DNA of 64,000 nt from a bacterium (GTDB lineage: Bacteria > Sysuimicrobiota > Sysuimicrobiia > Sysuimicrobiales > Kaftiobacteriaceae). The DNA lies in contig JBIOWP010000053.1 of NCBI GenBank assembly GCA_044868695.1, positions 1 through 64,000 of the forward strand, given 5' to 3'. The translations under genes and the position numbers were made by a program. Each line of letters starts with the position of its first letter. The stretch's first letter is position 1. Of the stretch, positions 1 to 64,000 are shown piece by piece. Below the pieces are notes generated by a model. The model was not told the origin of the DNA. It saw nothing but the letters and a program-made list of their open reading frames with translations, and did no database searches.

Positions 1-117
1 GCAAGCTATGGCGGGCAACTGCGGCATGAACTAGGCATAGTGCGCACAAAACGTGCACCAGATAAGCAGTTTGTGCCGAGCCAAACGAGGAGTCACGGGA
101 CACATTTATTCCGTCTC

Positions 118-180
118 TCTTCAAAACCGGCGGGAGGCCAGTCGGTCTCCGGTGAGTTCGATTCTCACGGCCCTCCGCCA
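118..180 (+). tRNA. selC: 3' half of a tRNA-Sec gene (truncated at the anticodon loop); probable attachment-site remnant
   Basis: Anticodon loop CTTCAAA (119-125, UCA), 3' anticodon strand ACCGG, long variable arm GGAGGCC-AGTC-GGTCTCC, T-arm GTGAG-TTCGATT-CTCAC, 8-nt acceptor 3' strand GGCCCTCC, discriminator G, CCA at 178-180. No 5' half upstream within the window. Confidence 0.85.
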
Positions 181-225
181 TTCGACTCGCCCGCCTGCGG
201 CGGACTCGCTCATGGCCTTCGGCCA
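177..225. repeat. REP-like nested hairpin directly after the tRNA CCA
   Basis: GCCAT...ATGGC outer stem, CCGCC-TGC-GGCGG inner hairpin, then TGGCC-TTC-GGCCA. Confidence 0.45.
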
Positions 226-266
226 CTCAGTTCCTTGCCACCATATTATGGGCTAGAGGGCGAGCC

Positions 267-794
267 TTGATTCCGCCTGACCGCGTGAAGGGCGAGCTCA
301 CCTTTGACTTCATCCGCCCGCCTAACCGCCATGTTGCCTTCGAGTCGCTCCTCCTGGACGCAACGGACGACCTCATTACCGTTGCTCATGAGTCCTCCCC
401 CTCAAAACCCGTGAGGCACTTTGGTCAGACGGTGCTGGATACCGGGTATTGGGGGGTGTGGTTCCTTTTCAAGGGCCGTCCATATGATGTCGGCCGATTC
501 TACCGCCCTGACGGGGAGTGGACCGGCTATTACGTCGACGTCCTCGAGCCGGTGAAGTGGAAAGCGTCGGACCCGAACACGATCGAGCCCATCATCGACC
601 TCTTCCTCGACCTCTGGATCGCACCTGACGGGAAATTCATAATCCTCGATGAGGACGAGTTCGAGGAAGCCATCAGTCTGGGGCACCTCTCGGGCGGACA
701 GGCTGACCATGCACGGAGAGTCCTTCAGGACCTCGTCGAGGCGACACAACGGGGAGAATTCCCGCCCGCGGTTGTAAAGAATTTCCGCATCTGA
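267..794 (+). CDS. DUF402 domain protein
   Basis: GYYVDV...DLFLDLWIAPDG...LDEDEFEEA pattern typical of DUF402; TTG start. Confidence 0.8.
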   Translation: MIPPDRVKGELTFDFIRPPNRHVAFESLLLDATDDLITVAHESSPSKPVRHFGQTVLDTGYWGVWFLFKGRPYDVGRFYRPDGEWTGYYVDVLEPVKWKASDPNTIEPIIDLFLDLWIAPDGKFIILDEDEFEEAISLGHLSGGQADHARRVLQDLVEATQRGEFPPAVVKNFRI

Positions 795-803
795 AGGATA
801 CGC

Positions 804-890
804 GTACCTGGCACCGCGGTGCCAGGTACCAGGGTGCCAGGTACCGGGGTGCCAGGTACCGGGGTGCCAGGTACCGGAGTGCCAGGCACC
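804..890. repeat. 15-bp-period tandem repeat (GGTGCCAGGTACC x5) headed by a perfect 26-bp palindrome
   Basis: Units start at 818, 833, 848, 863, 878 (the last is AGTGCCAGGCACC). 804-829 GTACCTGGCACCGCGGTGCCAGGTAC is its own reverse complement. Confidence 0.95.
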
Positions 891-952
891 GCAGAGCAGG
901 CGCTCAAGCTGGCGAGGTAGCCCGAGAGGCTCCAGCGAAGAACGATCTTCCC

Positions 953-1339
953 ATGGCTCACGCCCGCGCCCGAGGCGTCCTCGGGCGGATTAGAAAGATC
1001 TGTCTGGCCCTGCCCGAGACGAGTGAGCGGCGGAGCCACGGTGCGCCGACGTTCTTCATCGGCGGCAAGCGCGCCTTCGTCATGTTCCACGACAACCACC
1101 ACGGCGACGGGCGGCTGGCCATCTGGTGTGCCGCCGCGCCTGAGATCCAACGGATGCTGATCGGGTCCGGCTCCGTACATTACTTCGTTCCGCCGTATGT
1201 CGGCCATCTGGGCTGGCTCGGGGTGCGCCTCGACAGGCGTTTGGCCTGGAGAACGATCGCAGACCTGATCGAGGATGCGTATCTCACCGTAGCACCTCAA
1301 AAGCTGGTCGGACGCCCTCGCACGCGCAAAGCGATGTAG
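953..1339 (+). CDS. MmcQ/YjbR family protein
   Basis: ICLALPETSERRSHGAPTF...YFVPPYVGHLGWLGVRLD...LIEDAY. Confidence 0.8.
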   Translation: MAHARARGVLGRIRKICLALPETSERRSHGAPTFFIGGKRAFVMFHDNHHGDGRLAIWCAAAPEIQRMLIGSGSVHYFVPPYVGHLGWLGVRLDRRLAWRTIADLIEDAYLTVAPQKLVGRPRTRKAM

Positions 1340-1340
1340 G

Positions 1341-2636
1341 ATGGACCTGTCCGTTTGTCCAGGGCCAGGCCTGCCCTGGGATGGGAAGCAGGGATCCGGA
1401 CTCGCAGGTAGGCTCTGGTCGGGGGCGATGGGCGTGGGCGGGCAAGGACAGGGGTCGCCGGCGAAGCGGGCCGCGCGCGCAAATGACCCGCACATCCGGG
1501 AACTGCGGATCCTCAACGCCATCGCGGAGGCTTTGAACAGTTCGCCCGACGTCCAGCAGGCGCTGGAGCGGACCCTCGGCCTCGTGGCAGACCTGCTCGG
1601 GCTGCGCACCGGATGGATCTGGCTCATCGATCGGGAGACCGGCCAGTTCTACAACGCGGCCGCGCGGAACCTTCCGCCGTATCTCCGCGCGCCGGTGCGG
1701 ATGACGGGGTACTCGTGCTCGTGCATCGGGGAGTTCAACGAAGGCGCCCTGACGCCCAAAAACATTGACGTGATGGAATGCAGCCGCCTGCAGCCGGCGG
1801 TGCAGCGGCAGGCGACCGATCTCACGCACGGGCTCGCGTATCACGCCAGCATCCCGCTGTACTTCCAGGACACGCCGCTCGGTATTCTCAATGTCACCGG
1901 ACCATCATGGCGCCGGCTGACGGACGAAGAGCTGCACCTGCTGTCGACGATTGCCTACCAGGTAGGTATCGCCATCGACCGGGCCCGCCTCGCGGACGAG
2001 AGCGCGCAGCTGGCCCGCGCCGGGGAGCGCGCTCGGCTGGCGCGGGAGATCCACGATACGCTGGCGCAGGGGCTCACGGCCATCGCCCTGCACCTGGAAG
2101 GCGCGCTCCACCATCTCACCGGCCACCCGGAGCGTGCGAGGCAGCGGCTGGAACGCGCGCTGGAGACGGCGCGGGAGAGCCTGGAGGAAGCACGGCGGTC
2201 AGTGCTGGATTTGCGCGCGGCGCCGCTCGCCGGGAAGCCGCTTGGCTCCGCGCTGCGGTCGTTGTCCCGGACATTCACCTCCGAGACCGGCATCCGGATC
2301 CGCGTGCGCGTGGAGCACGCGCGGGCGCTCCCGCTGCGGGCGGAGGCGGAGTTATTCCGCATCGCGCAGGAGGCGCTGGCCAATGTCCGCCGCCACGCCG
2401 GGGCCACCGACGTGGAAATCGTCTTGCGGCAGACGGAGCGGGCCGCACGCCTGTCGGTCCGCGACAACGGACGGGGATTCGATCTGGAGGCGGTGGCGGG
2501 GGATCGGCAGGGGATCGTAGGCATGCGGGAGCGCGCGAAGCTGCTCGGCGGGACGCTGCGTGTCCGCAGCCGCCGGCGCGCGCCGTCCGGCACGACCGTG
2601 ATCGCCTCGGTGCCCGTTCTGGAGAGCGCGCGGTGA
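1341..2636 (+). CDS. GAF-domain HisKA_3 sensor histidine kinase (YhcY/AirS-like); true start may be ATG 1428
   Basis: GAF with CSC...C and HASIPL; ERARLAREIHDTLAQ H-box; QEALANVRRHA, DNGRGF, GIVGMRER. Confidence 0.9.
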   Translation: MDLSVCPGPGLPWDGKQGSGLAGRLWSGAMGVGGQGQGSPAKRAARANDPHIRELRILNAIAEALNSSPDVQQALERTLGLVADLLGLRTGWIWLIDRETGQFYNAAARNLPPYLRAPVRMTGYSCSCIGEFNEGALTPKNIDVMECSRLQPAVQRQATDLTHGLAYHASIPLYFQDTPLGILNVTGPSWRRLTDEELHLLSTIAYQVGIAIDRARLADESAQLARAGERARLAREIHDTLAQGLTAIALHLEGALHHLTGHPERARQRLERALETARESLEEARRSVLDLRAAPLAGKPLGSALRSLSRTFTSETGIRIRVRVEHARALPLRAEAELFRIAQEALANVRRHAGATDVEIVLRQTERAARLSVRDNGRGFDLEAVAGDRQGIVGMRERAKLLGGTLRVRSRRRAPSGTTVIASVPVLESAR

Positions 2637-3253
2637 TCACGATCGTGGTTGTTGACGATCACCCGGTCGTCCGCGAAGGGCTGGTGGCCTCGCTGGAGGA
2701 CGACGCAGAGTTCCGGGTGGTGGGGGCGGCGGGGTCGGCGGAAGACGCCCTGCCGCTGGTGGCCGGCCAGAAACCCGACATCGTGCTCCTGGATCTGGAG
2801 CTTCCAGGCGTCGGCGGGCTCGACGCCATCCCCGCCCTGCTGGCGGCCCACCCGCCGTCGCGGATTCTTATCCTCACGGCCTACGATACCGACGAGCGGG
2901 TGATGGGCGCGCTCCGGGCGGGGGCCAGGGGGTACCTCCTCAAGGGGGCGTCGTTAGAGGAGATTGCCCGGGCGATCCGCGCCGTGCACGCCGGAGAGTC
3001 ATACCTCGAGCCCAGGATCGCCTCCAAAGTGGTCGCCGAACTGGGTCCGCGGAAGCGACCGACCGCGCTCAGCCGCCGGGAACGGGAGGTGCTGCGCCTG
3101 GTTGCCGAGGGCCACGCCAACAAACAGATCGCCCGGGCACTGGGGATCACGGAGCGCACCGTCAAGTTTCACGTCACCTCGATCCTCAACAAGCTAGGCG
3201 CAGAGAACCGCGCACAGGCGGTCGCGCTGGCAGGGCGACGTGGTCTGCTGTAA
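2633..3253 (+). CDS. NarL/LuxR family response regulator
   Basis: VVDDHPVVREG, LLDLELP, LSRREREVL...TVKFHVTSILNKLG; GTG start overlaps the kinase stop. Confidence 0.92.
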   Translation: MITIVVVDDHPVVREGLVASLEDDAEFRVVGAAGSAEDALPLVAGQKPDIVLLDLELPGVGGLDAIPALLAAHPPSRILILTAYDTDERVMGALRAGARGYLLKGASLEEIARAIRAVHAGESYLEPRIASKVVAELGPRKRPTALSRREREVLRLVAEGHANKQIARALGITERTVKFHVTSILNKLGAENRAQAVALAGRRGLL

Positions 3254-3360
3254 CCGTAGCCTACTGTTCCTGCGGACAGGGTCCGCCTTCCCGAACTGAC
3301 AGGCGATAACTCACCCTTCTGCGCAATGGCGGGGCGGCAGGCTCCTGCCATCCTGGACCC

Positions 3361-4101
3361 ATGAACCTGCGCAACCGTGTGGCCCTGATTACCGGCGCGT
3401 CACGAGGGCTGGGGCTGGAGATCGCCCGCCTCTTCGCCCGCAGGGGAGCCAGGCTTGTGCTGGTGGCCCGCGGCGAGGATGGACTGCGTGAGGCCGCACA
3501 GGAGCTGTCGCGCACCTCCGAGGTGCTCGCGGTGGCTGCTGATGTCGGCGAGGACGCCGAGCGAATCGCCCAGGCCGCGCTCGACCGCTTCGGCCGGGTC
3601 GACGTCTTGATCAACAACGCCTCCGACATCGGCCCCAGTCCCATGCCAGCGCTGGAGGTCTATCCATGGGACGCGCTCCTGCGGGTACTGCGGATCAATG
3701 CGGTGGCGCCCCTGCACCTATCGCAACTGCTGCTACCGCAGATGAAAGCCCGCGCCGAGGGCGTGATCATCAATGTCACGTCCGATGCCGGCGTACAGGC
3801 GTACGCGGGGTGGGGCGGGTACGGCGCGAGCAAGGCGGCGCTGGAGCATCTCTCCCGCGTGCTCGCCGCTGAACTCGCCGGGAGCGGCATCAGAGTCTTC
3901 GTCGTGGATCCGGGCGACATGAATACCCAGATGCACCGACAGGCCGAACCGGGGGTGGACCTCACGCACTTGCCCGGTCCGGATGTCAGCGCCCCCGCCT
4001 TCGTCCGTCTCGTGGAAGATGAGGCCCTGCCATCCGGTCGCTTCGAAGCGCGCAAGATTGCGGGAGCGGGCGCAGGTGCGCCGGCGGCACGAGCCGGATA
4101 A
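3361..4101 (+). CDS. SDR family oxidoreductase
   Basis: TGASRGLG, LINNA, YGASK catalytic motif. Confidence 0.92.
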   Translation: MNLRNRVALITGASRGLGLEIARLFARRGARLVLVARGEDGLREAAQELSRTSEVLAVAADVGEDAERIAQAALDRFGRVDVLINNASDIGPSPMPALEVYPWDALLRVLRINAVAPLHLSQLLLPQMKARAEGVIINVTSDAGVQAYAGWGGYGASKAALEHLSRVLAAELAGSGIRVFVVDPGDMNTQMHRQAEPGVDLTHLPGPDVSAPAFVRLVEDEALPSGRFEARKIAGAGAGAPAARAG

Positions 4102-4105
4102 TCGC

Positions 4106-5128
4106 ATGAATCCGGCATCTGCCGTTATCGACTTCACGCTTCCACCTGAACGTGAGGCGCATGAACCACCAGAAGCCCGCGGCCTGACCCGGGACGCCGT
4201 CCGGCTGCTCGTCTCCTCCCCACGCGGGGACCGCCTCGTGCACGCGCGGTTTGCCGATCTGCCGGCATTCCTCCGCCCGGGTGATCTGCTCGTGGTGAAC
4301 ATCTCGGCGACGGTGCCGGCGGCACTCACGGCGCGCCGGGCTGACGGCGGCGAGATTGCGATGCATCTCTCCACCCGCCTGCCCGCCGGGCTGTGCGTCG
4401 TGGAGTTCCGGAAGACGGCGGTGTTGGCGGGGGAGGCGTTCATGCTTCCCGGCGGAGGATCGGCCGCCGCGCTCGTTCCTTATCCCGGCTCGGCGCGGTT
4501 GTGGGTCGCCCGGCTCAATCTGCCGGAGCCGCTGCCGGCATATCTTCAGCGGTGGGGCCGCCCGATCGCCTATCCCTACGTTCACGGCAGCTGGCCGCTC
4601 GAGATGTACCAGAACGTCTACGCGTCCATCCCCGGGTCATCCGAGATGCCGTCCGCGGGACGGCCGTTCACGCAGGACATCCTCGACCGGCTGACGCTCG
4701 CCGGGGTGCTGATCGCTCCCGTCATCCTGCACACCGGCGTGGCCAGCCTCGAACAGGACGAGCCGCCGTACGAGGAATACGTCGAGGTGCCGCACCAGAC
4801 GGCCGAGACCGTGCGGCGTGTAAAGGACGGCACGGGGCGGGTGATCGCGGTCGGGACGACCGTGGTCCGGGCGCTGGAGAGTTCCGTGGACGGCGCGGGC
4901 GTTCCCATCGCCTCGCGAGGGTGGACCGACCTCGTGATCACCGCGGCGCGGGGCGTGACGGTTGTCGATGGGCTGCTGACAGGATTCCACGAGCCGCACG
5001 CCACCCACATGGCGCTGCTAGAGGCCATCGCCGGACGCGCGCACCTGGAGCGGGCCTATCGCACCGCCCTGGAGGCCGGCTACCTGTGGCACGAGTTCGG
5101 CGACCTGCACCTGATCCTGCCGGCGTGA
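4106..5128 (+). CDS. QueA-like (SAM:tRNA ribosyltransferase-isomerase family) protein
   Basis: DLLVVN, YQNVYA..PGSSEMPSAG, AVGTTVVRALES, LLTGFHEP, YLWHEFGDLHLI. Confidence 0.85.
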   Translation: MNPASAVIDFTLPPEREAHEPPEARGLTRDAVRLLVSSPRGDRLVHARFADLPAFLRPGDLLVVNISATVPAALTARRADGGEIAMHLSTRLPAGLCVVEFRKTAVLAGEAFMLPGGGSAAALVPYPGSARLWVARLNLPEPLPAYLQRWGRPIAYPYVHGSWPLEMYQNVYASIPGSSEMPSAGRPFTQDILDRLTLAGVLIAPVILHTGVASLEQDEPPYEEYVEVPHQTAETVRRVKDGTGRVIAVGTTVVRALESSVDGAGVPIASRGWTDLVITAARGVTVVDGLLTGFHEPHATHMALLEAIAGRAHLERAYRTALEAGYLWHEFGDLHLILPA

Positions 5129-5143
5129 GCCGCGCCACCGGCG

Positions 5144-5752
5144 CTACGGCGCGTCGACCGTGATCGTCGCCGCCGCCACACTGCCGTCGGCACCCGGGGT
5201 GCCCCGCACCGTCACCCGCATGCCGGGCTGCAGCCGGCTCTGCGGAATTACTGTCAGCCGGATGACCTGGGCTTCCTTGGGGACGGCGATCACGACAGCC
5301 CCGTCCCCGAGCTTCAGGTAGAGCGTGCGTCCCTCGATCCGTCCGACGTTTTGAAATAAGGTGGCATTGGTCATCACGTTGCCGGTCTCCATGACAAACT
5401 GGGCCTCGCGCACGCGGCCCCGGAACTCCGGAGGGAAGATGTTGATGGAGATCGCGGTCAGCGAGCCGTCCGGCTCGCGCCGGGCGGTGACGCCGACGAA
5501 GTCGTTGGGGCGGATGTCCGCCAGCTGGACCAGCATGCGCTGGATGACCACGGTCTCGCCGGTCACTGCAATCCGCGCCGTGTCCCCGGCGTTTCTGGTG
5601 ACCGTCAGGATCCCCGGCTCGATCGCGGCGATCGTGCCCTCGATCTGAGCGGCCGCCCCGGGGGCCGCGATCGCAAGGGGCGCGATGATGAGCCCCAGCA
5701 TCGCCGCGATGGCCGGCACCGCATCCCGCGCGCGCACTCGTCGATTGTTCAC
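5144..5752 (-). CDS. secreted protein with two OB-like repeats (DUF5666-like)
   Basis: Signal peptide; repeated ..I/L.PG..V.V...DGS..A..I pattern. Confidence 0.6.
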   Translation of the reverse strand: MNNRRVRARDAVPAIAAMLGLIIAPLAIAAPGAAAQIEGTIAAIEPGILTVTRNAGDTARIAVTGETVVIQRMLVQLADIRPNDFVGVTARREPDGSLTAISINIFPPEFRGRVREAQFVMETGNVMTNATLFQNVGRIEGRTLYLKLGDGAVVIAVPKEAQVIRLTVIPQSRLQPGMRVTVRGTPGADGSVAAATITVDAP

Positions 5753-5889
5753 CCTCCATCACCTCCTCGTGTCGCTGGTAGGGTACCACACAGAGTATCA
5801 CGGCACCGTCACGCGCGCCGGCGGCGGCGCAAGGGCCGGAGCCATTCAAGGAGAACTACTGAGCCATTCCACAGAGGGGGGATTCCGCG

Positions 5890-7515
5890 ATGGAACGCAT
5901 CAAGCGCCGGGAGTTGCTGCGCCGGACCGGATGGGGTCTCGGCGCGTTGGCCGCCACGTCGCTGCTGCCGCGCTGGGCCGGACCGCGCGCGGTGTACGCC
6001 CAGGCCACCGGGACGTTGACGTACGGCATGGCCGGGGGATTCGATACCCTCGATGTCACGGCCACGACTTTTACGCGCGTGGGCCGGATCGGGCTCCACA
6101 TCGTCGACCCGCTCGTCTGGCAGGTGGGGCCGGGGCAGTATGCGCCGGGCCTCGCGGCGTCGTGGACGGTCTCACCGGACGCCACGGCCTACACCTTCAG
6201 GCTGCGGGAGGGAGTCAAGTTCCATGACGGGACTCCCCTCACCGCCGAGGCCGTCAAGGTCACGTTCGACCGCATCGTCGACCCCGAGACCCGCGCGCAG
6301 ACGGCGTTCAGTTTCATCGGCCCCTATGACCGCAGCGAGGTCCTGGACCGCTCCACGGTGCGCGTCCGCTTCAAGAGCCCGCACGCCTCATTCCTCAACG
6401 GCGCCAGCAGCCCGTACCTCGGCATCATCTCGCCCACGGCCGTACAGAAATACGGCCGCGACTTCGGCCGCGTCGTCTTCGTGGGGACGGGTCCCTTCCT
6501 GCTCCAGTCCTACCGCACCGACGCCGAGGTCCAGTTGATCCGCAATCCCAACTACACCTGGGGCGCCCGCATCTTCGCGCACGAGGGGCTGCCCTACCTC
6601 CAGCGCATCGTGTACAAGATCATCCCTGAAGAGGCCACCCGTCTGGCGACGCTGGAGACCGGCGAGACAATGTTCATCGAGGACGTGCCGACGTCAGACT
6701 ACCGGAGGCTGAAAAGCGTCCGCGACAAGGTCTTGATCGAAGTGCCGCAGGCCGGCTCCGGCTGGTCGCTCATGATGAATCAGCAGCGCGCTCCGACTAG
6801 CGAACTGGCTGTCCGGCGTGCCGTCATGCTGGGGATTGACAAGGACGGGCTGGCCCGGACGGTGTGGAACGAGGTGTTCAAGCCGGCGTGCAGCCCGCTG
6901 ACCCCCAACATGTTCGGGTTCGACGCGGAGACGTGCAAGAAAGCGGCCTACAATCCGGACCAGGCGCGCCGCGTCCTCGAGGAAGCGGGGTGGCGACCCG
7001 GCCCCGACGGCGTTCGGGTCAAAGACGGCCAGCGGCTGCGTCTCGAATTCTACGTGCAGGCGGTGCAAAAGCAGCAGGAGATGGCGCAGTTCATCCAGGC
7101 GACGCTGCGGCCGGTGGGGATCGACGTCAACCTGAACGTGGCGGCGCGGCCGGCGTACCTCGACGCGGTGCGGCAGGGCCGCCACAACTTCCAGTTCTGG
7201 TGGGAAACGGGGACCGATCCCGGGGACATCCTGCGCATCCTCTTCCACTCCCGCAACGCCGGCGGCGGCACGAACCGCAACAACTACCGCAGCGCGGAGA
7301 TCGACACGCTGATCGACCAGATTGCCGCGACCGCGGATCCGCAGGCGCGCCGGGACCTCGTGGTCAAGGCCCAGGCCAAGGTGATCGATGATGCGGTCAT
7401 GGTCTACCTGGCCGACCCACCGTCCCTATACGCGCACGACCGCGCCGTGACAGGGATCTGGATTGACTGGGGAGGCAACTACCCCTACTTCTACGATACC
7501 CGCACCGGGCGGTAG
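5890..7515 (+). CDS. ABC transporter substrate-binding protein, family 5 (peptide/nickel), Tat signal
   Basis: KRRELL twin-arginine leader; PGLAASWTVSPD..YTFRLREGVKFHDGTPLTAEAV; GTGPF. Confidence 0.92.
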   Translation: MERIKRRELLRRTGWGLGALAATSLLPRWAGPRAVYAQATGTLTYGMAGGFDTLDVTATTFTRVGRIGLHIVDPLVWQVGPGQYAPGLAASWTVSPDATAYTFRLREGVKFHDGTPLTAEAVKVTFDRIVDPETRAQTAFSFIGPYDRSEVLDRSTVRVRFKSPHASFLNGASSPYLGIISPTAVQKYGRDFGRVVFVGTGPFLLQSYRTDAEVQLIRNPNYTWGARIFAHEGLPYLQRIVYKIIPEEATRLATLETGETMFIEDVPTSDYRRLKSVRDKVLIEVPQAGSGWSLMMNQQRAPTSELAVRRAVMLGIDKDGLARTVWNEVFKPACSPLTPNMFGFDAETCKKAAYNPDQARRVLEEAGWRPGPDGVRVKDGQRLRLEFYVQAVQKQQEMAQFIQATLRPVGIDVNLNVAARPAYLDAVRQGRHNFQFWWETGTDPGDILRILFHSRNAGGGTNRNNYRSAEIDTLIDQIAATADPQARRDLVVKAQAKVIDDAVMVYLADPPSLYAHDRAVTGIWIDWGGNYPYFYDTRTGR

Positions 7516-7530
7516 CCTCCGGATTGAGAA

Positions 7531-7568
7531 ACGCGTGGAGCCGGCGGCAGGACGCCGGCTCCACGCGT
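7531..7568. repeat. perfect 16-bp-stem hairpin between the SBP and permease genes
   Basis: ACGCGTGGAGCCGGCG-gcagga-CGCCGGCTCCACGCGT; no U-tract. Confidence 0.85.
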
Positions 7569-7578
7569 GAGGACACGC

Positions 7579-8502
7579 ATGCTGGCATTCCTCCTCAAGC
7601 GAGCGCTGCTCGCGGTGCCCACGCTGCTGGCGATCTCCGTGCTGGTGTTCATCATGCTGCACCTGGTACCCGGCGATCCGGCCGTGATTTTCTTCGGCGA
7701 CCGTCCGGTCACGCCCGAGCGGCTGGAGGCGGTGCGGCACCAGATGGGGTTGGACCGGCCGCTCGTCGTCCAGTATCTGGACTTCCTCCGCGGGATTGTC
7801 CGAGGGAATCTCGGGCGGTCGATTCACAACGACACCCCGGTGCTTGAGGAAGTCGCGTCGCGCATCCCGTCGTCGGCCCAGCTGGCCGCGGCGGCGTTCC
7901 TGGTGGCCGCCGCACTCGGCCTGGGGTTGGGACTGCTCTCGGCCCTGCGCCGGTCCACCTGGATCGACGCGACCGCGATGCTCGTGGCACTGGGAGGCGT
8001 CTCCATGCCGATCTTCTGGCTGGCCGCGATGCTGATCTTCGTCTTTTCCCTCAAGCTGGGCTGGTTTCCGGCCACCGGCTTCGGCGGGTGGAACCGTCTC
8101 GTGCTGCCGGCGCTGGCCTTGGGCTTCATCTCATCGGCGACACTGGCGCGTCTCGTCCGATCCAGCGTGCTGGATATTGTCGTCCAGCCGTATGTCACCA
8201 CGGCCCGCTCCAAGGGGCTCCGCGAGGCGGCCGTGCTCCGGGTGCACGTGTTGAAGAACGCCCTGATTGCCGTGGTCACGGTCATGGGCCTGCAGCTGGG
8301 CACGCTGCTCTCCGGCGCGGTGATTACGGAAACCGTCTTTGCCCGCCCAGGGGTCGGCAAGCTCTTGGTGGATTCCATCTTGAGCAAGGACCTGCCGCTG
8401 GTCCAGGGCACGGTGCTCTTCGTCGCGCTGGTGTACATCGCTGTCAACCTGATGGTGGACCTCCTCTATGCGTATCTCGATCCCCGCATCCGATTTGAGT
8501 AG
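7579..8502 (+). CDS. ABC transporter permease (DppB/OppB-like)
   Basis: VPGDPA, GLDRPLVVQY, YVTTARSKGL, ITETVFARPGVG, LDPRI. Confidence 0.92.
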   Translation: MLAFLLKRALLAVPTLLAISVLVFIMLHLVPGDPAVIFFGDRPVTPERLEAVRHQMGLDRPLVVQYLDFLRGIVRGNLGRSIHNDTPVLEEVASRIPSSAQLAAAAFLVAAALGLGLGLLSALRRSTWIDATAMLVALGGVSMPIFWLAAMLIFVFSLKLGWFPATGFGGWNRLVLPALALGFISSATLARLVRSSVLDIVVQPYVTTARSKGLREAAVLRVHVLKNALIAVVTVMGLQLGTLLSGAVITETVFARPGVGKLLVDSILSKDLPLVQGTVLFVALVYIAVNLMVDLLYAYLDPRIRFE

Positions 8503-9370
8503 GACGGCGCGGCCTTCCCTCGGCCACCCGCGGGGCCTGTGGGCGGATGCCGTCCGCCGCCTGGCCCGCTCGAGGGGCGCGCTGCTGGGAGGCCTCTGCA
8601 TCATGATGCTGGTTGCCGCGGCGCTCGCCGCCCCTGTGCTGACCCCGTTCGATCCCATCGTGATGAACCCGCCCGACCGGATGCAGGCGCCGTCGCGTGC
8701 GCATCCTCTGGGCACCGATCTCTTCGGCCGCGACATGTATACCCGCATCCTGTTCGGCTCCCGGATCTCGCTCCAGACGGGCGTGGTGTCCGTCACGATT
8801 GCGATCCTAATCGGCGTTCCGCTGGGCCTGGTGTCGGGGTTCCACGGCGGGGCGGCCGACCAGCTGTTGATGCGGATCGTCGACCTCATGCTCACGTTTC
8901 CGGGCATCCTCCTGGCCCTGGTGATCATCGCCATCCTGGGGCCCGACCTGTTCCACGCCATGCTGGCGGTGGGGATCTCGGCGTCGCCGACGTATGCCCG
9001 CGTGGTGCGGGCCGCGGCGCTGGAGGCCAGGGGCCAGGCCTACGTGGACGCTGCCCGCGCCGTCGGGTGTACCAATCTCCGGATCATGATCCGGCACATC
9101 CTCCCCAACACCATCGCACCCATCATCGTCCTGGGGACGCTGGGGGTGGCGGGGGCCATTACCGCGGCCGCCGCGCTCAGCTATCTCGGCCTGGGCGCAC
9201 AGCCGCCGCAGCCGGAGTGGGGGGCGCTGCTGTCGGAGGGACGCAACTACCTGCGGGTGGCGTGGTGGATGACCGCCTTCCCGGGCCTGGCCATCATGAC
9301 CGCAGTGCTGTCCATCAATCTCCTGGGCGACGGGCTCCGCGACGCCCTCGATCCACGGTTGCGGCTGTGA
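8495..9370 (+). CDS. ABC transporter permease (DppC/OppC-like); start approximate
   Basis: HPLGTDLFGRD, YVDAARAVG, PPQPEWG, GDGLRDALDP. Confidence 0.9.
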   Translation: MSRTARPSLGHPRGLWADAVRRLARSRGALLGGLCIMMLVAAALAAPVLTPFDPIVMNPPDRMQAPSRAHPLGTDLFGRDMYTRILFGSRISLQTGVVSVTIAILIGVPLGLVSGFHGGAADQLLMRIVDLMLTFPGILLALVIIAILGPDLFHAMLAVGISASPTYARVVRAAALEARGQAYVDAARAVGCTNLRIMIRHILPNTIAPIIVLGTLGVAGAITAAAALSYLGLGAQPPQPEWGALLSEGRNYLRVAWWMTAFPGLAIMTAVLSINLLGDGLRDALDPRLRL

Positions 9371-10518
9371 CCGCCCGCACTCCGCAGGGGGCGGGCGTGA
9401 CGGCTCGCACCCTGCGGGTCGGGGTCCTGGGAGCCGGCGCGTGGGCACGGTCGGCCCATCTCCCCGGCTGGCGGCGCGACCCGCGGTGCGAGGTCACCGT
9501 GGTGTGCGACGTGATCCAGGATCGCGCCGGCGCCCTGGCCGCCGAATTCGGCATCTCGCGGGCCAGCGGCGACTGGCGCGCCGTCGTCGCCGACCGCTCG
9601 CTCGATGTGATCGACGTCGCCACCCCGTCCCATACCCACTTCGAGCTGGTCATGGCGGCGCTGGAAGCGGGCAAGCACGTCCTGTGCGAGAAGCCGGTCG
9701 CCTATGACTTCCGCGAGACCCAGCGCGCCGCCGACCTGGCCAGATCACGCGGGCTCTTGACTAAGATGGGGTTTACGTTTCGCTACAGCCCGGGCGTGCA
9801 GTACGCCAAATCACTGATTGACGAAGGGTTTGTGGGGCAGCCCTTCATCTTTAATGGATACGAACAGAACTCTCAATGGCTCAATCCGGCCACCCCGCTC
9901 CGGCAGGTCGACCATACCGCCGACCCGTCCATCCTGCAGACCTCCTCCCTGGAAGGGTACGGCGCCCCGATCATCGACATCGGGATGTGGTGGGTCGGGG
10001 CGCGCTACGCGCGAACCGCGGGGATCATGCGCAACTTCATCCCCCGCCGCATGGTGCGCGCGACAGGGACCATGATGCGGATGAACATCGACGATGGAGA
10101 CATCCACCTGGTGGAATACGCCAACGGCGCGATCGGATCAATCCAGACATCGTTCGTGACCGTCGGCAACTACCCCGGGGTCGAGGCGCGCCTGTATGGC
10201 AGCGCCGGGGCCATTATCTGCCGCCTCGTCGAGGAGGCCGGCGTCGCCGAAACCGTGCGTCTCGCCACCCCGGACGCGGTGGAATTCAAGGACGTGGAGA
10301 TCCCGCAGCGCTTCTATCCAACCGGGGGCCATCCCCGTGAGTCCTGGCGGTCGCTCTTCTACGCCAACCTGATCCGGGACTTCGCCGACGAGATCCTGGA
10401 CGGCTCGGGCCGCAATCAGGGCAACTTCGAGGACGGCGCCCGGGTGCAGGAAGCCATCAACGCGGTCGAACGTGCGCACCATCACGGGGGCTGGATCGCC
10501 CTGCCCCTGGATCGGTGA
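9367..10518 (+). CDS. Gfo/Idh/MocA family oxidoreductase
   Basis: VGVLGAG, GKHVLCEKP, GFTFRY. Confidence 0.9.
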   Translation: MTARTPQGAGVTARTLRVGVLGAGAWARSAHLPGWRRDPRCEVTVVCDVIQDRAGALAAEFGISRASGDWRAVVADRSLDVIDVATPSHTHFELVMAALEAGKHVLCEKPVAYDFRETQRAADLARSRGLLTKMGFTFRYSPGVQYAKSLIDEGFVGQPFIFNGYEQNSQWLNPATPLRQVDHTADPSILQTSSLEGYGAPIIDIGMWWVGARYARTAGIMRNFIPRRMVRATGTMMRMNIDDGDIHLVEYANGAIGSIQTSFVTVGNYPGVEARLYGSAGAIICRLVEEAGVAETVRLATPDAVEFKDVEIPQRFYPTGGHPRESWRSLFYANLIRDFADEILDGSGRNQGNFEDGARVQEAINAVERAHHHGGWIALPLDR

Positions 10519-10519
10519 C

Positions 10520-12214
10520 GTGGGGACACCCGGCGCGGCGGACCGCGCCCCGGTCCAGGACGCCCTTTCCGCATTCTTCGAGTGGTATTATCGGGCGTAT
10601 CCGGTCAACGCCACGTTTGTGGGCATCCACAACTACGACGATCGCCTGCCCGACAGTTCCCCGCAGGGGATCGAGGACAGGCTGGCTGCGATCGACGGGC
10701 TGCTGGTCCAGTTCCACCGCCTCGACGACACGTCGCTGAGCCAGCGTCAGGCCCTTGACCGCCGGCTGGCCGCCGGCGCCCTGGAGATCAAGCGCTGGGA
10801 GCATCAGTCCGATCACTTCTACCACAGCAACCCCTGCGTCTACACGGGCGAGGCGATTTTCGGGGTGCTGGCGCTGTTCCTGCGTACCTTCGCGCCGCTG
10901 CCCGAGCGCACCGACGCCGCCGTCGGGCGGATGTTGGCGATTCCCGCATTCCTGCAGCAGGCCGCGAGAACGCTGCGCCGCGCCCACCCGAGCTGGATCG
11001 AGCGCGCGCGGCGTGAGGTCACCGGCGCGGTGGCGTTCTTCGAGGGCGGCGTGGAGCGGCTCATCCGCGACGAAGGGGCGGCCCATCCGCGGCTGCGCGA
11101 GGCGGCGGAGGCAGCCGCGACGGCGTTCAAAGCATTTCAGGACTACCTGGACACCGATCTCTCCCGCAGGCGACCGGGGAGGGCTGCCTGCGGACGCGAG
11201 GCGCTGGATCTGCTCCTCCGGCAAGGGCACTTTCTCCCCGCGACGGCGGAGGAGATTGAAGCGTTGGGCGAGGCCCGTTTCGCCGCCGCGCAGGGCGAAC
11301 TCGAGTCGCGCGCCGGTGCGCTGGGGACCGCGTCCTGGCAGGACGCGCTGGCGCATCTGGCCGACCGGCACCCGCCCGCGGGGCGGTACTACGCGCGCTA
11401 TGCCGAGGTGTGGCAGGAGGCGCGCGAGGCGGCGCTGGCGCACCGGTTGGTCAGCTGGCCTGACTATCCGATCCGGTTCGTGCCCCAGCCGGTCTGGGCT
11501 CGAGAAGCGGCTCCGCACCTCTACTTTCTGCCGTATCGCGCGCCGGCCGCCTTCGACCCGACTGCCGAGGTCGAGTACCTGGTGGCGCCGGTAGAACCCG
11601 AGATGCCGCCCGCCGAGCAGGAGGGGCGCCTGCGGGGCGCGCACGAGAGCGCGATCAAGCTCAACCACGTCATCCACCACGGCGGGCTCGGCCACCACGT
11701 GCAAAACTGGTACGCGTATCATGCGGCTGCGTCGCAGATCGGACGGATGGCCGCCGTCGACTGCGCCAGCCGGATTGCCCTCTTCTGCGGCGGCACGATG
11801 GCCGAGGGCTGGGCCTGCTACGCGACCGACCTGATGGAGGAGATCGGTTTCCTGGACCCCTTCGATCAACTGGCGGCGTCCCACACGCGGCTCCGCCTGG
11901 CGGCGCGGGCCATCGTCGATGTGCGGCTGCACTGCGGACGGTGGACCATCGACGACGCCGCACGCTACTACCGCGACCAGGTCGGGATGTCCCCGCAGGC
12001 CGCAGCCGGCGAGGCGGTTAAGAACAGCATGTTTCCCGGGGCGGCGCTGATGTATCTGGTCGGGACCGAGCTTCTCCACGCCCTCAGGCGCGACCAAGCC
12101 GCCCGAGATCCGGGGTTCGAGGCGCGAGCGTTCCATGACCGGCTGCTGTCGTTCGGTTCGATCCCCGTCTCTCTTATCTACGAGGCGATGGCCGGCGCGC
12201 CGCCGCGCCTGTAG
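10520..12214 (+). CDS. DUF885 family protein
   Basis: PVNATFVGIHNYDDRLPD, GHHVQ, EGWACY, AIVDVRLH, FHDRLLSFGSIP. Confidence 0.85.
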   Translation: MGTPGAADRAPVQDALSAFFEWYYRAYPVNATFVGIHNYDDRLPDSSPQGIEDRLAAIDGLLVQFHRLDDTSLSQRQALDRRLAAGALEIKRWEHQSDHFYHSNPCVYTGEAIFGVLALFLRTFAPLPERTDAAVGRMLAIPAFLQQAARTLRRAHPSWIERARREVTGAVAFFEGGVERLIRDEGAAHPRLREAAEAAATAFKAFQDYLDTDLSRRRPGRAACGREALDLLLRQGHFLPATAEEIEALGEARFAAAQGELESRAGALGTASWQDALAHLADRHPPAGRYYARYAEVWQEAREAALAHRLVSWPDYPIRFVPQPVWAREAAPHLYFLPYRAPAAFDPTAEVEYLVAPVEPEMPPAEQEGRLRGAHESAIKLNHVIHHGGLGHHVQNWYAYHAAASQIGRMAAVDCASRIALFCGGTMAEGWACYATDLMEEIGFLDPFDQLAASHTRLRLAARAIVDVRLHCGRWTIDDAARYYRDQVGMSPQAAAGEAVKNSMFPGAALMYLVGTELLHALRRDQAARDPGFEARAFHDRLLSFGSIPVSLIYEAMAGAPPRL

Positions 12215-12287
12215 GTAGCGGGTCTGCCCACCCGCGCGGGCGGGTAGAGTCAGGGCAGAGAGACGTCACCCCCCTGAGGTGAGCGCC

Positions 12288-12530
12288 ATGAAGGGGCGCG
12301 AGCAGGCGACCGACCGTCACGGCGTGCCGCTGGCACCCGACCTGCCGGTCAGGGTCCCGGCCGACTCCGGCGACCTCGAAGCCCGGATCGTGCGCGTGAT
12401 CGGCGACTACGGCGTCGCCACCGTCGTGGTTGAGGCGAAGGCCGGGCGGACGGAACGCATGGTTCCGTGTGCCGAGATTGAGGTGCTCGCCGCCGGCACG
12501 GGCCGGCGAGAGCGGCGCAGCGTGGCCTAG
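12288..12530 (+). CDS. small hypothetical protein (SH3/KOW-like pattern)
   Basis: 80-aa ORF, DRHG..L...VRV pattern; fills the gap up to the convergent sigma gene. Confidence 0.5.
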   Translation: MKGREQATDRHGVPLAPDLPVRVPADSGDLEARIVRVIGDYGVATVVVEAKAGRTERMVPCAEIEVLAAGTGRRERRSVA

Positions 12531-12536
12531 CCCGCG

Positions 12537-13421
12537 CTACTCGGCGAAATCGCGCAGACGACCTGCGCGCTCACTCTGGCGGAGCTTGCGCAGCGCGCTT
12601 CGCTCAATCTGTCTGATGCGTTCCCGCGTGAGGCCGAACTCGCGCCCGACTTCCTGCAGCGTCTGAGGGCGCCCCCCGCCCAGGCCGAAGCGCAGCGCCA
12701 GCACCCGGCGCTCCCGTGGGGCGAGATCGTCCAGGGCCGTAGCGATCTGCCGTTTCAGCAGCGATGCGGCAGCCGCGTCGTCAGGGGATGGGACGCTCGT
12801 GTCTTCCAGGAGCTCTCCCAGAGCGCTCTCGCCCGATTCGCCGATCGGTGTATCCAGCGAGACCGGGTCGTGCATCGCCCGGAGAATCGCGCCGACCTCG
12901 TCGGCAGACAGCCGGGTCAGACGGGCGAGATCTTCCGGCGCCGGATCGCGTCCGTGCTCCTGCACGAGCCGGCGTGAGGCCGCTCTGATCTTCCCGTACT
13001 TCTCGGACACGTGGACGGGAACCCGGATGGTGCGCGCCTGCTCGGCAATGGCCCGGGTGACGGCCTGCCGGATCCACCACGTGGCGTAGGTGCTAAATTT
13101 GAACCCCCTCCGCCAGTCGAACTTCTCGACGGCCCGGATGAGCCCGCGGTTGCCCTCCTGTACGAGATCCAGCAGGTCGAGCCCCCGTCCGGTATGGCGC
13201 TTGGCCACCGACACCACGAGGCGCAGGTTGGCCTCGATGAGGCGGCGCCGGGCGTCCTGGTCGCCCGTTTCAGCCCGGCGGGCCAGATCGACCTCCTGCT
13301 CACGCGTGAGCAGGGGGATGCGGCCGATCTCCTTCAGATAGGCGCCGACGGCATCCGAAACGGCAGGCCGGGTGGGCTGCTGGCCCCCGGGTGTCACTGG
13401 TCCTCTCGTCTCCGCATCCAT
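12537..13421 (-). CDS. RpoD/RpoS-like sigma-70 factor lacking region 1.1
   Basis: [66 protein letters not shown]. Confidence 0.92.
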
Positions 13422-13564
13422 TCACTACACGCTCCGCAGGCCGATTGTCGACTGGGTCTGACCCCTACGGATAACGTCACCCGGGGTGGGGACATTCCCT
13501 CGGCACCAGGCGCCTGCCGACTTGTCCCAGACTACCGGGGGTACAGAGTGAGCGGGGGTGCTCG

Positions 13565-14086
13565 ATGCCGGACGGGGTGCTGGTGGTGATTGGTGTGGTC
13601 GTGGGCATGGCGGTGGGGTGGTTCTGGGCCTCGTCCCGTGCCCGCCCGGGGATGGCGAAAGAACTCGCCGAATCGAAGGTCCGCGGCGCGCGCGCGGCGG
13701 AGCAGGCCAAAGGCGAGGTGGCCGCCGAGCTGGACCGCAAGGAACGGGAGCTGGCCGAGGTCCGCGGCCAGCTCGAGCAGGATCGGCAGACCCTCGCCAA
13801 GATGCAGGCCGAGATGGAGCACGCGCTTGAGCAGAAAGTCCGGCTCATGGAACGCAGCGAGCAGCTGGGTGCGGAACTGCGGGCCGTTGTCGACGAAAGC
13901 TATCGCGACGTGGGGCAGTTCTACGAAATCGGCGCGTCCCTCGAGCACGCGGTTGAGGCGTACACCCATGCGGTGGAAGCGGTCGAGGCGCGGTTGCTTG
14001 CGGCCACGAAACGCCTGAAGGATCTCGCCGTGTCGATCAGGCCGTCGGTCGCCGCGTCAGAGCCCGAGGCATCAACAAAACAGTGA
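13565..14086 (+). CDS. membrane-anchored coiled-coil hypothetical protein
   Basis: N-terminal TM segment, then a heptad-rich E/A/L/R region. Confidence 0.65.
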   Translation: MPDGVLVVIGVVVGMAVGWFWASSRARPGMAKELAESKVRGARAAEQAKGEVAAELDRKERELAEVRGQLEQDRQTLAKMQAEMEHALEQKVRLMERSEQLGAELRAVVDESYRDVGQFYEIGASLEHAVEAYTHAVEAVEARLLAATKRLKDLAVSIRPSVAASEPEASTKQ

Positions 14087-14092
14087 CCCTCG

Positions 14093-15619
14093 CTAGAATT
14101 CACGCCGCGCGGCCCACCAGACCGACCAGTCAGTCCGGGTTTGGCCGGTGACGTGAGAGGCGTTGGCGACCTCAGCCCACGTGACGCTGATCTCCTGCTG
14201 GAAGCCGGTGGGGCGCGGCATCCACGCGTAGTGCAGGCGCCACGCCTGGGTGGTTTCGATCACGCCTGAAAGATACAGATTCGACCAGGCGTCGGTGGGA
14301 TCGGTGAAGGTCTGACCCAGCTGCCCTTCGCCCTTTCGCACGAGATCGAATCCCACACGCAGTATCGCACCCGCGCCGAGATCCCGCGCCAGCTCCGCCG
14401 TCCACAGCTCGCAGTCCGGTGCGCACCAGTGTCCCACGGCCCGGCCGTTGCGGACGTAGTTGTTCATCCCACCGGCGGTGGCGTAGATCCAATTCGTTGC
14501 CCGGGTGTGTTCTACGCGGAGGGTCGTGAGCCCGTTCCCAAGGAGATTCCCCACGAATACACCTGCGGTCGCCCCGCCCAGGGTAGGCAGCGCGGACCCT
14601 CCGGTGGACAGATCATCTACGTAACCTTCCCCGTACAGAGTGATCCCGCGGCTCACACGCCAGTCGAAGTCGAAACCGACGTTGTAGTTGTCGGCCAGTC
14701 CCATCTGCTGCTGGCGGACCCACAGGCCCAGCCCGTAGGTCAGGAACGGCAGCGGGTTCAGCAGGTACGGCGAGTAGACGTCGCCGGATGCCACCATCAC
14801 TTCGCTGAGCCCCAACCGCAGGCCGTCGGCGGCCAGCCAGTCCACCCGCATGCCGTAGAGGGTACGCTGATCGGGGAGGCTCAGCGGCGCCGCCAGCTTG
14901 ACGAGACGCAGCCGTTCCCATTCAGCGGAGACCCGCAGCGTCTCAATCGTCCCCGCGTTGTCGGAGATGAGGAAGGCCCCCCGGGAGCCCGGTCCCCACC
15001 AGTGCGTCATGGTGCCGGTCTGGACCAGGATGTCCGGTCCGCCTGCGCTCACATACACGCGGTCGACCAGCGGCGGCGCAGGCTCTGGCAGCAGGGGCTG
15101 CCGGACGGTTGCCCCCATCGTGAGCCACGGCCCCAGGCCGAAGGTCCCATCGATCTCGAAACGGAGCGTGCTGCCCTGCGGTGGGAGGAACCACGGCGGT
15201 GCCCCCGACTCGACCCGCCACACCAGCGCACGATTCAATCGCACACCCCACCCGGTAATGGCCATGGCCGACGGCCCCTGGGGCGGTTCGACGACGCGGT
15301 ACCCAAGCAGCGCGAGTTCATCGGAGAACTCCAGGACGAGACGCTCGAGGATGTTCACCCCGGCCTGGTCCGCAGCATTTCTGTCCGCACCGATCCGGTC
15401 CAGTGACCGCGCGATGATGCGAGACACTTCCAGACGGGTCAGCGGTCTGGTCGAGACCGCCCACAGGGGGGCGAGGCCGGCCGCCGCAAGCCGGTAGAGG
15501 TCAACATAGACGGGGCTGTCAGAGGGGATGATCTCGAGGGAGTGCGCCGATGCGCCCGGTGCGATCAGCGTCAGCGCGAGACAGGCGGCGGCCAGCACCC
15601 GCGGCCATGGACACCGCAT
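14093..15619 (-). CDS. capsule assembly Wzi family outer-membrane protein
   Basis: Signal peptide; HWWGPGSRGAFLISDNA motif; LYGEGYVDD; C-terminal Phe. Confidence 0.75.
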   Translation of the reverse strand: MRCPWPRVLAAACLALTLIAPGASAHSLEIIPSDSPVYVDLYRLAAAGLAPLWAVSTRPLTRLEVSRIIARSLDRIGADRNAADQAGVNILERLVLEFSDELALLGYRVVEPPQGPSAMAITGWGVRLNRALVWRVESGAPPWFLPPQGSTLRFEIDGTFGLGPWLTMGATVRQPLLPEPAPPLVDRVYVSAGGPDILVQTGTMTHWWGPGSRGAFLISDNAGTIETLRVSAEWERLRLVKLAAPLSLPDQRTLYGMRVDWLAADGLRLGLSEVMVASGDVYSPYLLNPLPFLTYGLGLWVRQQQMGLADNYNVGFDFDWRVSRGITLYGEGYVDDLSTGGSALPTLGGATAGVFVGNLLGNGLTTLRVEHTRATNWIYATAGGMNNYVRNGRAVGHWCAPDCELWTAELARDLGAGAILRVGFDLVRKGEGQLGQTFTDPTDAWSNLYLSGVIETTQAWRLHYAWMPRPTGFQQEISVTWAEVANASHVTGQTRTDWSVWWAARREF

Positions 15620-15636
15620 CTACCGGTCGGGCCCGA

Positions 15637-16581
15637 TCATCGCAGGGCGATGACGAGATCCGCGGTCACACCCAGCAGCAGCGCGACGTTTTCTATCGCC
15701 ACAGGATTCTCCGGGACATAGAGCACGTCGCCGCGCTGCAACGAGACGTCGCGAGAGACATCACCCTCACGAACGACCTTCCAGAGATCGACCGGGATGA
15801 CTCTAATGGCGGCGCTCTCGCGGGCAACAACCACCGTGTTCAGCGAGACAGTAGACGTCGGGGGCTGCGTTCGTTCGCGCCTGATGATCGAGGACCGATT
15901 CAGCATGGCCCGCCGGGTTGGGCCCCCGGCCAGCGTCAGGGCCTGGAGCGCGGTGAGCGACCCGCGGACCGGCAACACTCCCGGCCGCTCCACCTGCCCC
16001 AGGACGTAGATGCGGGCCGTGGCATCTTCGGGAACCACGACGGAATCTCCCGACAACAGGGGCAGATTGAGCGAGAGGTCACCGCGCAAGAGGAGCCGTT
16101 CGAGGTCGATCAGCACCGGCGGAGCCTGCCCGCGCAACAGCCGGACTTCTCCGAGGCCGGCGTCGGGCGCCAGCCCCTCCGCGGCGGCGAGCGCGTCGAG
16201 GATCGTGGCGCCCGGTGCCAGCGCCACCACCCCGGGCCGCCGCACCTGTCCGAGCACGGACACCCGCACCCGGTGGAATGTGCGCACGATGACGGCGACT
16301 TGCGGCTCCCGGACGAATGTCGAAAACAGCTGAGTCAGCCGCTGGCGGAGCTGTTCTGGGGTCAAGCCGGCTGCCCGCACGTCCCCCACCAGGGGAAGGG
16401 AGATCACTCCGTCCGGCCGTATGATAACGATACGGGAAATCTCCGGATTGCGGAAGACAACGATCTCGATCTCATCTTCACTTGCCAGGACATACGGCTC
16501 CTGGGCGACGGCCGGGGCTAATGGGGGGGTCATGAACATTGAGACCAGGACCAGGAACGCCAGGGTTGATCGCCAGGGCAC
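15637..16581 (-). CDS. polysaccharide export protein (Poly_export + SLBB, Wza-like)
   Basis: IRPDGVISLPLVGDVRAAGLT, VSVLGQVRRPG, LQRGDVLYVP; GGAGGG RBS before GTG at 16581. Confidence 0.88.
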   Translation of the reverse strand: MPWRSTLAFLVLVSMFMTPPLAPAVAQEPYVLASEDEIEIVVFRNPEISRIVIIRPDGVISLPLVGDVRAAGLTPEQLRQRLTQLFSTFVREPQVAVIVRTFHRVRVSVLGQVRRPGVVALAPGATILDALAAAEGLAPDAGLGEVRLLRGQAPPVLIDLERLLLRGDLSLNLPLLSGDSVVVPEDATARIYVLGQVERPGVLPVRGSLTALQALTLAGGPTRRAMLNRSSIIRRERTQPPTSTVSLNTVVVARESAAIRVIPVDLWKVVREGDVSRDVSLQRGDVLYVPENPVAIENVALLLGVTADLVIALR

Positions 16582-16610
16582 GGGTGCACCCTCCGCTGCG
16601 TACTGGTCAG

Positions 16611-16679
16611 AGGATAGGGACCATCCTCCCAGGGGAGGAATCAGGTAGAATCCGGATGCGTATCGGGGAAAATCCCCTA
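16611..16679 (-). promoter_or_regulatory. bipartite dyad promoter, site 1 (wza-wzi)
   Basis: Minus strand: TAGGGGATTTTCCCC-gatacgca-TCCGGATTCTACCTGATT-N22-TATCCT. Confidence 0.8.
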
Positions 16680-16718
16680 CGCCCCTACCAATCCTGGCTC
16701 CAAAGAGCCGCATGGATA

Positions 16719-16759
16719 TGGGGTATTTTCCGGTATCCGATTCAGGTCTTTACCTGATT
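16719..16759 (+). promoter_or_regulatory. bipartite dyad promoter, site 2 (rsbRST operon)
   Basis: TGGGGTATTTTCCGG-tatccgat-TCAGGTCTTTACCTGATT; -10 not clear. Confidence 0.75.
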
Positions 16760-16817
16760 CGGTTGGACACCGGTCGGTGAAATGTTATTGAAGAATCGCC
16801 GCCGAAGGAGGCCTGCC

Positions 16818-17735
16818 ATGCCTGATGCTGAAACGAGCGCGGTTGTGACCCCCGTGCCGCGAGATGAGTCCACGACGGCGCTGCTGCGAGAGCTCGTGGC
16901 GCACCTTCGCCAGAGCCGGACCCAGCCCCGTGAGGAGTGGGCCCGGCGCATTACTGAAGCGAAACTGCTGACCGCGATGAGCCCGGAAGAGGTGTTCGCC
17001 GAAGCCACGGCCGTGTACGACAACTACCTGGAAGCGCTGGAGACGGGGTCCATCGAGGCGCTGGAGACATACGCGAGAAACCTGTCGGAGCGGATCATCC
17101 CGCGGGGCGTCGAGACGCACGAGGTCGTGGGTATCGTCCTCCTGCTCCGCGACGTGCTGGCGCGGTCGCTGTTCGCGAAGTACCGCCGGGACTTTGACCA
17201 GTTGAACAGCATCCTCGACGCGTACGAGCCGGCGGCCAACCGGATCGCCATTACCGTGTCCGTCGGCTTTGTCCAAGAGCGCGAGCGCGTCATCCGCCAG
17301 CAGCAGGAAGCGATACGGGAACTGTCCACGCCGGTCCTGCCCGTGCGGGAACGCCTGCTGATCCTTCCAATTATTGGTATCATCGATCCACAGCGCGCGC
17401 GCCAGCTGACCGAACAGCTGCTGCGCGGCATTCGCGTGAACCGCGCGAAGGTCGTCGTGATGGACATCACGGGCGTCCCGGCGATGGATGCCACGGTCGC
17501 GAACCACCTGGTGCAGACGGTGGAAGCGGCACGGCTGCTGGGGGCCATCGTCATCGTGACGGGCCTCGCCCCGGAGATCGCGCAGACCCTCGTCAACATC
17601 GGCGTGGATCTCAGCAAGATCATCACCGTCGGCGACATGCAGGGCGGGATTGAGGAAGCCGAGCGGCTGTTGGGCTACAAGGTTATGCCGGTCGCCGTCC
17701 TTCCGGCCAACGAGGCTCCGGAGGCCACCAGCTAG
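16818..17735 (+). CDS. rsbR: stressosome scaffold RsbR (helical N-domain + STAS)
   Basis: QQEAIRELSTPVLPV...LPIIGIID, MDITGVPAMD; GAAGGAGG RBS. Confidence 0.9.
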   Translation: MPDAETSAVVTPVPRDESTTALLRELVAHLRQSRTQPREEWARRITEAKLLTAMSPEEVFAEATAVYDNYLEALETGSIEALETYARNLSERIIPRGVETHEVVGIVLLLRDVLARSLFAKYRRDFDQLNSILDAYEPAANRIAITVSVGFVQERERVIRQQQEAIRELSTPVLPVRERLLILPIIGIIDPQRARQLTEQLLRGIRVNRAKVVVMDITGVPAMDATVANHLVQTVEAARLLGAIVIVTGLAPEIAQTLVNIGVDLSKIITVGDMQGGIEEAERLLGYKVMPVAVLPANEAPEATS

Positions 17736-17749
17736 CGGAGGTTGTCCAA

Positions 17750-18136
17750 ATGCCCGTCCCCATCCTCAAACAGCGTGACTATCTCATCGCGAGCATCCAG
17801 GCCGCGCTCACCGATGAGGACCTCAAGCAGCTGCGCGACGCGCTCGTGGCGCAGGTCGGACAATTCCGCTCCCGCGGGGTCATCGTGGACGTGACCGCCC
17901 TCGACGTCATGGATTCCTTTGCCGTCCGGACGCTGCGCGACCTCGCGCACATGACGCGGCTGCGGGGGGCGGAAACGGTCATCGTGGGCATTCAGCCCGA
18001 GGTGGCCTTCGCGATGACGCAGTTAGGCCTGAAGCTTGAAGGGGTGGCCGCCGCCTTGGATCTGGAAGAGGGGCTGGCATATCTTGACCGTCGGGGCAAG
18101 CGAGCCGGAGTTCATGGGCCTCGGCCCATGAACTGA
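17750..18136 (+). CDS. rsbS: stressosome STAS protein RsbS
   Basis: MPVPILK, DVTALDVMDSF, VGIQPEVA, ALDLEEGL. Confidence 0.92.
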   Translation: MPVPILKQRDYLIASIQAALTDEDLKQLRDALVAQVGQFRSRGVIVDVTALDVMDSFAVRTLRDLAHMTRLRGAETVIVGIQPEVAFAMTQLGLKLEGVAAALDLEEGLAYLDRRGKRAGVHGPRPMN

Positions 18137-18141
18137 TCCCC

Positions 18142-18600
18142 GTGATCTTACGTCCCAGCGCGGATGGCGCGACACCCGTGACCGACGAAGGGCGCTCGGA
18201 CACCTGGCAGGTGGTCGTCCCGATCACATCGGATCTTGACATCGTGGCCGCCCGGCAGCGCGGGCGGGTGCTGGCGCTTGACCTCGGCTACTCCGCGACG
18301 GAAGCCACGCTGGTCGCCACCGCCATCTCGGAACTGGCCCGGAACATCGTGTTGTACGCCAAACGGGGTCAGATCGCCCTGACGAGCGCCAACGACGGCA
18401 GCCGGCGAGGGATCGTCATCGTCGCGCGCGACGACGGACCGGGGATCGCGGACGTGTCCCGGGTCACCGTGGGCGGGTACTCCACCTCGGGCGGTCTGGG
18501 CCTCGGATTGTCCGGCGTCCGGCGGTTGATGGACGAATTTGAGATTTCCAGCCAGGTGGGCAAGGGGACAACGGTGACGGTCAAGAGCTGGAAACGCTGA
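18142..18600 (+). CDS. rsbT: RsbT Ser/Thr switch kinase (start uncertain)
   Basis: ATAISELARNIVLYA, DDGPGI, GYSTSGGLGLGLSGVRRLMDEF. Confidence 0.92.
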   Translation: MILRPSADGATPVTDEGRSDTWQVVVPITSDLDIVAARQRGRVLALDLGYSATEATLVATAISELARNIVLYAKRGQIALTSANDGSRRGIVIVARDDGPGIADVSRVTVGGYSTSGGLGLGLSGVRRLMDEFEISSQVGKGTTVTVKSWKR

Positions 18601-18607
18601 GGGCGCC

Positions 18608-19204
18608 GTGATTGAGTGGGGCGCCGCGACGTTCACCCTCCGGGGGCAGGTCGAATCCGGCGACCGCCATGTGGTGGCGCCGTTCGGCCCCGGGGTCCTT
18701 GTGGCCGCCATCGACGGTCTGGGGCATGGCGATGGGGCGGCCGAGGCCGCTTCGCGTGCCGCGAACGTCCTGGAGGATGTGTCCGCCGAGTCGGTGATCG
18801 CCCTGGTCCGCCGCTGCCACGAGTCGCTGCGGCGGACGCGCGGAGTGGTGATGAGCCTCGCCTCGTTCCACGCGCCCGACGACACGATGACGTGGTTGGG
18901 CGTGGGCAACGTCGAGGGGCGACTGCTGCGCGCCGCCCGGGACTCGAATCCCCCACTTGAAACGCTCCTCCTCCGGGGCGGGGTGGTGGGGAACCAGCTC
19001 CCGCCGTTGCAGGCTGCCCTGCTGTCCGTCGCCCCGGGGGATGTGCTGGTGCTGGCGACGGACGGGGTCGCCCTGCCGCCGGTTCCCGAGGTCGGCCTCC
19101 ACGACCGCCCGCAATCGATCGCGGAGAGGATTCTCGGCCGGCAGAAGAAAGAAACCGATGACGCGCTGGTGCTGGTGGTGCGGTGGGTGGGTCTGCCACG
19201 ATGA
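18608..19204 (+). CDS. SpoIIE/PP2C phosphatase (RsbX-like)
   Basis: ESGD, IDGLGHG, GVGNVEG, LATDG, DDALVLV. Confidence 0.85.
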   Translation: MIEWGAATFTLRGQVESGDRHVVAPFGPGVLVAAIDGLGHGDGAAEAASRAANVLEDVSAESVIALVRRCHESLRRTRGVVMSLASFHAPDDTMTWLGVGNVEGRLLRAARDSNPPLETLLLRGGVVGNQLPPLQAALLSVAPGDVLVLATDGVALPPVPEVGLHDRPQSIAERILGRQKKETDDALVLVVRWVGLPR

Positions 19205-20526
19205 CAGATGCGACGACCGAGCAGCTGACCAAATACGCCGCCGCGCTGAAGGAGTACCTCCGGGGAGGCGGCGAGCCCGCGCTGCAGCGGGCGTATGAAC
19301 TCGGACGCGCCGCGCTCGCCGAGGGGGTCGGCGTGCTGGAGATGGCAGCGCTGCACCATCGGGCGATGGTGCAACTGCTGCGGTCTGAAGAGAGCCTGCC
19401 GGGGATGGTCGCGGCCGCGGGGCAGTTCTTGGTCGAGAGTCTGTCGCCATTTGAGATGACACACCGGGGATACCGTGAAGCCAACGCGTCGCTTGAGGCC
19501 AGCGAGAAGCAGTACCGCGAGCTGTTCGAAAACGCCAACGATGCGGTGTTCACGGCTGACCTCACCGGTCAGTTCACGTCCATCAACCGGGCGGGGGAGC
19601 AGCTGACGGGGTACGAGCGCGGTGAGGTCACGTCCATGAACTTCGCGAGCGTCGTCGTGCCCGAGCACGTGCCGATCGCCCAGCGCATGATGGAGCGGAA
19701 ACTGCGTGGCGAGGTGGAACGGACCCGCTACGAAATCGAAATCAAGACCCGCGACGGACGGAGAGTTCCCGTCGAGGTGCACACCGCGCTGCTCCGCCAT
19801 GACGGGCAGGCGGTGGGGATCCACGGCATTGCGCGCGATATCACGGAGCGCAAGCAGGCTGAAGAGACGCTGCGGTGGTTGAACGAGCGGTTGGAGGACG
19901 AGGCGAAGCGGATCGCGCACGCGCTGCACGATGAAGCCGGCCAGCTGCTCAGTTCCGTGCACCTCGCCCTGGAGGAGGTCGCGCGCGATCTTCCTCAGGG
20001 CGCGCGGGCGCGGATGCGGGCCGTGAAAGAGCTGCTCGACCAGATCGAAGAGGAGCTGCGGCGGCTGTCCCACGAGCTCCGGCCGACGGTGCTCGACGAC
20101 CTCGGGCTGCTGCCGGCCCTGGAATTCCTCGCCGATCGCGTCGGCAGGCGCAGCGGGCTCACGATTACGGTGCAGGACAAGACCGAGCGGCGCCTGCCGC
20201 CGTCTGTCGAGACGGCCCTCTACCGCAGCGTGCAGGAGGCGTTCAACAATATCATGCGGCACGCGAAGGCGGCGCGGGTGAAGGTAGAGATCCGGCAGGA
20301 GGCAGGGAGCGTGCTCTGCTCGGTGCGGGACGACGGCATTGGGTTCAACACCGCCGTGGTGAAGGTGCGCGAAGGCGAGCGCGGACTCGGTCTGATGGGC
20401 ATCCGGGAACGCGCCGGCGCCCTGGGCGGGACGCTTGAGATCCGGTCGGCGCCGGGGAAGGGCACCGAGCTGTCTATCTCGATTCCTCTGGAGAGTGGAG
20501 ATGTCGCTGCGGATTCTGCTGGCTGA
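19201..20526 (+). CDS. RsbU-N-like / PAS / HisKA_3 histidine kinase
   Basis: N-terminal helical YAAALKEYL...ALQRAYELGR...FLVESLSPF; PAS (YRELFENANDA...ARDITERK); IAHALHDEAGQ; DDGIGF. Confidence 0.88.
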   Translation: MTDATTEQLTKYAAALKEYLRGGGEPALQRAYELGRAALAEGVGVLEMAALHHRAMVQLLRSEESLPGMVAAAGQFLVESLSPFEMTHRGYREANASLEASEKQYRELFENANDAVFTADLTGQFTSINRAGEQLTGYERGEVTSMNFASVVVPEHVPIAQRMMERKLRGEVERTRYEIEIKTRDGRRVPVEVHTALLRHDGQAVGIHGIARDITERKQAEETLRWLNERLEDEAKRIAHALHDEAGQLLSSVHLALEEVARDLPQGARARMRAVKELLDQIEEELRRLSHELRPTVLDDLGLLPALEFLADRVGRRSGLTITVQDKTERRLPPSVETALYRSVQEAFNNIMRHAKAARVKVEIRQEAGSVLCSVRDDGIGFNTAVVKVREGERGLGLMGIRERAGALGGTLEIRSAPGKGTELSISIPLESGDVAADSAG

Positions 20527-21133
20527 TGATCACGGAATCTTCCGCCAGGGCGTCAAGGCGCTGCTGGAGCGTGAAGGATTCCGCGTGGACGGCGAGGCCG
20601 GGGACGGCCACGCCGCGATTCAGCTCGCCGAGCAGCTGACTCCCGACGTCGCGGTCCTCGACCTCACCATGCCGCTGTTGAACGGCCTCGACGCGGCCAG
20701 GGAAATTGCGCGCCTGTCCCCGCGGACGCGGACGATCCTGCTGACGATGCATACCGAGGATCCGTATGTCGCCAAGGCGCTCGCGGCCGGCATCCGCGGG
20801 TACGTGCTGAAGAGCCAGGCGGCGGAGGACCTGGTGCAGGCCATCCGGGAGGTGTCCAAAGGCGCCGTGTATCTGAGTCCCGGCGTCTCGGAGGCCGTCG
20901 TCGAAGCGTACCTGGCGAGACGCGAGCTGCCCCGCGATCCGCTGACCTCGCGCGAGCGCCAGGTCCTGCAGCTCATCGCCGAGGGCAAGACCACCAAGGA
21001 GGTGGCCGGCCTCCTGGGCGTGAGCGTGAAGACGGCGGAGTCCCACCGGATGAGGATCATGTCCAAGCTCGATATCCACGAGACCGCCGGGCTGGTCCGC
21101 TACGCCATCCGTCAGGGACTGCTGCCGCCCTGA
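20501..21133 (+). CDS. NarL family response regulator 1
   Basis: LADDH, VLDLTMP, LTSRERQVLQLIAEGKTTKEVA...KLDIHETAGLVRYAIRQG. Confidence 0.93.
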   Translation: MSLRILLADDHGIFRQGVKALLEREGFRVDGEAGDGHAAIQLAEQLTPDVAVLDLTMPLLNGLDAAREIARLSPRTRTILLTMHTEDPYVAKALAAGIRGYVLKSQAAEDLVQAIREVSKGAVYLSPGVSEAVVEAYLARRELPRDPLTSRERQVLQLIAEGKTTKEVAGLLGVSVKTAESHRMRIMSKLDIHETAGLVRYAIRQGLLPP

Positions 21134-21153
21134 CCCGCCCGCAGAAAAGCGAA

Positions 21154-21222
21154 TCAGGGTTTTCCCTATGCGAGATTCAGGCGTTTACCCGATTGGACCC
21201 CCCAGCTAGATCCTCGTAGCGT
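21154..21222 (+). promoter_or_regulatory. bipartite dyad promoter, site 3 (regulator 2)
   Basis: TCAGGGTTTTCCCTA-tgcgagat-TCAGGCGTTTACCCGATT-N22-TAGCGT. Confidence 0.8.
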
Positions 21223-21279
21223 TACGTATAAGACTGGCACGACATCTGTGTGGACGTTGCGAAGGAGTGACGCCGTCCC

Positions 21280-21912
21280 GTGCCACTAAGAGTGGTCATC
21301 GCCGACGACCATGCGATCGTCCGTCAAGGCGTCCGGGGCCTGCTGGAGCGCGAGGGCTTCGATGTCGTCGCGGAAGCGGGCGACGGCAAAGAGGCGGTCC
21401 GGCTGACGCAGGAGCTCGGTCCCGACGTGGCGGTCCTCGACTTCGTCATGCCGGTGCAGGACGGCCTCGACACGGCCCAGGAGATCTCGCAAGTGTCACC
21501 GGGGACCCGGGCGATCCTGCTGACGATGCATGCTGAGGAACCCTACGTCGTCAGAGCCCTGCAGGCGGGGATCAGGGGTTACGTCCTCAAATCACAGACC
21601 GCGGTTGAGCTGGTGGGCGCCATTACTGAAGTCATGCGGGGCGGGACCTACTTCAGCCCGGGCGTATCCGGCGCCATCGTCCAGGCGTATCAGGCCCGCA
21701 ATGAACCTCCCTCCGATCACCTGACCCCGCGGGAACGTCAGGTGCTCCAGCTGGTTGCCGAGGGCAAGACTACCAAAGAGGTGGCTCAACTGCTGGGCAT
21801 CAGCGCCAAGACGGCCGACTCCCACCGCAGCCGCATCATGTCCAAGCTGGACATTCATGAGACGGCCGGGCTGGTCCGCTACGCCATCCGCCAGGGGCTC
21901 ATCAGGCTGTAA
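21280..21912 (+). CDS. NarL family response regulator 2 (paralogue of regulator 1)
   Basis: IADDH, VLDFVMP, C-terminal HTH nearly identical to 20501-21133. Confidence 0.93.
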   Translation: MPLRVVIADDHAIVRQGVRGLLEREGFDVVAEAGDGKEAVRLTQELGPDVAVLDFVMPVQDGLDTAQEISQVSPGTRAILLTMHAEEPYVVRALQAGIRGYVLKSQTAVELVGAITEVMRGGTYFSPGVSGAIVQAYQARNEPPSDHLTPRERQVLQLVAEGKTTKEVAQLLGISAKTADSHRSRIMSKLDIHETAGLVRYAIRQGLIRL

Positions 21913-21978
21913 AGAGAATCACCGATCCTCCTTAAGGCGTCCTCCCGATTGAATCCCCGCCTACGCGACCGTTACCAT
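21910..21978 (+). promoter_or_regulatory. bipartite dyad promoter, site 4 (ANTAR gene)
   Basis: TAAAGAGAATCACCG-atcctcct-TAAGGCGTCCTCCCGATT-N22-TACCAT. Confidence 0.65.
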
Positions 21979-21989
21979 AGTCTAAACGT

Positions 21990-22655
21990 ATGCAAACTCT
22001 GCGCGTGCTCATTGCCGAAGATAAGCGTCTTGTCGCGACGCGTCTGAGCTCGCAGCTCGAGAGTCTCGGGCATGAGGTCGCGGGCGTCGTACAAGATGGC
22101 CGCGACTTAGTGGAGGCCGCCTGGCGCCTGCTGCCGGACGTGATTATCGTCGGACTGCCGCTGCCCGTGCTGGACGGGATCGAGGCGTCGCGCGCTATTC
22201 TCACCAGACATGCGATTCCCATTATCGTGCTTGCCGGGTACACCTCCGCAGGTCTTGTCCGGCGGGCCCAGGAAGCCGGTGTGCTCACGTTCCTCGCCTG
22301 GCCGACTGACACCAGCGCGCTGGGGTCCGCGATTTATGTCGCACTGACCCGCTTCCAGGAGCTGCAGGTACTGTCCGAGCAGTCGGGCGACCTCCGGCAG
22401 GCGTTGCGGGCGCGCGCGACGGTGGAGCGGGCAAGGAAGATGTTGATGCGGCGCCTTGACCTCACGGAGGCCGATGCCTTCAGGTACATGCGCCGCCAAA
22501 GTCAGACCTCGGGCCTGCCGGTCCGAGACCTGGCAGCGAATATGCTGATGGTGGGAGAGTTTCTGTTTGGGAAGCTCGACACGGTCCGCCGTCTCGGAAC
22601 GATCCTCGACGTGCTCAGGCAGCGCGAGGCAGTCGGTCCACAGCGGGTCGCTTGA
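21990..22655 (+). CDS. receiver-ANTAR protein (AmiR/NasT-like)
   Basis: RVLIAED receiver; VERARKMLMRRLDLTEADAFRYMRRQS ANTAR helix pattern. Confidence 0.85.
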   Translation: MQTLRVLIAEDKRLVATRLSSQLESLGHEVAGVVQDGRDLVEAAWRLLPDVIIVGLPLPVLDGIEASRAILTRHAIPIIVLAGYTSAGLVRRAQEAGVLTFLAWPTDTSALGSAIYVALTRFQELQVLSEQSGDLRQALRARATVERARKMLMRRLDLTEADAFRYMRRQSQTSGLPVRDLAANMLMVGEFLFGKLDTVRRLGTILDVLRQREAVGPQRVA

Positions 22656-22681
22656 AGGTTCCCCCATAGTCCTTCCGCGCT

Positions 22682-22749
22682 CCTGGGTTTTCCCACCCGC
22701 CGGGTAGGGAAGCACCTGATTGGTCACGTCGGAGTCCAGCCCCTAGTGT
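22682..22749 (+). promoter_or_regulatory. bipartite dyad promoter, site 5
   Basis: CCTGGGTTTTCCCAC-ccgccgg-GTAGGGAAGCACCTGATT-N22-TAGTGT. Confidence 0.72.
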
Positions 22750-22876
22750 GGGTTCGGAGAGCACCCTCATAAGCTGAGGCCGTTACGGGTGAGCCCAGCC
22801 GGGCGTGTGAGTATGTGCGCGTTAAGGGTAGGGGCCGATCTCTGCGCGTGACGTCAAGGGTTCTGAGAACGATGCG

Positions 22877-23176
22877 ATGGGCACGCTGGTTATTTCGTTT
22901 GTCTCTGCGGTCACCGGGGCAGGGTACTCCGAGGGCGACGATGCAAAGATCACGATCGTCGTCCCGCGGTCGCACGCCTATCTTGCTGACCTGCTCGCCA
23001 GGGCCTTCGAAGGACGTGAGGACATCGAGGTCGTCGTGGACCGGCGGCGCGGCGACCGGCGGGCCCAGCAGCGGCCTGTCTCCGTCGATCGCCGGCGGAA
23101 AGATCGGCGCCGGCGCAAAGAGGAAGTCGTTGAGGTCGTAGTCGGCCGGCCGGGATGGCTGTCTGATACTTCGTAA
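22877..23176 (+). CDS. small protein with tandem DRR motifs
   Basis: EVVVDRRRGDRR...VDRRRKDRRR; lies downstream of promoter site 5; start uncertain. Confidence 0.65.
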   Translation: MGTLVISFVSAVTGAGYSEGDDAKITIVVPRSHAYLADLLARAFEGREDIEVVVDRRRGDRRAQQRPVSVDRRRKDRRRRKEEVVEVVVGRPGWLSDTS

Positions 23177-23231
23177 GGAGCGGAGCCGCCATCTGAACGC
23201 CTATGACGCGGTCAGAACCGCGCGTGGGTGG

Positions 23232-23299
23232 TAGGGGAACTTCCCGCCGGTGAGTCGGAGATTTACCTGATTGGCCGCGTCCGGGGAACACGCTACACC
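23232..23299 (+). promoter_or_regulatory. bipartite dyad promoter, site 6
   Basis: TAGGGGAACTTCCCG-ccggtgag-TCGGAGATTTACCTGATT-N21-TACACC. Confidence 0.75.
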
Positions 23300-23336
23300 C
23301 AAACCGGGTAGACGTCTGCATCGGTGGAGGAATGGC

Positions 23337-25295
23337 ATGCGACCGGCGATCCTGCGGAGTGCGGTGTGCGTCCTTTTCGTGAGCCTCCTGGCGGGTGGCC
23401 CGCCGGCCTCGGCGTGGGACGGAGTGTCTCATGCCGTCGTCAAGGTGTGGAATACCGCCGTTCCTATTCCCCCCTCCTTGAGCCTCGGGCTGACGCCGGG
23501 CGAGTCCGTCGAGGATCCCGCCGGCCTCACAGACCATGGCACAAGTTTCCCCACGATCGTGACCGTGTATGCCCGCAGCAGCCATCCGGGGGGTCTGTCG
23601 GGAGTGTCGTATTGGAATCCCGAGGGGAATGTCTTCGCGTGGTATGGGAAGACGTTTGGAGGGCTGCCCGCGGCGCAAATGCCACCGCCGCCGCCCAGCA
23701 GCGGGTTCCCAGGCGGGGTCGATATCAACCGGGGCGGCGGACCGGTCCTGGCAGGCGGACCATTCGGAACATCGTTTGGACCGGGTGATGTCTGGATCGG
23801 CGGAGCGCAGAATGAGCCGCTGATCGTGCAGATGGCCGGCTCGGACCCGCTGACCGGCGCCGGCAGGTTCCGATCCTACGGGACCAACAACCCGCTGCTG
23901 CCGCCGTCCGGCCAGGCCTTTGGGGTTCAGGTCGACGAAGCCACCGGGCACGTCTTCGTCGCCCAGACCTTCGAACGCCGGATCAGCCGGGTGAATCCTC
24001 CGACGGCGATCGTCACCATGTGGGACATGGGGACCTGCAACGGGTCGACGTGCGGCAGCCCCGTCTATGTGACGGTCGACACGTCGGGGCGCCCCTACGC
24101 GACGACGGTCGGATCGACGTTTGGGGACGGCGTCGTTCGCGTGAACCGCGGCGCAGACGGCGTGCTGGGGCTCAACCCCCTCACCGGCGTCTCTGACGAC
24201 ACCATCAGCCTGTGGGCGCTCCCCAGCCAGCCTGCATACCGCATCCCGCCGCTGTTCCTGACGAATCCGGAGGAGAACCCGAACGGGCTCATTACCGCGG
24301 ATGCGGATGGCAATGTGTGGATCTCCGAAAGCGGTGCCCACAAGGTGGCACGGCTGAACCCTGCCACGAACCAGATCTGCGAATACACCACGTCTGGAAT
24401 GCGCAACCCGCAGCAGATCACGACGACGGGGTCCGGCAGCTCGCTGCAGGTGTTCTTCACGGAGGGGGAGGGCAACTCGGTCAGTGTGCTCACGCAGGGC
24501 GAAGCCGACCTGGCGCCGTTCCCCGACCGGGCGTGCGTCAGTGTCACGCCCCTCACCTTTCCGACGCGTGTGGTCGACGTGACGACGCAGACCTTTGACG
24601 AACTGGTGCTGCCTCTGCGGACGGCGATCGTGCCGACGGTCCATCACGTGGCCTCGGTCGGCGGATCGGGCATCGCGCGGTTCTCGCCTATGCCGAACCC
24701 GCTGCTGTCCGTTGACGGGGACCCGATCGGGGATGCGGGCAACGGTTTCCCGTCGGGGATGACCGGTGTGTACGGGGTGAATCGGGTCGCGGGCGCGTAC
24801 CTCGATCTGCAGAATGGCAACAAGCACTTTCAGGTGGAAAGCCGCCTCATCACCGCCCCGCCGCCATCCCCGCCCGGCGGGCTGCCCGGCCGCATGACCG
24901 GTGGCGGGAGGCTCGCCACCGCGGACGGGACGAAGGTGACATACGGGCTCGTGCTGCGGTGCGCGGCGGATCAACAGGGCAAAGACGCGCTGCAGGTGAA
25001 CTGGAGCGAGGGCAACAGGTTCCATCTCACGCGGGTCAACGCGGCCTCGTGCAGTGACGATCCGTCCATCAGCCCCGATCCTCCCCCTGCGTCGTTCGAC
25101 ACTCACTCGGGCCGCGGGACAGGCCGCTACAATGGCGTAGACGGCGCCACGGCGGAGTGGACGTTCACCGACGCCGGAGAACCGGGGAACGACGATACCG
25201 TCCGGCTCGTCATCCGGAACGCCTCGGGCACGGTTGTGCTCGTGGTCTCGGGCCGGCTCACGAGAGGGAACAATCAGGCGCACGACGCCAGGTAG
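23337..25295 (+). CDS. secreted beta-propeller (Vgb/NHL-like) protein with a C-terminal post-COAP-like domain
   Basis: GGAGG RBS, signal peptide; PNGLITADADGNVWISESGAHKVARLNP; Pro linker; GRMTGGG...DAGEPG.DD...GNNQAH. Confidence 0.75.
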   Translation: MRPAILRSAVCVLFVSLLAGGPPASAWDGVSHAVVKVWNTAVPIPPSLSLGLTPGESVEDPAGLTDHGTSFPTIVTVYARSSHPGGLSGVSYWNPEGNVFAWYGKTFGGLPAAQMPPPPPSSGFPGGVDINRGGGPVLAGGPFGTSFGPGDVWIGGAQNEPLIVQMAGSDPLTGAGRFRSYGTNNPLLPPSGQAFGVQVDEATGHVFVAQTFERRISRVNPPTAIVTMWDMGTCNGSTCGSPVYVTVDTSGRPYATTVGSTFGDGVVRVNRGADGVLGLNPLTGVSDDTISLWALPSQPAYRIPPLFLTNPEENPNGLITADADGNVWISESGAHKVARLNPATNQICEYTTSGMRNPQQITTTGSGSSLQVFFTEGEGNSVSVLTQGEADLAPFPDRACVSVTPLTFPTRVVDVTTQTFDELVLPLRTAIVPTVHHVASVGGSGIARFSPMPNPLLSVDGDPIGDAGNGFPSGMTGVYGVNRVAGAYLDLQNGNKHFQVESRLITAPPPSPPGGLPGRMTGGGRLATADGTKVTYGLVLRCAADQQGKDALQVNWSEGNRFHLTRVNAASCSDDPSISPDPPPASFDTHSGRGTGRYNGVDGATAEWTFTDAGEPGNDDTVRLVIRNASGTVVLVVSGRLTRGNNQAHDAR

Positions 25296-25310
25296 CGGCA
25301 TGCGGCAATC

Positions 25311-25348
25311 CCGCAGGCGCCGGAGAGTGGGCGCCTGCGGTCTTTTTC
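25311..25348 (+). terminator. intrinsic terminator
   Basis: CCGCAGGCGCC-N8-GGCGCCTGCGG followed by TCTTTTTC. Confidence 0.8.
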
Positions 25349-25350
25349 TC

Positions 25351-25454
25351 TAGGGACATTCCCCGATGGCGTTTGATGACTTCTCCCTCGAACGTTCTCC
25401 AGCCGGTTTTCCAGGCTTCGCCTGATTGGTCTTCACGCTACGGTTAGGCACAGT
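25351..25454 (+). promoter_or_regulatory. dyad promoter, site 7 (variant spacing)
   Basis: Box A-like TAGGGACATTCCCCG at 25351-25365; box B TCCAGGCTTCGCCTGATT at 25410-25427; CACAGT 21 nt later. Confidence 0.6.
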
Positions 25455-25601
25455 GAGTGATGGAATGCGCAAGCGATCCGGACCCCCGAGGGGCCGGGAA
25501 GGAGGGATTGCGTCAACCAGTCACCGTAGGTCTCCGGTCCTTTGCATCGGGAGGTCGGACCGGCGCAGGGTCGTGTCGCACATGTCGAGAGGAGGAACGC
25601 A

Positions 25602-26246
25602 ATGAGCACGATGAGAGTCATGCACAGCCACGGCGCGCGCTGGGGTGTCGGTGCGCTGACCGTGGTCTTGACAATCTTCCTGGCGGTGCCCGCTCCTGTG
25701 AGCGCGCAGCTGCCGCTCCCACTGCCGGGAAGCGGAGGGGGGTCAGGGCCTCAGGCGACCGTAGTGCAGGCCGCCGTGTTCGGATCGACCGCCACGCTGG
25801 CCGATACCGGGACCCTCACGAGCGCCAGTGATCCTCTGGAAGCGTCGCTGGATGCAGGCAGCGCATTGGGAGTCGTGAACGGGGAAGTCCTGCACGCCGT
25901 CACGATCGGCTGGTCCGATCAGGTCGTCTCTGAAGCTTCGCTCGGGAACCTCACCATCGCGGGAGGCGGGCTTAGCATCATTGCGGACTTCGTGATGGCC
26001 CGGGCGCAGTCTGTCTCGGGATCCGGGAGCAGCGGTGGCTCCCTCATCGAGAACCTGTCGATCAACGGGGCGCCAGTCCAGCTCACCGGAGTGAATCAGA
26101 CGATCGCCCTGCTGGGGGGCCTCACCCTGGTCATCAACGAGGTGCAACAGTCGGGGAGCTCGGTCACGGCCAACGCCCTGCACCTCACGTCGCTGGATGG
26201 TCTCGTCGACATCGTGGTCGCGTCGGCGAGGGCGGGTGGGTTCTGA
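25602..26246 (+). CDS. secreted choice-of-anchor P-like protein
   Basis: Signal peptide; LSINGAPV....NQTIALLGGLTLVINE....VTANALHL...DIVVASARAG. Confidence 0.7.
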   Translation: MSTMRVMHSHGARWGVGALTVVLTIFLAVPAPVSAQLPLPLPGSGGGSGPQATVVQAAVFGSTATLADTGTLTSASDPLEASLDAGSALGVVNGEVLHAVTIGWSDQVVSEASLGNLTIAGGGLSIIADFVMARAQSVSGSGSSGGSLIENLSINGAPVQLTGVNQTIALLGGLTLVINEVQQSGSSVTANALHLTSLDGLVDIVVASARAGGF

Positions 26247-26269
26247 TGAGAGGACAGGAGGAGTGGACG

Positions 26270-26857
26270 ATGCGTAAGGTCATCTCATCTCTACTGGTGC
26301 TCGTCGCCGTTGTGGCGATGCAGGTGGTAGTTCCGACCCCCGCGCCTGCCCACGTGATCCCCAAACCATGTGATTTCACGACCGGCGGCGGATTTGTTTT
26401 CAACCCCTTCCCCAATGGAGCGAGGATCAACTTCGGCCTCGTCGGGGGGTGTAAGCACGGCTCGTTCTTCGGCCATGTGAACATCGTTGATCGGAGTTTC
26501 CCCCTTGGCCAGCTGCACGTGAGCAGCACGAGCATTGACGCGTACTTCGATCCGATAATTTCAGGATCGGGGTACCGTGATATCTGTGGCACGGCCAGGA
26601 CGAATCTCGTCGGCGATGTGAAGTTTCGCGTGCGAACGAAGGACAACGGAGAACCCGGAGGCGATGACCGCTTTGGGTTCAAACTGGCCAAGAATGGCGC
26701 AACGTACACTGTCAGCGTTCGGGAGCTGGGTCCCCCCGGCCGGACGGGCGGCGGTGGCAACATCCAGCTGCACAAGCCCAACCCGTCGACCACGGGACCG
26801 GACTTTGTAGACGAGATCGTTGCGTGCGGTGCGGATGACTCTGGATTGGGATTCTGA
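26270..26857 (+). CDS. secreted post-COAP-like domain protein
   Basis: Signal peptide; CDFTTGGGF..NFGLVGG..DNGEPGGDDRFG..GGGNIQLH. Confidence 0.7.
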   Translation: MRKVISSLLVLVAVVAMQVVVPTPAPAHVIPKPCDFTTGGGFVFNPFPNGARINFGLVGGCKHGSFFGHVNIVDRSFPLGQLHVSSTSIDAYFDPIISGSGYRDICGTARTNLVGDVKFRVRTKDNGEPGGDDRFGFKLAKNGATYTVSVRELGPPGRTGGGGNIQLHKPNPSTTGPDFVDEIVACGADDSGLGF

Positions 26858-26897
26858 CCGACTCGAGTCCCAAGGTTGTCGTCGCTCAACTATCGGT

Positions 26898-26939
26898 CCC
26901 CGGGGGGCCCGCATGGCGAGCCTCCCGGGGCAGTTTCTT
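26898..26939 (+). terminator. probable intrinsic terminator
   Basis: CCCCGGGGGGCCCGC-atg-GCGAGCCTCCCGGGG then CAGTTTCTT. Confidence 0.5.
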
Positions 26940-26963
26940 GGGTGGTTCAAATTCCAGCCGAGT

Positions 26964-27032
26964 TCAGGGGTTTTCCTCGCTGCACGTCCGGCGTCCACCT
27001 GATACCGGCGGAGGAGGGGAGCCGCCTATTCT
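26964..27032 (+). promoter_or_regulatory. bipartite dyad promoter, site 8
   Basis: TCAGGGGTTTTCCTC-gctgcacg-TCCGGCGTCCACCTGATA-N22-TATTCT. Confidence 0.75.
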
Positions 27033-27077
27033 CGGGCTAACGCGAAGGCGCTCCCCGAAGAGAGGGATGGCTGAACG

Positions 27078-28019
27078 ATGACGAGGCATAGCGGTCGACC
27101 GTGGAAACGATTTGGGCTACTCCTGATCAGCATGTTTCAAATCATCCCCGTGCTGCCGGGGCTCAACGTCGGCGCGACGAACGTCGCCTTCGCGCCCGGG
27201 GACGTGGTTCTCTCGTTCGAGAACGGGTCTGTACAGTGGCGGGCTCCCGATGGGGCCCTCAAGGGAGTGCTCGCCGGCACGGTGCCAGGCCCTGCAGAAG
27301 GCATGCGGTTCGATGCGGCCGGCAACCTGTACGTGACGCGCTGGTGCGCGCATCCCTGCTGGACCTCCGACACCGTTGAGAAGTTCAATACCAGTGGCGT
27401 CTGGCAAGGGACGTTCGGCAGCGGGTACAACTGCCGGCCCCACGCGCTCGCCTTCGACGCCGCCGGCAACGCGTACGTCGGCCAGGCCGACTGCACCGGT
27501 GACGTCTTGATGTTTTCGAGGGAGGGAAACCTTCAGGCCACTTATGCGGTCGCTCCCGAGAACAACGGCTCGTTCTGGGTCGACCTCGCCCCCGACGGCT
27601 GTACGCTCTTCTACACGTCGTGGGGTCCCAACGTAAAGCGGTTCAACGTGTGCACGAACAGGCAGCTTGCCGACTTCAACCGCGTCCCGCTGCCCGGCGG
27701 TGAGACCCATGGACTCCGCGTCCTGCCTGGTGGCGGCGTGTTGGTCAGCAGCGGCGCCGTGATCGCGCGCCTTGATGCCTCCGGGGTTCTCGTCCAGACC
27801 TACAGTGTGCCGACGGGTGAGCCCCAGTACTGGGCCGGGCTTGACCTGGTGGGTGACGGCACGTTTTGGGCCGCCAACTATTACGCGTCCATCTTCTTCA
27901 ACAACGCCAATGTGTACAGGTTTGACCTGACCACCGGAGCGATTCGGGGAAGCTTCAACACCGGGACCCCGGACCGTGATGTCGTCGATGTCCGCGTGAG
28001 CCGCGGGACGGGTCCGTAG
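27078..28019 (+). CDS. secreted beta-propeller protein (NHL/SMP-30-like)
   Basis: Signal-like N-terminus; repeated FDAAGNLYV / LAFDAAGNAYV blades. Confidence 0.75.
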   Translation: MTRHSGRPWKRFGLLLISMFQIIPVLPGLNVGATNVAFAPGDVVLSFENGSVQWRAPDGALKGVLAGTVPGPAEGMRFDAAGNLYVTRWCAHPCWTSDTVEKFNTSGVWQGTFGSGYNCRPHALAFDAAGNAYVGQADCTGDVLMFSREGNLQATYAVAPENNGSFWVDLAPDGCTLFYTSWGPNVKRFNVCTNRQLADFNRVPLPGGETHGLRVLPGGGVLVSSGAVIARLDASGVLVQTYSVPTGEPQYWAGLDLVGDGTFWAANYYASIFFNNANVYRFDLTTGAIRGSFNTGTPDRDVVDVRVSRGTGP

Positions 28020-28042
28020 GACCTATCACAGGGAGGCTGTTC

Positions 28043-28174
28043 ATGGGAAGTGTCCGGGCGTCGGTTCTGCTTGTCATTGCCGGCACGGTGTCTCTGGTGC
28101 TCGCACTGGGCCTGCGCCGCGGGTCCGGGAGCGGGTACCACCACCCTCCCGATGCGCTAGCCGTCTGGGGCTGA
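28043..28174 (+). CDS. 43-aa single-pass membrane peptide (below the ORF-track cutoff)
   Basis: GGGAGG RBS 6 nt before ATG; MGSVRASVLLVIAGTVSLVLALGLRRGSGSGYHHPPDALAVWG. Confidence 0.55.
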   Translation: MGSVRASVLLVIAGTVSLVLALGLRRGSGSGYHHPPDALAVWG

Positions 28175-28198
28175 TTACGGGGTTCACGCATGGCAACG

Positions 28199-28267
28199 TT
28201 GGGGTTTTTCCCCAATGGGCTTCCGGACTTCACCCTATTCCTGACCATGATGGATGGCTCTTATCTT
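28199..28267 (+). promoter_or_regulatory. bipartite dyad promoter, site 9 (EPS operon)
   Basis: TTGGGGTTTTTCCCC-aatgggct-TCCGGACTTCACCCTATT-N22-TATCTT. Confidence 0.78.
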
Positions 28268-28501
28268 CTAAGCCGTGACGCCGGAGCAGTCGGTGGGCTC
28301 CCCCCGCACGGCGATCGCGGGTTCAGCGAGTGGCCGGGCAAGTGAGGCGGACGGCGCGCGGGGTGGATCTCACGGCTGGCGCCCTTGGTCGTGACCGCGG
28401 ACCTCGTCCTCCAAGCGGCGCCGTCCGTCACTCCCGGCAGAAGGACCGGCCTGCGGCGCGGGCACGAGCCGCGCTCCGCGGGTCGCGACAACCAGGCGAC
28501 G

Positions 28502-29119
28502 ATGACGCACATGGGTAGGCTTGGGTCACCAACTCAAACCGAAGGGGGCGAAGCCTTGCCGCGCGTCGGGATGCTCGCCACGGCGGACGTCGACACGCCG
28601 CGCGTCCCCACGGTAGGGGCGCCGCCCTGGTACGCATTGTGGACGCGCAGCCACTGCGAGCGGCTGGTCTTCGACCATCTCGTCGCCAAGGGGTTCGACG
28701 CGTTCCTGCCGGTGGTCGACATCTGGTCGGTTCGCGCCGGCGTCCGCCGCCGCATCCAGATGCCCATGTTTCCCGGCTACCTCTTTCTCCGCCACGCGAT
28801 GGACAAGTACAGCTACATCGAGGTCCGGAAAGCCCGTGGCCTCGTGACTGTGCTGGGGGAGAGCTGGGATCGCCTCGCCCCGGTGCCCGACGATGAGGTC
28901 GAGGCGATTCAGGCCGTCGTGCGCTCACAGATGCCCGTGCTGCCCTACGCGTATCTGCGCGACGGACAGCGGGTCCGTATTGTCCGCGGGCCGCTCGCCG
29001 ATGTTGAGGGGTTCCTCGTGCGGCAGAAGCCGAACGCAGGACTCCTCGTCCTCTCCGTCCAGTTGCTCCAGCGAAGCGTCGCCGTCGAGGTGGACTGCAC
29101 ATGGGTAGTCCCGGCGTAG
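28502..29119 (+). CDS. NusG paralogue antiterminator (RfaH/UpxY-like); start uncertain
   Basis: WYALWTRSHCE, PMFPGYLF, GQRVRIVRGPLADVEG (KOW). Confidence 0.9.
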   Translation: MTHMGRLGSPTQTEGGEALPRVGMLATADVDTPRVPTVGAPPWYALWTRSHCERLVFDHLVAKGFDAFLPVVDIWSVRAGVRRRIQMPMFPGYLFLRHAMDKYSYIEVRKARGLVTVLGESWDRLAPVPDDEVEAIQAVVRSQMPVLPYAYLRDGQRVRIVRGPLADVEGFLVRQKPNAGLLVLSVQLLQRSVAVEVDCTWVVPA

Positions 29120-30648
29120 CGGCGAGACCAGGCGCGGGGCTGGAGGCGGCGCTGACGGTGTGGCATCGGCGTAAGTGGGTGGCGGTCGCCATCGTCCTGG
29201 TTCTGCTTGCGGCGACCATCGGGGTGTCGCTGACCCTCCCCGACGTCTACCAGTCGACGGTCACCGTGCTCGTCGACCGGCAACAGGCGGCCGGGGATTT
29301 CGCCGCGCAGGCGGCGGCGTCCACAGAACTCGAGACGAGGCTCCGGGCCATCATGCAGCGGATCCTGAGCCGCTCGTCCCTCTACGACCTCGCGATCCGG
29401 TTCGACCTCTATCCCCAGCTGCGTTCGAGGGCGACCGAGGAGGACATCGTGGCGCGGATGCGCCGCGACGTCCGTGTGGAGTTTCAGGAAGTCCGGGACA
29501 TGCTGGCCTGGCGGACGACGACGATCGCGCTCAACGTCAGTTACGTCGGGCGCGATCCCGAGATGGTCGCACGTGTCACCAACGCCCTGGCCGCCCTCTA
29601 CGTCGAGGAAAACGTCCGGCTCCGAGAGCAGCAGACGGCCGGCACCACGGAATTCCTGCGGGCGCAGCTCGAGGATGCTAGGCGGCAGTTGGAGGAACAG
29701 GACCGGCAGATCAGCGTCTTCAAGGAGCGCCACATCGGCGAGCTCCCGGAACAGCAGATGACCAACCTGGCCGCGCTGGAGCGGCTGAGCGCGAAGCTCC
29801 GCGTGATCGGCGATCTGGAACTCCGGGCGATGGCGCGGCGCGACGAGCTGGTGAAGCAGCTGGCCGAGTCCCCCGGTACCCCGGGCGGACTCGCCAAACT
29901 CAGGCAGGAACTCGCCAACCTGCGCACGCGCCTCACCGACGAGCATCCCGACGTTATGGCCCTCAAAGCGGAGATCGCCGCCGCCGAGCGCCAGCTTGCG
30001 GCCGAACGCATCGGGCGCACGGTCCGGGCGGGGTCACCAGAGGAGCCGTCGCTCCGCGATGCGCTCGCGGAAGTCGAAGCGCAGCTGACGGCGCTCCGCA
30101 ACGAGGAGCGGGCGCTGCGGAGTACGGTGGCGACATACGAGCAGCGGGTGGCCAATGCTCCACGGCAGGTGCAGGAGTTCGACCAGCTGTCTCGGGACTA
30201 TGCCGGGCTTCAGGAGCGGTACCGGCAGCTGCGCGAGCGGTATGAGGACGCGCAGGTCGCGGAACAGATCGCGCAGCGCCCGCAAGGTGAGTTCCGCATC
30301 CTCGATGCCGCCGTCCCGCCTCAGAAGCCGGTCGCGCCCAACCGCATCGCGCTCCTCTTTGTCGGTCTGGTCGTTTCGTTCGGAGCCGCGGTCGGGGCGG
30401 TGCTGCTCGCCGAGGGACGCGATACCTCGTTCCACACCGTCGACGACGTGCGCGCGTTCACCGGCGTCCCGGTTCTGGTCAGCATTCCGCCGATCATCAC
30501 CGGAGGAGATACCCGGGCACGCCGGCTCCGCGCGGGCCTGGCCGTCTTCGCCACGGCGCTCGGGGCCGCCGCGGTCGGCGGTGCCTCGGCCTACCTCGCT
30601 CGCTCGAGCGAGACGCTGGTCCGCCTCCTGACCCCGGGGCGTTTCTGA
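29101..30648 (+). CDS. polysaccharide co-polymerase / chain-length determinant (Wzc/GumC-like)
   Basis: Two TM ends around a coiled coil; LPDVYQS, TDEHPDV, FRILDAAVPP.KPVAPNR. Confidence 0.9.
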   Translation: MGSPGVAARPGAGLEAALTVWHRRKWVAVAIVLVLLAATIGVSLTLPDVYQSTVTVLVDRQQAAGDFAAQAAASTELETRLRAIMQRILSRSSLYDLAIRFDLYPQLRSRATEEDIVARMRRDVRVEFQEVRDMLAWRTTTIALNVSYVGRDPEMVARVTNALAALYVEENVRLREQQTAGTTEFLRAQLEDARRQLEEQDRQISVFKERHIGELPEQQMTNLAALERLSAKLRVIGDLELRAMARRDELVKQLAESPGTPGGLAKLRQELANLRTRLTDEHPDVMALKAEIAAAERQLAAERIGRTVRAGSPEEPSLRDALAEVEAQLTALRNEERALRSTVATYEQRVANAPRQVQEFDQLSRDYAGLQERYRQLRERYEDAQVAEQIAQRPQGEFRILDAAVPPQKPVAPNRIALLFVGLVVSFGAAVGAVLLAEGRDTSFHTVDDVRAFTGVPVLVSIPPIITGGDTRARRLRAGLAVFATALGAAAVGGASAYLARSSETLVRLLTPGRF

Positions 30649-30652
30649 TCTG

Positions 30653-31447
30653 GTGGCGGTCGTGAGTCTACACACCATGCAGCGTCCGGTGACCGACACA
30701 CATACTCAGAGCGACGCGCGCACGTGGCGCGGAGACGCCCTCGACGGGCATCTGGTCAGTTTTGTTGATCCCACCTCGTTTGAGGCGGACCAGTACCGGA
30801 CCCTGCGCCACGTCCTGGAAGGGCAGCATCCGGCGAAGCGGCTCATCGCCGTCACCAGCGCCATCGCTGGCGACGGGAAGACCACGACGGCCATCAATCT
30901 GGCAGGCGCCCTGGCGCATGCCCCCGAGGCGCGGATCCTCCTGATGGACCTCGACCTGCGGACGCCGTCGGCCGGGAAGCGGCTGGGGCTTGGCAGCCAG
31001 AGCCCGGGGCTGGTGGATCTCCTGCTCGATCCCGACCTCACGCTGACTGATGTCGCCCGTCAGCATCCCAGGTTTCGCCTGGCCGCCGTGCCGGCCGGCC
31101 GCGCGATGAACGTGCCCTACGAATTGTTGAAATCTCCACGGCTGAGCGACCTGCTGCGCCAGGCACGGCAGCAGTACGACTACGTGATCGTAGACACGCC
31201 CCCGCTGGTGCCGGTCCCGGACTCCCGGTTGATCGCAGACCGCGTGGATGGGTTTGTGCTGGTGGTGTCGGCCCACCGGACGCCCCGTCAACTGTTCGGG
31301 GAAGCGTTGAGCATGATGGACCCCACCAAGGTCATCGGCATCGTGTTCAACGGTGACGACCGCCCGCTCTCCCGGTACTACGGCTACTACTACGGCTACG
31401 GCCACCGCGGGCGTGACGCGCGGCGAGGGAGAGGGCGGAGCCGGTGA
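30653..31447 (+). CDS. CpsD/CapB family tyrosine kinase
   Basis: DQYRTLR, GDGKTT, DLDLRTP, IVDTPP, C-terminal YYGYYYGY. Confidence 0.92.
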   Translation: MAVVSLHTMQRPVTDTHTQSDARTWRGDALDGHLVSFVDPTSFEADQYRTLRHVLEGQHPAKRLIAVTSAIAGDGKTTTAINLAGALAHAPEARILLMDLDLRTPSAGKRLGLGSQSPGLVDLLLDPDLTLTDVARQHPRFRLAAVPAGRAMNVPYELLKSPRLSDLLRQARQQYDYVIVDTPPLVPVPDSRLIADRVDGFVLVVSAHRTPRQLFGEALSMMDPTKVIGIVFNGDDRPLSRYYGYYYGYGHRGRDARRGRGRSR

Positions 31448-31472
31448 GTCGATCGCAGGGAAGAGGGATAAG

Positions 31473-32150
31473 ATGGCGACCAGCCTGATTCAACATCTGA
31501 TTCAGCAGGTGACCGTGGGACGTGAAGCCCGCGTCCTTCGCGAGCCGTTGTACAAGCGTATTCTCGACGTCACCGGTGTCATCGGGGCGCACCTCGTCTT
31601 GTTCCCGGTGTTTGCGTTGTTCTGGGTGGCGATCCCGCTGGCCATCTGGCTGGACGACCGGGGCCCGGTGTTTTACCGGCAGCCGCGGATCGGAAAAGGC
31701 GGAAGGGCGTTCACTATCATCAAGTTCCGCACGATGGTCTCCGACGCGGACGCGCGCCTCGCTTCCGATCCGCAGTTGCGCGCGCGGTTCGCCGAGTCGT
31801 ACAAACTGCGGGACGATCCGCGGGTGACCCGGGTGGGGCGGTGGCTTCGCGCATGGAGTCTGGACGAGCTGCCGCAGTTGCTGAATGTGCTGAAAGGGGA
31901 CATGAGTCTGGTCGGCCCGCGGCCCATCGTAGAGGACGAGCTGTCGAAGTACGGGCCATGGGGAAGCCGGCTCCTGAGCGTGAAACCCGGGCTCACCGGC
32001 CTGTGGCAGGTGCTGCGCCACGAAGAGCTCGACTACGGGCGGCGCATCAAGCTGGACATGTTCTACCTCGACCATCGAAGCTTGCGGCTCGATCTCGCGA
32101 TCCTGCTGCGCACGCTGCCATCGGTCTTGGCGCGGCGGGGAGCGTACTAA
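31473..32150 (+). CDS. priming sugar transferase (Bac_transf family)
   Basis: KRILD, KFRTM, DDPRVTRVG, SLDELPQLLNVLKGDMSLVGPRP. Confidence 0.93.
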   Translation: MATSLIQHLIQQVTVGREARVLREPLYKRILDVTGVIGAHLVLFPVFALFWVAIPLAIWLDDRGPVFYRQPRIGKGGRAFTIIKFRTMVSDADARLASDPQLRARFAESYKLRDDPRVTRVGRWLRAWSLDELPQLLNVLKGDMSLVGPRPIVEDELSKYGPWGSRLLSVKPGLTGLWQVLRHEELDYGRRIKLDMFYLDHRSLRLDLAILLRTLPSVLARRGAY

Positions 32151-32159
32151 CAGACGCGT

Positions 32160-32783
32160 ATGGCGACGTCCGGACAGCGCAGGCAGATCGTCGACGAGTA
32201 CTGCAGAACGCGGGGCCGCCAGGCGGCCGATGCCGTGGTGATGGCCTACTGGCCGCTGCTGCGGCGGTGGACGCATCCGTACCACAGTGTGCGGGTTCCC
32301 CGCGACGACATCCTGCAGATCGCCGCCTGCGGGCTGCTCAAATCTCTGGCGCGCTTCGATCCGCGCCGGGCCAGCTTCGACACGTATGCCCGCCATTGCG
32401 TGCTCGGCGAGGTCCGCCACTTCCTGCGCGACCACAGCGCCGTCGTGCGGGTGCCGCGATCGATGCGGGGGCGCGGCGAAGGTCCGCTGATGCAGTCGCT
32501 GGATGCGATGCTGGACGACGCGGAATCCGGCCGGCCGCCGCTACAGATCGGACGGGACGACCCTGGGGTGGGGCAGGCGGAAGCCCGCGTCCAGCTCTGG
32601 GAACTGCTGCGCGACCTCAACCCGCGCCAGGGCGCCGCACTGTTGCTGTGGGTCGGGTTCCAGCTGCCGCAGCAGACCGTCGCCGACGTCCTGGGCGTGC
32701 CGCAGAACGCGGTCAGCCGGCTGTGCAGCCGGGCCCTGCAAACCCTGCGCGCGCGGGCGGGCACGAGCCCCAACCGCAGGTGA
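32160..32783 (+). CDS. short SigB/SigF-like sigma-70 factor
   Basis: GLLKSLARFDP..FDTYA..GEVRHFLRD..VRVPR; region 4 Q.TVADVLGVPQNAVSRL..RAL. Confidence 0.75.
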   Translation: MATSGQRRQIVDEYCRTRGRQAADAVVMAYWPLLRRWTHPYHSVRVPRDDILQIAACGLLKSLARFDPRRASFDTYARHCVLGEVRHFLRDHSAVVRVPRSMRGRGEGPLMQSLDAMLDDAESGRPPLQIGRDDPGVGQAEARVQLWELLRDLNPRQGAALLLWVGFQLPQQTVADVLGVPQNAVSRLCSRALQTLRARAGTSPNRR

Positions 32784-32793
32784 GCCGGATCGC

Positions 32794-34152
32794 GTGACCC
32801 AGAGCCCAGGGGCAGAGTGGTGGCGGCCGGCAGGCGCGCGCGCCGCGACCCTGCCGCGCGCACCCGGGTCGATCGCCGGGGACAGCCCGGTGCCGTTCGC
32901 GGCGCTACTGGTCTTCGTGGTTGTCCTGATGCTCGCACCGAACGCCTTCGTGCCGGGCGTCGGGCGTGTGCGCCTGGCGCTGCTCACGGGTGTCTTCGCT
33001 GTCGCGGCACACTGCTGGACCCGATACAGCGCGGGGCGGCCGCTCATGGCCCACTCGCGGGAAACCTGGCTGGTCGGTGCCCTCCTCGGCTGGATGATCC
33101 TGACCCTCCCGCTGTCCCAGTCGCCGGCCGCGAGCCTGGTTCTGTTTGATGATTACCTCAAGACGCTGGGCGTCTTCTGGCTCCTCAGTAACACCGTGAC
33201 CACCCAGGGGCGGCTGCGCGCGGTGGCGTGGACGCTCAGCCTGACTGCCGTCCCGCTGGCCGTCACCAGCATACGGAACTTTCTCGCCGACAACGTGGTG
33301 CGCGGGAGGATCGTCGGCTTCAATGTGTTGACCTCGGACCCGAACGCCCTGGCGATGGTGCTGAACCTCATCCTGCCCCTGACCGTGGCCCTCTTCCTGA
33401 TCAGCCGCACTCCGATGGTGCGCGGCGTGTTGATCACGCTGATGGCGCTCGATGTGGGCGCCGTCGTCGTGACGTTCTCCCGGGGCGGCTTTCTGACGCT
33501 GGCGGCGATCTTCGTGCTGTACCTGCGGACCCTGCAGCGGTGGCGCCGGTGGAGGTGGGTCATCGCCGCGCTGGTGCTCGCGACCGCGGCGGTCCCGCTG
33601 CTGCCGGCCGAATATCTGGATCGCCTCGGCACCATCACGAACATCCAGGCCGATACGACGGGGGCTGCCCAGGAGCGGTGGGAGCTCACCCAGGCCGGTC
33701 TGCAGTATGTGAAGCACCACCCGCTGTTTGGCGCCGGGCTGGGGATGAACGTGATCGCCGACTGCGAGCGCCGCGGGGTGCTGGCCGAAAACTGCGCCAG
33801 CGTGTGCGCGCAGCCGCTGGTGGTCCCGTGCCTCTTCGTCCATAACGTCTACCTGCAGTACGCGATGGACCTGGGGTGGCCCGGGCTGGCCCTGTTCCTC
33901 CTCTTGCTCGCAACCTCCGCGCGCGGCGCCGCGTGGGTCCGCGACCGCTGCGCCGCCTTCCCCGCCCTCCGGGAGCTGGCGCCGTTGTCCGAAGCGGTCC
34001 GGATTGCGATTATCGCCTTCGCCCTGGCCGGGCTCTTTTATCCGTGGGCGTATTTCCTGTACTTCTATCTGTTTGCGGCGCTGGCGGTCGCCGCCGGCGC
34101 CATCTATAAGGGTGAGGCGCGCGCCGCCGCGCCGGCGCTGACCTCGCCATAA
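32794..34152 (+). CDS. O-antigen ligase / Wzy-like polymerase
   Basis: Multi-TM; DPNALA, TFSRGGFL, HPLFGAGLG, VHNVYLQ. Confidence 0.88.
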   Translation: MTQSPGAEWWRPAGARAATLPRAPGSIAGDSPVPFAALLVFVVVLMLAPNAFVPGVGRVRLALLTGVFAVAAHCWTRYSAGRPLMAHSRETWLVGALLGWMILTLPLSQSPAASLVLFDDYLKTLGVFWLLSNTVTTQGRLRAVAWTLSLTAVPLAVTSIRNFLADNVVRGRIVGFNVLTSDPNALAMVLNLILPLTVALFLISRTPMVRGVLITLMALDVGAVVVTFSRGGFLTLAAIFVLYLRTLQRWRRWRWVIAALVLATAAVPLLPAEYLDRLGTITNIQADTTGAAQERWELTQAGLQYVKHHPLFGAGLGMNVIADCERRGVLAENCASVCAQPLVVPCLFVHNVYLQYAMDLGWPGLALFLLLLATSARGAAWVRDRCAAFPALRELAPLSEAVRIAIIAFALAGLFYPWAYFLYFYLFAALAVAAGAIYKGEARAAAPALTSP

Positions 34153-34175
34153 GAGGCGCGGAACGGAGGAGATCG

Positions 34176-35186
34176 ATGATGAACCCTGTGATGCCTAACC
34201 GCCCCGTGGAGCTGTTCTCCACCTGTCCCGCCTCTAGCCACACCGCGCAGGAGCTCTATTACGACCGTGTGGTCGAGGTGGCACGCTGGAGCGAGGAGGC
34301 CGGGTGCACGGGAATCCTCGTGTACGCGGACAACAGTCAACTCGACCCCTGGGTGGTGTCACAGATCATCGTCCAGCACACGACAGCGCTCTGCCCGCTC
34401 GTCGCCGTGCAGCCCGTGTACATGCATCCGTACGCCGTGGCCAAGATGGTGACCTCGTTCGGGCAGCTCTACGGTCGCCGGATCTACCTCAACATGGTGG
34501 CCGGCGGTTTCAAGAATGATCTTGCGGCGCTGCATGACACGACCCCCCATGATCTCCGCTATGCGCGTCTGGTGGAGTACACCACCATCATCACCCGGCT
34601 GCTTGCCGGCGAAGTGGTGAGCCACGCGGGGGAATTCTACACCGTCGACAAGCTGAAGCTTACCCCGGCGCTGCCGCCCCAGCTGCAACCCGGCGTGTTC
34701 GTGTCGGGGTCGTCGGAGGCGGGCCTCGGCGCCGCACGGACCCTCGGAGCGCTGGCGGTCAAATATCCCGAGCGCGCGGCGGAAGAGCAGGCTCCGCCCC
34801 AGGATGTCACATGCGGCGTGCGGGTCGGGATCATCGCGCGCCAGGAGAGCGTAGACGCTTGGGCCGTGGCGCGCGAGCGGTTCCCTGAAGACAGGCGCGG
34901 CCAGCTGACGCGCGAGCTGGCGACGAAAGTGTCGGACTCTGCCTGGCACCAGCAGCTCAGCGGCCTGGCCGCCGATGAGACGAGCCCGTACTGGCTTGTG
35001 CCGTTTCAGAACTACCACACGATGTGCCCGTATCTGGTCGGGAGCCACCGGCAGGTCGCAGAGGAAGTCGGCCGCTACGTCGGACTCGGCTACCGGACGT
35101 TCATTCTCGACATTCCGCGGACACCGGAAGATCTCCAGCATACCCGGCGTGTCTTCGAGGGGATCTCGCAGACCGTGGCCCGATGA
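34176..35186 (+). CDS. LLM-class (luciferase-like) flavin-dependent monooxygenase
   Basis: PLVAVQPVYMHPY, RIYLNMVAG, FVSGSSEAG, LVGSHRQVA. Confidence 0.85.
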   Translation: MMNPVMPNRPVELFSTCPASSHTAQELYYDRVVEVARWSEEAGCTGILVYADNSQLDPWVVSQIIVQHTTALCPLVAVQPVYMHPYAVAKMVTSFGQLYGRRIYLNMVAGGFKNDLAALHDTTPHDLRYARLVEYTTIITRLLAGEVVSHAGEFYTVDKLKLTPALPPQLQPGVFVSGSSEAGLGAARTLGALAVKYPERAAEEQAPPQDVTCGVRVGIIARQESVDAWAVARERFPEDRRGQLTRELATKVSDSAWHQQLSGLAADETSPYWLVPFQNYHTMCPYLVGSHRQVAEEVGRYVGLGYRTFILDIPRTPEDLQHTRRVFEGISQTVAR

Positions 35187-36793
35187 TCGAACGGCTCGAA
35201 CACTGGGTGGCGGAGCAGGGGCAGCGTCGCCCGGACGCGACGGCGGTCGTGCTCGGCGACGAGCGCCACACGTATGGCCGCCTCGAGGCCCTCTCGAATC
35301 AACTGTCCCGGTGCCTGCTGGAGCTTGGGTGCGAGCGCGGCGACCGCGTCTGCCTGCTGAGCCCCAAGTCCCCGAGTGCCATCGCGGCGATCATCGGGAT
35401 CTATAAGGCCGGCGCGATCTACGTGCCGCTCGACCCGGCCAGCCCGGCGCCACGGCTGGCCAAGATCATCGACTCCTGCGAGCCCCGATGGCTGCTTGCC
35501 GCCGGGCCGGTCACCGGTCTCATCGATGACCTCGCCGGCGACGGCGGAGGCCGGTCGTCGCTGCGCGTCGGCTGGCTCGGGCTCGACCACCCGCAGACCG
35601 GCCGGGTCCGGATGACATTCTCGGCGCGCGACCTGGAGGGCTACCCGCCGGGCCCGGTGGGAACGCCGGGTGGGCGGTCTGACCCGGCACACATCCTTTA
35701 CACCTCCGGATCCACGGGGCAGCCGAAGGGTGTCATGATCACTCACGACAATGTGCTCCAGTTCATCCAGTGGGCCGTGCGCTATTTCGACATGCGGCCG
35801 GGAGATCGAAACTCCTGCCACCCGCCGCTGCACTTTGACCTGTCGATGCTCGATATCTTCGGGACGTTTGCGTCAGGCGGCGAGCTCCACCTGGTCCCGC
35901 CCGACATCAACGTCCTGCCGAACAAACTGGCTGAATTCATCCGGACCTCGGCGCTCGTCCAGTGGTTCTCTGTCCCGTCCGTCCTCAACTACATGGCGAA
36001 GTTCGACGTGGTGCGGTTCGATGACTTCCCGGCGCTCCGGCGCCTGCTGTGGTGCGGCGAGGTCTTTCCCACGCCGGCCCTGATCTACTGGATGCAACGC
36101 CTGCCGCACGTACAGTTCACGAACCTCTACGGGCCGACCGAGACCACGATCGCCAGCAGCTACTACACATTGCCGGCGTGCCCGCAGGCGGAAACGGTGC
36201 AAGTGCCGATCGGGAGGGCGTGCGAAGGGGAGGAACTTTTCGTGCTCGATGACCGCCTGCAGCCTGTGCGGTCCGGCGATGTCGGCGAGCTCTGCATCGG
36301 CGGCGCCGGCGTGAGCCCCGGGTACTGGCGGGATCCCGACCGCACGCGCGCCGCGTTCCTCTCGCCTCCGGGGGCGGCCGACCCGGAGGCGCGGATGTAC
36401 CGGACCGGCGATCTGGCGAGGGTCGGGGACGACGGCCTAGTCTACTTCCTGGGCCGCACCGACTCGCAGATCAAGCACCGGGGGTATCGCATCGAGCTGG
36501 GCGAGATCGAGACCGCGCTGCATGCCATGGGCAGCCTGCGCGAAGTCGCCGTCGTGGGCGTCACTGCGAGCGGGTTCGAGGGGACCAGCATCTGCTGCGC
36601 GTACGTGCCCGCGGCCGGCCGGTCGCTCTCGCCCACGATGCTCCGCCAGCACTTGAGCCGGCGGCTGCCACCGTATATGTTGCCCGCGCGGTGGATGGCC
36701 CTGCGGGAGCTCCCCAAGAACGCCAACGGGAAGATCGATCGCCGCCGCCTGACTGAAATGTTCCAGCTCGAGGAGGCGGTGGGGTCCCGATGA
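35183..36793 (+). CDS. stand-alone amino-acid adenylation enzyme (DltA-like)
   Basis: YVPLD, YTSGSTGQPKG, HFDLS, NLYGPTE, YRTGDL, GYRIELGEIE, NGKIDR. Confidence 0.92.
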   Translation: MIERLEHWVAEQGQRRPDATAVVLGDERHTYGRLEALSNQLSRCLLELGCERGDRVCLLSPKSPSAIAAIIGIYKAGAIYVPLDPASPAPRLAKIIDSCEPRWLLAAGPVTGLIDDLAGDGGGRSSLRVGWLGLDHPQTGRVRMTFSARDLEGYPPGPVGTPGGRSDPAHILYTSGSTGQPKGVMITHDNVLQFIQWAVRYFDMRPGDRNSCHPPLHFDLSMLDIFGTFASGGELHLVPPDINVLPNKLAEFIRTSALVQWFSVPSVLNYMAKFDVVRFDDFPALRRLLWCGEVFPTPALIYWMQRLPHVQFTNLYGPTETTIASSYYTLPACPQAETVQVPIGRACEGEELFVLDDRLQPVRSGDVGELCIGGAGVSPGYWRDPDRTRAAFLSPPGAADPEARMYRTGDLARVGDDGLVYFLGRTDSQIKHRGYRIELGEIETALHAMGSLREVAVVGVTASGFEGTSICCAYVPAAGRSLSPTMLRQHLSRRLPPYMLPARWMALRELPKNANGKIDRRRLTEMFQLEEAVGSR

Positions 36794-37299
36794 GGCTGCT
36801 CCCGCTGGAGACGCCGCAACTCATCGCGCGCGTCGCCGACTGGCTCAACGACCCCGGGAATGCGCAGTGGCTCGATCTCGGCGGCGGGCCCGTGACCCCT
36901 GCGCTCGTCAAGATCATGGCGCAGCGGGACACCAACGTGATGCGCGCCTTCACCGCCGACGACGACGAAACGCCGATCGGCGTCGTGGCGTTCCAAAATG
37001 TCGACCGGCGCTGCAAGACCGCGACGATCTGGATCGTGCTCGGCGACAAGACCCACGGCGGTCGACTCTACTCCATTCGGGCCACGTCAAAATTGCTGAC
37101 GTTCGGATTTCAGGAGCTCGGACTTACGGCGGTCAACACTTGGATCGTGGAACATAACCGCTCTCAGGCGATCGCAAAGCGCCTCCATTTTCGCTACGTG
37201 GGGCGGATGCGCCAGTGCCACTACATCGATGGCCAGCCGTTTGACCGCCTGTGGTTCGATCTTCTCGCCTCCGAACACCGGGAGCGCAACGGTGGCTGA
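36790..37299 (+). CDS. GNAT N-acyltransferase (RimJ/RimL-like)
   Basis: IGVVAF..VD, FGFQELGL, N.SQAIAKRLHF..VG..RQ. Confidence 0.75.
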   Translation: MRLLPLETPQLIARVADWLNDPGNAQWLDLGGGPVTPALVKIMAQRDTNVMRAFTADDDETPIGVVAFQNVDRRCKTATIWIVLGDKTHGGRLYSIRATSKLLTFGFQELGLTAVNTWIVEHNRSQAIAKRLHFRYVGRMRQCHYIDGQPFDRLWFDLLASEHRERNGG

Positions 37300-37558
37300 C
37301 GTCGCCGCGGTCGAAGCACGCATCACGCAGATCTTTGCGCGGGCGCTCCATCTGGAGATTCCCGCAGCCGATCTGGATCTGTTCGAGACGGGAGCGATCG
37401 ACTCGCTCGCGTTTGTGGAGTTCCTCCTGCATCTGGAGCGTGAGTTTGGGATCAAGGTCTCGCTGGAGGATCTGGAACTCGACAGCTTCAGGACGATTCA
37501 GCGGATCGCCCAGTATGTGACCGCGCGGAACGGGACGACACCTACCGCATCCCGGTGA
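37292..37558 (+). CDS. carrier protein 1 (DltC-like)
   Basis: DLDLFETGAIDSL phosphopantetheine motif, LEREFGI. Confidence 0.88.
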   Translation: MADVAAVEARITQIFARALHLEIPAADLDLFETGAIDSLAFVEFLLHLEREFGIKVSLEDLELDSFRTIQRIAQYVTARNGTTPTASR

Positions 37559-37562
37559 CGCG

Positions 37563-38042
37563 ATGGATCCTGAAGCGCGCAAGAAGACCCTCCGGATGTT
37601 CAGCAACGGGATGTACGTCGTGACGTCACGCAGCGGGGAACACTATGGCGCGGCGACCGTCACCTGGATGTCGCAGGCCTCATTCAGACCTCCCCTGCTC
37701 ATGACGGCGATCCGCAGGGACAGTAACGTCTTTCGCTGCCTCGCCGAGAGCCGACTGGCCGCAGTGCACGTCTTGGGACGCGGCCAGCAAGAGATGGCGG
37801 CGAAATTCTTCCGGCCCACGAGAGTGGCGGATGGCCTGCTCAACGGCGAGCCCTTCGTTGAAGGCTCGACCGCCGTCCCGATTCTGACGAACACCCCCGC
37901 GCATGTCGAGTGCACAGTGCGCCAGATCATCGACGCCGGCGGGGATCATGCGGTCGTCATCCTGGAAGTGGCGGACGCGGTCTGCCGCGTCCGGATGCCG
38001 GTGCTCACAATTGCCGACTCGCCCTGGGAGTACGGAGGCTAG
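37563..38042 (+). CDS. flavin reductase (DIM6/NTAB family)
   Basis: GMYVVT, SQASFRPPL, GDHAVVI. Confidence 0.88.
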   Translation: MDPEARKKTLRMFSNGMYVVTSRSGEHYGAATVTWMSQASFRPPLLMTAIRRDSNVFRCLAESRLAAVHVLGRGQQEMAAKFFRPTRVADGLLNGEPFVEGSTAVPILTNTPAHVECTVRQIIDAGGDHAVVILEVADAVCRVRMPVLTIADSPWEYGG

Positions 38043-39146
38043 GTGGTCATGCCGGCGGGCCGGGTGCGCGGATTCGAGGAGCGCGATGTCCTCCATGTCA
38101 CCGAGCTGCACCGGCGCGTGTTTCCGGCGCTCAACGGCCATGGCGCACCTCCGGAAGCGTACCACGCGTACTTCCGGGAGATCTTCTTGACCAATCCATT
38201 GAGCGGCGGCGAGTCCCCATCGCTTGTGTACGAGGAGGGCGGAGACGTCGTCGGCTTTCTTGGCGTGATCCATCGGCAGATGAGCCTGCGCGGTCAGCCG
38301 GTCCGCATGGCGACCAGCTCCCAGTTCATCGTCGATCCAGGCCGGCGCGCCACGCTGGCCGGCATCGAGCTGGTCCGGGCGTTGCTCGCCGGGCCTCAGG
38401 ATTTCACCCTGGCCGATGAAGCGATCGACCTCACGCGCAGGCTTTGGGAGGGTTTGGGGGGGGCCACGGTGCCGCTGTACAGCCTGTCTTGGGTCCGAGT
38501 CCTCCGGCCCTTTGAGTTTGCCGTACGACGCTGGGGTGGAGGTCGGCGCCTCGCGTCCGCCTGGCTCCCGGCGTCTCATCTGGCCGACGCGGTGGCGACC
38601 CGTCTCCCCGGCACTCCATTCCGGCCGCCGGCCTCCGCGCTGCGAGGGGAAGAGCTGGACGGCGAGGCGCTGGCCGCATGCCTGGCTGAGTTTCCACAGG
38701 ACCGCGCTCTCCGGCCTGCGTACGACGGCCGGGCCGCGGCGTGGCTGCTGGAGATCCTGGCGCGCAAGCCGGGCAGCGGGCCGCTGCGCAAGACGCTCGT
38801 TCGAGATGCTGGGGGCGAGATCGCCGGTTGGTACCTCTACGCCGCGACACGCGGGGGGATCGCTGAGGTCATCCAGCTCGGCGCCCGAGAGGGGTCGATC
38901 GGTGCAGTCCTCGATCACCTGTCTGCGCAGGCCTGGCGGGACGGGATCGTGGGTTTGATTGGACGGCTCGATCCGCGGTCCGTGGGAGAGTTCACCGCCC
39001 GGAGGTGCTTCTTCCACCATCGGGGGTATTGGACGCTGGTGCACGCGAGGGACCCGCGGGTGTTAACTGCCCTCCAGCGCGGCGACGCGTTTGTGACGCG
39101 GCTCGAGGGTGAGTGGTGCCTGCGCTTTCAGGTGGGGGCGGCCTAA
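38043..39146 (+). CDS. GNAT-fold transferase 1 (paralogue of 54683-55774)
   Basis: VVGFLGV, SQFIVDP.RR; shares many motifs with the second copy. Confidence 0.7.
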   Translation: MVMPAGRVRGFEERDVLHVTELHRRVFPALNGHGAPPEAYHAYFREIFLTNPLSGGESPSLVYEEGGDVVGFLGVIHRQMSLRGQPVRMATSSQFIVDPGRRATLAGIELVRALLAGPQDFTLADEAIDLTRRLWEGLGGATVPLYSLSWVRVLRPFEFAVRRWGGGRRLASAWLPASHLADAVATRLPGTPFRPPASALRGEELDGEALAACLAEFPQDRALRPAYDGRAAAWLLEILARKPGSGPLRKTLVRDAGGEIAGWYLYAATRGGIAEVIQLGAREGSIGAVLDHLSAQAWRDGIVGLIGRLDPRSVGEFTARRCFFHHRGYWTLVHARDPRVLTALQRGDAFVTRLEGEWCLRFQVGAA

Positions 39147-40328
39147 GTGCGCAGGCTCCGCAGACTGGCGGCCAACCTCTCAGTCGCGGTCGGCGCGATC
39201 CTCGTGATGTGCCTCATGCTTGAGGGGACCCTCGCCGTCGTCAAGATCAACTCCCGGTCTGCCACCGAGTTCGATCCGGACACGGGATATTCATTTGTTC
39301 CGGGCGCCCACTACATCAACCGAAAGGAAGGGTTCTCAGAGGGGCATTTCAACTCCCACGGCTTCCGGGACGCGGAGCGCACCTGGGCGAAGCCGCCGAA
39401 CACCTACCGCATCCTGGTGTTGGGCGACTCGTTCGTGGAGGCCTTCAACGTCCCCCGTGAGCACGCGTTTCCCGCCTTGCTTGAGGCGAAGCTGAACGCA
39501 ACCTCACCCTCGCGGCGCTTCGAGGTGCTGGCCCTGGGCCAGTCGGGCTTCGGCACCGCCGACGCCTACATGCGCTACCTCAACGTTGGCGTCCGCTACG
39601 CTCCCGACATGGTGATTCTGGCCTTCTACATGGGGAATGACGTCCGCGACAACTCCAGGTTCCTGAGCATGAACTGGATCAGATTCTACTTCACCATTGA
39701 TGAACACGGCGAGCTGGTCCTGGACCGTTCTACCCTTGACGGCTATGCCAAGCAGCTGACGCCGCTGCATCGCGCGTACCAGACGATGAAGCGGTACTCC
39801 TATCTCCTCAGCCTGATTTCGGAACGCGCCTTTCTGGTGCGGCGCCAGATCCGGGAGGGGAGGTTCCAGCAGGCACATGCGAACACGGGGCAGGGAGGGC
39901 TCGACGAGTTTTCTGACTTCAACGTGTACCTTCCTGATCCGACACCCCGGTGGACCGAGGCCTGGAACGTCACCGAGCGGGTACTTGTGAAGTTCGCGGG
40001 AGAGGTCGCCTCGCGAGGCACGCCCTTCGTCCTGGTGATCCTCGGCGCCGCCGAGCAGGTCCATCCGGAGCTGGCACAGGACCTGCGCACGGAATACAGT
40101 CTCCCATTCGACGTCGACCTCCCCGACCGGCGGCTCCGGGAGGTCGCGGCCCGGCACGGCATCCGCACGCTTGATCTGATCCCGGCCTTTCGGGACTATG
40201 ACCGGCGCACGGGGACCTACCTCTACGGTTCTGGCTCGATGATCGCAGGACACTGGAACGAGGCGGGGCACCGGCTGGCAGCCGAGGACATTTTCTTGTA
40301 CCTCAGGGAGGATAGGGTCATCCCATGA
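39147..40328 (+). CDS. membrane-anchored SGNH/GDSL hydrolase-fold protein
   Basis: NSHGFRD, LVLGDSF, GNDV, GHWNEAGH. Confidence 0.85.
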   Translation: MRRLRRLAANLSVAVGAILVMCLMLEGTLAVVKINSRSATEFDPDTGYSFVPGAHYINRKEGFSEGHFNSHGFRDAERTWAKPPNTYRILVLGDSFVEAFNVPREHAFPALLEAKLNATSPSRRFEVLALGQSGFGTADAYMRYLNVGVRYAPDMVILAFYMGNDVRDNSRFLSMNWIRFYFTIDEHGELVLDRSTLDGYAKQLTPLHRAYQTMKRYSYLLSLISERAFLVRRQIREGRFQQAHANTGQGGLDEFSDFNVYLPDPTPRWTEAWNVTERVLVKFAGEVASRGTPFVLVILGAAEQVHPELAQDLRTEYSLPFDVDLPDRRLREVAARHGIRTLDLIPAFRDYDRRTGTYLYGSGSMIAGHWNEAGHRLAAEDIFLYLREDRVIP

Positions 40329-40675
40329 AACTGACGGTCCTGCCCAATGACTTGCGCGACAGCACGGTGGCGGAGCGCGACACCCACGATCGCGCTCCCG
40401 CGAGGAGTGCATCCGTCCCGCGATGGCGCGAAACACCTGTGCTCAAGCGACTCGCCGTGCTCTGGGAAAAGTGGAAGGTTATCGCCCGCCGCATCGGCGA
40501 TTTCCAGGCTCGAGTGCTGCTGTCGATCTTCTACTTCACCGTCCTGGCGCCGTTCGCCATCGGCGTCACGCTGTTCTCCGACCCGCTGCGGATCCGTCCG
40601 ACCGGCGGGTCCGGGTGGACGGAGCGCCCCGTGCCCACCGACGATGCGGCCGCGCAGGCCGGCAGGCAATTCTGA
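40325..40675 (+). CDS. SxtJ-like small membrane protein
   Basis: WK.IARRIGDFQARVLLSIFYFTVLAPFA...DPL...RQF. Confidence 0.65.
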   Translation: MKLTVLPNDLRDSTVAERDTHDRAPARSASVPRWRETPVLKRLAVLWEKWKVIARRIGDFQARVLLSIFYFTVLAPFAIGVTLFSDPLRIRPTGGSGWTERPVPTDDAAAQAGRQF

Positions 40676-40676
40676 C

Positions 40677-42452
40677 GTGCACATCCTGGGTATCTCCTGC
40701 TATTTCCACGACGCCGCAGCCGCGCTGCTCCGCGACGGCGAGCTCGTCGCCGCCGCCGAAGAAGAACGGTTTACCCGGAAGAAGCACGACTACGGATTCC
40801 CAACCCATGCCATCGACTTCTGCTTGAACGCGGCGGGTCTGCGATCGGAAGATCTCGATCTCGTCGTCTTCTTCGAAAAGCCCTTCCGGAAGTTCGAGCG
40901 GATTCTGCTGTCCACGATGCAGACATTTCCGCGCTCCCGCGGTGTCTTCTCGGAGTCGATGATCTCGTGGATGATCGACAAGCTCTGGATCAAGGCGCTC
41001 CTCCAGCGGCACCTACGGATCCCGCCGTCGAAGATCGCGTTCAGCGATCACCATCTGTCCCATGCGGCGAGCGCCTTCTTCTGCTCGCCCTTCACGGACG
41101 CCGCCATCCTCACCGTCGACGGCGTGGGCGAGTGGGCCACGGCGACCTACGGCGTCGGACACGACCGTGAGATCCGCATCCTGCGGGAAATCCGCTTCCC
41201 GCACTCGCTGGGGCTGCTCTACAGCGCGTTCACGGCGTTTCTCGGGTTCGAGGTGAATGAAGGCGAGTATAAGGTCATGGGCATGGCCCCCTTCGGGCAG
41301 CCGCGGTACGCGGAGGACGTGTCCAAGCTGATCACGGTCGAATCAGACGGCAGCTTCCGTCTGAACATGGACTACTTCAGCTTCCATCATTCCACCGAGT
41401 CGACCTACAACAGGAAGTTCCTGGATCTCTTTGGGGCGCCGCGTGACCCGCGCGCGCACTTCTTCACGCCGTCGAGCGGCTACCCGTCCTACTTCGGTGA
41501 ACGGCCGGCGGACTACGAGGCGCAGGCGCAGTCGAACCAGCACTATGCCGACCTGGCGGCCAGCATTCAGGCGGTGACGGAGGATGTCCTCCTGCGCATG
41601 GCCACCCGGCTGCACCAGGAGACGGGACTGAAGGCGCTCTGCATGGCCGGCGGCGTCGCGCTCAACAGCGTGGCCAACGGACGGATCCTCCGGGAGACGC
41701 CGTTTGAGGACATCTACATCCAGCCCGCGGCGGGGGACGGCGGCGGAGCCGTCGGCGCCGCGCTGTATGGGTACCACATGGTCTGCGGCAAGCCCCGGGG
41801 GTTCGTCATGGGCCATGCCTACTGGGGCCAGGAGCACACGAGCGCGCAGATCGACGCGTTCGTCCGCGGGACGAACGCCGCGCACACCCGCCTCGACGCC
41901 GAGGACCGGCTCCTGGACCGCGTCGTCGGGCACCTCCAGTCGGGCAAGGTCGTCGGCTGGTTCCAGGGGCGGTCTGAATGGGGGCCGCGGGCGCTGGGGA
42001 ACCGGAGCATCCTGGCGGACCCTCGGCGGGCGGACATGAAGGAAATCGTGAACACAAAGATCAAGTTCCGCGAGCCGTTCCGCCCGTTCGCGCCCGCGGT
42101 GCTGGTAGACCGCGCCGCGGATTTCTTCGACCTGCCGGAGCCGCGGCGCCACTATCCCGCTCGCTACATGCTGTACGTCGTGGATGTCAAGCCCGGCATG
42201 CGGGACCGTGTACCGGCCACCACCCATGTGGACGGCACCGCGCGCTTGCAGACGGTGTACGCGGACCTGGCCCCCCGGTACTTCCGTCTCATTGAGCTGT
42301 TCGGCGAGGCCACCGGGGTGCCCGTGGTGCTCAACACCTCGTTCAACCTGAGAGGCGAGCCTATTGTGAACACGCCGGCCGAGGCCTTCAGTACTTTCCA
42401 GCGTAGCGGCATGGACGTGCTCGTGCTCGGCGACCACATCATTGAGAAGTGA
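40677..42452 (+). CDS. carbamoyltransferase (NodU/CmcH family)
   Basis: ILGISCYFHDAAA, EEERF, HHLSHAASAF, AGGVALN, GPRALGNRS, FREPFRPFAP, LNTSFN. Confidence 0.95.
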   Translation: MHILGISCYFHDAAAALLRDGELVAAAEEERFTRKKHDYGFPTHAIDFCLNAAGLRSEDLDLVVFFEKPFRKFERILLSTMQTFPRSRGVFSESMISWMIDKLWIKALLQRHLRIPPSKIAFSDHHLSHAASAFFCSPFTDAAILTVDGVGEWATATYGVGHDREIRILREIRFPHSLGLLYSAFTAFLGFEVNEGEYKVMGMAPFGQPRYAEDVSKLITVESDGSFRLNMDYFSFHHSTESTYNRKFLDLFGAPRDPRAHFFTPSSGYPSYFGERPADYEAQAQSNQHYADLAASIQAVTEDVLLRMATRLHQETGLKALCMAGGVALNSVANGRILRETPFEDIYIQPAAGDGGGAVGAALYGYHMVCGKPRGFVMGHAYWGQEHTSAQIDAFVRGTNAAHTRLDAEDRLLDRVVGHLQSGKVVGWFQGRSEWGPRALGNRSILADPRRADMKEIVNTKIKFREPFRPFAPAVLVDRAADFFDLPEPRRHYPARYMLYVVDVKPGMRDRVPATTHVDGTARLQTVYADLAPRYFRLIELFGEATGVPVVLNTSFNLRGEPIVNTPAEAFSTFQRSGMDVLVLGDHIIEK

Positions 42453-42466
42453 GGGGTGATACCGTC

Positions 42467-42637
42467 ATGAGGAGCCTGCTGGCCAGATTCTCGATCGCCG
42501 GAGAGCTGCTGACCTTCCTCTGGAAGGCGCGGCTGTGGTGGATGGTCCCCGTCGTCGCCATGCTGCTGCTCCTGGGGGGGCTCATCATCCTGGCGCATAG
42601 CTCCGCCATTGCGCCATTCATCTACACACTCTTTTGA
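42467..42637 (+). CDS. SxtK/DUF5989-like small membrane protein
   Basis: WWMVP...SAIAPFIYTLF C-terminus. Confidence 0.8.
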   Translation: MRSLLARFSIAGELLTFLWKARLWWMVPVVAMLLLLGGLIILAHSSAIAPFIYTLF

Positions 42638-43845
42638 TGAGCCGGTACGGAGAGAACGGTGGACGCGCGGCCGCGGATATCGCGGTCCGCGCTCCGGCGG
42701 GTGTGGGCGGTCCCCTGCGGGTGGAGGTGATCGAGGATGTTGGACGCTTCCGCGCGCTCCGGGACGAATGGACCGCGCTCCTCGAGCGCAGCGCAGCGGA
42801 CGGCCTCTTCCTTACCTGGGAATGGCTGTTCACGTGGTGGAGACACCTGTCCGGCGGCGCCCGGCTTCACGTCCTCGCCGTCTGGTCGGATGGGGAGATG
42901 GTCGGACTCGCGCCGCTCCTCCTCCGGCGGCGGCGGGCGCTGGAGGCGCCATTTCCGGTTTTGGAATTCCTGGGCGGAACCGCTGGGTCCGACTACCTGG
43001 ACCTGGTTCTACGATCCGGATCAGAATCGCAGGCTGTGGATGCCCTCGCCGATTATCTCGGCGCCGAGAAGCTCGCACTTCGCCTGACGCAGGTCCGCCC
43101 CGGTTCGTCCGCAGCTGTGCTTGCCGCCGAGCTGGAGCGCCGCGGATGGTGGCTTGACGCCGTCAGCACGGAAGTGTGCCCGCTCGTGACGTGGCCGGCG
43201 CCGTCGTGGGACTCCTATCTGGCGACCCTCACGTCGAAAGACCGGGTCGACTTCCGTCGGCGTCTCAACAACCTGAGCAAGCAGTTCGAGGTCCGCTTCG
43301 AACAGGCCGAAACGGAGGAGGGGCGTCGAGAGACGCTGCGCGCGTTGTTCGCGCTCCATGACAGCCGGTGGCGGGAGCGAGGAGGCTCCACGGCCCTCCA
43401 CACCCCCGCGCTCCGGTCCTTCCATGACGAGGTGACCGCTCTGGCGCTGACGCGCGGGTGGCTGCGACTCTACCTGCTGGTCCTCGACGGCCAGCCGGTC
43501 GCGGCACAGTATAGCTTCAGATATCGCGGGACATTCTACGACTACCAGAAGGGGTTCGACCCGAGCTACTGCCGGCACGGCATCGGGCTCATCACCGTCG
43601 GGCTGACAATCAAGCGCGCGATCGAGGAAGGCGCAGCTGAGTATGACTTCCTCCATGGCGCCGAGCCATACAAGTTCCGGTGGGCAGGCCAGGTGCGTGA
43701 ACTGAGCCGGCTCGAGCTTTTCCCTCCTGGCGCGCGTGGGGCCACCTACCGGCTGCTTGTGGCGGGGGGCAGCAAAGCGAGAAAGGCTGTGCGAAAGGTC
43801 GTGGGCGATGTTCTGGCAGATCGTCTCACCGGTCGCCGGGGATGA
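42634..43845 (+). CDS. GNAT family protein (CelD/BcsL, Acetyltransf_6-like)
   Basis: FLTWEWLFTWW, SDYLD, YDFLHGAEPYKFRW. Confidence 0.85.
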   Translation: MMSRYGENGGRAAADIAVRAPAGVGGPLRVEVIEDVGRFRALRDEWTALLERSAADGLFLTWEWLFTWWRHLSGGARLHVLAVWSDGEMVGLAPLLLRRRRALEAPFPVLEFLGGTAGSDYLDLVLRSGSESQAVDALADYLGAEKLALRLTQVRPGSSAAVLAAELERRGWWLDAVSTEVCPLVTWPAPSWDSYLATLTSKDRVDFRRRLNNLSKQFEVRFEQAETEEGRRETLRALFALHDSRWRERGGSTALHTPALRSFHDEVTALALTRGWLRLYLLVLDGQPVAAQYSFRYRGTFYDYQKGFDPSYCRHGIGLITVGLTIKRAIEEGAAEYDFLHGAEPYKFRWAGQVRELSRLELFPPGARGATYRLLVAGGSKARKAVRKVVGDVLADRLTGRRG

Positions 43846-44924
43846 ACTGGGTGCGAGTCTTCAAGGAAACAGCCTACACGGCGAGCGCTTGCCTGGGCCT
43901 GACACGGGCGGCGATTCGGTGTGTCCGCCGGAAGGCCCTCGTCCTCGAGTATCACAATGTCAACGCAGGCGACTCGGATCCGATCCGCAACCTCGACGGC
44001 CTTCACGTGCGCGTCTCTCAGTTCGAGCGCCAGATGGACCATCTTGCGGCGCACTACCACGTGGTACCCCTGGACGATCTCCTGGATGCGTCCGCCCAGA
44101 TGCGGCGGGGAAAACCGCGCGCGGCGATCACCTTCGACGACGGCTACCGGGACACATACACCTACGCCGTTCCGATTCTTCAGCGACTCGGCCTTCCGGC
44201 CACGGTATTCATCGTCACGGACTTTCTGGTTTCCGGCGGTTCCCCCTGGTGGGACCGTCTCTGGGCCATGGTCGCTGCGGCCCGCAGCCCGCTACATCGG
44301 ATTTCCGTCCATGCTGCGGCACAGGAGCTCCCGATCGTCACGGTGCGTGACAAGGAGACCGCGGTGCGAGAACTGACGCGTGCGCTCCGTGAGCTCCCGA
44401 CCGCGGTGCGCGAGGCTGAGCTCAGCCGGCTTGCCGCCGAGGTGGGCGTGGACCAGGGCGAGATGAAGACGCATGCTCCCATGTCCGTATCCGAGCTCCG
44501 CGCGATGGTTGACGCGGGAATCACGGTGGGGAGTCACGGATGCTCGCATGATTCATTCCATCAACTCGGCCGCGAGCGCCTTCGGGAAGAGCTCGCCGAG
44601 TCCAAGCAGGTTCTGGAGTCGCTGACCGGCCGCCCGGTCACGTGGCTCTCCTACCCCTATGGAGATTTCTCAGCAGATGTGGCGCAGATGGCGGCTCAGG
44701 CCGGGTATCACGGAGCGGTGACAACAATCGAAGGGCTGAACGATGGGGTGCCCGACCCCTACGCGATCCGCCGCTTGGGGGTGGACGATCGTATGAGCTT
44801 CGCGCACTTCCGTGTCGTGGTGTCGGGATTGAGGGACGTGCTCAAAGGTCGCCTGCGGACCGACCGCGGTCCCGTCGCGCGCCGCGCCATCCAGTACGCT
44901 CAGGATGAAACCCGCAGCTCGTGA
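43842..44924 (+). CDS. polysaccharide deacetylase (NodB family)
   Basis: ITFDDGYRD, VGSHGCSH, SYPYG. Confidence 0.9.
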   Translation: MNWVRVFKETAYTASACLGLTRAAIRCVRRKALVLEYHNVNAGDSDPIRNLDGLHVRVSQFERQMDHLAAHYHVVPLDDLLDASAQMRRGKPRAAITFDDGYRDTYTYAVPILQRLGLPATVFIVTDFLVSGGSPWWDRLWAMVAAARSPLHRISVHAAAQELPIVTVRDKETAVRELTRALRELPTAVREAELSRLAAEVGVDQGEMKTHAPMSVSELRAMVDAGITVGSHGCSHDSFHQLGRERLREELAESKQVLESLTGRPVTWLSYPYGDFSADVAQMAAQAGYHGAVTTIEGLNDGVPDPYAIRRLGVDDRMSFAHFRVVVSGLRDVLKGRLRTDRGPVARRAIQYAQDETRSS

Positions 44925-46441
44925 CACGCCTCGCCGGTTTTCAACAGACGCAGCGGCTCGACGTTGGGTCCCGACCGGTGCTGCTCCTGACCGCGGGTCG
45001 GGCGATGGCATTCGCAATGACCTTCGCCACCCCTCTCGTGCTCGCGAGGGTGTTCGATCAGGCCGCGTTTGGCACGTACAAGCAGCTGTTCCTCGTCTAC
45101 GGGACGATTGCGGCGATCGCCCAATTGGGGATGGCCGACAGCCTGCTCTACTTCCTGGCGTCAACGCCGGATCGCGGCGGGCGGTACGTCCTGAACAGCC
45201 TCCTGGCCCTGGCCGGCAGCGGGCTGGCGTGCCTGGGGCTCCTCGCGGTTGCTGGTCCGGTGCTCGCGCACTGGCTGGGCAATGGCATGCTGTCGGGGCT
45301 GTCGGGACTGCTCGGCGCGTACGTCCTGCTGATGCTTCCCGCCACGGTCCTGGAGATTGTCATGATCGCGCGCAGGCACTATGGGAATGCGGGGCTGGTG
45401 TACGGCCTTTCCGATCTGGTCAAGGCGGTCGCACTGGTCGTCCCAGCCGTCGTGACCCGGAGACTAGAGTGGCTGCTGGCTGGCGGAGTGGCGTTCGGCG
45501 CGATCCGGCTTGGGGGGACGCTCTTGTACCTCGCCCGAGAGTATGCGGGCGAGTTGCGAACCGACCGGATGGCGCTGCGGCGGCAGTTGGCCTATGGCCT
45601 CCCTCTCCAGCTCGGCGTCGGCTTGTGGATTCTGGTGCAAAGTCTCCACTACTACATCGTCGCTGCGGGCGTGGACGCGGCCACGTATGCGATCTACGCG
45701 GTCGGCTGCCTCCAGATTCCGATCATCGACATGCTGTCCACGCCGTCCAAGAACCTGCTCACGGCGCGCATGCGAGAGGCAGTGACCGCGGACCAGTCCG
45801 GTGCCGCGCTCGCGCTCTGGCACGATACAACGCGCAGGCTCGCGCTCGTCTTCTTCCCGCTCGCCGGGCTCCTGGTCGCGACGGCCCGAGACTTGATCCC
45901 GGTGCTCTTTACGGACCGATATGCCGCGAGCATTCCGATCCTTATGGTCTGGTCACTGATCGCACCAGCGTACGCGGCGCAGCCGGATGGCGTGCTGGCC
46001 GTCTACGCCGAAACCCGTGCAATCGCCGTCGTGCACGCGATCCAGCTGCTGCTCATGACGGTCTTGGTGCTCGCGTTCATACGGCTGTTCGGACTCGTCG
46101 GCGCGGTGCTGGGAACGGTGCTCGTCATTTGGGTCGGCAAGGTCCTCATGCTCCTCCGCGCTCGGCGCCTCTTGCGTGTGACACTCGCCGCGCTGCTGCC
46201 CTGGCGGAGTCTCGGCATCATCTCGGGCGCCGCCGCCGCTTCCGCTCTGATCGCCGTGGAGGTCAACGCACACCTGGCAGTGGGGCAGGTGCCGGCCCTG
46301 ATCCTCACATCGGGCGCCTGCGTGGTGACGTACGTGGGGATCCTGGTGCTGTGCGGATTCATTGACCTCGAGGCGCGACCCGGCCGGGGTCTAATCGCGG
46401 TCTCGCCGTTGGCCGTGAGGGGAGGCAGTCATGAGCCTTAA
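44921..46441 (+). CDS. oligosaccharide flippase (Wzx-like)
   Basis: About 12-14 TM segments; PLVLARVF...FGTY, AIYAVG, LFTDRYAAS. Confidence 0.85.
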   Translation: MTRLAGFQQTQRLDVGSRPVLLLTAGRAMAFAMTFATPLVLARVFDQAAFGTYKQLFLVYGTIAAIAQLGMADSLLYFLASTPDRGGRYVLNSLLALAGSGLACLGLLAVAGPVLAHWLGNGMLSGLSGLLGAYVLLMLPATVLEIVMIARRHYGNAGLVYGLSDLVKAVALVVPAVVTRRLEWLLAGGVAFGAIRLGGTLLYLAREYAGELRTDRMALRRQLAYGLPLQLGVGLWILVQSLHYYIVAAGVDAATYAIYAVGCLQIPIIDMLSTPSKNLLTARMREAVTADQSGAALALWHDTTRRLALVFFPLAGLLVATARDLIPVLFTDRYAASIPILMVWSLIAPAYAAQPDGVLAVYAETRAIAVVHAIQLLLMTVLVLAFIRLFGLVGAVLGTVLVIWVGKVLMLLRARRLLRVTLAALLPWRSLGIISGAAAASALIAVEVNAHLAVGQVPALILTSGACVVTYVGILVLCGFIDLEARPGRGLIAVSPLAVRGGSHEP

Positions 46442-47192
46442 GGAGGCGGTGCGGGAGTATTGGGAATTGCAGCCGTGCGGCGCGAGTCCGAGCATTGTCG
46501 GGGTTCTCCCGCGCGCCAGCCGGGAATGGTTTGAGAAGATTGAGGAGCACCGCTACCGCCTCGAGCCGTTCATCCATGCCGTCGCTCAGTTTACTCGTCA
46601 CAGGGGCAAGCGTGTGCTGGAGATCGGAGTAGGGACGGGGACCGATTTCCTCCAGTGGGCACGGGCCGGAACCCGCTGTGTGGGTGTCGACATGACCGAC
46701 GAAGGCGTTGAGCTCACGAAGGCGCGGCTGGCATGTTACGGGTTCGCCCCTGAGGTCATCCGCGCCGATGCGGAATGCCTGCCATTCTCCGATACCTCAT
46801 TTGACCTGGTGTATTCCTGGGGAGTCCTGCATCACACTCCCGATCCGGGAGCGGCGGTGCGGGAGATCCGGCGGATCCTGAAGCCCGGGGGAACGTTCAT
46901 CGGGATGATGTACCACCGGCGTTCGGTGCTGGCCTTCAAGTTCTGGGTCTGGTATGGTCTCCTGCGAGGTCGGCCCTGGCGCAGCTTCGCAGACGTGCTC
47001 TGGCACCACATGGAGAGCCTCGGCACGAAAGCGTACACCATTCCGGAATTGCGCGAGCTCTTTGGAGAGTTCGCCAGCTTCAGCGCGCGGCCGATCCTGA
47101 CCCCGTACGACCGGAAACGCTGGCCGCGGGTCGTGTCGGCGTTCTTTCCCGATGCCTGGGGCTGGTTCACCGCGATCACCGCAACCCGCTGA
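46431..47192 (+). CDS. class I SAM-dependent methyltransferase
   Basis: VLEIGVGTG, DAECLPF, FDLVYSWGVLHH, LKPGG. Confidence 0.9.
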   Translation: MSLKEAVREYWELQPCGASPSIVGVLPRASREWFEKIEEHRYRLEPFIHAVAQFTRHRGKRVLEIGVGTGTDFLQWARAGTRCVGVDMTDEGVELTKARLACYGFAPEVIRADAECLPFSDTSFDLVYSWGVLHHTPDPGAAVREIRRILKPGGTFIGMMYHRRSVLAFKFWVWYGLLRGRPWRSFADVLWHHMESLGTKAYTIPELRELFGEFASFSARPILTPYDRKRWPRVVSAFFPDAWGWFTAITATR

Positions 47193-47197
47193 TCACC

Positions 47198-48304
47198 GTG
47201 ACACTCATGACGCCGCTTACGGTTGCTCTGGTGGCACCGACGATGGAGCTCCTGGGGGGCAACACCATTCAGGCCTACGCGCTTGCCCAGGCCCTGCGTG
47301 CCGAGGGGTGCGAGGTCGCGTTCGTCCCGATCAATCCCCGCTTTCCCCGTGGGGTCAGCTGGCTCCGCCGGTACCGGTACGTGCGCACCGTGGTAAACGA
47401 GGCCCTGTATGTGCCGACCCTCCTCCGGATCCGCGGTGCCAATGTCACGCACATCGTTTCGGCAGCTGGATCCTCTTTCATCGTCGCATCACTCCCGGCG
47501 ATCCTGGCCGCGCGGATGCTCGGTACTCGAGTGGTGCTGCACTACCACTCGGGCAAAGGTCCCGACCACCTGGCGCGGTGGGGCCCGCTGGTGCATCCCT
47601 GGCTGCGCCTGGTCGATGAGATCGTCGTTCCCTCCGAGTACTTGCGATCGGTGTTTGCCCAACATGGCTACCGGGTGCGCGTCATCAGGAACATCATCGA
47701 CACCGCCCAGTTCGCGTACCGGGAGCGGCGGACGCTGCGTCCCCGACTGCTCTCCACCCGCGCCCTCGAACCTCTGTATCGCGTGGACAACACGCTTGAA
47801 GCGTTCTTCCGCGTGCAGGCGCGGTTTCCGAACGCCACCCTGACCCTCGCGGGATACGGCACCGAGGAGGGCCGACTCCGCCGGCTGGCCGCTTTGTCTG
47901 GGACGGACGGAGTCCGATTCGTCGGACGCATTGAGCCCGAGGCCATGCCTCGTCTGCTGAACGAAGCGGACGTGTTCGTCAACTCGTCCGTCATCGACAA
48001 CCAGCCGGTGTCTGTGCTCGAGGCCTTCGCGGCGGGCCTGCCGGTTGTCTCGACCAACCCCGGCGATCTTGCCGCCCTCGTTCGCAACGGCGAGACCGGT
48101 CTCGTCGTTCCGCCTGAGGATCCGGGCGCGATGGCCGATGCGGTCACGCGGCTCCTGAACGACATCGAATACGCGATGACCCTCTCGCAGAGAGCCCGCC
48201 ACGAGGTCGAGCGGTACACATGGCCGCACGTGCGTCACGAATGGGCGGCCGCATACGCGGGGAATGGCCGCGCGGGCGGGGGGCTCGGGTCGCCACCGGC
48301 ATGA
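47198..48304 (+). CDS. glycosyltransferase family 4
   Basis: ADVFVNSS..DNQPVSVLEAFAAGLPVVST, GETGLVV. Confidence 0.9.
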   Translation: MTLMTPLTVALVAPTMELLGGNTIQAYALAQALRAEGCEVAFVPINPRFPRGVSWLRRYRYVRTVVNEALYVPTLLRIRGANVTHIVSAAGSSFIVASLPAILAARMLGTRVVLHYHSGKGPDHLARWGPLVHPWLRLVDEIVVPSEYLRSVFAQHGYRVRVIRNIIDTAQFAYRERRTLRPRLLSTRALEPLYRVDNTLEAFFRVQARFPNATLTLAGYGTEEGRLRRLAALSGTDGVRFVGRIEPEAMPRLLNEADVFVNSSVIDNQPVSVLEAFAAGLPVVSTNPGDLAALVRNGETGLVVPPEDPGAMADAVTRLLNDIEYAMTLSQRARHEVERYTWPHVRHEWAAAYAGNGRAGGGLGSPPA

Positions 48305-50412
48305 GGCTGGAACGCGTGCTACAGATGCCGGTCACCGAGATTGCCGGTCGGGGACGTCAGGAGGCGGCGAAATGGCTGGACCGTGTGGCCGCCGTCGCGA
48401 GTACGCGGCCGGCCCGCATCCACCCGCCGAGCGTGGGTGTCGATCCCACACGCTTCTTCGAGGGCGCCGCGAGCCCGGACACGACGGCGTTCGTAATCGC
48501 GCAGCTCCCTGGGAGTGTTGATCGGGCCATCGTCACGGCGGACGCGGTCTGCCGGGGCCGGTTCGATCTCCTGGGCTACCGGGACCTGATCTTCGGCGAT
48601 CCCGTGGACTGGCACCTGGATCCCGTCTCGCGCCGCCGTGCGCCCCTGGTGCACTGGAGCCGCCTCAATCCCCTTGACGCGGCCGCCGTCGGGGACAGCA
48701 AAGTGATCTGGGAGTTGAACCGCCACCAGTGGCTCCTGCATCTCGGGCAGGCGTACCGAATCACCGGGGACGAGCGCTACGCAGACACTTTTGCCCGCTA
48801 CGTGCGCGACTGGACGCGGGCCAATCCCACCGGCCTGGGCATCAACTGGGCGAGCAGCCTCGAGGTCGCGTTCAGGATGATCTCCTGGTGTTGGGCCTTG
48901 ATGTTGTTTCACGGCTCCCCCACGCTGTCCGGCGGCCTCTTTGGCCAGATGCTCATTGGGATCGAGGCCCATGCCCGCCACGTCGAGCGGTATCTCTCGC
49001 ACTACTTCGCGCCCAATACCCATCTGACCGGCGAAGCGCTCGGGCTCTTCTACGCCGGTGTGCTCTTTCCAGACCTGCGCCGTGCAAAACGGTGGAAGGA
49101 ACTTGGGACGGGAATTCTTGTCACACAGTGCGACCGCCACATCCTGCCGGACGGCGTGTACTTTGAACAGTCCACGTGGTATCAACGCTACACGGCTGAC
49201 ATCTACCTTCACTTTCTGATCCTGGCCGCACGGAATGGCGTCGGTGTTCCGGATACGGTACGAGACCGGGTCTGTCGGCTGCTTGACTTCCTTGTCGCCG
49301 TTCGCCGCCCCGACGGATCGATGCCGCTCATCGGCGACGCCGATGGGGGGTGGCTCCTCCCGCTGGTGCCGAGGGACGCCGGCGACCTCCGAGGCACGAT
49401 GGCACTGGCGGCGGCGTTCTTCGCCCGCCCCGACTATGCCTGGGCGGCCGACGGCCGGGCCCCCGAAGTCTTGTGGATACTGGGGGCGGCCGGGCAGAAA
49501 GCGTTCGCGGCCCTCGATCCGCGGCCGCCGGATGCGGCGCCGTCGCGGCTCTTCTCTGACGGCGGCTATGCCATCATGCAGACCGGATGGGAGCGGGAGG
49601 CCCACCAGCTGGTCCTCGACGCCGGACCGTTCGGTGCGGTCAACGGCGGGCATGGGCACGCGGACCTTCTGAGCCTTCAGTGCTCGGTCTTTGGAGAGCC
49701 CTTCCTCGTCGACCCGGGCACGGATGGCTACACGGTGGACCCACAGTGGCGCGATTTTTTCCGCGGCACTGCGGCTCATTCGACCGTGCGGATAGATTCC
49801 CGTCCGCAGGCCATCCCTGGCGGGCCCTTCAAGTGGGAATCGCGGCCTCGGGCCCGCCTGCGTCGATGGGTGTCCACGCAGACCATGGACTTTGCCGACG
49901 CGGAGCACGACGCTTACCACCGCCTTCCCGATCCGGTGACGCACCGGCGCCGGGTGCTCTTCGTGAAGCCCCGGTACTGGGTGGTCGTCGATGACCTCGT
50001 CGGAGCGAGCGAGCACCGGGTTGACCTCCAGTTCCAGTTCGCGCCAATGGATGTGATCGCGGATTCGACCCTGTGGGCCCGCGCCGTTGGCCGGCGAGAT
50101 CGAGGCCTGCTGATCCGGGCGTTCTCGTCCGCAGCCCTGACGGCCAAGGTGTGGGAAGGCCAGGTGGGCCGGCCGGGAGGCTGGGTATCGCCGGACTACG
50201 GCCGGCGCCATCCGGCGCCAGTCCTGACGTACTCCACTTTCGCACGCCTGCCCCTGAGGGTCGTGACACTCTTCCTGCCCGCGGACAACCCTTCGGCGCC
50301 CCTACCCCGGGTGTCGGGATCGTGCGGCGGCCCGGCAGACCCGACGGTGCTCGTGTTCGATGACACGGGCGAGGCGGTGGTCGTAGGGGACGACGATATC
50401 CATGTCGCATGA
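48301..50412 (+). CDS. heparinase II/III-like (alginate-lyase fold) protein
   Basis: WELNRHQW, GINWASSLE, NTHL, GHGHADLL, LVDPGT, AAHSTV. Confidence 0.88.
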   Translation: MRLERVLQMPVTEIAGRGRQEAAKWLDRVAAVASTRPARIHPPSVGVDPTRFFEGAASPDTTAFVIAQLPGSVDRAIVTADAVCRGRFDLLGYRDLIFGDPVDWHLDPVSRRRAPLVHWSRLNPLDAAAVGDSKVIWELNRHQWLLHLGQAYRITGDERYADTFARYVRDWTRANPTGLGINWASSLEVAFRMISWCWALMLFHGSPTLSGGLFGQMLIGIEAHARHVERYLSHYFAPNTHLTGEALGLFYAGVLFPDLRRAKRWKELGTGILVTQCDRHILPDGVYFEQSTWYQRYTADIYLHFLILAARNGVGVPDTVRDRVCRLLDFLVAVRRPDGSMPLIGDADGGWLLPLVPRDAGDLRGTMALAAAFFARPDYAWAADGRAPEVLWILGAAGQKAFAALDPRPPDAAPSRLFSDGGYAIMQTGWEREAHQLVLDAGPFGAVNGGHGHADLLSLQCSVFGEPFLVDPGTDGYTVDPQWRDFFRGTAAHSTVRIDSRPQAIPGGPFKWESRPRARLRRWVSTQTMDFADAEHDAYHRLPDPVTHRRRVLFVKPRYWVVVDDLVGASEHRVDLQFQFAPMDVIADSTLWARAVGRRDRGLLIRAFSSAALTAKVWEGQVGRPGGWVSPDYGRRHPAPVLTYSTFARLPLRVVTLFLPADNPSAPLPRVSGSCGGPADPTVLVFDDTGEAVVVGDDDIHVA

Positions 50413-51985
50413 GGGTGGGGCCGAGATGTATACCATCCGCGACGTGTTGACGCTGCAGTCCGAGAATCTGCGGGCTGATCACATCGCTGTGGTGGACGGG
50501 GTCAGGCGCCTGACTTACGGAGAGCTGCAGGCGTGCGCCCGGCGCTTCGGCACGCTACTCACAGAAGCAGGCGTGCGCAGGGGTGATCGCGTCGCCATCT
50601 TCTTGCCACGCTCGGTTGACGCGGTGACCGCGCTGTTTGGGACGTGGTTCGCCGGCGGCGTGGCGGTCGTGATCAACGAGCACCTGCGCGCGCAGCAAGT
50701 CAACCACGTCCTCGCCCACAGCGGGGCCGGGTGCGTGGTGACCGACAGCAGACAACTGCGCTCTCTGTCACATCCCCTGCGGGGTTCGGTGACTCTTGTC
50801 AACGTCGACCAGGTCGAGCTGCCGCATGCGCCACACGCTCCGGAGCCGGTCATCGGAGCAGATCTCGCCCTGTTGATTTACACGTCGGGCTCGACGGGGC
50901 TGCCCAAAGGCGTGATGGTGAGCCACGATAACCTGCTGGCCGGCGCCCGCATCGTGTCGGACTACCTGCGCCTCACCGAGCGGGACGTGATCCTGAGCTT
51001 GATGCCGTTCAGTTTCGACTACGGCCTCAATCAACTGCTGACCGCGGTCTGGGTGGGGGGGACGCTGGTGGTTCAGCGATCGTTGTTCCCCCCGGACATT
51101 TGCGCCGCGCTTGAGCGGGAGGAGGTCACGGGAGTGGCGGCTGTGCCGACGCTGTGGCTGCAGCTGACCGGCAGACAGTCACCCTTCCTCCACCGGGCGT
51201 TGCCGCGGCTGCGGTATCTCACCAACACCGGTGGACGGCTGCCCGAGCGCACCGTGCGGTCGATCCGGGCCGCCCATCCGCACGTTCAGGTGTACCTGAT
51301 GTACGGGCTGACGGAGGCATTCAGATCTACCTACCTCCCACCGGACCAGGTGGACCTTCGGCCATCGTCCATCGGAAAGGCGATCCCCAACGTGGAGATC
51401 TGCGTGATCAACGAGGAAGGCAGGCCCTGTGCGCCCGGCGAGGTCGGCGAGCTGGTGCATCGCGGCGCAACCGTGACCCTGGGGTACTGGCGCGACCCCG
51501 ACGCCACCGCGCGGGTATTCCGGCCTCACCCTCTGGAGCCGTTCCGCAACGGGAGCCGGGAGCTCGTCGTCTACTCCGGCGACCTCGTGAAGATGGACGG
51601 GGATGGGTACCTGTACTACGTCGGACGGCGGGACCAGTTGATCAAATCACGCGGGTTTCGCGTCAGTCCCGAGGAGATTGAACGCTGCATCGGGTCGTCG
51701 GGTCTCGTCACCAACGTGGTGGCCTTTGCGGAGCCCAGGGACGAGGGGGACAGCGAGATCGTGATCGCCGTGCTTCCGAACAGCCCAGACGCCTTCCGCG
51801 AAGAGGCCCTGCGGGAGTTCTGCAACGTCGAGATGCCGGAGTACATGCAGCCGCAGGTGATCTGGCAGATGGACCAATTTCCGCTGACCACATCCGGGAA
51901 ACCGGACCGCGGCAGAATACAGGAGATGTACCGTGCGCGACACGAGCGACCTATACAAGTTGCTGGAACCGCAAGAACGGCTTGA
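50402..51985 (+). CDS. AMP-forming acyl ligase (resembles the exosortase-A-locus acyl-CoA ligase)
   Basis: YTSGSTGLPKG, SFDYGLNQL, MYGLTEAFRSTYL, SGDL, GFRVSPEEIE, SGKPDR. Confidence 0.88.
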   Translation: MSHEGGAEMYTIRDVLTLQSENLRADHIAVVDGVRRLTYGELQACARRFGTLLTEAGVRRGDRVAIFLPRSVDAVTALFGTWFAGGVAVVINEHLRAQQVNHVLAHSGAGCVVTDSRQLRSLSHPLRGSVTLVNVDQVELPHAPHAPEPVIGADLALLIYTSGSTGLPKGVMVSHDNLLAGARIVSDYLRLTERDVILSLMPFSFDYGLNQLLTAVWVGGTLVVQRSLFPPDICAALEREEVTGVAAVPTLWLQLTGRQSPFLHRALPRLRYLTNTGGRLPERTVRSIRAAHPHVQVYLMYGLTEAFRSTYLPPDQVDLRPSSIGKAIPNVEICVINEEGRPCAPGEVGELVHRGATVTLGYWRDPDATARVFRPHPLEPFRNGSRELVVYSGDLVKMDGDGYLYYVGRRDQLIKSRGFRVSPEEIERCIGSSGLVTNVVAFAEPRDEGDSEIVIAVLPNSPDAFREEALREFCNVEMPEYMQPQVIWQMDQFPLTTSGKPDRGRIQEMYRARHERPIQVAGTARTA

Positions 51986-53108
51986 CCGTCTCATCACGTC
52001 GACGTTCAAGCGCTTCGGGCCCCGGGCGGTCGATTTGTCCTATGCGAACCCGGCCGAGGGGCCAGACGCCCAGGTGCGTGGGGCGCTCGCGCGTGCGGCC
52101 GCTGAGATGGACGGGCTGGCGTTTCAATACACCCCGTACGGCGGGAACACCGTGACCCGCCGCGCGATCGCGTCCCAGTTGAGCCGGGAGTACGAGCTCG
52201 CTTTCCACTACCGCGATGTCATCATGACCACCGGCGCCATGACGGCATTGAACGTCGTGTTCCACGGGCTCTGCGGGCCGCAGGACGAAGTCATGGTGCT
52301 TACGCCCTGCTGGCAGGACTACCCGCTGTACCTTCGCAACCTAGGCGTGCCCTTCTCCTTCGTGGGCCTCAAAGACGACAAACATCTCGACATCGACGGC
52401 ATCGGCCGGGCGCTCAATGAGACGACCAAGGCAGTGCTCCTCAGCCAGCCGTGCTGCCCGACGGGGGTGCTGTACGCCCAGGACGAGCTCGATGCCCTGT
52501 CGGCGCTGCTGGCCGCCGCGGAGGCTCGATTCGGCACGACGATCTACCTGATCAGCGACGAGGTCTACCGCCACATCGTCTGGAGCAGGAAACCATTCTA
52601 CAGCCCGTTGCTGAGTTATCCCCGCAGTCTCAGCATCTATTCATTTGGCAAGGCCCTCGCGCTTCAGGGACAGCGTATCGGGTACATCGCGGTGTCGCCC
52701 CGCGCCCCCGAGCGGAGCGAGGTCAGGGAACTGCTGCTGCGATGCGTCAGGCTCATGGGCTTCTGCACGCCGACCAGTTTGATGCAGCGTGCCGTGTGCG
52801 ACCTGCTGGACTACAGGCCGCGCCTGGACGGGCTGGCGGAAAAGCAGGCGTTTGTGAGGCGCATGATCGGCGGCTACGGGTATCAGGTGTGCGACGCCGA
52901 CGCGGCCTTCTATGTCTATGCCAGGTCGCCGGTCCCCGACGACTTCACGTTCGCTGAGCAGCTCGCCTCGCGGGGGGTGATGGTCATGCCGTCGACACTG
53001 TTCCACGAACCCGGGTTTGTGCGCCTGTCCTTAACCGCCCGGGTCGAGGCGATCGAGGCGGGACTGCCGGCGTTCGCCAGCGTCCTCCAGCCCCGCGTGG
53101 CAGTGTAG
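51933..53108 (+). CDS. PLP-dependent aminotransferase class I/II
   Basis: ISDEVY, SFGKALALQGQRIG, FVRLS. Confidence 0.88.
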   Translation: MRDTSDLYKLLEPQERLDRLITSTFKRFGPRAVDLSYANPAEGPDAQVRGALARAAAEMDGLAFQYTPYGGNTVTRRAIASQLSREYELAFHYRDVIMTTGAMTALNVVFHGLCGPQDEVMVLTPCWQDYPLYLRNLGVPFSFVGLKDDKHLDIDGIGRALNETTKAVLLSQPCCPTGVLYAQDELDALSALLAAAEARFGTTIYLISDEVYRHIVWSRKPFYSPLLSYPRSLSIYSFGKALALQGQRIGYIAVSPRAPERSEVRELLLRCVRLMGFCTPTSLMQRAVCDLLDYRPRLDGLAEKQAFVRRMIGGYGYQVCDADAAFYVYARSPVPDDFTFAEQLASRGVMVMPSTLFHEPGFVRLSLTARVEAIEAGLPAFASVLQPRVAV

Positions 53109-53110
53109 CG

Positions 53111-54442
53111 ATGCTTCAGTCCACGCTGCGCGTCCGGAACTTCTGCTGGCAGAGGGGATCGTTTGCGCCCTCCGTGAACGACACAGCGCCGGCCGAACTG
53201 GCAGAGTGGACAGGGCCGTTTTCGCTGGCCGTCGTGGGGCCCCAGGGCCGCGTGACGCTGGCGCGGGACCGGCTGGGCATCAACAAGCTGTTCTTCGCCA
53301 TCCACGAGACGGGCAGGGTGGCGGGCGCAAACTACCTGGTTGATCTCGTGGGGCAAGGGATCCCCTGTGAGGCCATCTACTCCGTGCCGGCCGGGCATGT
53401 GGTTGAGGTCGACGTAGGAGACCGGGCCGTATCGTCGAGCCGCTTCGCGGGGACCGATCCCGTACCACAACCAGGCGGCGCCGGAGTGAAAGACATTGCA
53501 CGGGGTATCCGCAGGGACCTCGAGGGCTGGTTCGCCCGGCTCGCCGAGCAGTTCACCGGGCGGAGGATCTGCGTCTGCCTGTCCGGAGGTCTTGACAGCG
53601 GTGTGATTGCGGCCCTGGCGAGGGAGTATTTCCGGGACGTCACCGCCTACACCTATGGGTATATGGAGGCGGGCGCAGTCCACAGCGAGGACGTGAGGTA
53701 TGCGGAGCGGCTGGCCCACGCGCTGCGGATCCCGTTCCGGCTCGTGGCCGCGTCGGCCGAGGACGTGCACGCGGCGGTGGATGACGCCGTGTGCTATGGG
53801 CAGGACTGGCGGGACTTCAACGTACACTGCGCCATCGTGAACGAGATCCTGGCCCGCGCAATCCGCCGCGACGCGGAGGACAGCGGCGCCGGATTGTCCC
53901 CGTTGATCCTGACAGGCGACCTGGCCAACGAATTTCTTGCCGACTACGCGGCGGTCTCGTACCGTGGCCGCGAGTATTACCGCCTGCCCAGGCTGAGTCC
54001 CGGGGAGTTGCGGTCCGTGCTGATTCAGGGCCTGGACGCGGGAGACCGGGAGGTGGGCGTCTTCAACCACCACGGGCTTGAGGTCATTCAACCGTACGGC
54101 CTCGTCGTTGACCGGTATCTGGCCCTGCCGGGATCGTTTCTCGGGCGGGCGCGGGCCAAGCAGGCGCTGGGCGGCGCGATCGCGGGGGATCTGCTCCCGC
54201 GCTTTGTCTTTGATCGCGTCAAGGTCAGAGCCCAGATCGGTAGCTCGACGGAGCCTACAGGGATTCTCCCGGTGCTCATCGATGCCGGCTTCGATGCGGG
54301 AAGGTTGCGCGAGGTCTTTTGCCGGCTGTTCAAGGTCGAGGACCAGGCGTTTCTCAGCAGGTTTGTCCGCGCCGGGCGGTACCGTGCCATGAACCAATTT
54401 CCTCTCAAGGAGACCTGGATCGATGGCTATCTCGCAGCCTGA
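53111..54442 (+). CDS. asparagine-synthetase-like ATP-dependent amide ligase without the catalytic N-terminal Cys
   Basis: LARDRLGINKLF, LSGGLDS, LTGDLANE; N-terminus MLQST. Confidence 0.75.
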   Translation: MLQSTLRVRNFCWQRGSFAPSVNDTAPAELAEWTGPFSLAVVGPQGRVTLARDRLGINKLFFAIHETGRVAGANYLVDLVGQGIPCEAIYSVPAGHVVEVDVGDRAVSSSRFAGTDPVPQPGGAGVKDIARGIRRDLEGWFARLAEQFTGRRICVCLSGGLDSGVIAALAREYFRDVTAYTYGYMEAGAVHSEDVRYAERLAHALRIPFRLVAASAEDVHAAVDDAVCYGQDWRDFNVHCAIVNEILARAIRRDAEDSGAGLSPLILTGDLANEFLADYAAVSYRGREYYRLPRLSPGELRSVLIQGLDAGDREVGVFNHHGLEVIQPYGLVVDRYLALPGSFLGRARAKQALGGAIAGDLLPRFVFDRVKVRAQIGSSTEPTGILPVLIDAGFDAGRLREVFCRLFKVEDQAFLSRFVRAGRYRAMNQFPLKETWIDGYLAA

Positions 54443-54686
54443 TGTGGCCCGCACGATTGAGACGTTTATCCGGAAGGAATTCCGCGTCATACCGGACGAC
54501 CCCCAGTTCTCGTGGGACGCGCATCTGTTCGAGTTGGGTTATGTGGACTCCGTAGGGGTCGTCGAGCTCATTGCCTTCATCGAATCCACCTTTCGGGTCA
54601 AGCTCGCTGACGAGCATATCTTCAGCGAACGCTTCACGACCATCAACGGGATCAGCAGCGTCGTCAGTGTGTGCACGGTGGGATGA
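54423..54686 (+). CDS. carrier protein 2
   Basis: LFELGYVDSVGVVELIAFIE..F. Confidence 0.88.
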   Translation: MAISQPDVARTIETFIRKEFRVIPDDPQFSWDAHLFELGYVDSVGVVELIAFIESTFRVKLADEHIFSERFTTINGISSVVSVCTVG

Positions 54687-55774
54687 GCGTCGTCAGGCCG
54701 TTCGTCGCGGCTGATATCCCACACGTCGCAGACTTGCATCGCCGGGTCTTTCACACTGCGGAGCCCACCGTCCCGGGATGGATGGAGTCCTACCAGAGGT
54801 ATTTCTTGGATGTGTTCCTCAGCAACCCGCTGGGTGATGACACGCTGACCTCGCTCGTGTGCGAGGACTCGTCTGGAACGATCGTCGGCTTCCTCGGGGT
54901 GGCGCCGCGGCGGATGGTGTTCAAAGGCCGGCCGATACTGGCGGCGGTATGTTCGCAGTTCGTGGTCGATCCGGCCCGGCGCGGGCAGGTGGGGCTTCGC
55001 ATGGTGAAGCACTGCCTGGGCGGTCCGCAAGACCTCTCGTTGACCGACGAGGCAGAGGACGGCACCGGGAAGATCTGGCAGTGGTGTGGCGGTGCCACGG
55101 CGCTCTTATACAGCATGCACTGGATCCGGCCGCTGCGGCCGGCCCGGGCCGCGCTCGCCGTCCTCCGCAGGCGGACGCCTCTCGCGTGGGCCGCCGGCAT
55201 GTCCGCGCCCGCGGCACGGGTCATAGATGCCCTCGCCACCAGGGCATCGTGGAATCCGTTTCGCCTCTCGCCGACTCAGGGATCCACCGAAGACCTGGAC
55301 GAGGCGATGCTGCCGGCCTGGCTTCCTGAGCTGGCGGCTGCGCGTACGCTTCGTCCCGCCTATGACGATCAATTGGTGAAGTGGATGCTGCAGCGGGCGG
55401 GTCAGCGGCGGGGGCACGGGCAGTTCCGGAAGGTCCTGGTGCGGGACGACGCGCGCGGCATCGCGGGATGGTACCTGTACTACCGCAACCCCGGCGGGTT
55501 CAGCGAGGTGCTGCAGGTGGCGGCGAAGCCGCACACCGTCCGGTCGGTCCTGGACCATCTCTTCGATGATGCCGCGCGCCAGGGCGCCATCGCCCTGACC
55601 GGACGGCTCGATCCGGCCTTTGCAGCGGAGCTGTCAGAGAAGTCCTGTCTCTTGCACCGCCATGGCTATTCAATGCTCATCCACTCGAGCCACCCCGAAT
55701 TGTTGGACGCCGTACTCACCGGCGATGCCTTCCTGACGCGACTTGAGGGCGAGTGGTGTCTGCGGTTCCAATAA
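54683..55774 (+). CDS. GNAT-fold transferase 2 (paralogue of 38043-39146)
   Basis: IVGFLGV, SQFVVDPARR, DAFLTRLEGEWCLRFQ. Confidence 0.7.
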   Translation: MSVVRPFVAADIPHVADLHRRVFHTAEPTVPGWMESYQRYFLDVFLSNPLGDDTLTSLVCEDSSGTIVGFLGVAPRRMVFKGRPILAAVCSQFVVDPARRGQVGLRMVKHCLGGPQDLSLTDEAEDGTGKIWQWCGGATALLYSMHWIRPLRPARAALAVLRRRTPLAWAAGMSAPAARVIDALATRASWNPFRLSPTQGSTEDLDEAMLPAWLPELAAARTLRPAYDDQLVKWMLQRAGQRRGHGQFRKVLVRDDARGIAGWYLYYRNPGGFSEVLQVAAKPHTVRSVLDHLFDDAARQGAIALTGRLDPAFAAELSEKSCLLHRHGYSMLIHSSHPELLDAVLTGDAFLTRLEGEWCLRFQ

Positions 55775-55812
55775 CCTCTCCGCCGCGAGCAGGATCGCCG
55801 CACGGGAACCCC

Positions 55813-57603
55813 ATGGGAGTGAAGACCGACATGAACATGGTCGCACGCAAGTTGACGGTCGTCTGCGCCCTCGCGCTGATTGGGCTGCTCGGCGCGGCGG
55901 CCATCCCCCCGCAGGCCCGAGCACAACTGGGACTGCCGCTGCTGGGCAGCCTGGTCGTGACGATCACCTCCCCCGCGTCCGGGTCGACGGTGAGCGGGAC
56001 GAGGACGGTCAGTGCAGGCGTCACCATCATCGGCAGCCTCCTGGTCTCCGGGGTCCAGTTCAAATTGGACGGCACCAACCTCGGGGCCGAGGATACCAGC
56101 AGCCAATACTCCATCTCATGGAACACGACCGCTGTGAGCAACGGGTGGCATACGCTGACGGCGGTTGCGCGAGACGCCCTCGGCATACGGTGGACCTCCG
56201 ATCCGGTGGCGGTTCGAGTGCTCAACGACACGATGCCCCCCATGGTGACGATCTCGTTTCCAGCTTCCGGAGCGGCGGTCGCCGATACGATCACGGTAAC
56301 GGCCGCAGTGTCGGACAACGTGGGCGTCATCGGCGTACAGTTCAAGGTCGACGGGGCGAACCTTGGCCCTGAGGATACTACGGCGCCGGAAGAGGCAATC
56401 TGGGACACGACGCAGTTCAGCAACGGTCCGCATACGCTGACGGCAGTGGCGCGGGACTCGGCAGGCAACCGGGCGACGTCTGCGGGCGTTATGGTGACGG
56501 TCGCGAATGCGCCGCCTCCGCCTGCGGACACGACGTCCCCGACGGTGGCGATCACATCGCCAAGCAGCGGAGAGTCGGTGTCGGAGACGGTGGCCGTCAT
56601 GGCCGATGCGTTCGACGACGTCGGCGTCGTGGGTGTGGAGTTCTTTGACGGCTCGACGCTGATCGGCGACGACACCACGGCGCCACACACGGTCTCCTGG
56701 GATACGACCGCCGTGAGCAACGGCTCCCATAGCCTGACCGCGGTAGCGCGAGACGCCGCGGGCAACCGGACCACGTCCGAGGCGGTGACGGTGACGGTGT
56801 CCAACGCGGCGCCCCCGCCGGTGACGGTCACGCGCTTCGAAGAAGAGCGGACGGATGTCATTACGTACACCAGCGGCTGGGTCCTGGATACCAGCCGGAC
56901 CTGGAGCGGCGGGGCCGCGGGAACTGCGATGACCGCGGGCGCGACGGCGGTGTTCACCTTCACCGGCCCGTCGGTCAACTGGATCGGCTTCCGCGGGCCG
57001 GTGGCCGGTATCGCTAGCGTCTCTCTGGATGGCGCCCCCGCGATCGAGATCGATCTGTTTTCACCTACGGAGGAGATCAGGGCGGTCGTCTTCTCCGCGA
57101 GGGACCTTGCCAACACGGTCCATACGCTGGCGATCGAAGTGACCGGGACGGGCAACGCGGCTGCCACGGGTGTCGCTGTCGTGATCGATGCATTCGACGT
57201 CCCCGGGCCGACGGTGGCACGAATTCAACAGACGGATCCGTCCGTGACGTACGCCGGGATCTGGCAGCTGGAGAATGCCGACAGACCGACGACGTATAGC
57301 GGAGGAACCGCAGCGGAATCGATCGCCGGTGGGGCTACCGCCACGTTTACCTTCACCGGGCCATCCGTCACCTGGATCGGCGCCCGCGGGCCTGTTGCTG
57401 GAATCGCCCGCGTCTCTCTGGATGGTGTCTTCGTGGTCGAGGTCGATACGTATTCGCCCCTGGAAGAGCTTCAGGCGGCCATATTCTCGCGCGACGGTCT
57501 GTCCAACACCACCCACACGTTGACGGTTGAGGTGACCGGGCTAAAGAATCCGGCGGCCACGAATTTCTTCATCATCGTTGACGCATTTGAAGTCACCTTC
57601 TGA
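55813..57603 (+). CDS. secreted protein with 3 Ig-like (Big) domains and 2 C-terminal beta-sandwich repeats
   Basis: Signal peptide; 3x WDTT..SNG.H.LTAVARD; 2x ATA.FTFTGPSV.WIG.RGPVAGIA.VSLDG...HTL..EVTG...DAF.V. Confidence 0.85.
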   Translation: MGVKTDMNMVARKLTVVCALALIGLLGAAAIPPQARAQLGLPLLGSLVVTITSPASGSTVSGTRTVSAGVTIIGSLLVSGVQFKLDGTNLGAEDTSSQYSISWNTTAVSNGWHTLTAVARDALGIRWTSDPVAVRVLNDTMPPMVTISFPASGAAVADTITVTAAVSDNVGVIGVQFKVDGANLGPEDTTAPEEAIWDTTQFSNGPHTLTAVARDSAGNRATSAGVMVTVANAPPPPADTTSPTVAITSPSSGESVSETVAVMADAFDDVGVVGVEFFDGSTLIGDDTTAPHTVSWDTTAVSNGSHSLTAVARDAAGNRTTSEAVTVTVSNAAPPPVTVTRFEEERTDVITYTSGWVLDTSRTWSGGAAGTAMTAGATAVFTFTGPSVNWIGFRGPVAGIASVSLDGAPAIEIDLFSPTEEIRAVVFSARDLANTVHTLAIEVTGTGNAAATGVAVVIDAFDVPGPTVARIQQTDPSVTYAGIWQLENADRPTTYSGGTAAESIAGGATATFTFTGPSVTWIGARGPVAGIARVSLDGVFVVEVDTYSPLEELQAAIFSRDGLSNTTHTLTVEVTGLKNPAATNFFIIVDAFEVTF

Positions 57604-57612
57604 GGATCTGCC

Positions 57613-59562
57613 ATGTGCGGCATTGCCGGTAGTGTCCAGCTCAATCCACGTGACGCCGTTGACGACGCGCGCCTGGTGCGCATGCGGGACGCCCTGCGCC
57701 ACCGCGGCCCCGACGATGCGGGGGTGTGGATCGACGGGCCGGTCGGGCTCGCGAGCCGGCGGCTGTCCATCGTCGATGTCGCCGGCGGCCACCAGCCCAT
57801 GGCCAACGAGGACGGCTCCGTGTGGATTGTCTACAACGGGGAGTTGTACAACCACCTGGACCTCCGGCCCCGGCTGGAAGCGCGGGGGCATCGCTACCGA
57901 ACGCGGTCCGACACCGAGACCATTCTCCACCTCTACGAGGAAGAAGGCGAGCGCTGCGTCGAGTCGCTGCGAGGGATGTTCGCATTTGCGATCTGGGACC
58001 GCGCGCGCGGGCGGCTGCTCCTGGCGCGGGACCGGCTCGGGATCAAGCCTCTCTACTACGCGGTGACGGATGAGGAACTGCTCTTTGGGTCAGAGATCAA
58101 GGCGATCCTGGCGGCAGGCGTGCGGGCCGCGCTTCACGAGGGGATCCTCCCGGAGATGCTCGCCACGCGCTACGTCTCCGGGGAGGAGACGCTGTTCCGC
58201 GGCATCCGCAAGCTGCTGCCGGGCCGCACCCTCTCCTGGTCGCCTGGGGAACCGCTCGAACAACGGCGCTACTGGCGGCTGCCCGGCGCGATCGACGAGG
58301 CGCCGGTCCGCCTTGAGGACCGGGTCCCCGCACTGCGCGAGCGGCTGACCGGAGCCGTCCGAAGCCACCTAATGAGCGATGTTCCCCTCGGCGTGTTCCT
58401 GTCTGGCGGACTCGATTCGAGCGGGATCGCCGCGCTCATGGCAACCATGGTGGCCGATCCGATCCGCACGTTCGCTGTGGGGTTCGCCGACCCGAGCGCG
58501 AACGAGCTGGAGTACGCGCGGCTGGTCGCGCGCTCAATCGGCGCACAGCACCACGAGGTCGTCGTGTCTCCGGAGCAGTTTTTCGCGGCTCTCCCGCGCC
58601 TGATCTGGCACGAGGACGAACCCATCGCGTTCCCCTCCAGCGTGCCCCTGTACTTCGTCTCGCGCCTGGCGTCCGAGCAGGGCGTCAAGGTGGTCCTCAC
58701 GGGGGAAGGCGCCGACGAGCTCTTCCTGGGATACCCGCCATACACGGCGACGACGTGGAACGAGCAGCTGGGCCGGATCTACCGGGCGCTGACCCCTCGG
58801 GCGGTGCGGACCGCGATCCGCGGTGCGATCCCGTCCCTTCCCGTGCGTGTGCGCCGCTACGCGCGCCGGTCGTTCCTCGCGCTGGAGCCGACACCTCGGG
58901 AGATGGTCTGCGAGAACTTTGCGGTGTTTCCAACGGCAATGCAGCAGGGCTTGCTCACCGACGGGCTGCTCGACGGGCGTGATCCGTATGAGGACAAACT
59001 CCGGTACTTCACGGAGGCCCCTGGCGCCACGCTGGAGCGGATGAGCCACGCCGACCTCCAGACTTACCTTGTCGAGCTCCTGATGAAGCAGGACCAGATG
59101 AGCATGGCGGCGTCGGTTGAAAGCCGGGTGCCGTATCTGGACCACGAACTGGTCGAGTACGCGGCCGCGCTGCCGGCCCACGTCAAGCTCCGAGGATGGC
59201 ACACAAAGATCGTGCTTCGGGAGGCGCTGCGCGATCTGGTGCCGCACGAGATCCTCGCCCGTCGCAAGATGGGGTTCCCGGTGCCCGTAGGGCAGTGGCT
59301 CCGAGGGCCGTTCTGGCCCGTCGTGGAGGAGTTTGTGCTGAGCTCTCGCGCGATGTCCCGGGGCCTCTTCCAGCCTGCGGGCCTGCGGCGTCTCGCCGAG
59401 GAGCATCGCGGCGGGCGCTGGCAGCACGACGAGCGGCTGTGGCTCCTGGTGAACCTGGAGATCTGGCAGCGGACCTTCCTGGATGGCGAGGAACCGGCCC
59501 TGGGACCACAGCTGTTGTCGACCCCCGATCTCGATACCATAGCGATGGAGGCCGATCGATGA
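57613..59562 (+). CDS. asnB: asparagine synthase (glutamine-hydrolysing) family amidotransferase
   Basis: MCGIAG, HRGPD, NGELYN, RDRLGIKPLY, SGGLDS, GEGADE, ESRVPYLD. Confidence 0.93.
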   Translation: MCGIAGSVQLNPRDAVDDARLVRMRDALRHRGPDDAGVWIDGPVGLASRRLSIVDVAGGHQPMANEDGSVWIVYNGELYNHLDLRPRLEARGHRYRTRSDTETILHLYEEEGERCVESLRGMFAFAIWDRARGRLLLARDRLGIKPLYYAVTDEELLFGSEIKAILAAGVRAALHEGILPEMLATRYVSGEETLFRGIRKLLPGRTLSWSPGEPLEQRRYWRLPGAIDEAPVRLEDRVPALRERLTGAVRSHLMSDVPLGVFLSGGLDSSGIAALMATMVADPIRTFAVGFADPSANELEYARLVARSIGAQHHEVVVSPEQFFAALPRLIWHEDEPIAFPSSVPLYFVSRLASEQGVKVVLTGEGADELFLGYPPYTATTWNEQLGRIYRALTPRAVRTAIRGAIPSLPVRVRRYARRSFLALEPTPREMVCENFAVFPTAMQQGLLTDGLLDGRDPYEDKLRYFTEAPGATLERMSHADLQTYLVELLMKQDQMSMAASVESRVPYLDHELVEYAAALPAHVKLRGWHTKIVLREALRDLVPHEILARRKMGFPVPVGQWLRGPFWPVVEEFVLSSRAMSRGLFQPAGLRRLAEEHRGGRWQHDERLWLLVNLEIWQRTFLDGEEPALGPQLLSTPDLDTIAMEADR

Positions 59563-61133
59563 TGCAGTTCGCCGTATTCAGTTTGGCCGGCGCGCTCGTC
59601 GCCTTGATGGCGCCGGGGCTCCCGGCAGGCCGGACAGCTGCGGTCTTAGGGGCACCACCACCCGAGCGGATCGTCAGAGTGCTGGCGGGCGCGGATCTTC
59701 AAGCAGTCCTCGACGCGGCGCGGCCCGGCGACTTTATCGAGCTGCCCGCCGGAGCAACATTCCGCGGGAGCTTTGTTCTGCCGAACAAGCCTATCGTCAC
59801 ATCGGGCCGGCAGTGGATTGTCATCTACTCCTCCGCGCTCTGGCGGCTCCCGCCGCCCGGCACTCCGCTTGTGCCAGCGGTGCATGCGCAGCTCATGCCC
59901 AAGATCGTGAGCGACAACGGGGATCCGGCGATCCGTGTGGCGGCCGGAGCGCACCACTACATGCTCGCCGGCCTTGAGGTGACGACCACGAGCGCATCCC
60001 TCCTCGACCTGGTCTACCTGGATTTTCCAGGGCAGAGGGTCGAGCAGATCCCGACCGACATCACCCTGTATCGATGCTACATCCATGGCAATGCCACCGG
60101 GGATATCCGCCGCGGTGTGGCCCTCAACGGCGCCCGTCTGGCAGTGATTGGTTCGTATGTCTCGGACTTCCATCACCGGAGCGAGGATTCGCACGCGATC
60201 CAGGGGTGGAATGGCCCCGGCCCGTTCAGGATTATCGGCAATTACCTGGAGGCCGCGGGGGTGAACGTCATGTTCGGTGGGGAGGACCCGACGATCGACG
60301 GCCTCGTCCCCTCCAGCATCGAGGTCCGGGGCAATCACTTCTTCAAACCCCTCACATGGCGCGATGGGCCCTGGAGCGTCAAGAACCTCTTCGAGCTCAA
60401 GAACGCCCGCGGGGTGCTGGTCGAAGGCAACATCTTTGAGAACAACTGGGCTCAAACCCAGCACGGGTTCGCCCTCGTGCTCACGCCACGGAATCAAAGC
60501 AACACCGCGCCGTGGTCGGAAGTCTCTTCCGTCACCATCACGAACAACATCATCCGTCACGCGACGGCGGGCGTTAACATCTTGGGCTCGGACGACATCC
60601 ATATCAGCGAGAAGACCAGACGGATCCTCATACGGAACAACCTGTTCGAAGATATCGGCGCATTCCCCGGGGAGCTCCCTGATGTCGGAGTGCTGTTCCT
60701 CGTGTCCGACGGACCCGAGGAACTGGTCATTGACCACAACACCGCCGTTCACACCGCGAACCCGATCAGGGCCACCACCCTAAATCAGACCGTGAACCAA
60801 TGGCCGTCAACGGGGTTCATCTTTACGAACAACATCGTGTTCAACAACGGGGGGGTGAGTGGGAATGGAACCCCGCTGGAGACCCTCCGGACGTGGTTCT
60901 CCGGATTTGTCTTTGTCCGGAACGTGCTCATCGGCGGAGATGCGACGCAGTACCTTCCGGATGCCCCCGACAATTTCTTTCCGGCGTTGGTAGATGACGT
61001 AGGCTTCACCGATCTTTCCGGGAGCGACTACCAGCTTGCCCCGACCAGCCCGTTCCGCAGCATGGGCACCGACGGGGAGGATATCGGAGTTGATCTCGAC
61101 GCCCTCACGGCAGTGTTGCTCCGGTGGTGGTGA
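59559..61133 (+). CDS. secreted right-handed beta-helix protein
   Basis: LQAVLDAARPGD, repeated I.NN / GNIFENN coils, KNLFELKNA, DYQLAPTSP. Confidence 0.75.
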   Translation: MMQFAVFSLAGALVALMAPGLPAGRTAAVLGAPPPERIVRVLAGADLQAVLDAARPGDFIELPAGATFRGSFVLPNKPIVTSGRQWIVIYSSALWRLPPPGTPLVPAVHAQLMPKIVSDNGDPAIRVAAGAHHYMLAGLEVTTTSASLLDLVYLDFPGQRVEQIPTDITLYRCYIHGNATGDIRRGVALNGARLAVIGSYVSDFHHRSEDSHAIQGWNGPGPFRIIGNYLEAAGVNVMFGGEDPTIDGLVPSSIEVRGNHFFKPLTWRDGPWSVKNLFELKNARGVLVEGNIFENNWAQTQHGFALVLTPRNQSNTAPWSEVSSVTITNNIIRHATAGVNILGSDDIHISEKTRRILIRNNLFEDIGAFPGELPDVGVLFLVSDGPEELVIDHNTAVHTANPIRATTLNQTVNQWPSTGFIFTNNIVFNNGGVSGNGTPLETLRTWFSGFVFVRNVLIGGDATQYLPDAPDNFFPALVDDVGFTDLSGSDYQLAPTSPFRSMGTDGEDIGVDLDALTAVLLRWW

Positions 61134-61136
61134 CGG

Positions 61137-62348
61137 ATGCGGATCCTCTGGGTAAACGTCGGCGGGTTGTGGCCGCCGAACACCGGCGGACGCCTGCGGA
61201 GCTACCACATCCTCTCTGAGCTCTCGCGCCGTCACCGCGTGATTGTGGCGACGACCCACGGGGCGCAAGATGATCCGGAGGGGCTTGCGGCCGCGCTGCC
61301 ACAGTGTGACCGTGTGATCTCGGTTCCCCATGCCGCCTCCAAGCCGGGGGATGCGCGCTTCACGGCCGCCCTGCTCAGATCTTGGCTGTCCCCCCGTCCT
61401 GTGCACTTCTGGCGATGGCGCGTCCCCGCGCTGCGTCGCCGGGTGGAGGATATGCTGTCACGTGGGGCCGTGGATCTCTGCGTGGGCGACTTCCTCAACG
61501 CCATGCCGAACATTCCCACAGCGCGCCCCACGCCAATCGTGTTCTTTGCCCACAACGTCGAGCATGTTATCTGGAAGCGGATGGGTCGCATCGAACGCCG
61601 CCCCTGGTGGCGTGCCGCGCTAGCGATGGAGTGGCGGAAGATACGCCGCTGGGAAGGCCGGACCTGCGCCCAGGCCAGCCTGACCATTGCCGTCTCCGAG
61701 CTCGATCGGGACCTGCTGGCCGCGCTGGCCCCCGGGGCGCGCGTGGGCGCGGTTCCCACCGGCGTTGACCCCGAATACTTCGCTCCAAACGGGGTCCGAG
61801 AAGTCCCCACGCATCTCGTCTTTACGGGGTCGATGGATTGGTACCCGAACGAAGACGCGATGCTGCACTTCATCGAGGCGATTCTGCCCTCTATCCGCCG
61901 GGAGATGCCGGCTGTGTCCTTGACCGTGGCGGGCCGCAACCCGACGCCCCGGCTGCGGGCGGCAGCCGCCTCCGCGGCTGTTCGGGTCACGGGCACCGTG
62001 GACGACATCCGCCCCTTTGTGGGCGAGGCGGCCGTCTACGTGGTGCCGCTGCGGGTCGGCGGGGGAACGCGACTCAAGCTGTTCGAGGCGCTGGCGATGG
62101 GGAAGGCGGTCGTCTCGACCGCCGTCGGCGCCGAAGGGCTCCCGCTGACCTCCGGAGCGCACTTCATTCAGGCCGATGCGCCGGCCGACTTCGCCCGCGC
62201 AGTCCTGTCGTTACTCCGGGACCCTGGGCAGCGGAAGATGCTCGGTGCCGCCGGGCGCCGGCTGGTCGAGGAACGGTACTCGTGGCCGGTGGTGGCGAGG
62301 CAGTTCGAAGCACGATGTGCGGAGGTGGTGGCGGGCCATGCGCGTTAG
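61137..62348 (+). CDS. glycosyltransferase family 4
   Basis: FTGSMDWYPN, VVPLRVGGGTRLKLFEALAMGKAVVST. Confidence 0.92.
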   Translation: MRILWVNVGGLWPPNTGGRLRSYHILSELSRRHRVIVATTHGAQDDPEGLAAALPQCDRVISVPHAASKPGDARFTAALLRSWLSPRPVHFWRWRVPALRRRVEDMLSRGAVDLCVGDFLNAMPNIPTARPTPIVFFAHNVEHVIWKRMGRIERRPWWRAALAMEWRKIRRWEGRTCAQASLTIAVSELDRDLLAALAPGARVGAVPTGVDPEYFAPNGVREVPTHLVFTGSMDWYPNEDAMLHFIEAILPSIRREMPAVSLTVAGRNPTPRLRAAAASAAVRVTGTVDDIRPFVGEAAVYVVPLRVGGGTRLKLFEALAMGKAVVSTAVGAEGLPLTSGAHFIQADAPADFARAVLSLLRDPGQRKMLGAAGRRLVEERYSWPVVARQFEARCAEVVAGHAR

Positions 62349-63687
62349 CGTTTTCGGACTCGGCTACGTCGGCTGCGTGACCGCGGCCGGGCTGGCCCAG
62401 GCCGGGCACCAGGTGATCGGCGTCGACGTGAATGCGGAAAAGGTGGCGATGGTCAACGCCGGCACCTCCCCGATCGTAGAGCCGGGGCTGGGCGAGCTGC
62501 TGGCCCATGTCGTGAGAGAGGGGCAGCTGCGCGCGACGGTCGACGGCGCCCAGGCCGTGCGTGAGACCGACCTGGCGTTGATCTGTGTAGGAACGCCGAG
62601 CCGCGCGAACGGGAGCCCCGACGTGACGGCTCTCGAGCAGGTCAGCCGGGAGATCGGGCGCGCGCTCCGCACGCGCACCAGCGCGTACACCGTGGTGCTG
62701 CGCAGCACGGTCCTGCCGGGGACAACCGAGGGCGTGGTGCTCCCCGCCCTGGACCAGGGCGCAGGGCACCTGCTCGACGGCGCACTCCGGGTGGTCGTGA
62801 ATCCGGAGTTCATGCGCGAAGGCTCGTCGCTGCGCGACTTTGCTGAGCCGCCGTTCGTCCTGGTCGGGTGCGCGGACCCGGCGACTGCGTCGCAGCTACG
62901 AACCCTTTATGAGGGGATCGCTGCGCCGTTTGTGGAGACCTCAGTGCGGAACGCGGAAATGGTCAAGTATGTCTCCAACGCGTTCCACGCGCTGAAAGTG
63001 TGCTTCGCCAACGAGATTGGTGACGTCTGCGAGGCGGTAGGCGTGGACGCGCAGGAGGTGATGCGCGTCTTTCTGATGGATCGGAAGCTCAACGTCTCTG
63101 AGGCGTATCTGCGCCCCGGGTTCGCGTTCGGTGGGTCGTGTCTCCCCAAAGACCTGCGGGCCCTTCTGTCCGCGGCACGGACCGCGGATGTGACATCCCC
63201 GCTGCTCTCGGCGGTTCTCCCCTCCAACGAGGCGCAGATCCGCAGGGCGGTGGATGCTGTGCTGGCCGCACGCAAGCGGCGCATCGGCGTCGTGGGGCTG
63301 GCGTTCAAGCCAGGTACAGACGATCTGCGCGAGAGCCCGATGGTGGCGCTGGTGGAGACCCTGATCGGCAAGGGGCTGGACGTGCGCATCGTGGATTCCG
63401 CCGTTGCGGTGGCGCGGCTGGTCGGCGCGAACCGCCGCTACATTGAGGAGGAGATCCCGCATATCGCCTCCTTGATGTGCGAGAGCGTCGACGACGTAGT
63501 GACGCACGCGGAAGTGCTCGTGATCGGCAGCATTAGCGGCGAGTCGGCGCGCGCGCTGGCTTCGTCGCGAGGCGAGCAGACGGTGATCGACCTCACGAGG
63601 CGGGCCCTCCAGCGGTTGCCTCACCCCGTCGCGTCCTCGCACGCGTCAGGTGGAGGGCAGCCTGCGGGGGTCCGGAGAGATTCATGA
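62338..63687 (+). CDS. UDP-glucose/GDP-mannose 6-dehydrogenase (AlgD-like)
   Basis: MRVSVFGLGYVG, CVGTP, NPEFMREG, YLRPGFAFGGSCLPKD, DDLRESP. Confidence 0.92.
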   Translation: MRVSVFGLGYVGCVTAAGLAQAGHQVIGVDVNAEKVAMVNAGTSPIVEPGLGELLAHVVREGQLRATVDGAQAVRETDLALICVGTPSRANGSPDVTALEQVSREIGRALRTRTSAYTVVLRSTVLPGTTEGVVLPALDQGAGHLLDGALRVVVNPEFMREGSSLRDFAEPPFVLVGCADPATASQLRTLYEGIAAPFVETSVRNAEMVKYVSNAFHALKVCFANEIGDVCEAVGVDAQEVMRVFLMDRKLNVSEAYLRPGFAFGGSCLPKDLRALLSAARTADVTSPLLSAVLPSNEAQIRRAVDAVLAARKRRIGVVGLAFKPGTDDLRESPMVALVETLIGKGLDVRIVDSAVAVARLVGANRRYIEEEIPHIASLMCESVDDVVTHAEVLVIGSISGESARALASSRGEQTVIDLTRRALQRLPHPVASSHASGGGQPAGVRRDS

Positions 63688-64000
63688 CGCGCATCCTGGT
63701 CACAGGGGCTGGCGGGTTCATCGGGCATCACCTTGCCCGATTCCTCTTCGGTCGGGGCCACTGGGTCCGGGGCGTGGATCTCCATCGGCCGCAGTATGAG
63801 CCAAGCGATGCGCACGAGTTCGACGAGATGGACCTGAGACGTTGGGACAACTGCCTGCTGGCGACTCAGGACGTGGACGAAATCTACCATCTAGCGGCGG
63901 ACATGGGTGGGATCGGGTACATTACCGTCAACCACGCGGAGGTCGCGCGCAACAACGCGTTGGTCGACACGCACTTGCTCGAAGCCGCCCGTCTCAACGG
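63684..64000 (+). CDS. NAD-dependent epimerase, GDP-mannose 3,5-epimerase-like (runs off the window end)
   Basis: MTRILVTGAGGFIGHH...HLAADMGGIGYI. Confidence 0.85.
   Translation, partial: MTRILVTGAGGFIGHHLARFLFGRGHWVRGVDLHRPQYEPSDAHEFDEMDLRRWDNCLLATQDVDEIYHLAADMGGIGYITVNHAEVARNNALVDTHLLEAARLN

Follow-up and report, generated by a model that had tools for sequence, protein, structure and literature searches.

A candidate SsrB/EsrB-type operator recurring at a stressosome and exopolysaccharide locus of a soil bacterium

Most stressosomes sit in bacteria that have no SigB cascade, and in Gram-negative organisms their function is little known (accessible part of PMC9237108). An arrangement in which rsbRSTX is wired to an RsbU_N fusion protein has been described (PMC9237108 and PMC12143880, accessible parts); a literature search in which subscription journals and supplements were thinly covered found no description of an operator or regulon for such stressosome-kinase wiring. 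For the DNA-binding side, regulators of other circuits serve for comparison. Tandem copies of the SsrB-type box precede ssrAB, and SsrB works without strict spacing to the start site (PMC2837388); a consensus for the EsrB box is given in a review (PMC6592360). In E. coli, yeaR and ogt are switched on by NarL from sites at -43.5 and -44.5 (PMC10853779). The base-reading residues of RcsB are K180 and S184 (PMC5829831), and the operator of Staphylococcus NreC is called a 'GC rich palindromic region' (accessible part of PMC8139620). The locus compared here with these systems lies in one 64,000-nucleotide stretch of bacterial DNA (the window), in which a sequence-only reading had picked out nine copies of a bipartite promoter motif (Table 1).

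A repeated palindrome and its predicted promoter geometry

The nine-copy motif is real and far above chance. All nine sites were re-located with the coordinates and strands first proposed for them; box A start to box B end measures 40 bp at seven sites and 39 bp at 22682, and the upstream box of the ninth is displaced to 25351, as had been claimed; it lies directly behind a terminator (25311-25350). Blind Gibbs sampling recovers box B in eight of eight intergenic regions, with a log-likelihood of 122 (96±2 in 10 shuffles), or 220 against 154±3 at a width of 41 bp. A degenerate composite pattern matches eight times in the window against 0.47 expected; seven of these matches fall on named sites (covering six of the nine) and one in coding DNA. 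Ranked by leave-one-out composite scores over 2.6 Mb, six of seven sites are matched or outscored by only 0-2 others beyond the locus; the single-box PWM taken alone is barely enriched genome-wide (75 matches, 53-61 in shuffles). Over 14 orthologous site pairs, identity is 78% in box B, 54% in box A and 26-37% in the flanks. A repeat or transposon origin was rejected because the spacers and flanks are unrelated. Rfam gave no match in the window at the gathering threshold.

Both boxes of the proposed bipartite motif are present, but not as separate motifs: they are two copies of one SsrB/EsrB-type 7-4-7 palindrome, box A being for the most part the weaker of the two and lying about 23 bp 5' of box B, and the alternative of two unrelated motifs was considered and rejected. 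The register of box B also needed correction, as its true start lies one base before the claimed one; the final T of the claimed box likely belongs to a weak -35 element, at which position TTG stands in five of the nine sites. At its centre the box favours T in one direction, 44 of 54 boxes reading TT there. A TAnnnT hexamer starts exactly 22 nt past box B at six of nine sites, a count reached at any single offset by none of 20,000 shuffles. This exactness holds for the six window sites; across genomes the spacing is 20-22 nt and not fixed, with TAnnnT at that distance in 21 of 45 outside sites (1.7 when shuffled). As these 45 were chosen with the window PWM, their consensus is not fully independent. 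Searching the region for consensus sigma-70 promoters yielded none where 1.4 were expected, as would be expected for activator-dependent promoters.

Set against the published EsrB box, the window's box B copies match 9-13 of 14 arm bases, box A only 7-10. Five sites reach at least 11/14 within 1,853 bp of intergenic DNA, where 0.17 are expected, the best being the site 5' of rsbR (13/14); 39 of the 45 sites from other genomes reach at least 10/14. The candidate operators have the form of the SsrB/EsrB type, an 18-bp 7-4-7 palindrome matching the published consensus, and the regulator encoded beside them, RR1, carries a KT-x-E-[ST]-HR recognition helix: KTAESHR, where EsrB and SsrB have KTVETHR. 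The best natural PDB match of the RR1 DNA-binding domain is EsrB (7vim, E 6e-17), with SsrB (2jpc) third; 36 cassette loci keep the RR1 helix in their first regulator, and an alignment by eye places K and S at the equivalents of RcsB K180 and S184. The earlier proposal of a NarL/LuxR-family operator adjoining the -35 is supported as a prediction. The E. coli NarL box itself was rejected, since the window consensus is 7-4-7 with different arms and not 7-2-7.

The sites are of unequal quality. That of wza-wzi is kept in genomes G013 and G007 and in locus L111, each with a -10 at +22. 5' of rsbR the window shows no TAnnnT at 20-22 nt, although the orthologous sites of G013 and G007 do have one. 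At the REC-ANTAR gene box B (21933-21950) is conserved and box A doubtful: the latter overlaps the RR2 stop codon, scores weakly (10.9 bits, leave-one-out) and has no conserved counterpart in G013 or G007. Weakest is box B at 22704 (6.0 bits, leave-one-out; 1243 equally good sites in the genome), and the 99-aa ORF that follows it matched only unnamed clusters in Atlas.

Table 1. Sites and genes of the locus, by position in the window
Feature	Position	Strand	Details
wza (Poly_export/SLBB) and wzi, capsule/EPS export	14093..16581	-	Pfam
Predicted -10 of wza-wzi promoter	16616-16611	-	TATCCT, hexamer match
Candidate tandem operator, wza-wzi promoter	16639..16679	-	box A 16679-16663, box B 16656-16639
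Candidate tandem operator 5' of rsbR	16719..16759	+	predicted autoregulatory (rsbRSTX-HK-RR1)
Stressosome genes rsbR, rsbS, rsbT, rsbX	16818..19204	+	Pfam; PDB RsbR/RsbS matches
Histidine kinase	19201..20526	+	RsbU_N-PAS-HisKA_3-HATPase_c (Pfam)
RR1	20501..21133	+	REC-GerE, NarL family, helix SVKTAESHR; predicted core binder
Candidate tandem operator 5' of RR2	21154..21194	+	-10 TAGCGT 21217-21222
RR2	21280..21912	+	RR1 paralog (145/210 aa identical), helix SAKTADSHR, own candidate operator
Candidate operator 5' of REC-ANTAR gene	21910..21950	+	-10 TACCAT 21973-21978
REC-ANTAR protein	21990..22655	+	receiver without phospho-acceptor Asp (Pfam)
Weakest candidate site, 5' of 99-aa ORF	22682..22721	+	-10 TAGTGT 22744-22749
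Candidate tandem operator 5' of secreted protein 23337-25295	23232..23272	+	-10-like TACACC 23294-23299
Four predicted secreted proteins	23337..28019	+	NCBIfam; signal peptides judged by eye
Candidate box B with second palindrome	25351..25427	+	box B 25410-25427; palindrome 25351-25366, 59 bp upstream
Candidate tandem operator 5' of secreted protein 27078-28019	26964..27004	+	-10 TATTCT 27027-27032
Candidate tandem operator, EPS operon promoter	28199..28239	+	-10 TATCTT 28262-28267
EPS gene cluster	28502..64000	+	Pfam, NCBIfam

The stressosome cassette and its neighbours

The order rsbR, rsbS (STAS), rsbT (HATPase), rsbX (PP2C) is that of a stressosome operon. It is not that of a SigB partner switch, with RsbU phosphatase, RsbV and RsbW in the operon: here a kinase and regulators follow rsbX. 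The kinase starts with an RsbU_N domain (PF08673, 43.7 bits, cut-off 25.5, E 3e-11); its N-terminal 110 aa match 755 proteins, and by sequence it resembles solved RsbU_N only weakly (E 0.93). As the kinase carries this domain, the kinase-regulator pair is likely the output of the stressosome. Neither the domain nor the joint travel of motif and cassette across phyla figured in the earlier account.

That joint travel is seen 5' of rsbR. In a comparison spanning several phyla (64 loci, 14 of them unclassable), the motif precedes rsbR in 23 of 28 loci with a kinase-NarL output and in 3 of 22 with other outputs, a contrast that the RsbR tree reduces to about three independent changes of label, 18 of the 21 other-output rows falling into a single clade. 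Seven of ten other outputs sampled are sigma-54 activators. Outside the window's lineage, blind Gibbs sampling finds the same palindrome 5' of rsbR in 11 of 16 loci, mostly from related Gammaproteobacteria, and a metagenome locus that groups with Nitrospirales RsbR (L183) has six tandem sites with the 23-bp period of the window. The autoregulation proposed earlier holds up as a prediction, the candidate operator occupying the same position in those 23 loci.

The neighbouring genes suggest what such a regulator might control. The wza start is likely the GTG at 16581, where a ribosome-binding site is read. The secreted proteins comprise a post-COAP-1-like protein (below cut-off), a choice-of-anchor P protein, a post-COAP-1 protein and one without a family over cut-off. 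The EPS cluster opens with an UpxY/RfaH-like NusG paralog, includes an XrtA-type chain-length determinant, Wze and a sugar transferase, and keeps its strand to about contig position 69,546. Two candidate sigma genes were seen in the window, a sigma-70 paralog (12537-13421) and a SigB/F-like gene (32160-32783).

A proposed circuit and its competitors

The best reading of these sites is as an autoregulated activator operator near -44.5 that would drive the EPS, export and secreted-protein genes. More specifically, and with a probability that we put at roughly three in four, they are likely the operators of the activator RR1, which the kinase is predicted to phosphorylate when the stressosome releases RsbT. 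The stressosome would free RsbT, which, by analogy with Bacillus RsbT-RsbU and with Moorella, would bind the kinase's RsbU_N domain; the adjacent kinase would then phosphorylate RR1, and RsbX, on Bacillus and Moorella precedents, would reset the system. The geometry suggests that a regulator dimer on box B, centred at about -44.5 with its last base adjoining the weak -35, recruits a sigma-70-type RNA polymerase, and that a second dimer on box A, at about -67.5, adds cooperativity. The operator 5' of rsbR would give positive feedback; the induced regulon would take in RR2, the ANTAR protein, the four secreted proteins, wza/wzi and the 41-kb EPS cluster led by its antiterminator. Stress would in this way elicit matrix or capsule production with no SigB partner switch, through a kinase and a DNA-binding regulator and no sigma factor.

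Which protein reads the boxes is where competing accounts enter. The sequence-only reading had both NarL regulators acting together; the NarL-family operator survives, but co-activation by both is not required. A division of labour, in which one box is read by RR1 and the other by RR2, or the two form an obligate heterodimer like RcsA/RcsB, would suit the presence of two regulators, the difference in average sequence between box A and box B, the directional box centre, and L183, where many tandem sites accompany a further LuxR gene that lacks a receiver and follows a candidate operator. We consider it unlikely: only 3 of 28 cassette loci have another LuxR gene inside 2.5 kb, yet 9 of the remaining 25 carry tandem sites, and the recognition helices of RR1 and RR2 hardly differ. 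As tandem sites occur with no second LuxR gene nearby, the core binder is likely the RR1 orthologue by itself, to judge from the sequences compared; RR2 probably reads the sites as well.

The boxes had also been taken to mark a local regulon, which is supported, although the class of motif is not unique to the locus. Contig C105 carries a paralog-associated cluster of 11 boxes with at least 12/14 matches, and a strict single-box search in order-level relatives that have no close RR1 orthologue finds 9, 6 and 4 boxes (G028, G040 and G023; reversed control 0), so the box class appears common to a wider subfamily; genome-wide in five genomes of other phyla, the strict pattern is at chance level (0-1 each). 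The C105 or C13 regulator (helix SIKT[IV]QTHR) might therefore be the true reader, the stressosome regulators being incidental or subject to cross-talk, and related boxes do cluster near these paralogs and occur in relatives without RR1. That is very unlikely, as leave-one-out scoring separates window from C105 sites in 19 of 19 cases and all 45 of the 45 cassette sites from elsewhere score higher with the window matrix (comparisons that lean favourable, both sets having been pre-selected); the motif also accompanies the cassette in other phyla.

A highly improbable account has a repressor bind the boxes, or an alternative sigma factor recognise them. The locus is flanked by two extra sigma genes, and box B, directional at its centre, touches the -35 position; but a tandem 18-bp dyad at -44.5 and -67.5 lies upstream of the sigma region 4 contact, the boxes match a known response-regulator box, and weakness of the -35 elements is in keeping with activation. 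These promoters may still use polymerase with an alternative sigma. The notion that the dyads are RNA twin hairpins for the local ANTAR protein, whose class targets twin paired stems with hexaloops bearing G1/G4, has next to no probability and was rejected: an ANTAR gene is present and the box, with 5-bp arms around 6 nt, looks like an ANTAR hexaloop hairpin, but just 1 of 54 boxes combines G1 with G4 (0 antisense), all five arm positions pair in only 14 of 54 (A-C and C-T, which do not pair, are frequent), the boxes precede the predicted -10, the other-phylum loci scanned have no ANTAR match, and eight leader or intergenic stretches hold no twin G1/G4 hairpins (at most one candidate each).

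Activation by RR1 remains the preferred reading. A broader claim, for which we would give even odds, is that rsbRSTX, an RsbU_N kinase and a NarL regulator, autoactivating through an SsrB/EsrB-type tandem box, form a cross-phylum, probably horizontally moved circuit that switches on EPS and secreted matrix proteins. The lineages concerned, all of uncultured soil bacteria, are the window's own, Nitrospirota, Acidobacteriota and Steroidobacteraceae. Were the claim true, a SigB-less stressosome would here have a defined direct regulon for the first time, and the operator code of the virulence regulators SsrB and EsrB would be old and widespread among soil bacteria. Stressosome output would here be readable from DNA, in the shape of one specific operator, promoter predictions and a list of targets; the operator supplies a search motif for regulon mapping in other uncultured soil bacteria, and the box match ties the helix KT-x-[EDQ]-[ST]-HR to a DNA motif across phyla.

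Comparison with described systems

SsrB (Salmonella SPI-2) and EsrB (Edwardsiella) share with this locus the 18-bp 7-4-7 palindrome, a near-identical helix and tandem copies. The differences are these: a soil bacterium, EPS and secreted-protein genes as targets instead of type III secretion (no type III secretion genes among 31 proteins scanned), a cytoplasmic HisKA_3 kinase with RsbU_N, and a fixed -10 spacing with a regular 23-bp tandem where SsrB tolerates looser spacing. Among NCBIfam models of this type NF011896, which we take to be the SsrB family model, matches best but scores 162 against a cut-off of 242, short of SsrA-SsrB/EsrA-EsrB orthology.

E. coli NarL at yeaR and ogt places a NarL-family dimer beside the -35, at -43.5/-44.5, with an optional upstream site (PMC10853779), but its site is 7-2-7 and of different sequence, and the upstream site lies at -77.5, not about -67.5. 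The Rcs phosphorelay likewise runs from stress through a LuxR-type regulator (RcsB/RcsA) to capsule genes, with a similar half-site and similar helix residues; its input is RcsCDF in place of a stressosome, RR2 is a full response regulator, and the RcsB model scores 78 against a cut-off of 235, so that Rcs is a functional analogue only.

Close in wiring are the stressosomes whose outputs are not sigma factors but RsbU_N histidine kinases, Moorella MtG or Vibrio VvD1/D2, which have the same rsbR-S-T-X followed by an RsbU_N fusion. For those systems the accessible parts of PMC9237108 and PMC12143880 give no response-regulator operator or regulon, whereas the window predicts both, together with autoregulation and an EPS target.

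The regulon motif and its predicted promoters

The motif is a genuine regulon motif: its operator class is known already, the circuit that it serves here is new. The nine sites placed by the sequence-only reading are confirmed on the sequence. An unseeded Gibbs sampler run on intergenic DNA recovered box B, an 18-bp palindrome, in eight of eight regions, at a log-likelihood of 122 against 96±2 in 10 dinucleotide shuffles; for the 41-bp composite of box A, spacer and box B the values were 220 and 154±3. A degenerate composite pattern matches eight times in the window (0.47 expected), and leave-one-out scoring of seven composites over the 2.59-Mb genome finds no more than two equals elsewhere for six of them; the site at 21910 has 20. 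Two elements are weak, the box A starting at 21910 and the box B starting at 22704. The candidate -10 hexamer, TAnnnT, starts exactly 22 nt after box B at six of nine sites, a pile-up absent from all 20,000 shuffles. With a matrix from 41 sites outside the lineage, eight of the nine window boxes rank within the top 28 of 75 hits in the source genome; after a -10 filter five of the top six sites fall in the locus, and the remaining one, at contig 73032(-) and so beyond the window, probably makes a tenth site. This candidate has TACGTT at +22 and two more boxes, and precedes a predicted secreted protein whose leader carries a c-di-GMP-I-GGC riboswitch (RF03167).

Of the proposed bipartite structure the two boxes stand, but box A is probably not a separate motif. 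It is more readily taken for a second, degenerate copy of the palindrome, with its centre 22.5-23.5 bp upstream of that of box B in six cases and 59 bp upstream in one. The 22-nt spacing holds at six of the nine window sites and widens across genomes to 20-22 nt (21 of 45 outside sites; 1.7 when shuffled). With the -35 taken to start at the terminal TT(G), these distances give a 16-18-bp spacer; the palindrome would then be centred between -42.5 and -44.5, and box A around -67. According to PMC10853779, NarL activates from -43.5 at yeaR and from -44.5 plus -77.5 at ogt. A search of the region for a consensus sigma-70 promoter found none. On these grounds the sites would act in activation.

Gene content

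Features of the locus and its surroundings (gene calls from Pfam and NCBIfam searches)
Feature	Position	Strand	Remarks
Predicted operator sites (box A start)	16679(-), 16719, 21154, 21910, 22682, 23232, 25351, 26964, 28199		box B of the seventh at 25410
wzi and wza		-	
rsbR, rsbS, rsbT, rsbX	16818-19204		in this order, after wza/wzi
Kinase, RsbU_N-PAS-HisKA_3-HATPase_c	19201-20526		after rsbX
REC-GerE regulator RR1	20501-21133		after kinase
REC-GerE regulator RR2	21280-21912		after kinase
REC-ANTAR protein	21990-22655		
99-aa ORF	22877-23176		Arg/Asp-rich tail
Four predicted secreted proteins			after 99-aa ORF; include choice-of-anchor P and post-COAP-1 families
UpxY/RfaH-like antiterminator	28502-29119		first gene of 41-kb EPS cluster; predicted 228-nt leader (28274-28501)
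Chain-length determinant	29101-30648		passes XrtA (PEP-CTERM) system model TIGR03007
Extra RpoD/RpoS-like sigma factor without region 1.1	12537-13421	-	beside locus
Short SigB/F-like sigma gene	32160-32783	+	within EPS cluster
1049-aa predicted secreted protein	69622-72771		
Probable tenth site and two more boxes	72946-73032	-	L212 ~10950-11030

RR1 and RR2 are identical at 145 of 210 residues. The REC-ANTAR protein lacks the phospho-acceptor Asp (local sequence VIIVGL), and its predicted leader of just 5 nt would make the transcript nearly leaderless; an RNA target was looked for and not found. The 99-aa ORF has no family match in Pfam or NCBIfam, and its neighbours in Atlas are unnamed small proteins. 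The EPS cluster keeps to one strand up to contig position ~69.5 kb. An UpxY/RfaH-like gene is present in two other loci too (L148, L165), where wza and wzc/wze accompany it, in divergent orientation to rsbR. The chain-length determinant is of XrtA type, yet the local promoters look NarL-controlled, not sigma-54-controlled.

Relatives and stressosome outputs

Among relatives that bear a name, the nearest are ANGP1 and 'Armatimonadetes' MAGs, which we take to be CSP1-3/Ca. Sysuimicrobiota; three of 40 relatives have a full-length orthologous kinase. The motif recurs upstream of orthologues, before rsbR, RR2, the ANTAR gene and the EPS operon in G013, G007 and L030/L111, and the wza site is kept in G013, G007 and L111. 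Over 14 site pairs, identity to the window is 78% in box B, 54% in box A and 26-37% in spacers and flanks. In one relative (L204, G005:C317), a choice-of-anchor-P-like gene has several tandem boxes lying divergent to it.

The cassette of rsbRSTX, kinase and regulator is also found in Nitrospirota, Acidobacteriota, Binatia and Steroidobacteraceae, with RsbR ~80% identical. Among 36 cassette-flanking regions from these lineages, the window matrix for box B reaches significance in 19 and that for the composite in 23. A blind Gibbs run on 16 loci, made without a shuffle control, came back with this palindrome ahead of rsbR in 11 of them, for the most part related Gammaproteobacteria. The strict box pattern has 0-1 matches in each of five other-phylum genomes.

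A sample of 102 loci (80 metagenome, 22 genome) included 64 that had both rsbR and rsbX and sufficient DNA upstream; of these, 14 could not be assigned to an output class. Where the HisKA_3 kinase is the output, 23 of 28 loci have a significant box ahead of rsbR; where the output is another, only 3 of 22 do. The nominal P value overstates this contrast, since three label changes suffice on the RsbR tree and 18 of 21 other-output rows form one clade, leaving few independent contrasts. Sigma-54 activators account for 7 of 10 sampled other outputs. Another stressosome output type is the clade L116, L122, L130, L133, L158, L170 and L185, with near-identical rsbRSTX, a sigma-54 activator next and no RsbU_N hit; several of these loci have Wze-like or sugar-transferase-like genes nearby. 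In L024, L025 and L027 (G015, G011, G005), an RsbR N-terminal domain directly precedes a HisKA_3 kinase, apparently fused, and an RR1-like regulator follows; no rsbS/T/X matches and no strong operator were found nearby.

The likely regulator and known systems

Both regulators had been proposed as co-activators. A role for RR1 is likely; the second LuxR gene is probably dispensable. Of 28 cassette loci that extend 1.5 kb or more downstream, only 3 have one after the first, and tandem sites are present in 9 of the other 25. Tandem sites without a second LuxR gene point to the RR1 orthologue as the likely core binder, RR2 being likely a duplicate induced by RR1.

The boxes are probably not exclusive to RR1. 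Strict single boxes occur in relatives without a close RR1, and another contig of the source genome (C105) has 11 sites with at least 12 of 14 matches to the EsrB box near a paralog with helix SIKTVQTHR; the centres of these are GC-rich, and they can be told from the window sites in 19 of 19 cases, both sets being pre-selected. The box class is thus that of a whole regulator subfamily, while tandem boxes with T-rich centres are the mark of this cassette. The C105 cluster of symmetric boxes (40000-95700) is a probable second regulon, possibly under oxygen or redox control: its genes, named by eye, resemble cytochrome c oxidase, universal stress proteins, aconitase and acyl-CoA synthetase, and at its end lie the NarL paralog and a HisKA_3 kinase (94279-95725). 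Further tandem boxes lie at C160:5291, ahead of two predicted secreted proteins, and at C13:14511 and C80:558, near other LuxR-type regulators.

In the proposed circuit, stress would free RsbT, which by analogy with Bacillus would activate the kinase via RsbU_N. Phosphate would pass from the kinase to RR1, and dimeric RR1, seated on the tandem boxes, would switch on the operon that encodes it, along with RR2, the ANTAR gene, the genes for secreted proteins and export, and the EPS cluster. In the Bacillus system, RsbT that has been set free docks on RsbU_N and turns on the enzyme joined to it (PMC12143880); RsbU_N kinases within stressosome operons are noted in PMC9237108 and PMC12143880. A literature search of main texts found no description of the operator or regulon; the accessible parts of PMC8115616, PMC8139620 and PMC9023278 add nothing on the operator.

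Among PDB matches to the RR1 DNA-binding domain, EsrB is the best natural one and SsrB third; their recognition helix reads KTVETHR against KTAESHR in RR1, and the form S[AV]KT[AV][ED][ST]HR is common to the cassette regulators of 36 loci, two deviating. The K and S corresponding to K180 and S184, with which RcsB reads bases (PMC5829831), are present in RR1 and RR2 when aligned by eye. The SsrB target is likewise an 18-bp 7-4-7 palindrome (PMC2837388). Set in this register against the published EsrB box, ATCAGGTgattACCCGAT (review PMC6592360), the box B copies of the window agree at 9-13 of the 14 arm bases. That consensus was not trained on the window; at 11 or more of 14 matches it finds five sites in 1,853 bp of intergenic DNA (0.17 expected). 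The consensus of 45 de-duplicated outside sites, chosen with the window matrix, is TCAGGTRTTYACCYGAT. The operator class and the kinase wiring are known; new is the predicted operator and regulon of this stressosome circuit.

Follow-up and report, generated by a model that had tools for sequence, protein, structure and literature searches.

The locus at positions 16818-21912 of a 64,000-nt stretch of bacterial DNA (hereafter, the window) raises the question of where a stressosome sends its signal when its genes are followed by those of a histidine kinase and response regulators. A first-pass annotation had described an rsbR-rsbS-rsbT-PP2C cluster translationally coupled to a soluble kinase. 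It had also proposed that RsbT activates this kinase directly through an RsbU-like N-terminal domain, with exopolysaccharide (EPS) and secreted matrix proteins as the output. The gene order and junctions matched that description, and the following genes were distinguished:

16818-17735, + strand: rsbR, N-terminal sensor-globin-fold domain and C-terminal STAS domain
17750-18136, + strand: rsbS, single STAS domain with the phosphorylatable serine kept (DVMDSF)
18142-18600, + strand: rsbT, GHKL serine/threonine switch kinase
18608-19204, + strand: small single-domain, RsbX-like PP2C phosphatase (Pfam SpoIIE)
19201-20526, + strand: soluble histidine kinase with RsbU_N, PAS, HisKA_3, and HATPase_c domains
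20501-21133, + strand: response regulator 1, REC and GerE/LuxR HTH, NarL class
21280-21912, + strand: response regulator 2, NarL type, 70%-identical paralogue of regulator 1
21990-22655, + strand: REC-ANTAR response regulator of the RNA-binding antiterminator type (Pfam ANTAR, E = 3.1e-16; Response_reg, E = 8.1e-15)

The rsbR start codon (ATG, 16818) is preceded by a GAAGGAGG ribosome-binding site, and gaps of 14, 5, and 7 nt separate rsbR from rsbS, rsbS from rsbT, and rsbT from the PP2C gene. Translational coupling to the kinase was borne out by the overlap of its ATG at 19201 with the PP2C stop codon (ATGA). Regulator 1 begins with an ATG at 20501, so that it shares 26 nt with the kinase gene, and a 146-nt gap precedes regulator 2. 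An alternative GTG start of rsbT at 18178 gives a protein of 140 aa, which is the database form. The ANTAR regulator is kept downstream in the related loci L028-L031, L048, and L053.

The four upstream proteins resemble known stressosome components. RsbR contains a STAS domain (Pfam, E = 2.5e-13), and its residues 136-287 matched solved RsbR chains (E = 1.9e-36). The structure model of its N-domain (pLDDT 89.1) had sensor globins and RsbR N-domains as the best fold matches (TM 0.6-0.7; globin fold like 2bnl and 3zta). This globin is likely to be without haem, since no invariant histidine occupies the haem-ligand position. RsbS (Pfam STAS, E = 4.2e-14) matched the solved Listeria RsbS 6qcm_A end to end (E = 8.4e-25); its Ser56, in DVMDSF, aligns with the serine of DFIDSF, the position changed to alanine in 9o4r_a. 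RsbT was assigned to HATPase_c and HATPase_c_2 (E = 7.9e-10), and its N-box/G-box residues N56, D85, G87, and G89 are invariant. A search at E<=1e-10 gave 7902 relatives, part of them named "serine/threonine-protein kinase RsbT" by the source. The PP2C protein (198 aa; SpoIIE, E = 1.5e-9) showed neither RsbU_N nor another docking domain in the Pfam search. By their sequences, the four proteins appear to form a complete rsbR-rsbS-rsbT-rsbX module, and their assembly into a stressosome is predicted.

The resemblance of the kinase N-terminus to RsbU was confirmed by a profile search. RsbU_N (PF08673) was found at 19231-19458 with 43.7 bits (E = 3.1e-11) against the Pfam cut-off of 25.5 bits, covering profile positions 2-74 of 75; residues 1-100 of the kinase alone scored 47.5 bits. 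It is followed, as originally described, by PAS (about 19510-19860, E = 7.4e-17), HisKA_3 (about 19906-20094, E = 4.3e-9), and HATPase_c (about 20209-20493, E = 4e-16). A single-sequence phmmer search with the N-domain found nothing. With a profile of 41 N-domains, the solved B. subtilis RsbU N-domain gave the only significant PDB matches (2j70, 2j6z, 1w53, and 2j6y, E = 2.7e-6 to 3.9e-5; nothing else below 0.4). The structure model of the N-domain consists of three helices (pLDDT 92.2) and is a monomer, in contrast to the swapped dimer of the solved domain; Foldseek placed 1w53 at rank 17 (E = 1.7, TM 0.65). Judged by sequence, the kinase N-domain is a true RsbU_N.

The remainder of the kinase and its neighbour have the features of a NarL-class two-component system: a HisKA_3 DHp domain with an H-box (AHALHDEAGQ), a HATPase_c domain with N, G1, and G2 boxes, and an adjoining REC-GerE regulator. 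No membrane-type segment was detected in the kinase (top Kyte-Doolittle 19-residue mean, 1.06). Regulators 1 and 2 scored 185.4 and 183.9 bits on NF052445, under its equivalog cut-off of 300, and are therefore members of the class, not of the named system.

The absence of rsbV and rsbW from the window, pointed out at the outset, also held for the contig, where STAS matches were confined to RsbR and RsbS and HATPase_c_2 matches to RsbT and two histidine kinases. The genome assembly is 95% complete; in it, the kinase N-domain was the single RsbU_N and the phosphatase of the locus was the sole PP2C (SpoIIE match) found. Because this only PP2C is the small RsbX-like one, the genome appears to be without RsbU. 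A linked sigma-B cascade of the Bacillus kind was not found: RsbU_N lies on the kinase, the sole PP2C is devoid of it, and no RsbV, RsbW, or sigB is linked to rsbRST. Candidate partners exist elsewhere, namely an RsbV-like STAS gene (C115:28609-29214, - strand), an RsbW-like HATPase_c_2 gene (C91:3045-3791, - strand; E = 1.4e-24), and a SigB/F/G-like sigma factor gene (C115:56384-57175) with 211.6 bits, below the cut-off of 234.35, which no SigB/F/G match in the genome reached. Together with the single PP2C, they would permit a classical partner switch, in which the operon PP2C dephosphorylates the unlinked RsbV-like protein and sigma is freed from the unlinked RsbW-like kinase. We consider this very improbable, however, given a phosphatase with no docking domain that sits right after rsbT, the place of RsbX in the conserved RSTX module as given in Heinz 2022 (PMC9237108). 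In addition, the three candidate genes are scattered and unlinked to the locus, and in a genome of this completeness another PP2C may be unassembled.

About 1000 matching stretches were found in the species-genome collection, and the six-gene cassette is conserved across many phyla. RsbU_N was fused to kinases in 120/120 best matches. In 55 of 79 loci, genes for RsbR, RsbS, RsbT, and PP2C all precede the kinase gene, and in 77 of the 79 a NarL-type regulator directly follows it. Within the phylum, RsbT was also present in eight of nine RsbU_N-bearing genomes. For some RsbU_N kinases (L034 and L087), the roughly 10 kb in front of the gene contained none of the Rsb genes.

Since the RsbU_N domain is genuine, is the only one found, and occurs in a genome without RsbU, action of RsbT on the kinase is the most economical reading. 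We think it fairly probable that RsbT released from the stressosome docks on the kinase RsbU_N and so switches phosphotransfer to the regulators. The RsbR sensor globin would sense a signal, and RsbT would phosphorylate RsbS and RsbR and then leave the complex. In B. subtilis, RsbT binds RsbU_N and the linker (PMC12143880); by analogy, free RsbT may bind the dimeric RsbU_N and its exit helix here. Its binding would shift the kinase/phosphatase balance of the DHp-CA core via the PAS domain, which may also add a second input, and PP2C would reset RsbS and RsbR. The Bacillus linker mechanism cannot apply unchanged, because PAS sits between RsbU_N and DHp.

This position of PAS also fits a different arrangement, in which RsbU_N is a dimerisation module only, PAS governs the kinase, RsbT acts inside the stressosome or elsewhere, and the linkage of the genes reflects co-expression. 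Four residues of B. subtilis RsbU are implicated in RsbT binding (PMC12143880), and two of them are kept in the alignment, E24 as E25 and, conservatively, I74 as V78; Y28 (Q29) and I78 (S82) are not. The kinases of L034 and L087 without nearby Rsb genes point in the same direction, as does the part of Heinz 2022 (PMC9237108) on Vibrio, where RsbT showed no detectable interaction with the downstream kinase, which lacks RsbU_N. The constant fusion of RsbU_N to kinases, mostly right after rsbT and rsbX, nevertheless makes a purely dimerising role unlikely. Moreover, the PAS-less form of the kinase has no other input domain, the N-domain has an invariant surface motif of its own (E..LSPFEMTHR), and in Moorella RsbT controls a cyclase through its RsbU_N domain (Quin 2012, as cited in PMC12143880).

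An independent link between the RsbR sensor and the kinase-regulator pair is provided by natural fusions. Three loci (L067, L069, and L079) encode, in one open frame, the RsbR N-domain (68-71% identical) joined to the kinase core (53-56% identical), and the next gene encodes the regulator (65-70% identical).

With regard to the output, EPS genes flank the cassette on both sides, and the locus is XrtA/PEP-CTERM-like:

14093-16713, - strand: divergent wza-like (Poly_export/SLBB) and wzi-like genes (TIGR03027)
28385-34152, + strand: head of an EPS operon (TIGR03007 and profile matches)

The wza-like product, whose true start lies below 16639, scored 173.7 bits on TIGR03027 (XrtA/PEP-CTERM export protein), just under the cut-off of 180. 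The operon head encodes a NusG/UpxY-like protein, a Wzz-type chain-length determinant (TIGR03007, XrtA type, 280.2 bits, above the cut-off of 278.85), a tyrosine autokinase, a priming sugar transferase, a short SigB/F/G-like sigma factor (32160-32783), and a Wzy-type ligase. A genome-wide regex scan revealed a bipartite motif shared by these genes and the cassette:

16639-16675, - strand: copy facing wza-wzi (GGGGATTTTCCCC ... TACCTGATT)
16723-16759, + strand: copy upstream of rsbR
21158-21194, + strand: copy upstream of regulator 2 (GGTTTTCCC-N21-CCCGATT, with GATTCAGG...CCCGATTG)
22686-22721, + strand: copy after the ANTAR gene (GGTTTTCCC-N20-CCTGATT)
28203-28239, + strand: copy ahead of the first gene of the EPS operon (NusG/UpxY-like)

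Of six distinct matches in the whole genome, five fall at 16.6-28.2 kb of the contig, where chance would give about 0.75. The copies facing wza and rsbR stand back to back in one intergenic region, and the latter holds an imperfect inverted repeat, GATTCAGG-N6-CCTGATTC (16739-16760). The motif, with its TCAGGT-N4-ACCTGA palindrome, thus marks the EPS operon and wza as well as rsbR and regulator 2. In relatives, the motif is conserved before rsbR and the NusG-like gene, in the latter case at the same position (L022, L023, and L025; L028, L029, L030, and L053). In the 79 loci the motif matched 26 times, always on the strand of the cassette, and 12 of these matches immediately precede rsbR. Of 52 loci, 15 had the palindrome in front of rsbR, compared with 5.6% of 7,924 background windows.

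The survey of neighbouring genes gave a divided result. Among loci with long flanks, EPS markers lay beside 12 of 18 with a PAS-type kinase but only 1 of 22 with the PAS-less form; the other 6 and 21 had no EPS genes, and overall EPS genes adjoin 13/43 loci. The link to EPS genes is thus real and confined to the PAS-bearing sub-clade. We regard the proposed EPS output as plausible for the PAS-type sub-clade: the cassette lies inside an EPS locus and has a promoter motif in common with it, an arrangement conserved in three phyla. Phosphorylated NarL-type regulators would bind the TCAGGT-N4-ACCTGA box and autoregulate the cassette; they would probably also activate the NusG-like/EPS operon, wza-wzi, and the genes of the secreted choice-of-anchor-P proteins, and the ANTAR regulator would act on leader RNAs.

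The motif is, however, directional and bipartite with a fixed spacing of 20-21 nt, and in this it resembles a sigma-factor promoter. Another factor could read it, such as the sigma factor encoded within the EPS operon, whose gene is kept in L030; EPS would then not be under the two-component output, the cassette would control itself or unlinked genes, and the stressosome genes would merely belong to that regulon. The restriction of the full palindrome to the rsbR and regulator-2 copies and the presence of EPS genes at a minority of loci agree with such a reader. We find it rather doubtful, since the motif also precedes rsbR in loci of Rokubacteria, Gemmatimonadales, and Binatia, in whose flanks no sigma homologue was found (E<=1e-6) and a regulator was always present. 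In addition, the 18-bp palindrome fits a dimeric LuxR-type HTH.

Control by the two-component regulators is the reading we retain. As a tentative possibility, the six-gene cassette (a stressosome with a non-haem sensor globin, RsbT, an RsbU_N-PAS kinase, and NarL regulators) may have spread horizontally and be the dedicated on-switch of an XrtA/PEP-CTERM-like EPS and matrix-protein locus in several soil phyla, acting via a GGGATTTCCC-N-TCAGGT-N4-ACCTGAT promoter. The stressosome would then be an optional integrator between a conserved sensor and kinase, as the globin::kinase fusions suggest. Taken with the EPS link seen in soil phyla (ANGP1/CSP1-3-like, Rokubacteria, and Acidobacteriota), the fusions suggest capsule or biofilm matrix as the output. 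Although the specific case holds little surprise for specialists, the locus and its roughly 1000 counterparts offer a compact soluble test set, comprising RsbT, a predicted docking domain of 100 residues, the kinase, three candidate regulators, and a candidate DNA box.

Modules of the rsbRSTX type with two-component downstream modules were reportedly described by Pané-Farré in 2005, a study that Heinz 2022 cites. The pathway of Bacillus subtilis and Listeria shares with this locus RsbR, RsbS, RsbT, an RsbX-type phosphatase, RsbU_N, and the phospho-serine of RsbS; it differs in its RsbU phosphatase and its linked RsbV, RsbW, and sigma-B, all of which are absent here, where the output is a two-component phosphorelay. 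The haem-binding AfGcHK (5ohe, 5ohf), whose fold matched the RsbR N-domain best (TM 0.63-0.68), parallels in architecture the RsbR-globin::HisKA_3 fusions. It is, however, without a stressosome, whereas STAS, RsbS, RsbT, and RsbU_N stand between globin and kinase in the present case.

Similar in gene order is the system of Vibrio vulnificus (PMC9237108, PMC4976288), in which a kinase and a regulator come after RsbR-RsbS-RsbT-RsbX, sigB, rsbU, rsbV, and rsbW are missing, and RsbR has a globin-type sensor. In Vibrio, however, RsbU_N is missing from kinase D1, and the RsbR globin is a haem binder. The kinase studied here, of the HisKA_3/NarL class, combines RsbU_N with PAS; it comes from a soil lineage outside Proteobacteria, and its locus lies in an EPS cluster. 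In Moorella thermoacetica (MtR-MtS-MtT-MtX with MtG, RsbU_N-GAF-GGDEF), whose structures 3zta, 2vy9, and 3ztb were among the structure and PDB matches of the stressosome proteins, RsbU_N is likewise carried by a non-phosphatase output enzyme. That enzyme is a diguanylate cyclase, unlike the histidine kinase with DNA- and RNA-binding regulators found here.

The wiring of RsbU_N to kinases is not new; it is widespread and in print as an observation and a hypothesis. For stressosome signalling outside Firmicutes, the RsbU_N-kinase route is thus a published proposal: operons with RsbU_N kinases and a possible docking of RsbT are treated in Heinz 2022, which notes RsbU_N on some downstream proteins of alpha-, beta-, and gamma-Proteobacteria, and in Baral 2025 in eLife (PMC9237108, PMC12143880). 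The latter models the RsbU_N kinase "NreB" of a gammaproteobacterium (Fig. 5E), where, as here, a histidine kinase begins with an RsbU N-domain and shares its operon with rsbT and other stressosome genes. Activation by RsbT via the N-domain and linker is proposed there from structure prediction and as a hypothesis. What the locus described here has beyond "NreB" is a tandem of paralogous regulators, an ANTAR regulator, the promoter motif, and its setting among EPS genes. New in our analysis are the sub-clade-limited EPS link, the bipartite palindrome motif, and the natural globin-kinase fusions.

The genes of the cassette form a tight run on the forward strand, followed by an ANTAR regulator gene.

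Genes of the cassette and the adjoining regulator: window coordinates, strand and product, with Pfam domains
16818-17735 (+), rsbR; STAS
17750-18136 (+), rsbS; STAS
18142-18600 (+), rsbT, alternative start GTG at 18178; HATPase_c and HATPase_c_2
18608-19204 (+), PP2C of 198 aa; SpoIIE/PP2C
19201-20526 (+), histidine kinase of 441 aa; RsbU_N, PAS, HisKA_3 and HATPase_c
20501-21133 (+), regulator 1; REC and GerE
21280-21912 (+), regulator 2; REC and GerE
21990-22655 (+), ANTAR regulator, last of the eight genes in order

The genes had been described as translationally coupled, which is correct, since spacings of 14, 5 and 7 nt separated rsbR, rsbS, rsbT and the PP2C gene, the ATG of the kinase gene overlapped the PP2C stop codon (ATGA), and regulator 1 started 26 nt within the kinase gene. 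The domain order proposed for the kinase in the first-pass annotation was recovered in full with Pfam, its H, N, G1 and G2 boxes were all kept, and its reading as a soluble protein was borne out, as no membrane-type segment was found in its sequence. RsbS aligned end to end with the solved Listeria RsbS (E 8.4e-25), including the phospho-serine, and the STAS half of RsbR matched solved RsbR chains (E 1.9e-36). The comparison of RsbT with solved chains matched no solved RsbT; the contact residues of the B. subtilis protein are R19, R23 and N24. A promoter and terminator scan of 16500-23400 was uninformative: it gave no promoter-like sites, and its four terminator-like sites, where 2.5 were expected, were all on the minus strand. 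An Rfam scan of 12000-34000 (E<=1) detected no ANTAR-target or riboswitch family and returned one chance-level sRNA match only. No RNA sequencing runs carrying the locus were listed; the eight runs with the locus are soil-metagenome DNA from four studies, two of which are possible sources of it. Another soluble kinase of the HisKA_3 type, with GAF as its input domain, is encoded 15 kb upstream of the cassette (1341-2636, +).

The N-terminal part of the kinase had been likened to the RsbU N-terminal domain by its residue pattern, and the HMM search confirmed this assignment (Pfam, E 3.1e-11, 43.7 bits against a cut-off of 25.5), with a match spanning profile positions 2-74 of 75; residues 1-100 alone scored 47.5 bits. 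A single-sequence search of the PDB returned nothing at E<=10. The profile of 41 such N-domains (alignment A3) recovered four solved B. subtilis RsbU N-domain entries (E 2.7e-6 to 3.9e-5), which were its only PDB matches below E 0.4. The AlphaFold model was a confident three-helix domain (pLDDT 92.2), and Foldseek placed 1w53 at rank 17 (E 1.7, TMt 0.65), a weak match that is expected for a small helical domain with a swapped dimer in the crystal. Four B. subtilis RsbU residues are implicated in RsbT binding in the excerpted text of Baral et al. (PMC12143880). E24 corresponds to E25 of the window kinase, which is invariant in the family, and I74 is conservatively replaced by V78; Y28 and I78 are not kept (Q29 and S82, respectively). 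The N-domain is closed by a family-specific invariant motif, E..LSPFEMTHR.

In the assembly (2.59 Mb, 162 contigs, 95% complete), the single RsbU_N match was the window kinase, and the single PP2C match was the RsbX-like gene of the stressosome operon. STAS was matched three times, by RsbR, by RsbS and by a small RsbV-like gene that lies outside this contig. Potential partner-switch components are unlinked to the cassette:

C115:28609-29214 (-), RsbV-like STAS gene
C91:3045-3791 (-), RsbW-like kinase gene
C115:56384-57175 (+), SigB/F/G-like sigma factor (211.6 bits; the cut-off, 234.35, is not reached)

Thus, the genome has no RsbU and no linked partner switch, and the kinase is its only protein with the known RsbT docking domain.

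With residues 1-100 as the query, 725 of the 2001 candidates from a large protein collection reached E<=0.001. Among the best 120 of the 725, precomputed annotation assigned PF08673 to 119 and histidine-kinase domains, with or without PAS, to all 120, and no PP2C or cyclase was present. About 1000 stored stretches matched in the collection of species genomes; 599 of them were scanned, 557 encoded a relative, and 79 loci were kept. The records of these loci were titled Rokubacteria/Methylomirabilota, Acidobacteriota, Nitrospirota, Gemmatimonadales, Binatia, Gamma-, Beta- and Deltaproteobacteria, and others, the closest being "Bacillati bacterium ANGP1" and "Armatimonadetes bacterium 13_1_40CM_64_14". 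Among the 94 species genomes of the window's phylum, a tally that takes in one unpublished genome (G033) without a match, RsbU_N occurred in nine, RsbT in ten and both in eight. In the only genome with RsbU_N and without RsbT (G031), a contig end cuts the operon. Full-length kinase orthologues were present in 3 of 40 relatives.

When the window proteins were compared with the 79 loci by tblastn, the 3.5 kb upstream of the kinase contained RsbR, RsbS, RsbT and PP2C together in 55 loci and one or more of the four in 69, many of the remainder being cut by contig ends. A NarL-type regulator lay directly downstream in 77. Thus, the six genes of the cassette are conserved as a unit.

Several other arrangements were observed. 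In loci L034 and L087, the kinase has an aligned RsbU_N domain, and no homologue of RsbR, RsbS, RsbT or PP2C lies in the ~10 kb before it; L034 has EPS genes there instead. Locus L024 (G006:C327, 4285-8275) encodes a variant stressosome of a small STAS protein, an RsbR-like protein, RsbT (46% identical) and PP2C; a 357-aa protein comes next, whose RsbU_N match is the strongest of the phylum (59 bits), and then a receiver protein. In three related genomes of one genus (G082, G083 and G086), the number of RsbT paralogues, 5-6 per genome, points to several stressosome modules in each. RsbT orthologues, 67% identical, also occur in two genomes without an RsbU_N match (G001:C107:31607-32026 and G017:C162:33496-33873), so that the stressosomes there must have a different output; G017 has a large kinase gene immediately upstream.

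The N-terminal domain of RsbR (16869-17336 in the window, and in 56 loci) is far more conserved than that of the kinase, with a mean column identity of 77% (alignment A4). Loci whose titles name different phyla share about 80% identity in this domain, which, together with the patchy spread, suggests horizontal movement of the cassette. Its assignment to RsbRD_N was rejected because the score was under the cut-off (Pfam, E 0.022, 15.9 bits against 24.3). The model showed a sensor-globin fold (pLDDT 89.1). The best fold matches were the globin-coupled kinase AfGcHK, the non-haem globins pXO1-118 and pXO2-61, and the RsbR N-domains of Moorella and Bacillus (TM 0.6-0.7, Foldseek probability ~1, E 0.02-0.2). 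The domain is likely to lack haem, since its only invariant histidine (H12 of A4) sits in the first helix.

In three loci, this domain is fused in one open reading frame to the HisKA_3-HATPase core of the kinase family:

L067:3331-4428 (+), Acidobacteriota
L069:128-1363 (+), ANGP1; its record set also contains the stressosome-bearing locus L028
L079:9530-10663 (+), Betaproteobacteria

The fused RsbR N-domains are 68-71% and the kinase cores 53-56% identical to those of the window, and the regulator following each fusion is 65-70% identical to regulator 1. The natural fusions tie the RsbR sensor to the kinase-regulator pair independently of gene order.

A large EPS locus of the XrtA/PEP-CTERM-like kind surrounds the cassette. 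Upstream of it are divergent genes resembling wza and wzi; downstream are secreted choice-of-anchor-P and post-COAP-1 proteins, a NusG/UpxY-like gene, Wzz, a tyrosine autokinase, a priming transferase, a short sigma factor and Wzy, followed by many modification enzymes up to the end of the window. Four genes at 23271-28019 (+) probably encode secreted products: a 674-aa beta-propeller-like protein with a post-COAP-1 end, a choice-of-anchor-P protein, a post-COAP-1 protein and an unassigned protein of 313 aa. The association with EPS genes was surveyed in loci whose two flanks each measured 6 kb or more, at least two of seven marker genes being taken as positive, and kinases were classed by the distance from the N-domain motif to the H-box. 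The proposed association held for PAS-type loci (12/18) and not for PAS-less loci (1/22); seven loci were unclassified, and neither of the two with long flanks was positive (0/2). The EPS-positive loci span three phyla by record title (ANGP1-like, Rokubacteria/Methylomirabilota and Acidobacteriota), related loci not being independent. An initial split by HSP coverage (12/22 vs 1/21) was too loose and was replaced by the motif distance; ORF length was dropped as a classifier because high-GC DNA inflates first-start ORFs.

The locus shares a bipartite promoter-like motif, GG(G/A)TTTTCC-N20/21-CCYGATT, found before wza (minus strand), rsbR, regulator 2 and the NusG-like gene, and after the ANTAR gene. 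A degenerate pattern had six distinct matches genome-wide, five of them at this locus, against about 0.75 expected from half-site counts. Weaker copies precede the secreted-protein genes, including each of the four at 23271-28019, and the motif keeps its positions in relatives from two families. Over the 79 loci, a similar pattern gave 26 matches, all on the cassette strand (26/26): 12 just upstream of rsbR, five of the NusG-like gene, two of regulators and seven elsewhere. The rsbR copies hold a palindrome, TCAGGT-N4-ACCTGA, which is a perfect 18-mer in L044 and was present upstream of rsbR in 15 of 52 cases, the background rate being 5.6% of 7,924 windows.

Such a palindrome would suit binding by a dimeric LuxR-type regulator, and the regulator is the only DNA-binding protein travelling with the cassette; the regulators are therefore favoured as the putative readers of the motif. 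An alternative candidate reader is the 207-aa sigma factor encoded between the priming transferase and Wzy in the EPS operon (32160-32783, +), whose regions 2 and 4 resemble SigB/F/G (TIGR02980, E 6.4e-29 over two stretches, far below the cut-off); the short sigma factor was detected in L030 only.

With the regulators as readers, the most likely mechanism leads from the stressosome through the kinase to the regulators, and we infer its course from RsbT release to regulator action at promoters. The sensor globin within the stressosome would respond to a signal, and RsbT would be released and dock on the RsbU_N dimer of the kinase. The signal may then be relayed via the PAS domain to the DHp-CA core, leading to phosphorylation of the NarL-type regulators. 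These would act at promoters that bear the palindrome, namely those of the cassette itself and, within this sub-clade, those of EPS and matrix genes, and PP2C would reset the complex.

The original survey is reportedly that of Pané-Farré in 2005. In the available sections of Heinz et al. (2022; PMC9237108), the rsbRSTX module is described as widely conserved, with downstream modules of eleven types, two-component systems among them; RsbU_N is reported there in downstream proteins of some alpha-, beta- and gamma-Proteobacteria, "strongly suggesting" stressosome-dependent signalling. The excerpted text of Baral et al. presents an AlphaFold model of one such protein and proposes activation by RsbT via the N-domain and linker. 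Our literature search found no paper on an exopolysaccharide locus linked to a stressosome. In conclusion, the system noticed in the first-pass annotation is real and was correctly read, and it belongs to a type that is already known and common, to which the fusions and the link to EPS genes and the motif are a modest addition.

Follow-up and report, generated by a model that had tools for sequence, protein, structure and literature searches.

The window, i.e., the whole stretch of 64,000 nucleotides that was analysed, contains a Wzx/Wzy operon that encloses two gene cassettes, each ending in a member of one transferase family, here called T (Table 1). The locus has the make-up of a Wzx/Wzy-dependent EPS locus, with co-polymerase, kinase, priming transferase, Wzy, Wzx, glycosyltransferases (GTs), and an export protein. 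All eleven cassette genes were found on the + strand where a sequence-only reading of this DNA had placed them, and Pfam searches of the 50 window proteins scanned likewise agreed with it in finding neither condensation nor thioesterase domains. The 11 kb between the cassettes, which that reading had left unweighed, encode a third GNAT (PF13480), a deacetylase, a carbamoyltransferase, and an SGNH protein. Several cluster genes are similar to XrtA-associated families. In the 2.59-Mb, 95% complete genome there were no T family matches besides T1 and T2, and carrier matches numbered three, namely the two cassette carriers and AcpP. Since both T genes nevertheless lie <0.5 kb after a carrier gene, their pairing with carriers is beyond chance.

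Table 1. Features of the EPS locus; starts of A1, carrier protein 1 (ACP1), T1, and T2 are corrected, likely starts.
Feature	Position	Strand	Basis
EPS core: chain-length determinant, tyrosine kinase, priming sugar transferase, Wzy/ligase	29101..34152	+	TIGR03007 above cut-off, TIGR01007, PF02397, PF04932
Luciferase-like flavin monooxygenase (LLM), SsuD/MsuD-related	34176..35186	+	PF00296
A1, stand-alone amino-acid adenylation enzyme	35183..36793	+	TIGR01733 above cut-off; pocket alignments
RimJ-type GNAT, optional	36790..37299	+	PF13302; 15/30 A1 loci
Carrier protein 1, Ser in DSL motif	37292..37558	+	PF00550, E 1.7e-13; one of the genome's three carriers
Flavin reductase, optional LLM partner	37563..38042	+	PF01613; 8/30 A1 loci
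T1, tandem-GNAT transferase (modelled), NMT/Eis topology	38049..39146	+	AF2 pLDDT 94; fold searches; conservation
Third GNAT, rival candidate for sugar transferase	42634..43845	+	PF13480; fused to T homologue in P0143
Polysaccharide deacetylase without strong membrane segment	43842..44924	+	PF01522; hydropathy
Wzx-type flippase	44921..46441	+	PF13440
A2, VinN-type beta-amino-acid adenylating enzyme	50402..51985	+	best pocket match 3WV4 VinN
Class I PLP enzyme, AspAT fold	51933..53108	+	PF00155
AsnB/beta-lactam-synthetase-fold ATP-dependent amide ligase without N-terminal glutaminase Cys	53111..54442	+	PF00733; structure comparison
Carrier protein 2, Ser in DSV motif	54423..54686	+	PF00550
T2, T1 paralogue; 4-base overlap with carrier gene	54683..55774	+	alignment with T1; genome search

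T1 and T2 had been called paralogues, and their alignment (45% identity, 370 columns, E 4e-101) bears this out and contains the motifs listed for them. The T model (AF2 pLDDT 94, pTM 0.91) has two GNAT domains in one chain; a VIA search gave Z 20.0 to 2p6e (312 aligned, rmsd 5.2), and Foldseek gave E 2.5e-13. As modelled, T is a tandem GNAT of N-myristoyltransferase (NMT)/Eis topology, and the GNAT fold suspected earlier was supported by the two checks named at the time, structure prediction and Foldseek. T shares with NMT and Eis (Z 18-20) the tandem GNAT and a chain end that returns to the cleft, however identity is 9-14%. The structural alignments, which provide end points only and no residue-level superposition, stop at 356/455 with yeast NMT and 355/402 with Eis; residue 355, at the aligned end, is acidic in 146/146 family members, and the chain continues for a median of 7 residues beyond W356. 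GNATs act on amines, and in NMT the L455 carboxylate is the base (PMC4964394), whereas in T the candidate for this role is a side-chain acid near the C-terminus in place of the terminal carboxylate. The canonical CoA pyrophosphate loop, Q/R-x-x-G-x-G/A, was present in domain 1 of 12/146 family members and in domain 2 (stretch checked) of 0/146. The CoA loop is thus degenerate, a further difference from NMT and Eis, and by this loop T does not classify as a CoA-dependent GNAT acetyltransferase. Nor does it classify as an Eis protein, considering the scores of PF13527, the only Pfam hit of T1 and T2 (22.1 and 20.4 bits; cut-off 25), its 14% identity, and its length of 365 aa, too short for the sterol-carrier domain. 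No NCBIfam model matched T1 or T2 at 1e-5, a PDB sequence search with the T profile returned nothing under E 0.001, and the ESM Atlas returned only hypothetical or weak GNAT clusters. T would be soluble and act in the cytoplasm; since the hydrophobic moment of its cationic, amphipathic insertion (154-185) was not clearly above that of other helices with window length considered, we treat membrane binding by the insertion as no more than a possibility.

The family comprises 2,636 50%-clusters with no curated name. As had been suspected, no characterised member was found, and the paper listings covered, drawn largely from outside subscription journals, yielded no description of the family or the cassette. 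The modularity claimed for the cassettes held, as both recur as conserved units across phyla (most loci were collected by way of T, so counts of T within those loci are circular). A tight link between T and carriers was also upheld: a carrier gene was found near T, within the locus examined, in 62 of 78 genome loci, and the 16 loci without a visible carrier include incomplete ones. In two of five carrierless T genomes checked, a VinN-type ligase and an ACP were found elsewhere. A natural ACP-T fusion (P0063) contains a carrier similar to carrier 2, and in the PKS/NRPS proteins P0208, L077, and L070, T is the last domain, after a carrier, at the usual position of a release domain; no thioesterase was found by Pfam in these proteins.

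In cassette 1, the nearest solved structures to the LLM are alkanesulfonate monooxygenases, and LLM orthologues (57-66% identical) occupy the same cassette; by inference, the LLM is a BtrO analogue. The A1 pocket, conserved in 28 homologues, is closest to that of PltF and then DltA, with 6/10 positions matched with each, and its predicted substrate is probably a small (Pro-, Ala-, or Gly-sized) amino acid. Other genes vary among cassette loci, i.e., the RimJ-type GNAT, which likely N-caps the carrier-bound amino acid, a formyltransferase, and KASIII plus 3HCDH. Formyltransferase genes located after the carrier were considered as replacements for T and rejected, since their Asn-His-Asp pattern is intact and both L039 and L055 contain them alongside T.

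The sequence-only reading had drawn an analogy to Dlt. DltABCD and AlmEFG do combine a stand-alone A enzyme with a carrier for envelope decoration, and pocket Leu and Cys residues are common to DltA and A1. However, A1 scores far under the DltA cut-offs (292.6 vs 559.85 for the equivalog TIGR01734; also 305.6 vs 476), and the cassettes have carrier-bound tailoring genes but no MBOAT, DltD, or lipid A acyltransferase. Since DltB (MBOAT) and DltD were absent from the window proteins scanned, and T is predicted to be soluble and cytoplasmic, we abandoned the analogy; butirosin side-chain logic fits better. In the butirosin AHBA module (BtrI, J, K, O, V, H, G), a transferase puts the unit on a sugar amine, and this module resembles the cassettes in its stand-alone carrier, ligase, PLP enzyme, same-superfamily flavin monooxygenase with reductase, and transferase (PMC13707489, PMC2922099). 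Each cassette likewise holds a carrier, a ligase, a PLP or flavin enzyme that would act on the carrier, and a transferase in one unit. In contrast, BtrH is papain-like while T is a tandem GNAT, the cassettes activate by ANL adenylation enzymes, and their context is Wzx/Wzy EPS rather than an antibiotic.

In cassette 2, A2 has the VinN-type signature, i.e., Asp230, a bulky residue at 231, Ser/Thr299, and a one-residue-shorter loop with Arg331, with VinN Lys330 replaced by Phe. Its homologues keep D (29/29), Y (28/29), S or T (29/29), R (29/29), and the shorter loop (29/29). Judged from these residues, A2 probably loads isoaspartate via the aspartate side-chain carboxyl, giving isoaspartyl-ACP2. 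The PLP enzyme retains its catalytic Lys and carboxylate-binding Arg, both kept in 40/40 homologues. Residue 1 of the AsnB-like ligase model aligned to AsnB residue 42 (Z 29), and beta-lactam synthetase gave Z 28.4 and was also the top Foldseek match; the glutaminase nucleophile Cys is missing from the ligase, and the family consensus also begins without it. The VinN/VinL/VinO and bolagladin BolO/BolC/BolN systems share with cassette 2 a freestanding ACP and PLP enzyme, as well as the residues through which aspartate is bound in the manner of a beta-amino acid; however, here the PLP enzyme is of class I AspAT fold rather than BtrK-like, a glutaminase-less AsnB-like ligase is added, and the usual end point of the unit is T in place of a PKS. 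A true member of the XrtA-associated ligases of TIGR03098 (641 bits) has the loop motif of A2 and an adjacent ACP, whereas A2 falls below the cut-off (550.6 vs 592.35 bits), has other partner enzymes, and comes from a 95% complete genome with no exosortase (PF09721) match.

An EPS role had been claimed for the transferases. LLM-cassette loci of at least 13 kb contained GT or Wzx/Wzy-type genes in 17/21 cases, compared with 4/47 background windows; a deacetylase or DegT gene was near just 10/21 and PF13480/FemAB genes were near 12/21. In a quick tree, T1, T2, and all LLM-cassette members fell in one supported clade; since T2-type rows numbered only two, we do not claim cassette-specific co-evolution of T1 and T2. 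The claim stands as an enrichment of the T1/T2 clade in EPS loci and fails as EPS specificity, since the large LuxE/LuxC clade had glycan genes at 2/23 loci and cassette 2 occurred without T in 20/34 loci having room for it, three of its loci (L141, L142, L144) preceding a C-A-T-TE NRPS. Where cassette 2 did include T, GT or Wzx/Wzy-type genes were present in 4/8 loci.

T homologues were also found in 104 plasmid records of Sinorhizobium and Mesorhizobium. There, a T pair lies within a Wzx/Wzy/deacetylase cluster ~11 kb from an operon with a VinN-type ligase and ACP, likely SMb20650-51, and near AsnB; one T gene overlaps a flippase-like gene. An 825-codon open frame across flippase and T was rejected as a fusion, its upstream part being a shadow frame.

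From these genes, folds, motifs, linkages, and fusions, we infer the reactions, acceptor, and carrier specificity as follows. Each cassette would likely load an amino acid onto its own carrier and tailor it there. In cassette 1, A1 would load a small amino acid, the LLM and reductase would oxidise it, and the RimJ-type GNAT would cap its amine; in cassette 2, A2 would form isoaspartyl-ACP2, whose amine and free carboxyl would be altered by the PLP enzyme and the AsnB-like ligase (amide or lactam). T would then take the finished acyl group off its carrier thioester and join it to a free amine on an EPS precursor while the precursor is still cytoplasmic, ahead of flipping by Wzx; the cluster deacetylase, acting on a lipid-linked or nucleotide sugar, is the candidate and most likely source of that amine. 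We regard this explanation as somewhat probable, and read the whole as carrier logic of the butirosin kind joined to an undescribed offloading family that probably acts on EPS. It is favoured by the frequency of carriers near T, set against three in the whole genome, the ACP-T fusion and PKS/NRPS-terminal T, the degenerate CoA loop, the invariant acid at 355 with alignments ending near the NMT/Eis chain ends, the glycan genes at LLM loci, the VinN residues of A2, and the rhizobial T pair. In addition, the optional cassette genes fit N-acyl-aminoacyl substituents already described on sugars, among them N-acetyl-aspart-4-yl and N-(3-hydroxybutyryl)-alanyl (PMC10609480). It is weakened by the carrierless T loci, the LLM loci (4/21), LuxE-clade loci, and cassette-2 loci with T that lack GT and Wzx/Wzy-type genes, the infrequent deacetylase/DegT genes, and the T-less cassettes 2. 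The third GNAT, which we take to be HfsK/Fem-like and, rather than T, the presumable HfsK counterpart, could also be the sugar transferase. In the Caulobacter holdfast system, a deacetylase (HfsH) is likewise joined by a tandem GNAT (HfsK) proposed to re-acylate unmasked amines, however HfsK is Fem-like, and the passages covered name neither a donor nor a carrier for it (PMC5362036).

Alternatively, the cassettes might be mere passengers in EPS loci that make small molecules or aminolipids, with a lipid or small amine receiving what T releases. The glycan-poor LuxE/LuxC clade, cassette 2 before NRPSs, NRPS-terminal T, the LLM loci L007, L009, and L058 without glycan genes, and an insertion that could bind membrane all fit this, but in several phyla the T1/T2-clade cassettes sit among wzy, GT, and wzx genes, run in the same direction, and often overlap with them, and the rhizobial overlap with a flippase-like gene also argues against it; we consider it unlikely. 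That T instead acylates the amino acid at its amine on the carrier, leaving the PF13480 GNAT or an AsnB-type amidotransferase to attach the unit to the sugar, is quite unlikely. In its favour, 12/30 A1 loci have no other capping gene, PF13480/FemAB genes lie near 12/21 LLM loci, T is fused to PF13480 in P0143, and some loci have 2-3 T copies; against it, the CoA loop is degenerate, separate capping genes stand beside T in 17/30 A1 loci, and PKS/NRPS proteins with T as their last domain gave no thioesterase match in Pfam. Acylation of protein lysines or N-termini, e.g., on surface proteins of an exosortase-type system, is very improbable since, despite the NMT and Eis folds and the XrtA-like cluster genes, identity to NMT/Eis is low, the genome has no exosortase match, and no conserved target gene was found in T neighbourhoods.

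Bacterial surface sugars bearing amino-acid and N-acyl-amino-acid groups are well documented chemically; the enzymes that make many of these groups and link them to the sugar are, to our knowledge, not. Extending the carrier-to-EPS transfer by T, we put forward, as possible but short of probable, that the T proteins are carrier-dependent N-acyltransferases of myristoyltransferase fold, forming a family that is widespread but has no name, and are the common exit of interchangeable mini assembly lines (LLM, isoaspartyl, LuxE/C, and whole PKS/NRPS) that hang natural-product-like side chains on EPS repeat units. This would also provide a role for the orphan Sinorhizobium carrier SMb20651 and account for how N-acyl-aminoacyl sugar substituents can arise without tRNA. 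Since rhizobial T homologues lie near the likely SMb20650-51 operon, the system is testable, and the question shifts from uncultured soil bacteria to genetically tractable strains. A modular route fed by carriers and marked by a single recognisable transferase family would make such substituents predictable from gene content, and through it NRPS/PKS enzymology would gain a new release/transfer domain.

The two carrier-acylation cassettes proposed by the sequence-only reading were confirmed with the gene content it described: LLM monooxygenase, adenylation enzyme (A1), RimJ-type GNAT, carrier, flavin reductase and terminal protein T1 in cassette 1, and AMP ligase (A2), class I PLP enzyme, AsnB-like ligase, carrier and T2, a paralogue of T1 (45% identity), in cassette 2. 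Both belong to a single operon of co-oriented genes, the first of which is of the RfaH/NusG type (near 28.4 kb) and which, by ORF calling, extends ~5.5 kb beyond the window end. Its products include a co-polymerase, tyrosine kinase, priming transferase, Wzy, Wzx, GT4 enzymes, UDP-sugar dehydrogenase and epimerase; upstream of it, the opposite strand carries Wza- and Wzi-like genes. The only amine-forming gene found in the cluster encodes a deacetylase. The genome (2.59 Mb, 95% complete) holds two matches to the T family, three carrier matches and one AcpS-type PPTase, and T is present in 3 of 30 related genomes, as expected for an accessory surface locus.

Coordinates of features in the window and in homologous loci (L handles)
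Location	Feature	Reading
Window 18151-20262 and 22953-25301, minus strand	Long ORFs of 704 and 783 aa, neither matched by Pfam	Unknown proteins, or possibly shadow frames
Window 25542-28019, upstream of operon	Choice-of-anchor P and post-COAP-1 domain proteins, 313-aa protein without family match; similar genes inside the cluster in L008	
Window 34176-55774	Cassettes 1 and 2	
Window 38049-39146	T1	
Window 39147-42640	SGNH protein with N-terminal membrane segment, 116-aa membrane protein, carbamoyltransferase, then immediately a short hydrophobic ORF	Candidate second decoration module (O-carbamoyl or O-acyl)
Window 42634-43845	PF13480 GNAT	
Window 48301-50412 and 55753-61133, within operon	Heparinase II/III-like protein without signal segment, Ig-repeat protein, beta-helix protein	
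Window 54683-55774	T2	
L004:8059-9593	A1 truncated to ~130 aa, then partial carbamoyltransferase within cassette	Decayed or rearranged copy
L067:15986-17188 and L136:4838-5950	Second unnamed family, no Pfam match, distant T relative (profile comparison, 92.6%), adjoining the same kinds of cassette as T	
L077:2861-11089 and L070:8627-16531	A-T-KS-AT-T-C-T proteins, T-family domain at the thioesterase's expected place	Candidate new release domain

No NCBIfam model matched T1 or T2, their one family match (PF13527) fell below cut-off, and no membrane segment was found in either. A T structure model built from a 119-sequence alignment (pLDDT 94) ranked human NMT first in Foldseek and aligned in VIA-align with yeast NMT (Z 20.0), Eis-type proteins (Z 18-20) and other tandem GNATs, bearing out the GNAT fold proposed earlier. 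At an E cut-off of 0.001 the T profile matched 2,636 representatives, and at 1e-30 it still matched 1,398. Among 146 sequences (T1, T2 and 144 of the best 150 representatives, those of 330-430 aa), the CoA loop consensus was kept in 12, and acidic residues occupied positions 123, 353 and 355 in 143, 144 and 146, respectively. Structural alignments ended at model 356/NMT 455 and model 355/Eis 402. According to a GNAT review, the L455 carboxylate is the base in NMT and characterized GNATs acylate amines (PMC4964394). E355 may stand in for the NMT terminal carboxylate, to judge from range ends rather than a residue-level fit, and the acceptor of T would be an amine.

Using a carrier profile made for this analysis, we found a carrier at 62 of 78 distinct T loci, which derive from the best 80 of 259 confirmed genome matches and include near duplicates (L058/L059, L068/L069); the other 16 gave no carrier match, and four of these are truncated a short distance upstream of T. 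The fusions agree with this association of T with carriers, which the earlier reading had expected: protein P0063 is a natural ACP-T fusion, and PKS/NRPS proteins (P0208, L077, L070) have carrier-T as final domains, with no thioesterase found in them. T is joined to a PF13480 or ATP-grasp domain in P0143 and P0151.

Glycan genes were detected as homologues of a limited gene set. GT or Wzx/Wzy-type genes occurred at 17 of 21 LLM-cassette loci of at least 13 kb, related loci not being independent, vs. 4 of 47 21-kb windows of the genome that holds T1 and T2; none were found at L007, L009, L018 and L058, of which L018 does carry a UDP-GlcNAc epimerase. Such genes were present at 2 of 23 loci of an Acidobacteriota clade (AMP ligase, ACP, LuxE/LuxC, methyltransferase, FabA), and, among cassette-2 loci of at least 9 kb, at 4 of the 8 that include T and 5 of the 14 that lack it; without filtering, Wzy was also found at L107 and Wzx at L096. 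In a quick tree, a 99% branch separated T1, T2 and all LLM-cassette members from LuxE and NRPS-fused members. On these counts and this tree, the EPS link claimed for the transferases holds for the T1/T2/LLM-cassette clade but not for the family as a whole. Nine loci of Terriglobia and relatives (L003, L010, L020, L026, L031, L034, L056, L062, L067), with AMP ligase, ACP, LuxE-LuxC fusion, methyltransferase, FabA and 1-3 T copies, face a stand-alone condensation domain, an A-T protein and a P450, lack glycan genes, and are a separate pathway.

LLM-A1-ACP-T also occurs in MAGs of Gemmatimonadota, Nitrospirota, Rokubacteria, Acidobacteriota, Binatia, Planctomycetota and Burkholderiales, with LLM and A1 identities of 53-68%. 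Among 30 A1-orthologue loci, LLM was found in 26, the RimJ GNAT in 15, the reductase in 8, a formyltransferase (catalytic pattern intact) in 3, KASIII plus 3-hydroxyacyl-CoA dehydrogenase in 3 and no capping gene of these kinds in 12; T, in 29, is a circular count, since most loci were fetched via T. The variable genes would provide acetyl, formyl or 3-hydroxybutyryl caps, groups known on surface sugars (PMC10609480). The A1 substrate is predicted to be small because the pocket resembles PltF (nearest, 7e-23) and DltA (next, 8.5e-16), matching each at 6 of 10 positions, and has the DltA-type Cys (PMC11253843), kept in 25 of 28 homologues. Sulfonate monooxygenases are the nearest relatives of the LLM enzyme, whose superfamily includes BtrO (PMC2922099).

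For cassette 2, an independent AsnB-like family query (80 of 214 metagenome matches kept) placed a carrier gene immediately downstream in 60 of the 64 loci long enough to show one; the PLP gene was present in 53 of 58 and A2 in 35 of 38. T occurred in 14 of the 34 loci that extend 1.5 kb downstream, and in 23 of all 80. In T-less cassettes the next gene encoded an NRPS (L141, L142, L144), hexapeptide acyltransferase (L130, L137), another GNAT (L126), formyltransferase (L119) or something unrelated; at L136 there is a tandem GNAT distantly related to T (hhalign 92.6%). Both cassettes occur together in L011 + L015 (single contig), L107/L108, L090, L100 and L136. A2 is closest to VinN and retains the features that determine beta-carboxyl activation of aspartate: Asp, an aromatic residue, Ser/Thr, the shortened loop and Arg. 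Compared with AsnB, the AsnB-like protein is missing the N-terminal 41 residues, glutaminase Cys included, and by fold it ties between AsnB and beta-lactam synthetase. At L173 (G031:C20), a true TIGR03098 member with A2's beta-amino-acid loop adjoins an ACP, a probable PLP decarboxylase and a GNAT-like gene, which suggests that the XrtA-associated ligase/decarboxylase pair makes beta-alanyl-ACP.

By tblastn, 104 plasmid records carried T (~30% identity), 76 from Sinorhizobium. In Mesorhizobium ciceri, T lies directly next to nadE-ligase-ACP-asnB, with a GT2 nearby; in S. meliloti, two T genes, both with the terminal Glu, lie among genes for a flippase-like protein, O-antigen ligase, GumC, a deacetylase and GTs, ~11 kb from an operon of the same type, in whose ligase the Lys-Arg loop of VinN is complete. 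The record L169 (CP090105.1), titled pSymA, has minCDE and the T cluster found on pSymB in strain 2011, possibly through mislabelling, and its ligase is spread over two open frames. Judging by pSymB gene order, the S. meliloti ligase/ACP operon is probably SMb20650-51, the records bearing other locus tags. SMb20650 is co-transcribed with carrier SMb20651, acylates it in vivo and is not a long-chain acyl-CoA ligase, according to papers that describe the carrier's function as open (PMC7232532, PMC5686131).

The literature searched contained no description of the T family; subscription journals and supplements, outside its coverage, may describe O-antigen clusters with carrier genes. The cassettes work like the butirosin side-chain module (PMC13707489) and begin, as Dlt and Alm do, with an A enzyme plus carrier, but differ from all three at the transferase; the Dlt analogy drawn from sequence was not borne out in that form. 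That the cassette product is a small molecule or lipid seems unlikely, and it is somewhat less likely still that T tailors the unit on its carrier and the PF13480 GNAT is the true transferase. Protein acylation by T is improbable, as no exosortase was found in the genome. We lean toward transfer to a sugar: A enzymes would load the carriers, tailoring enzymes would then modify the carrier-bound unit, and on the cytoplasmic side T would pass the finished unit to a sugar amine, perhaps one supplied by the deacetylase, much as has been proposed for HfsH/HfsK (PMC5362036).
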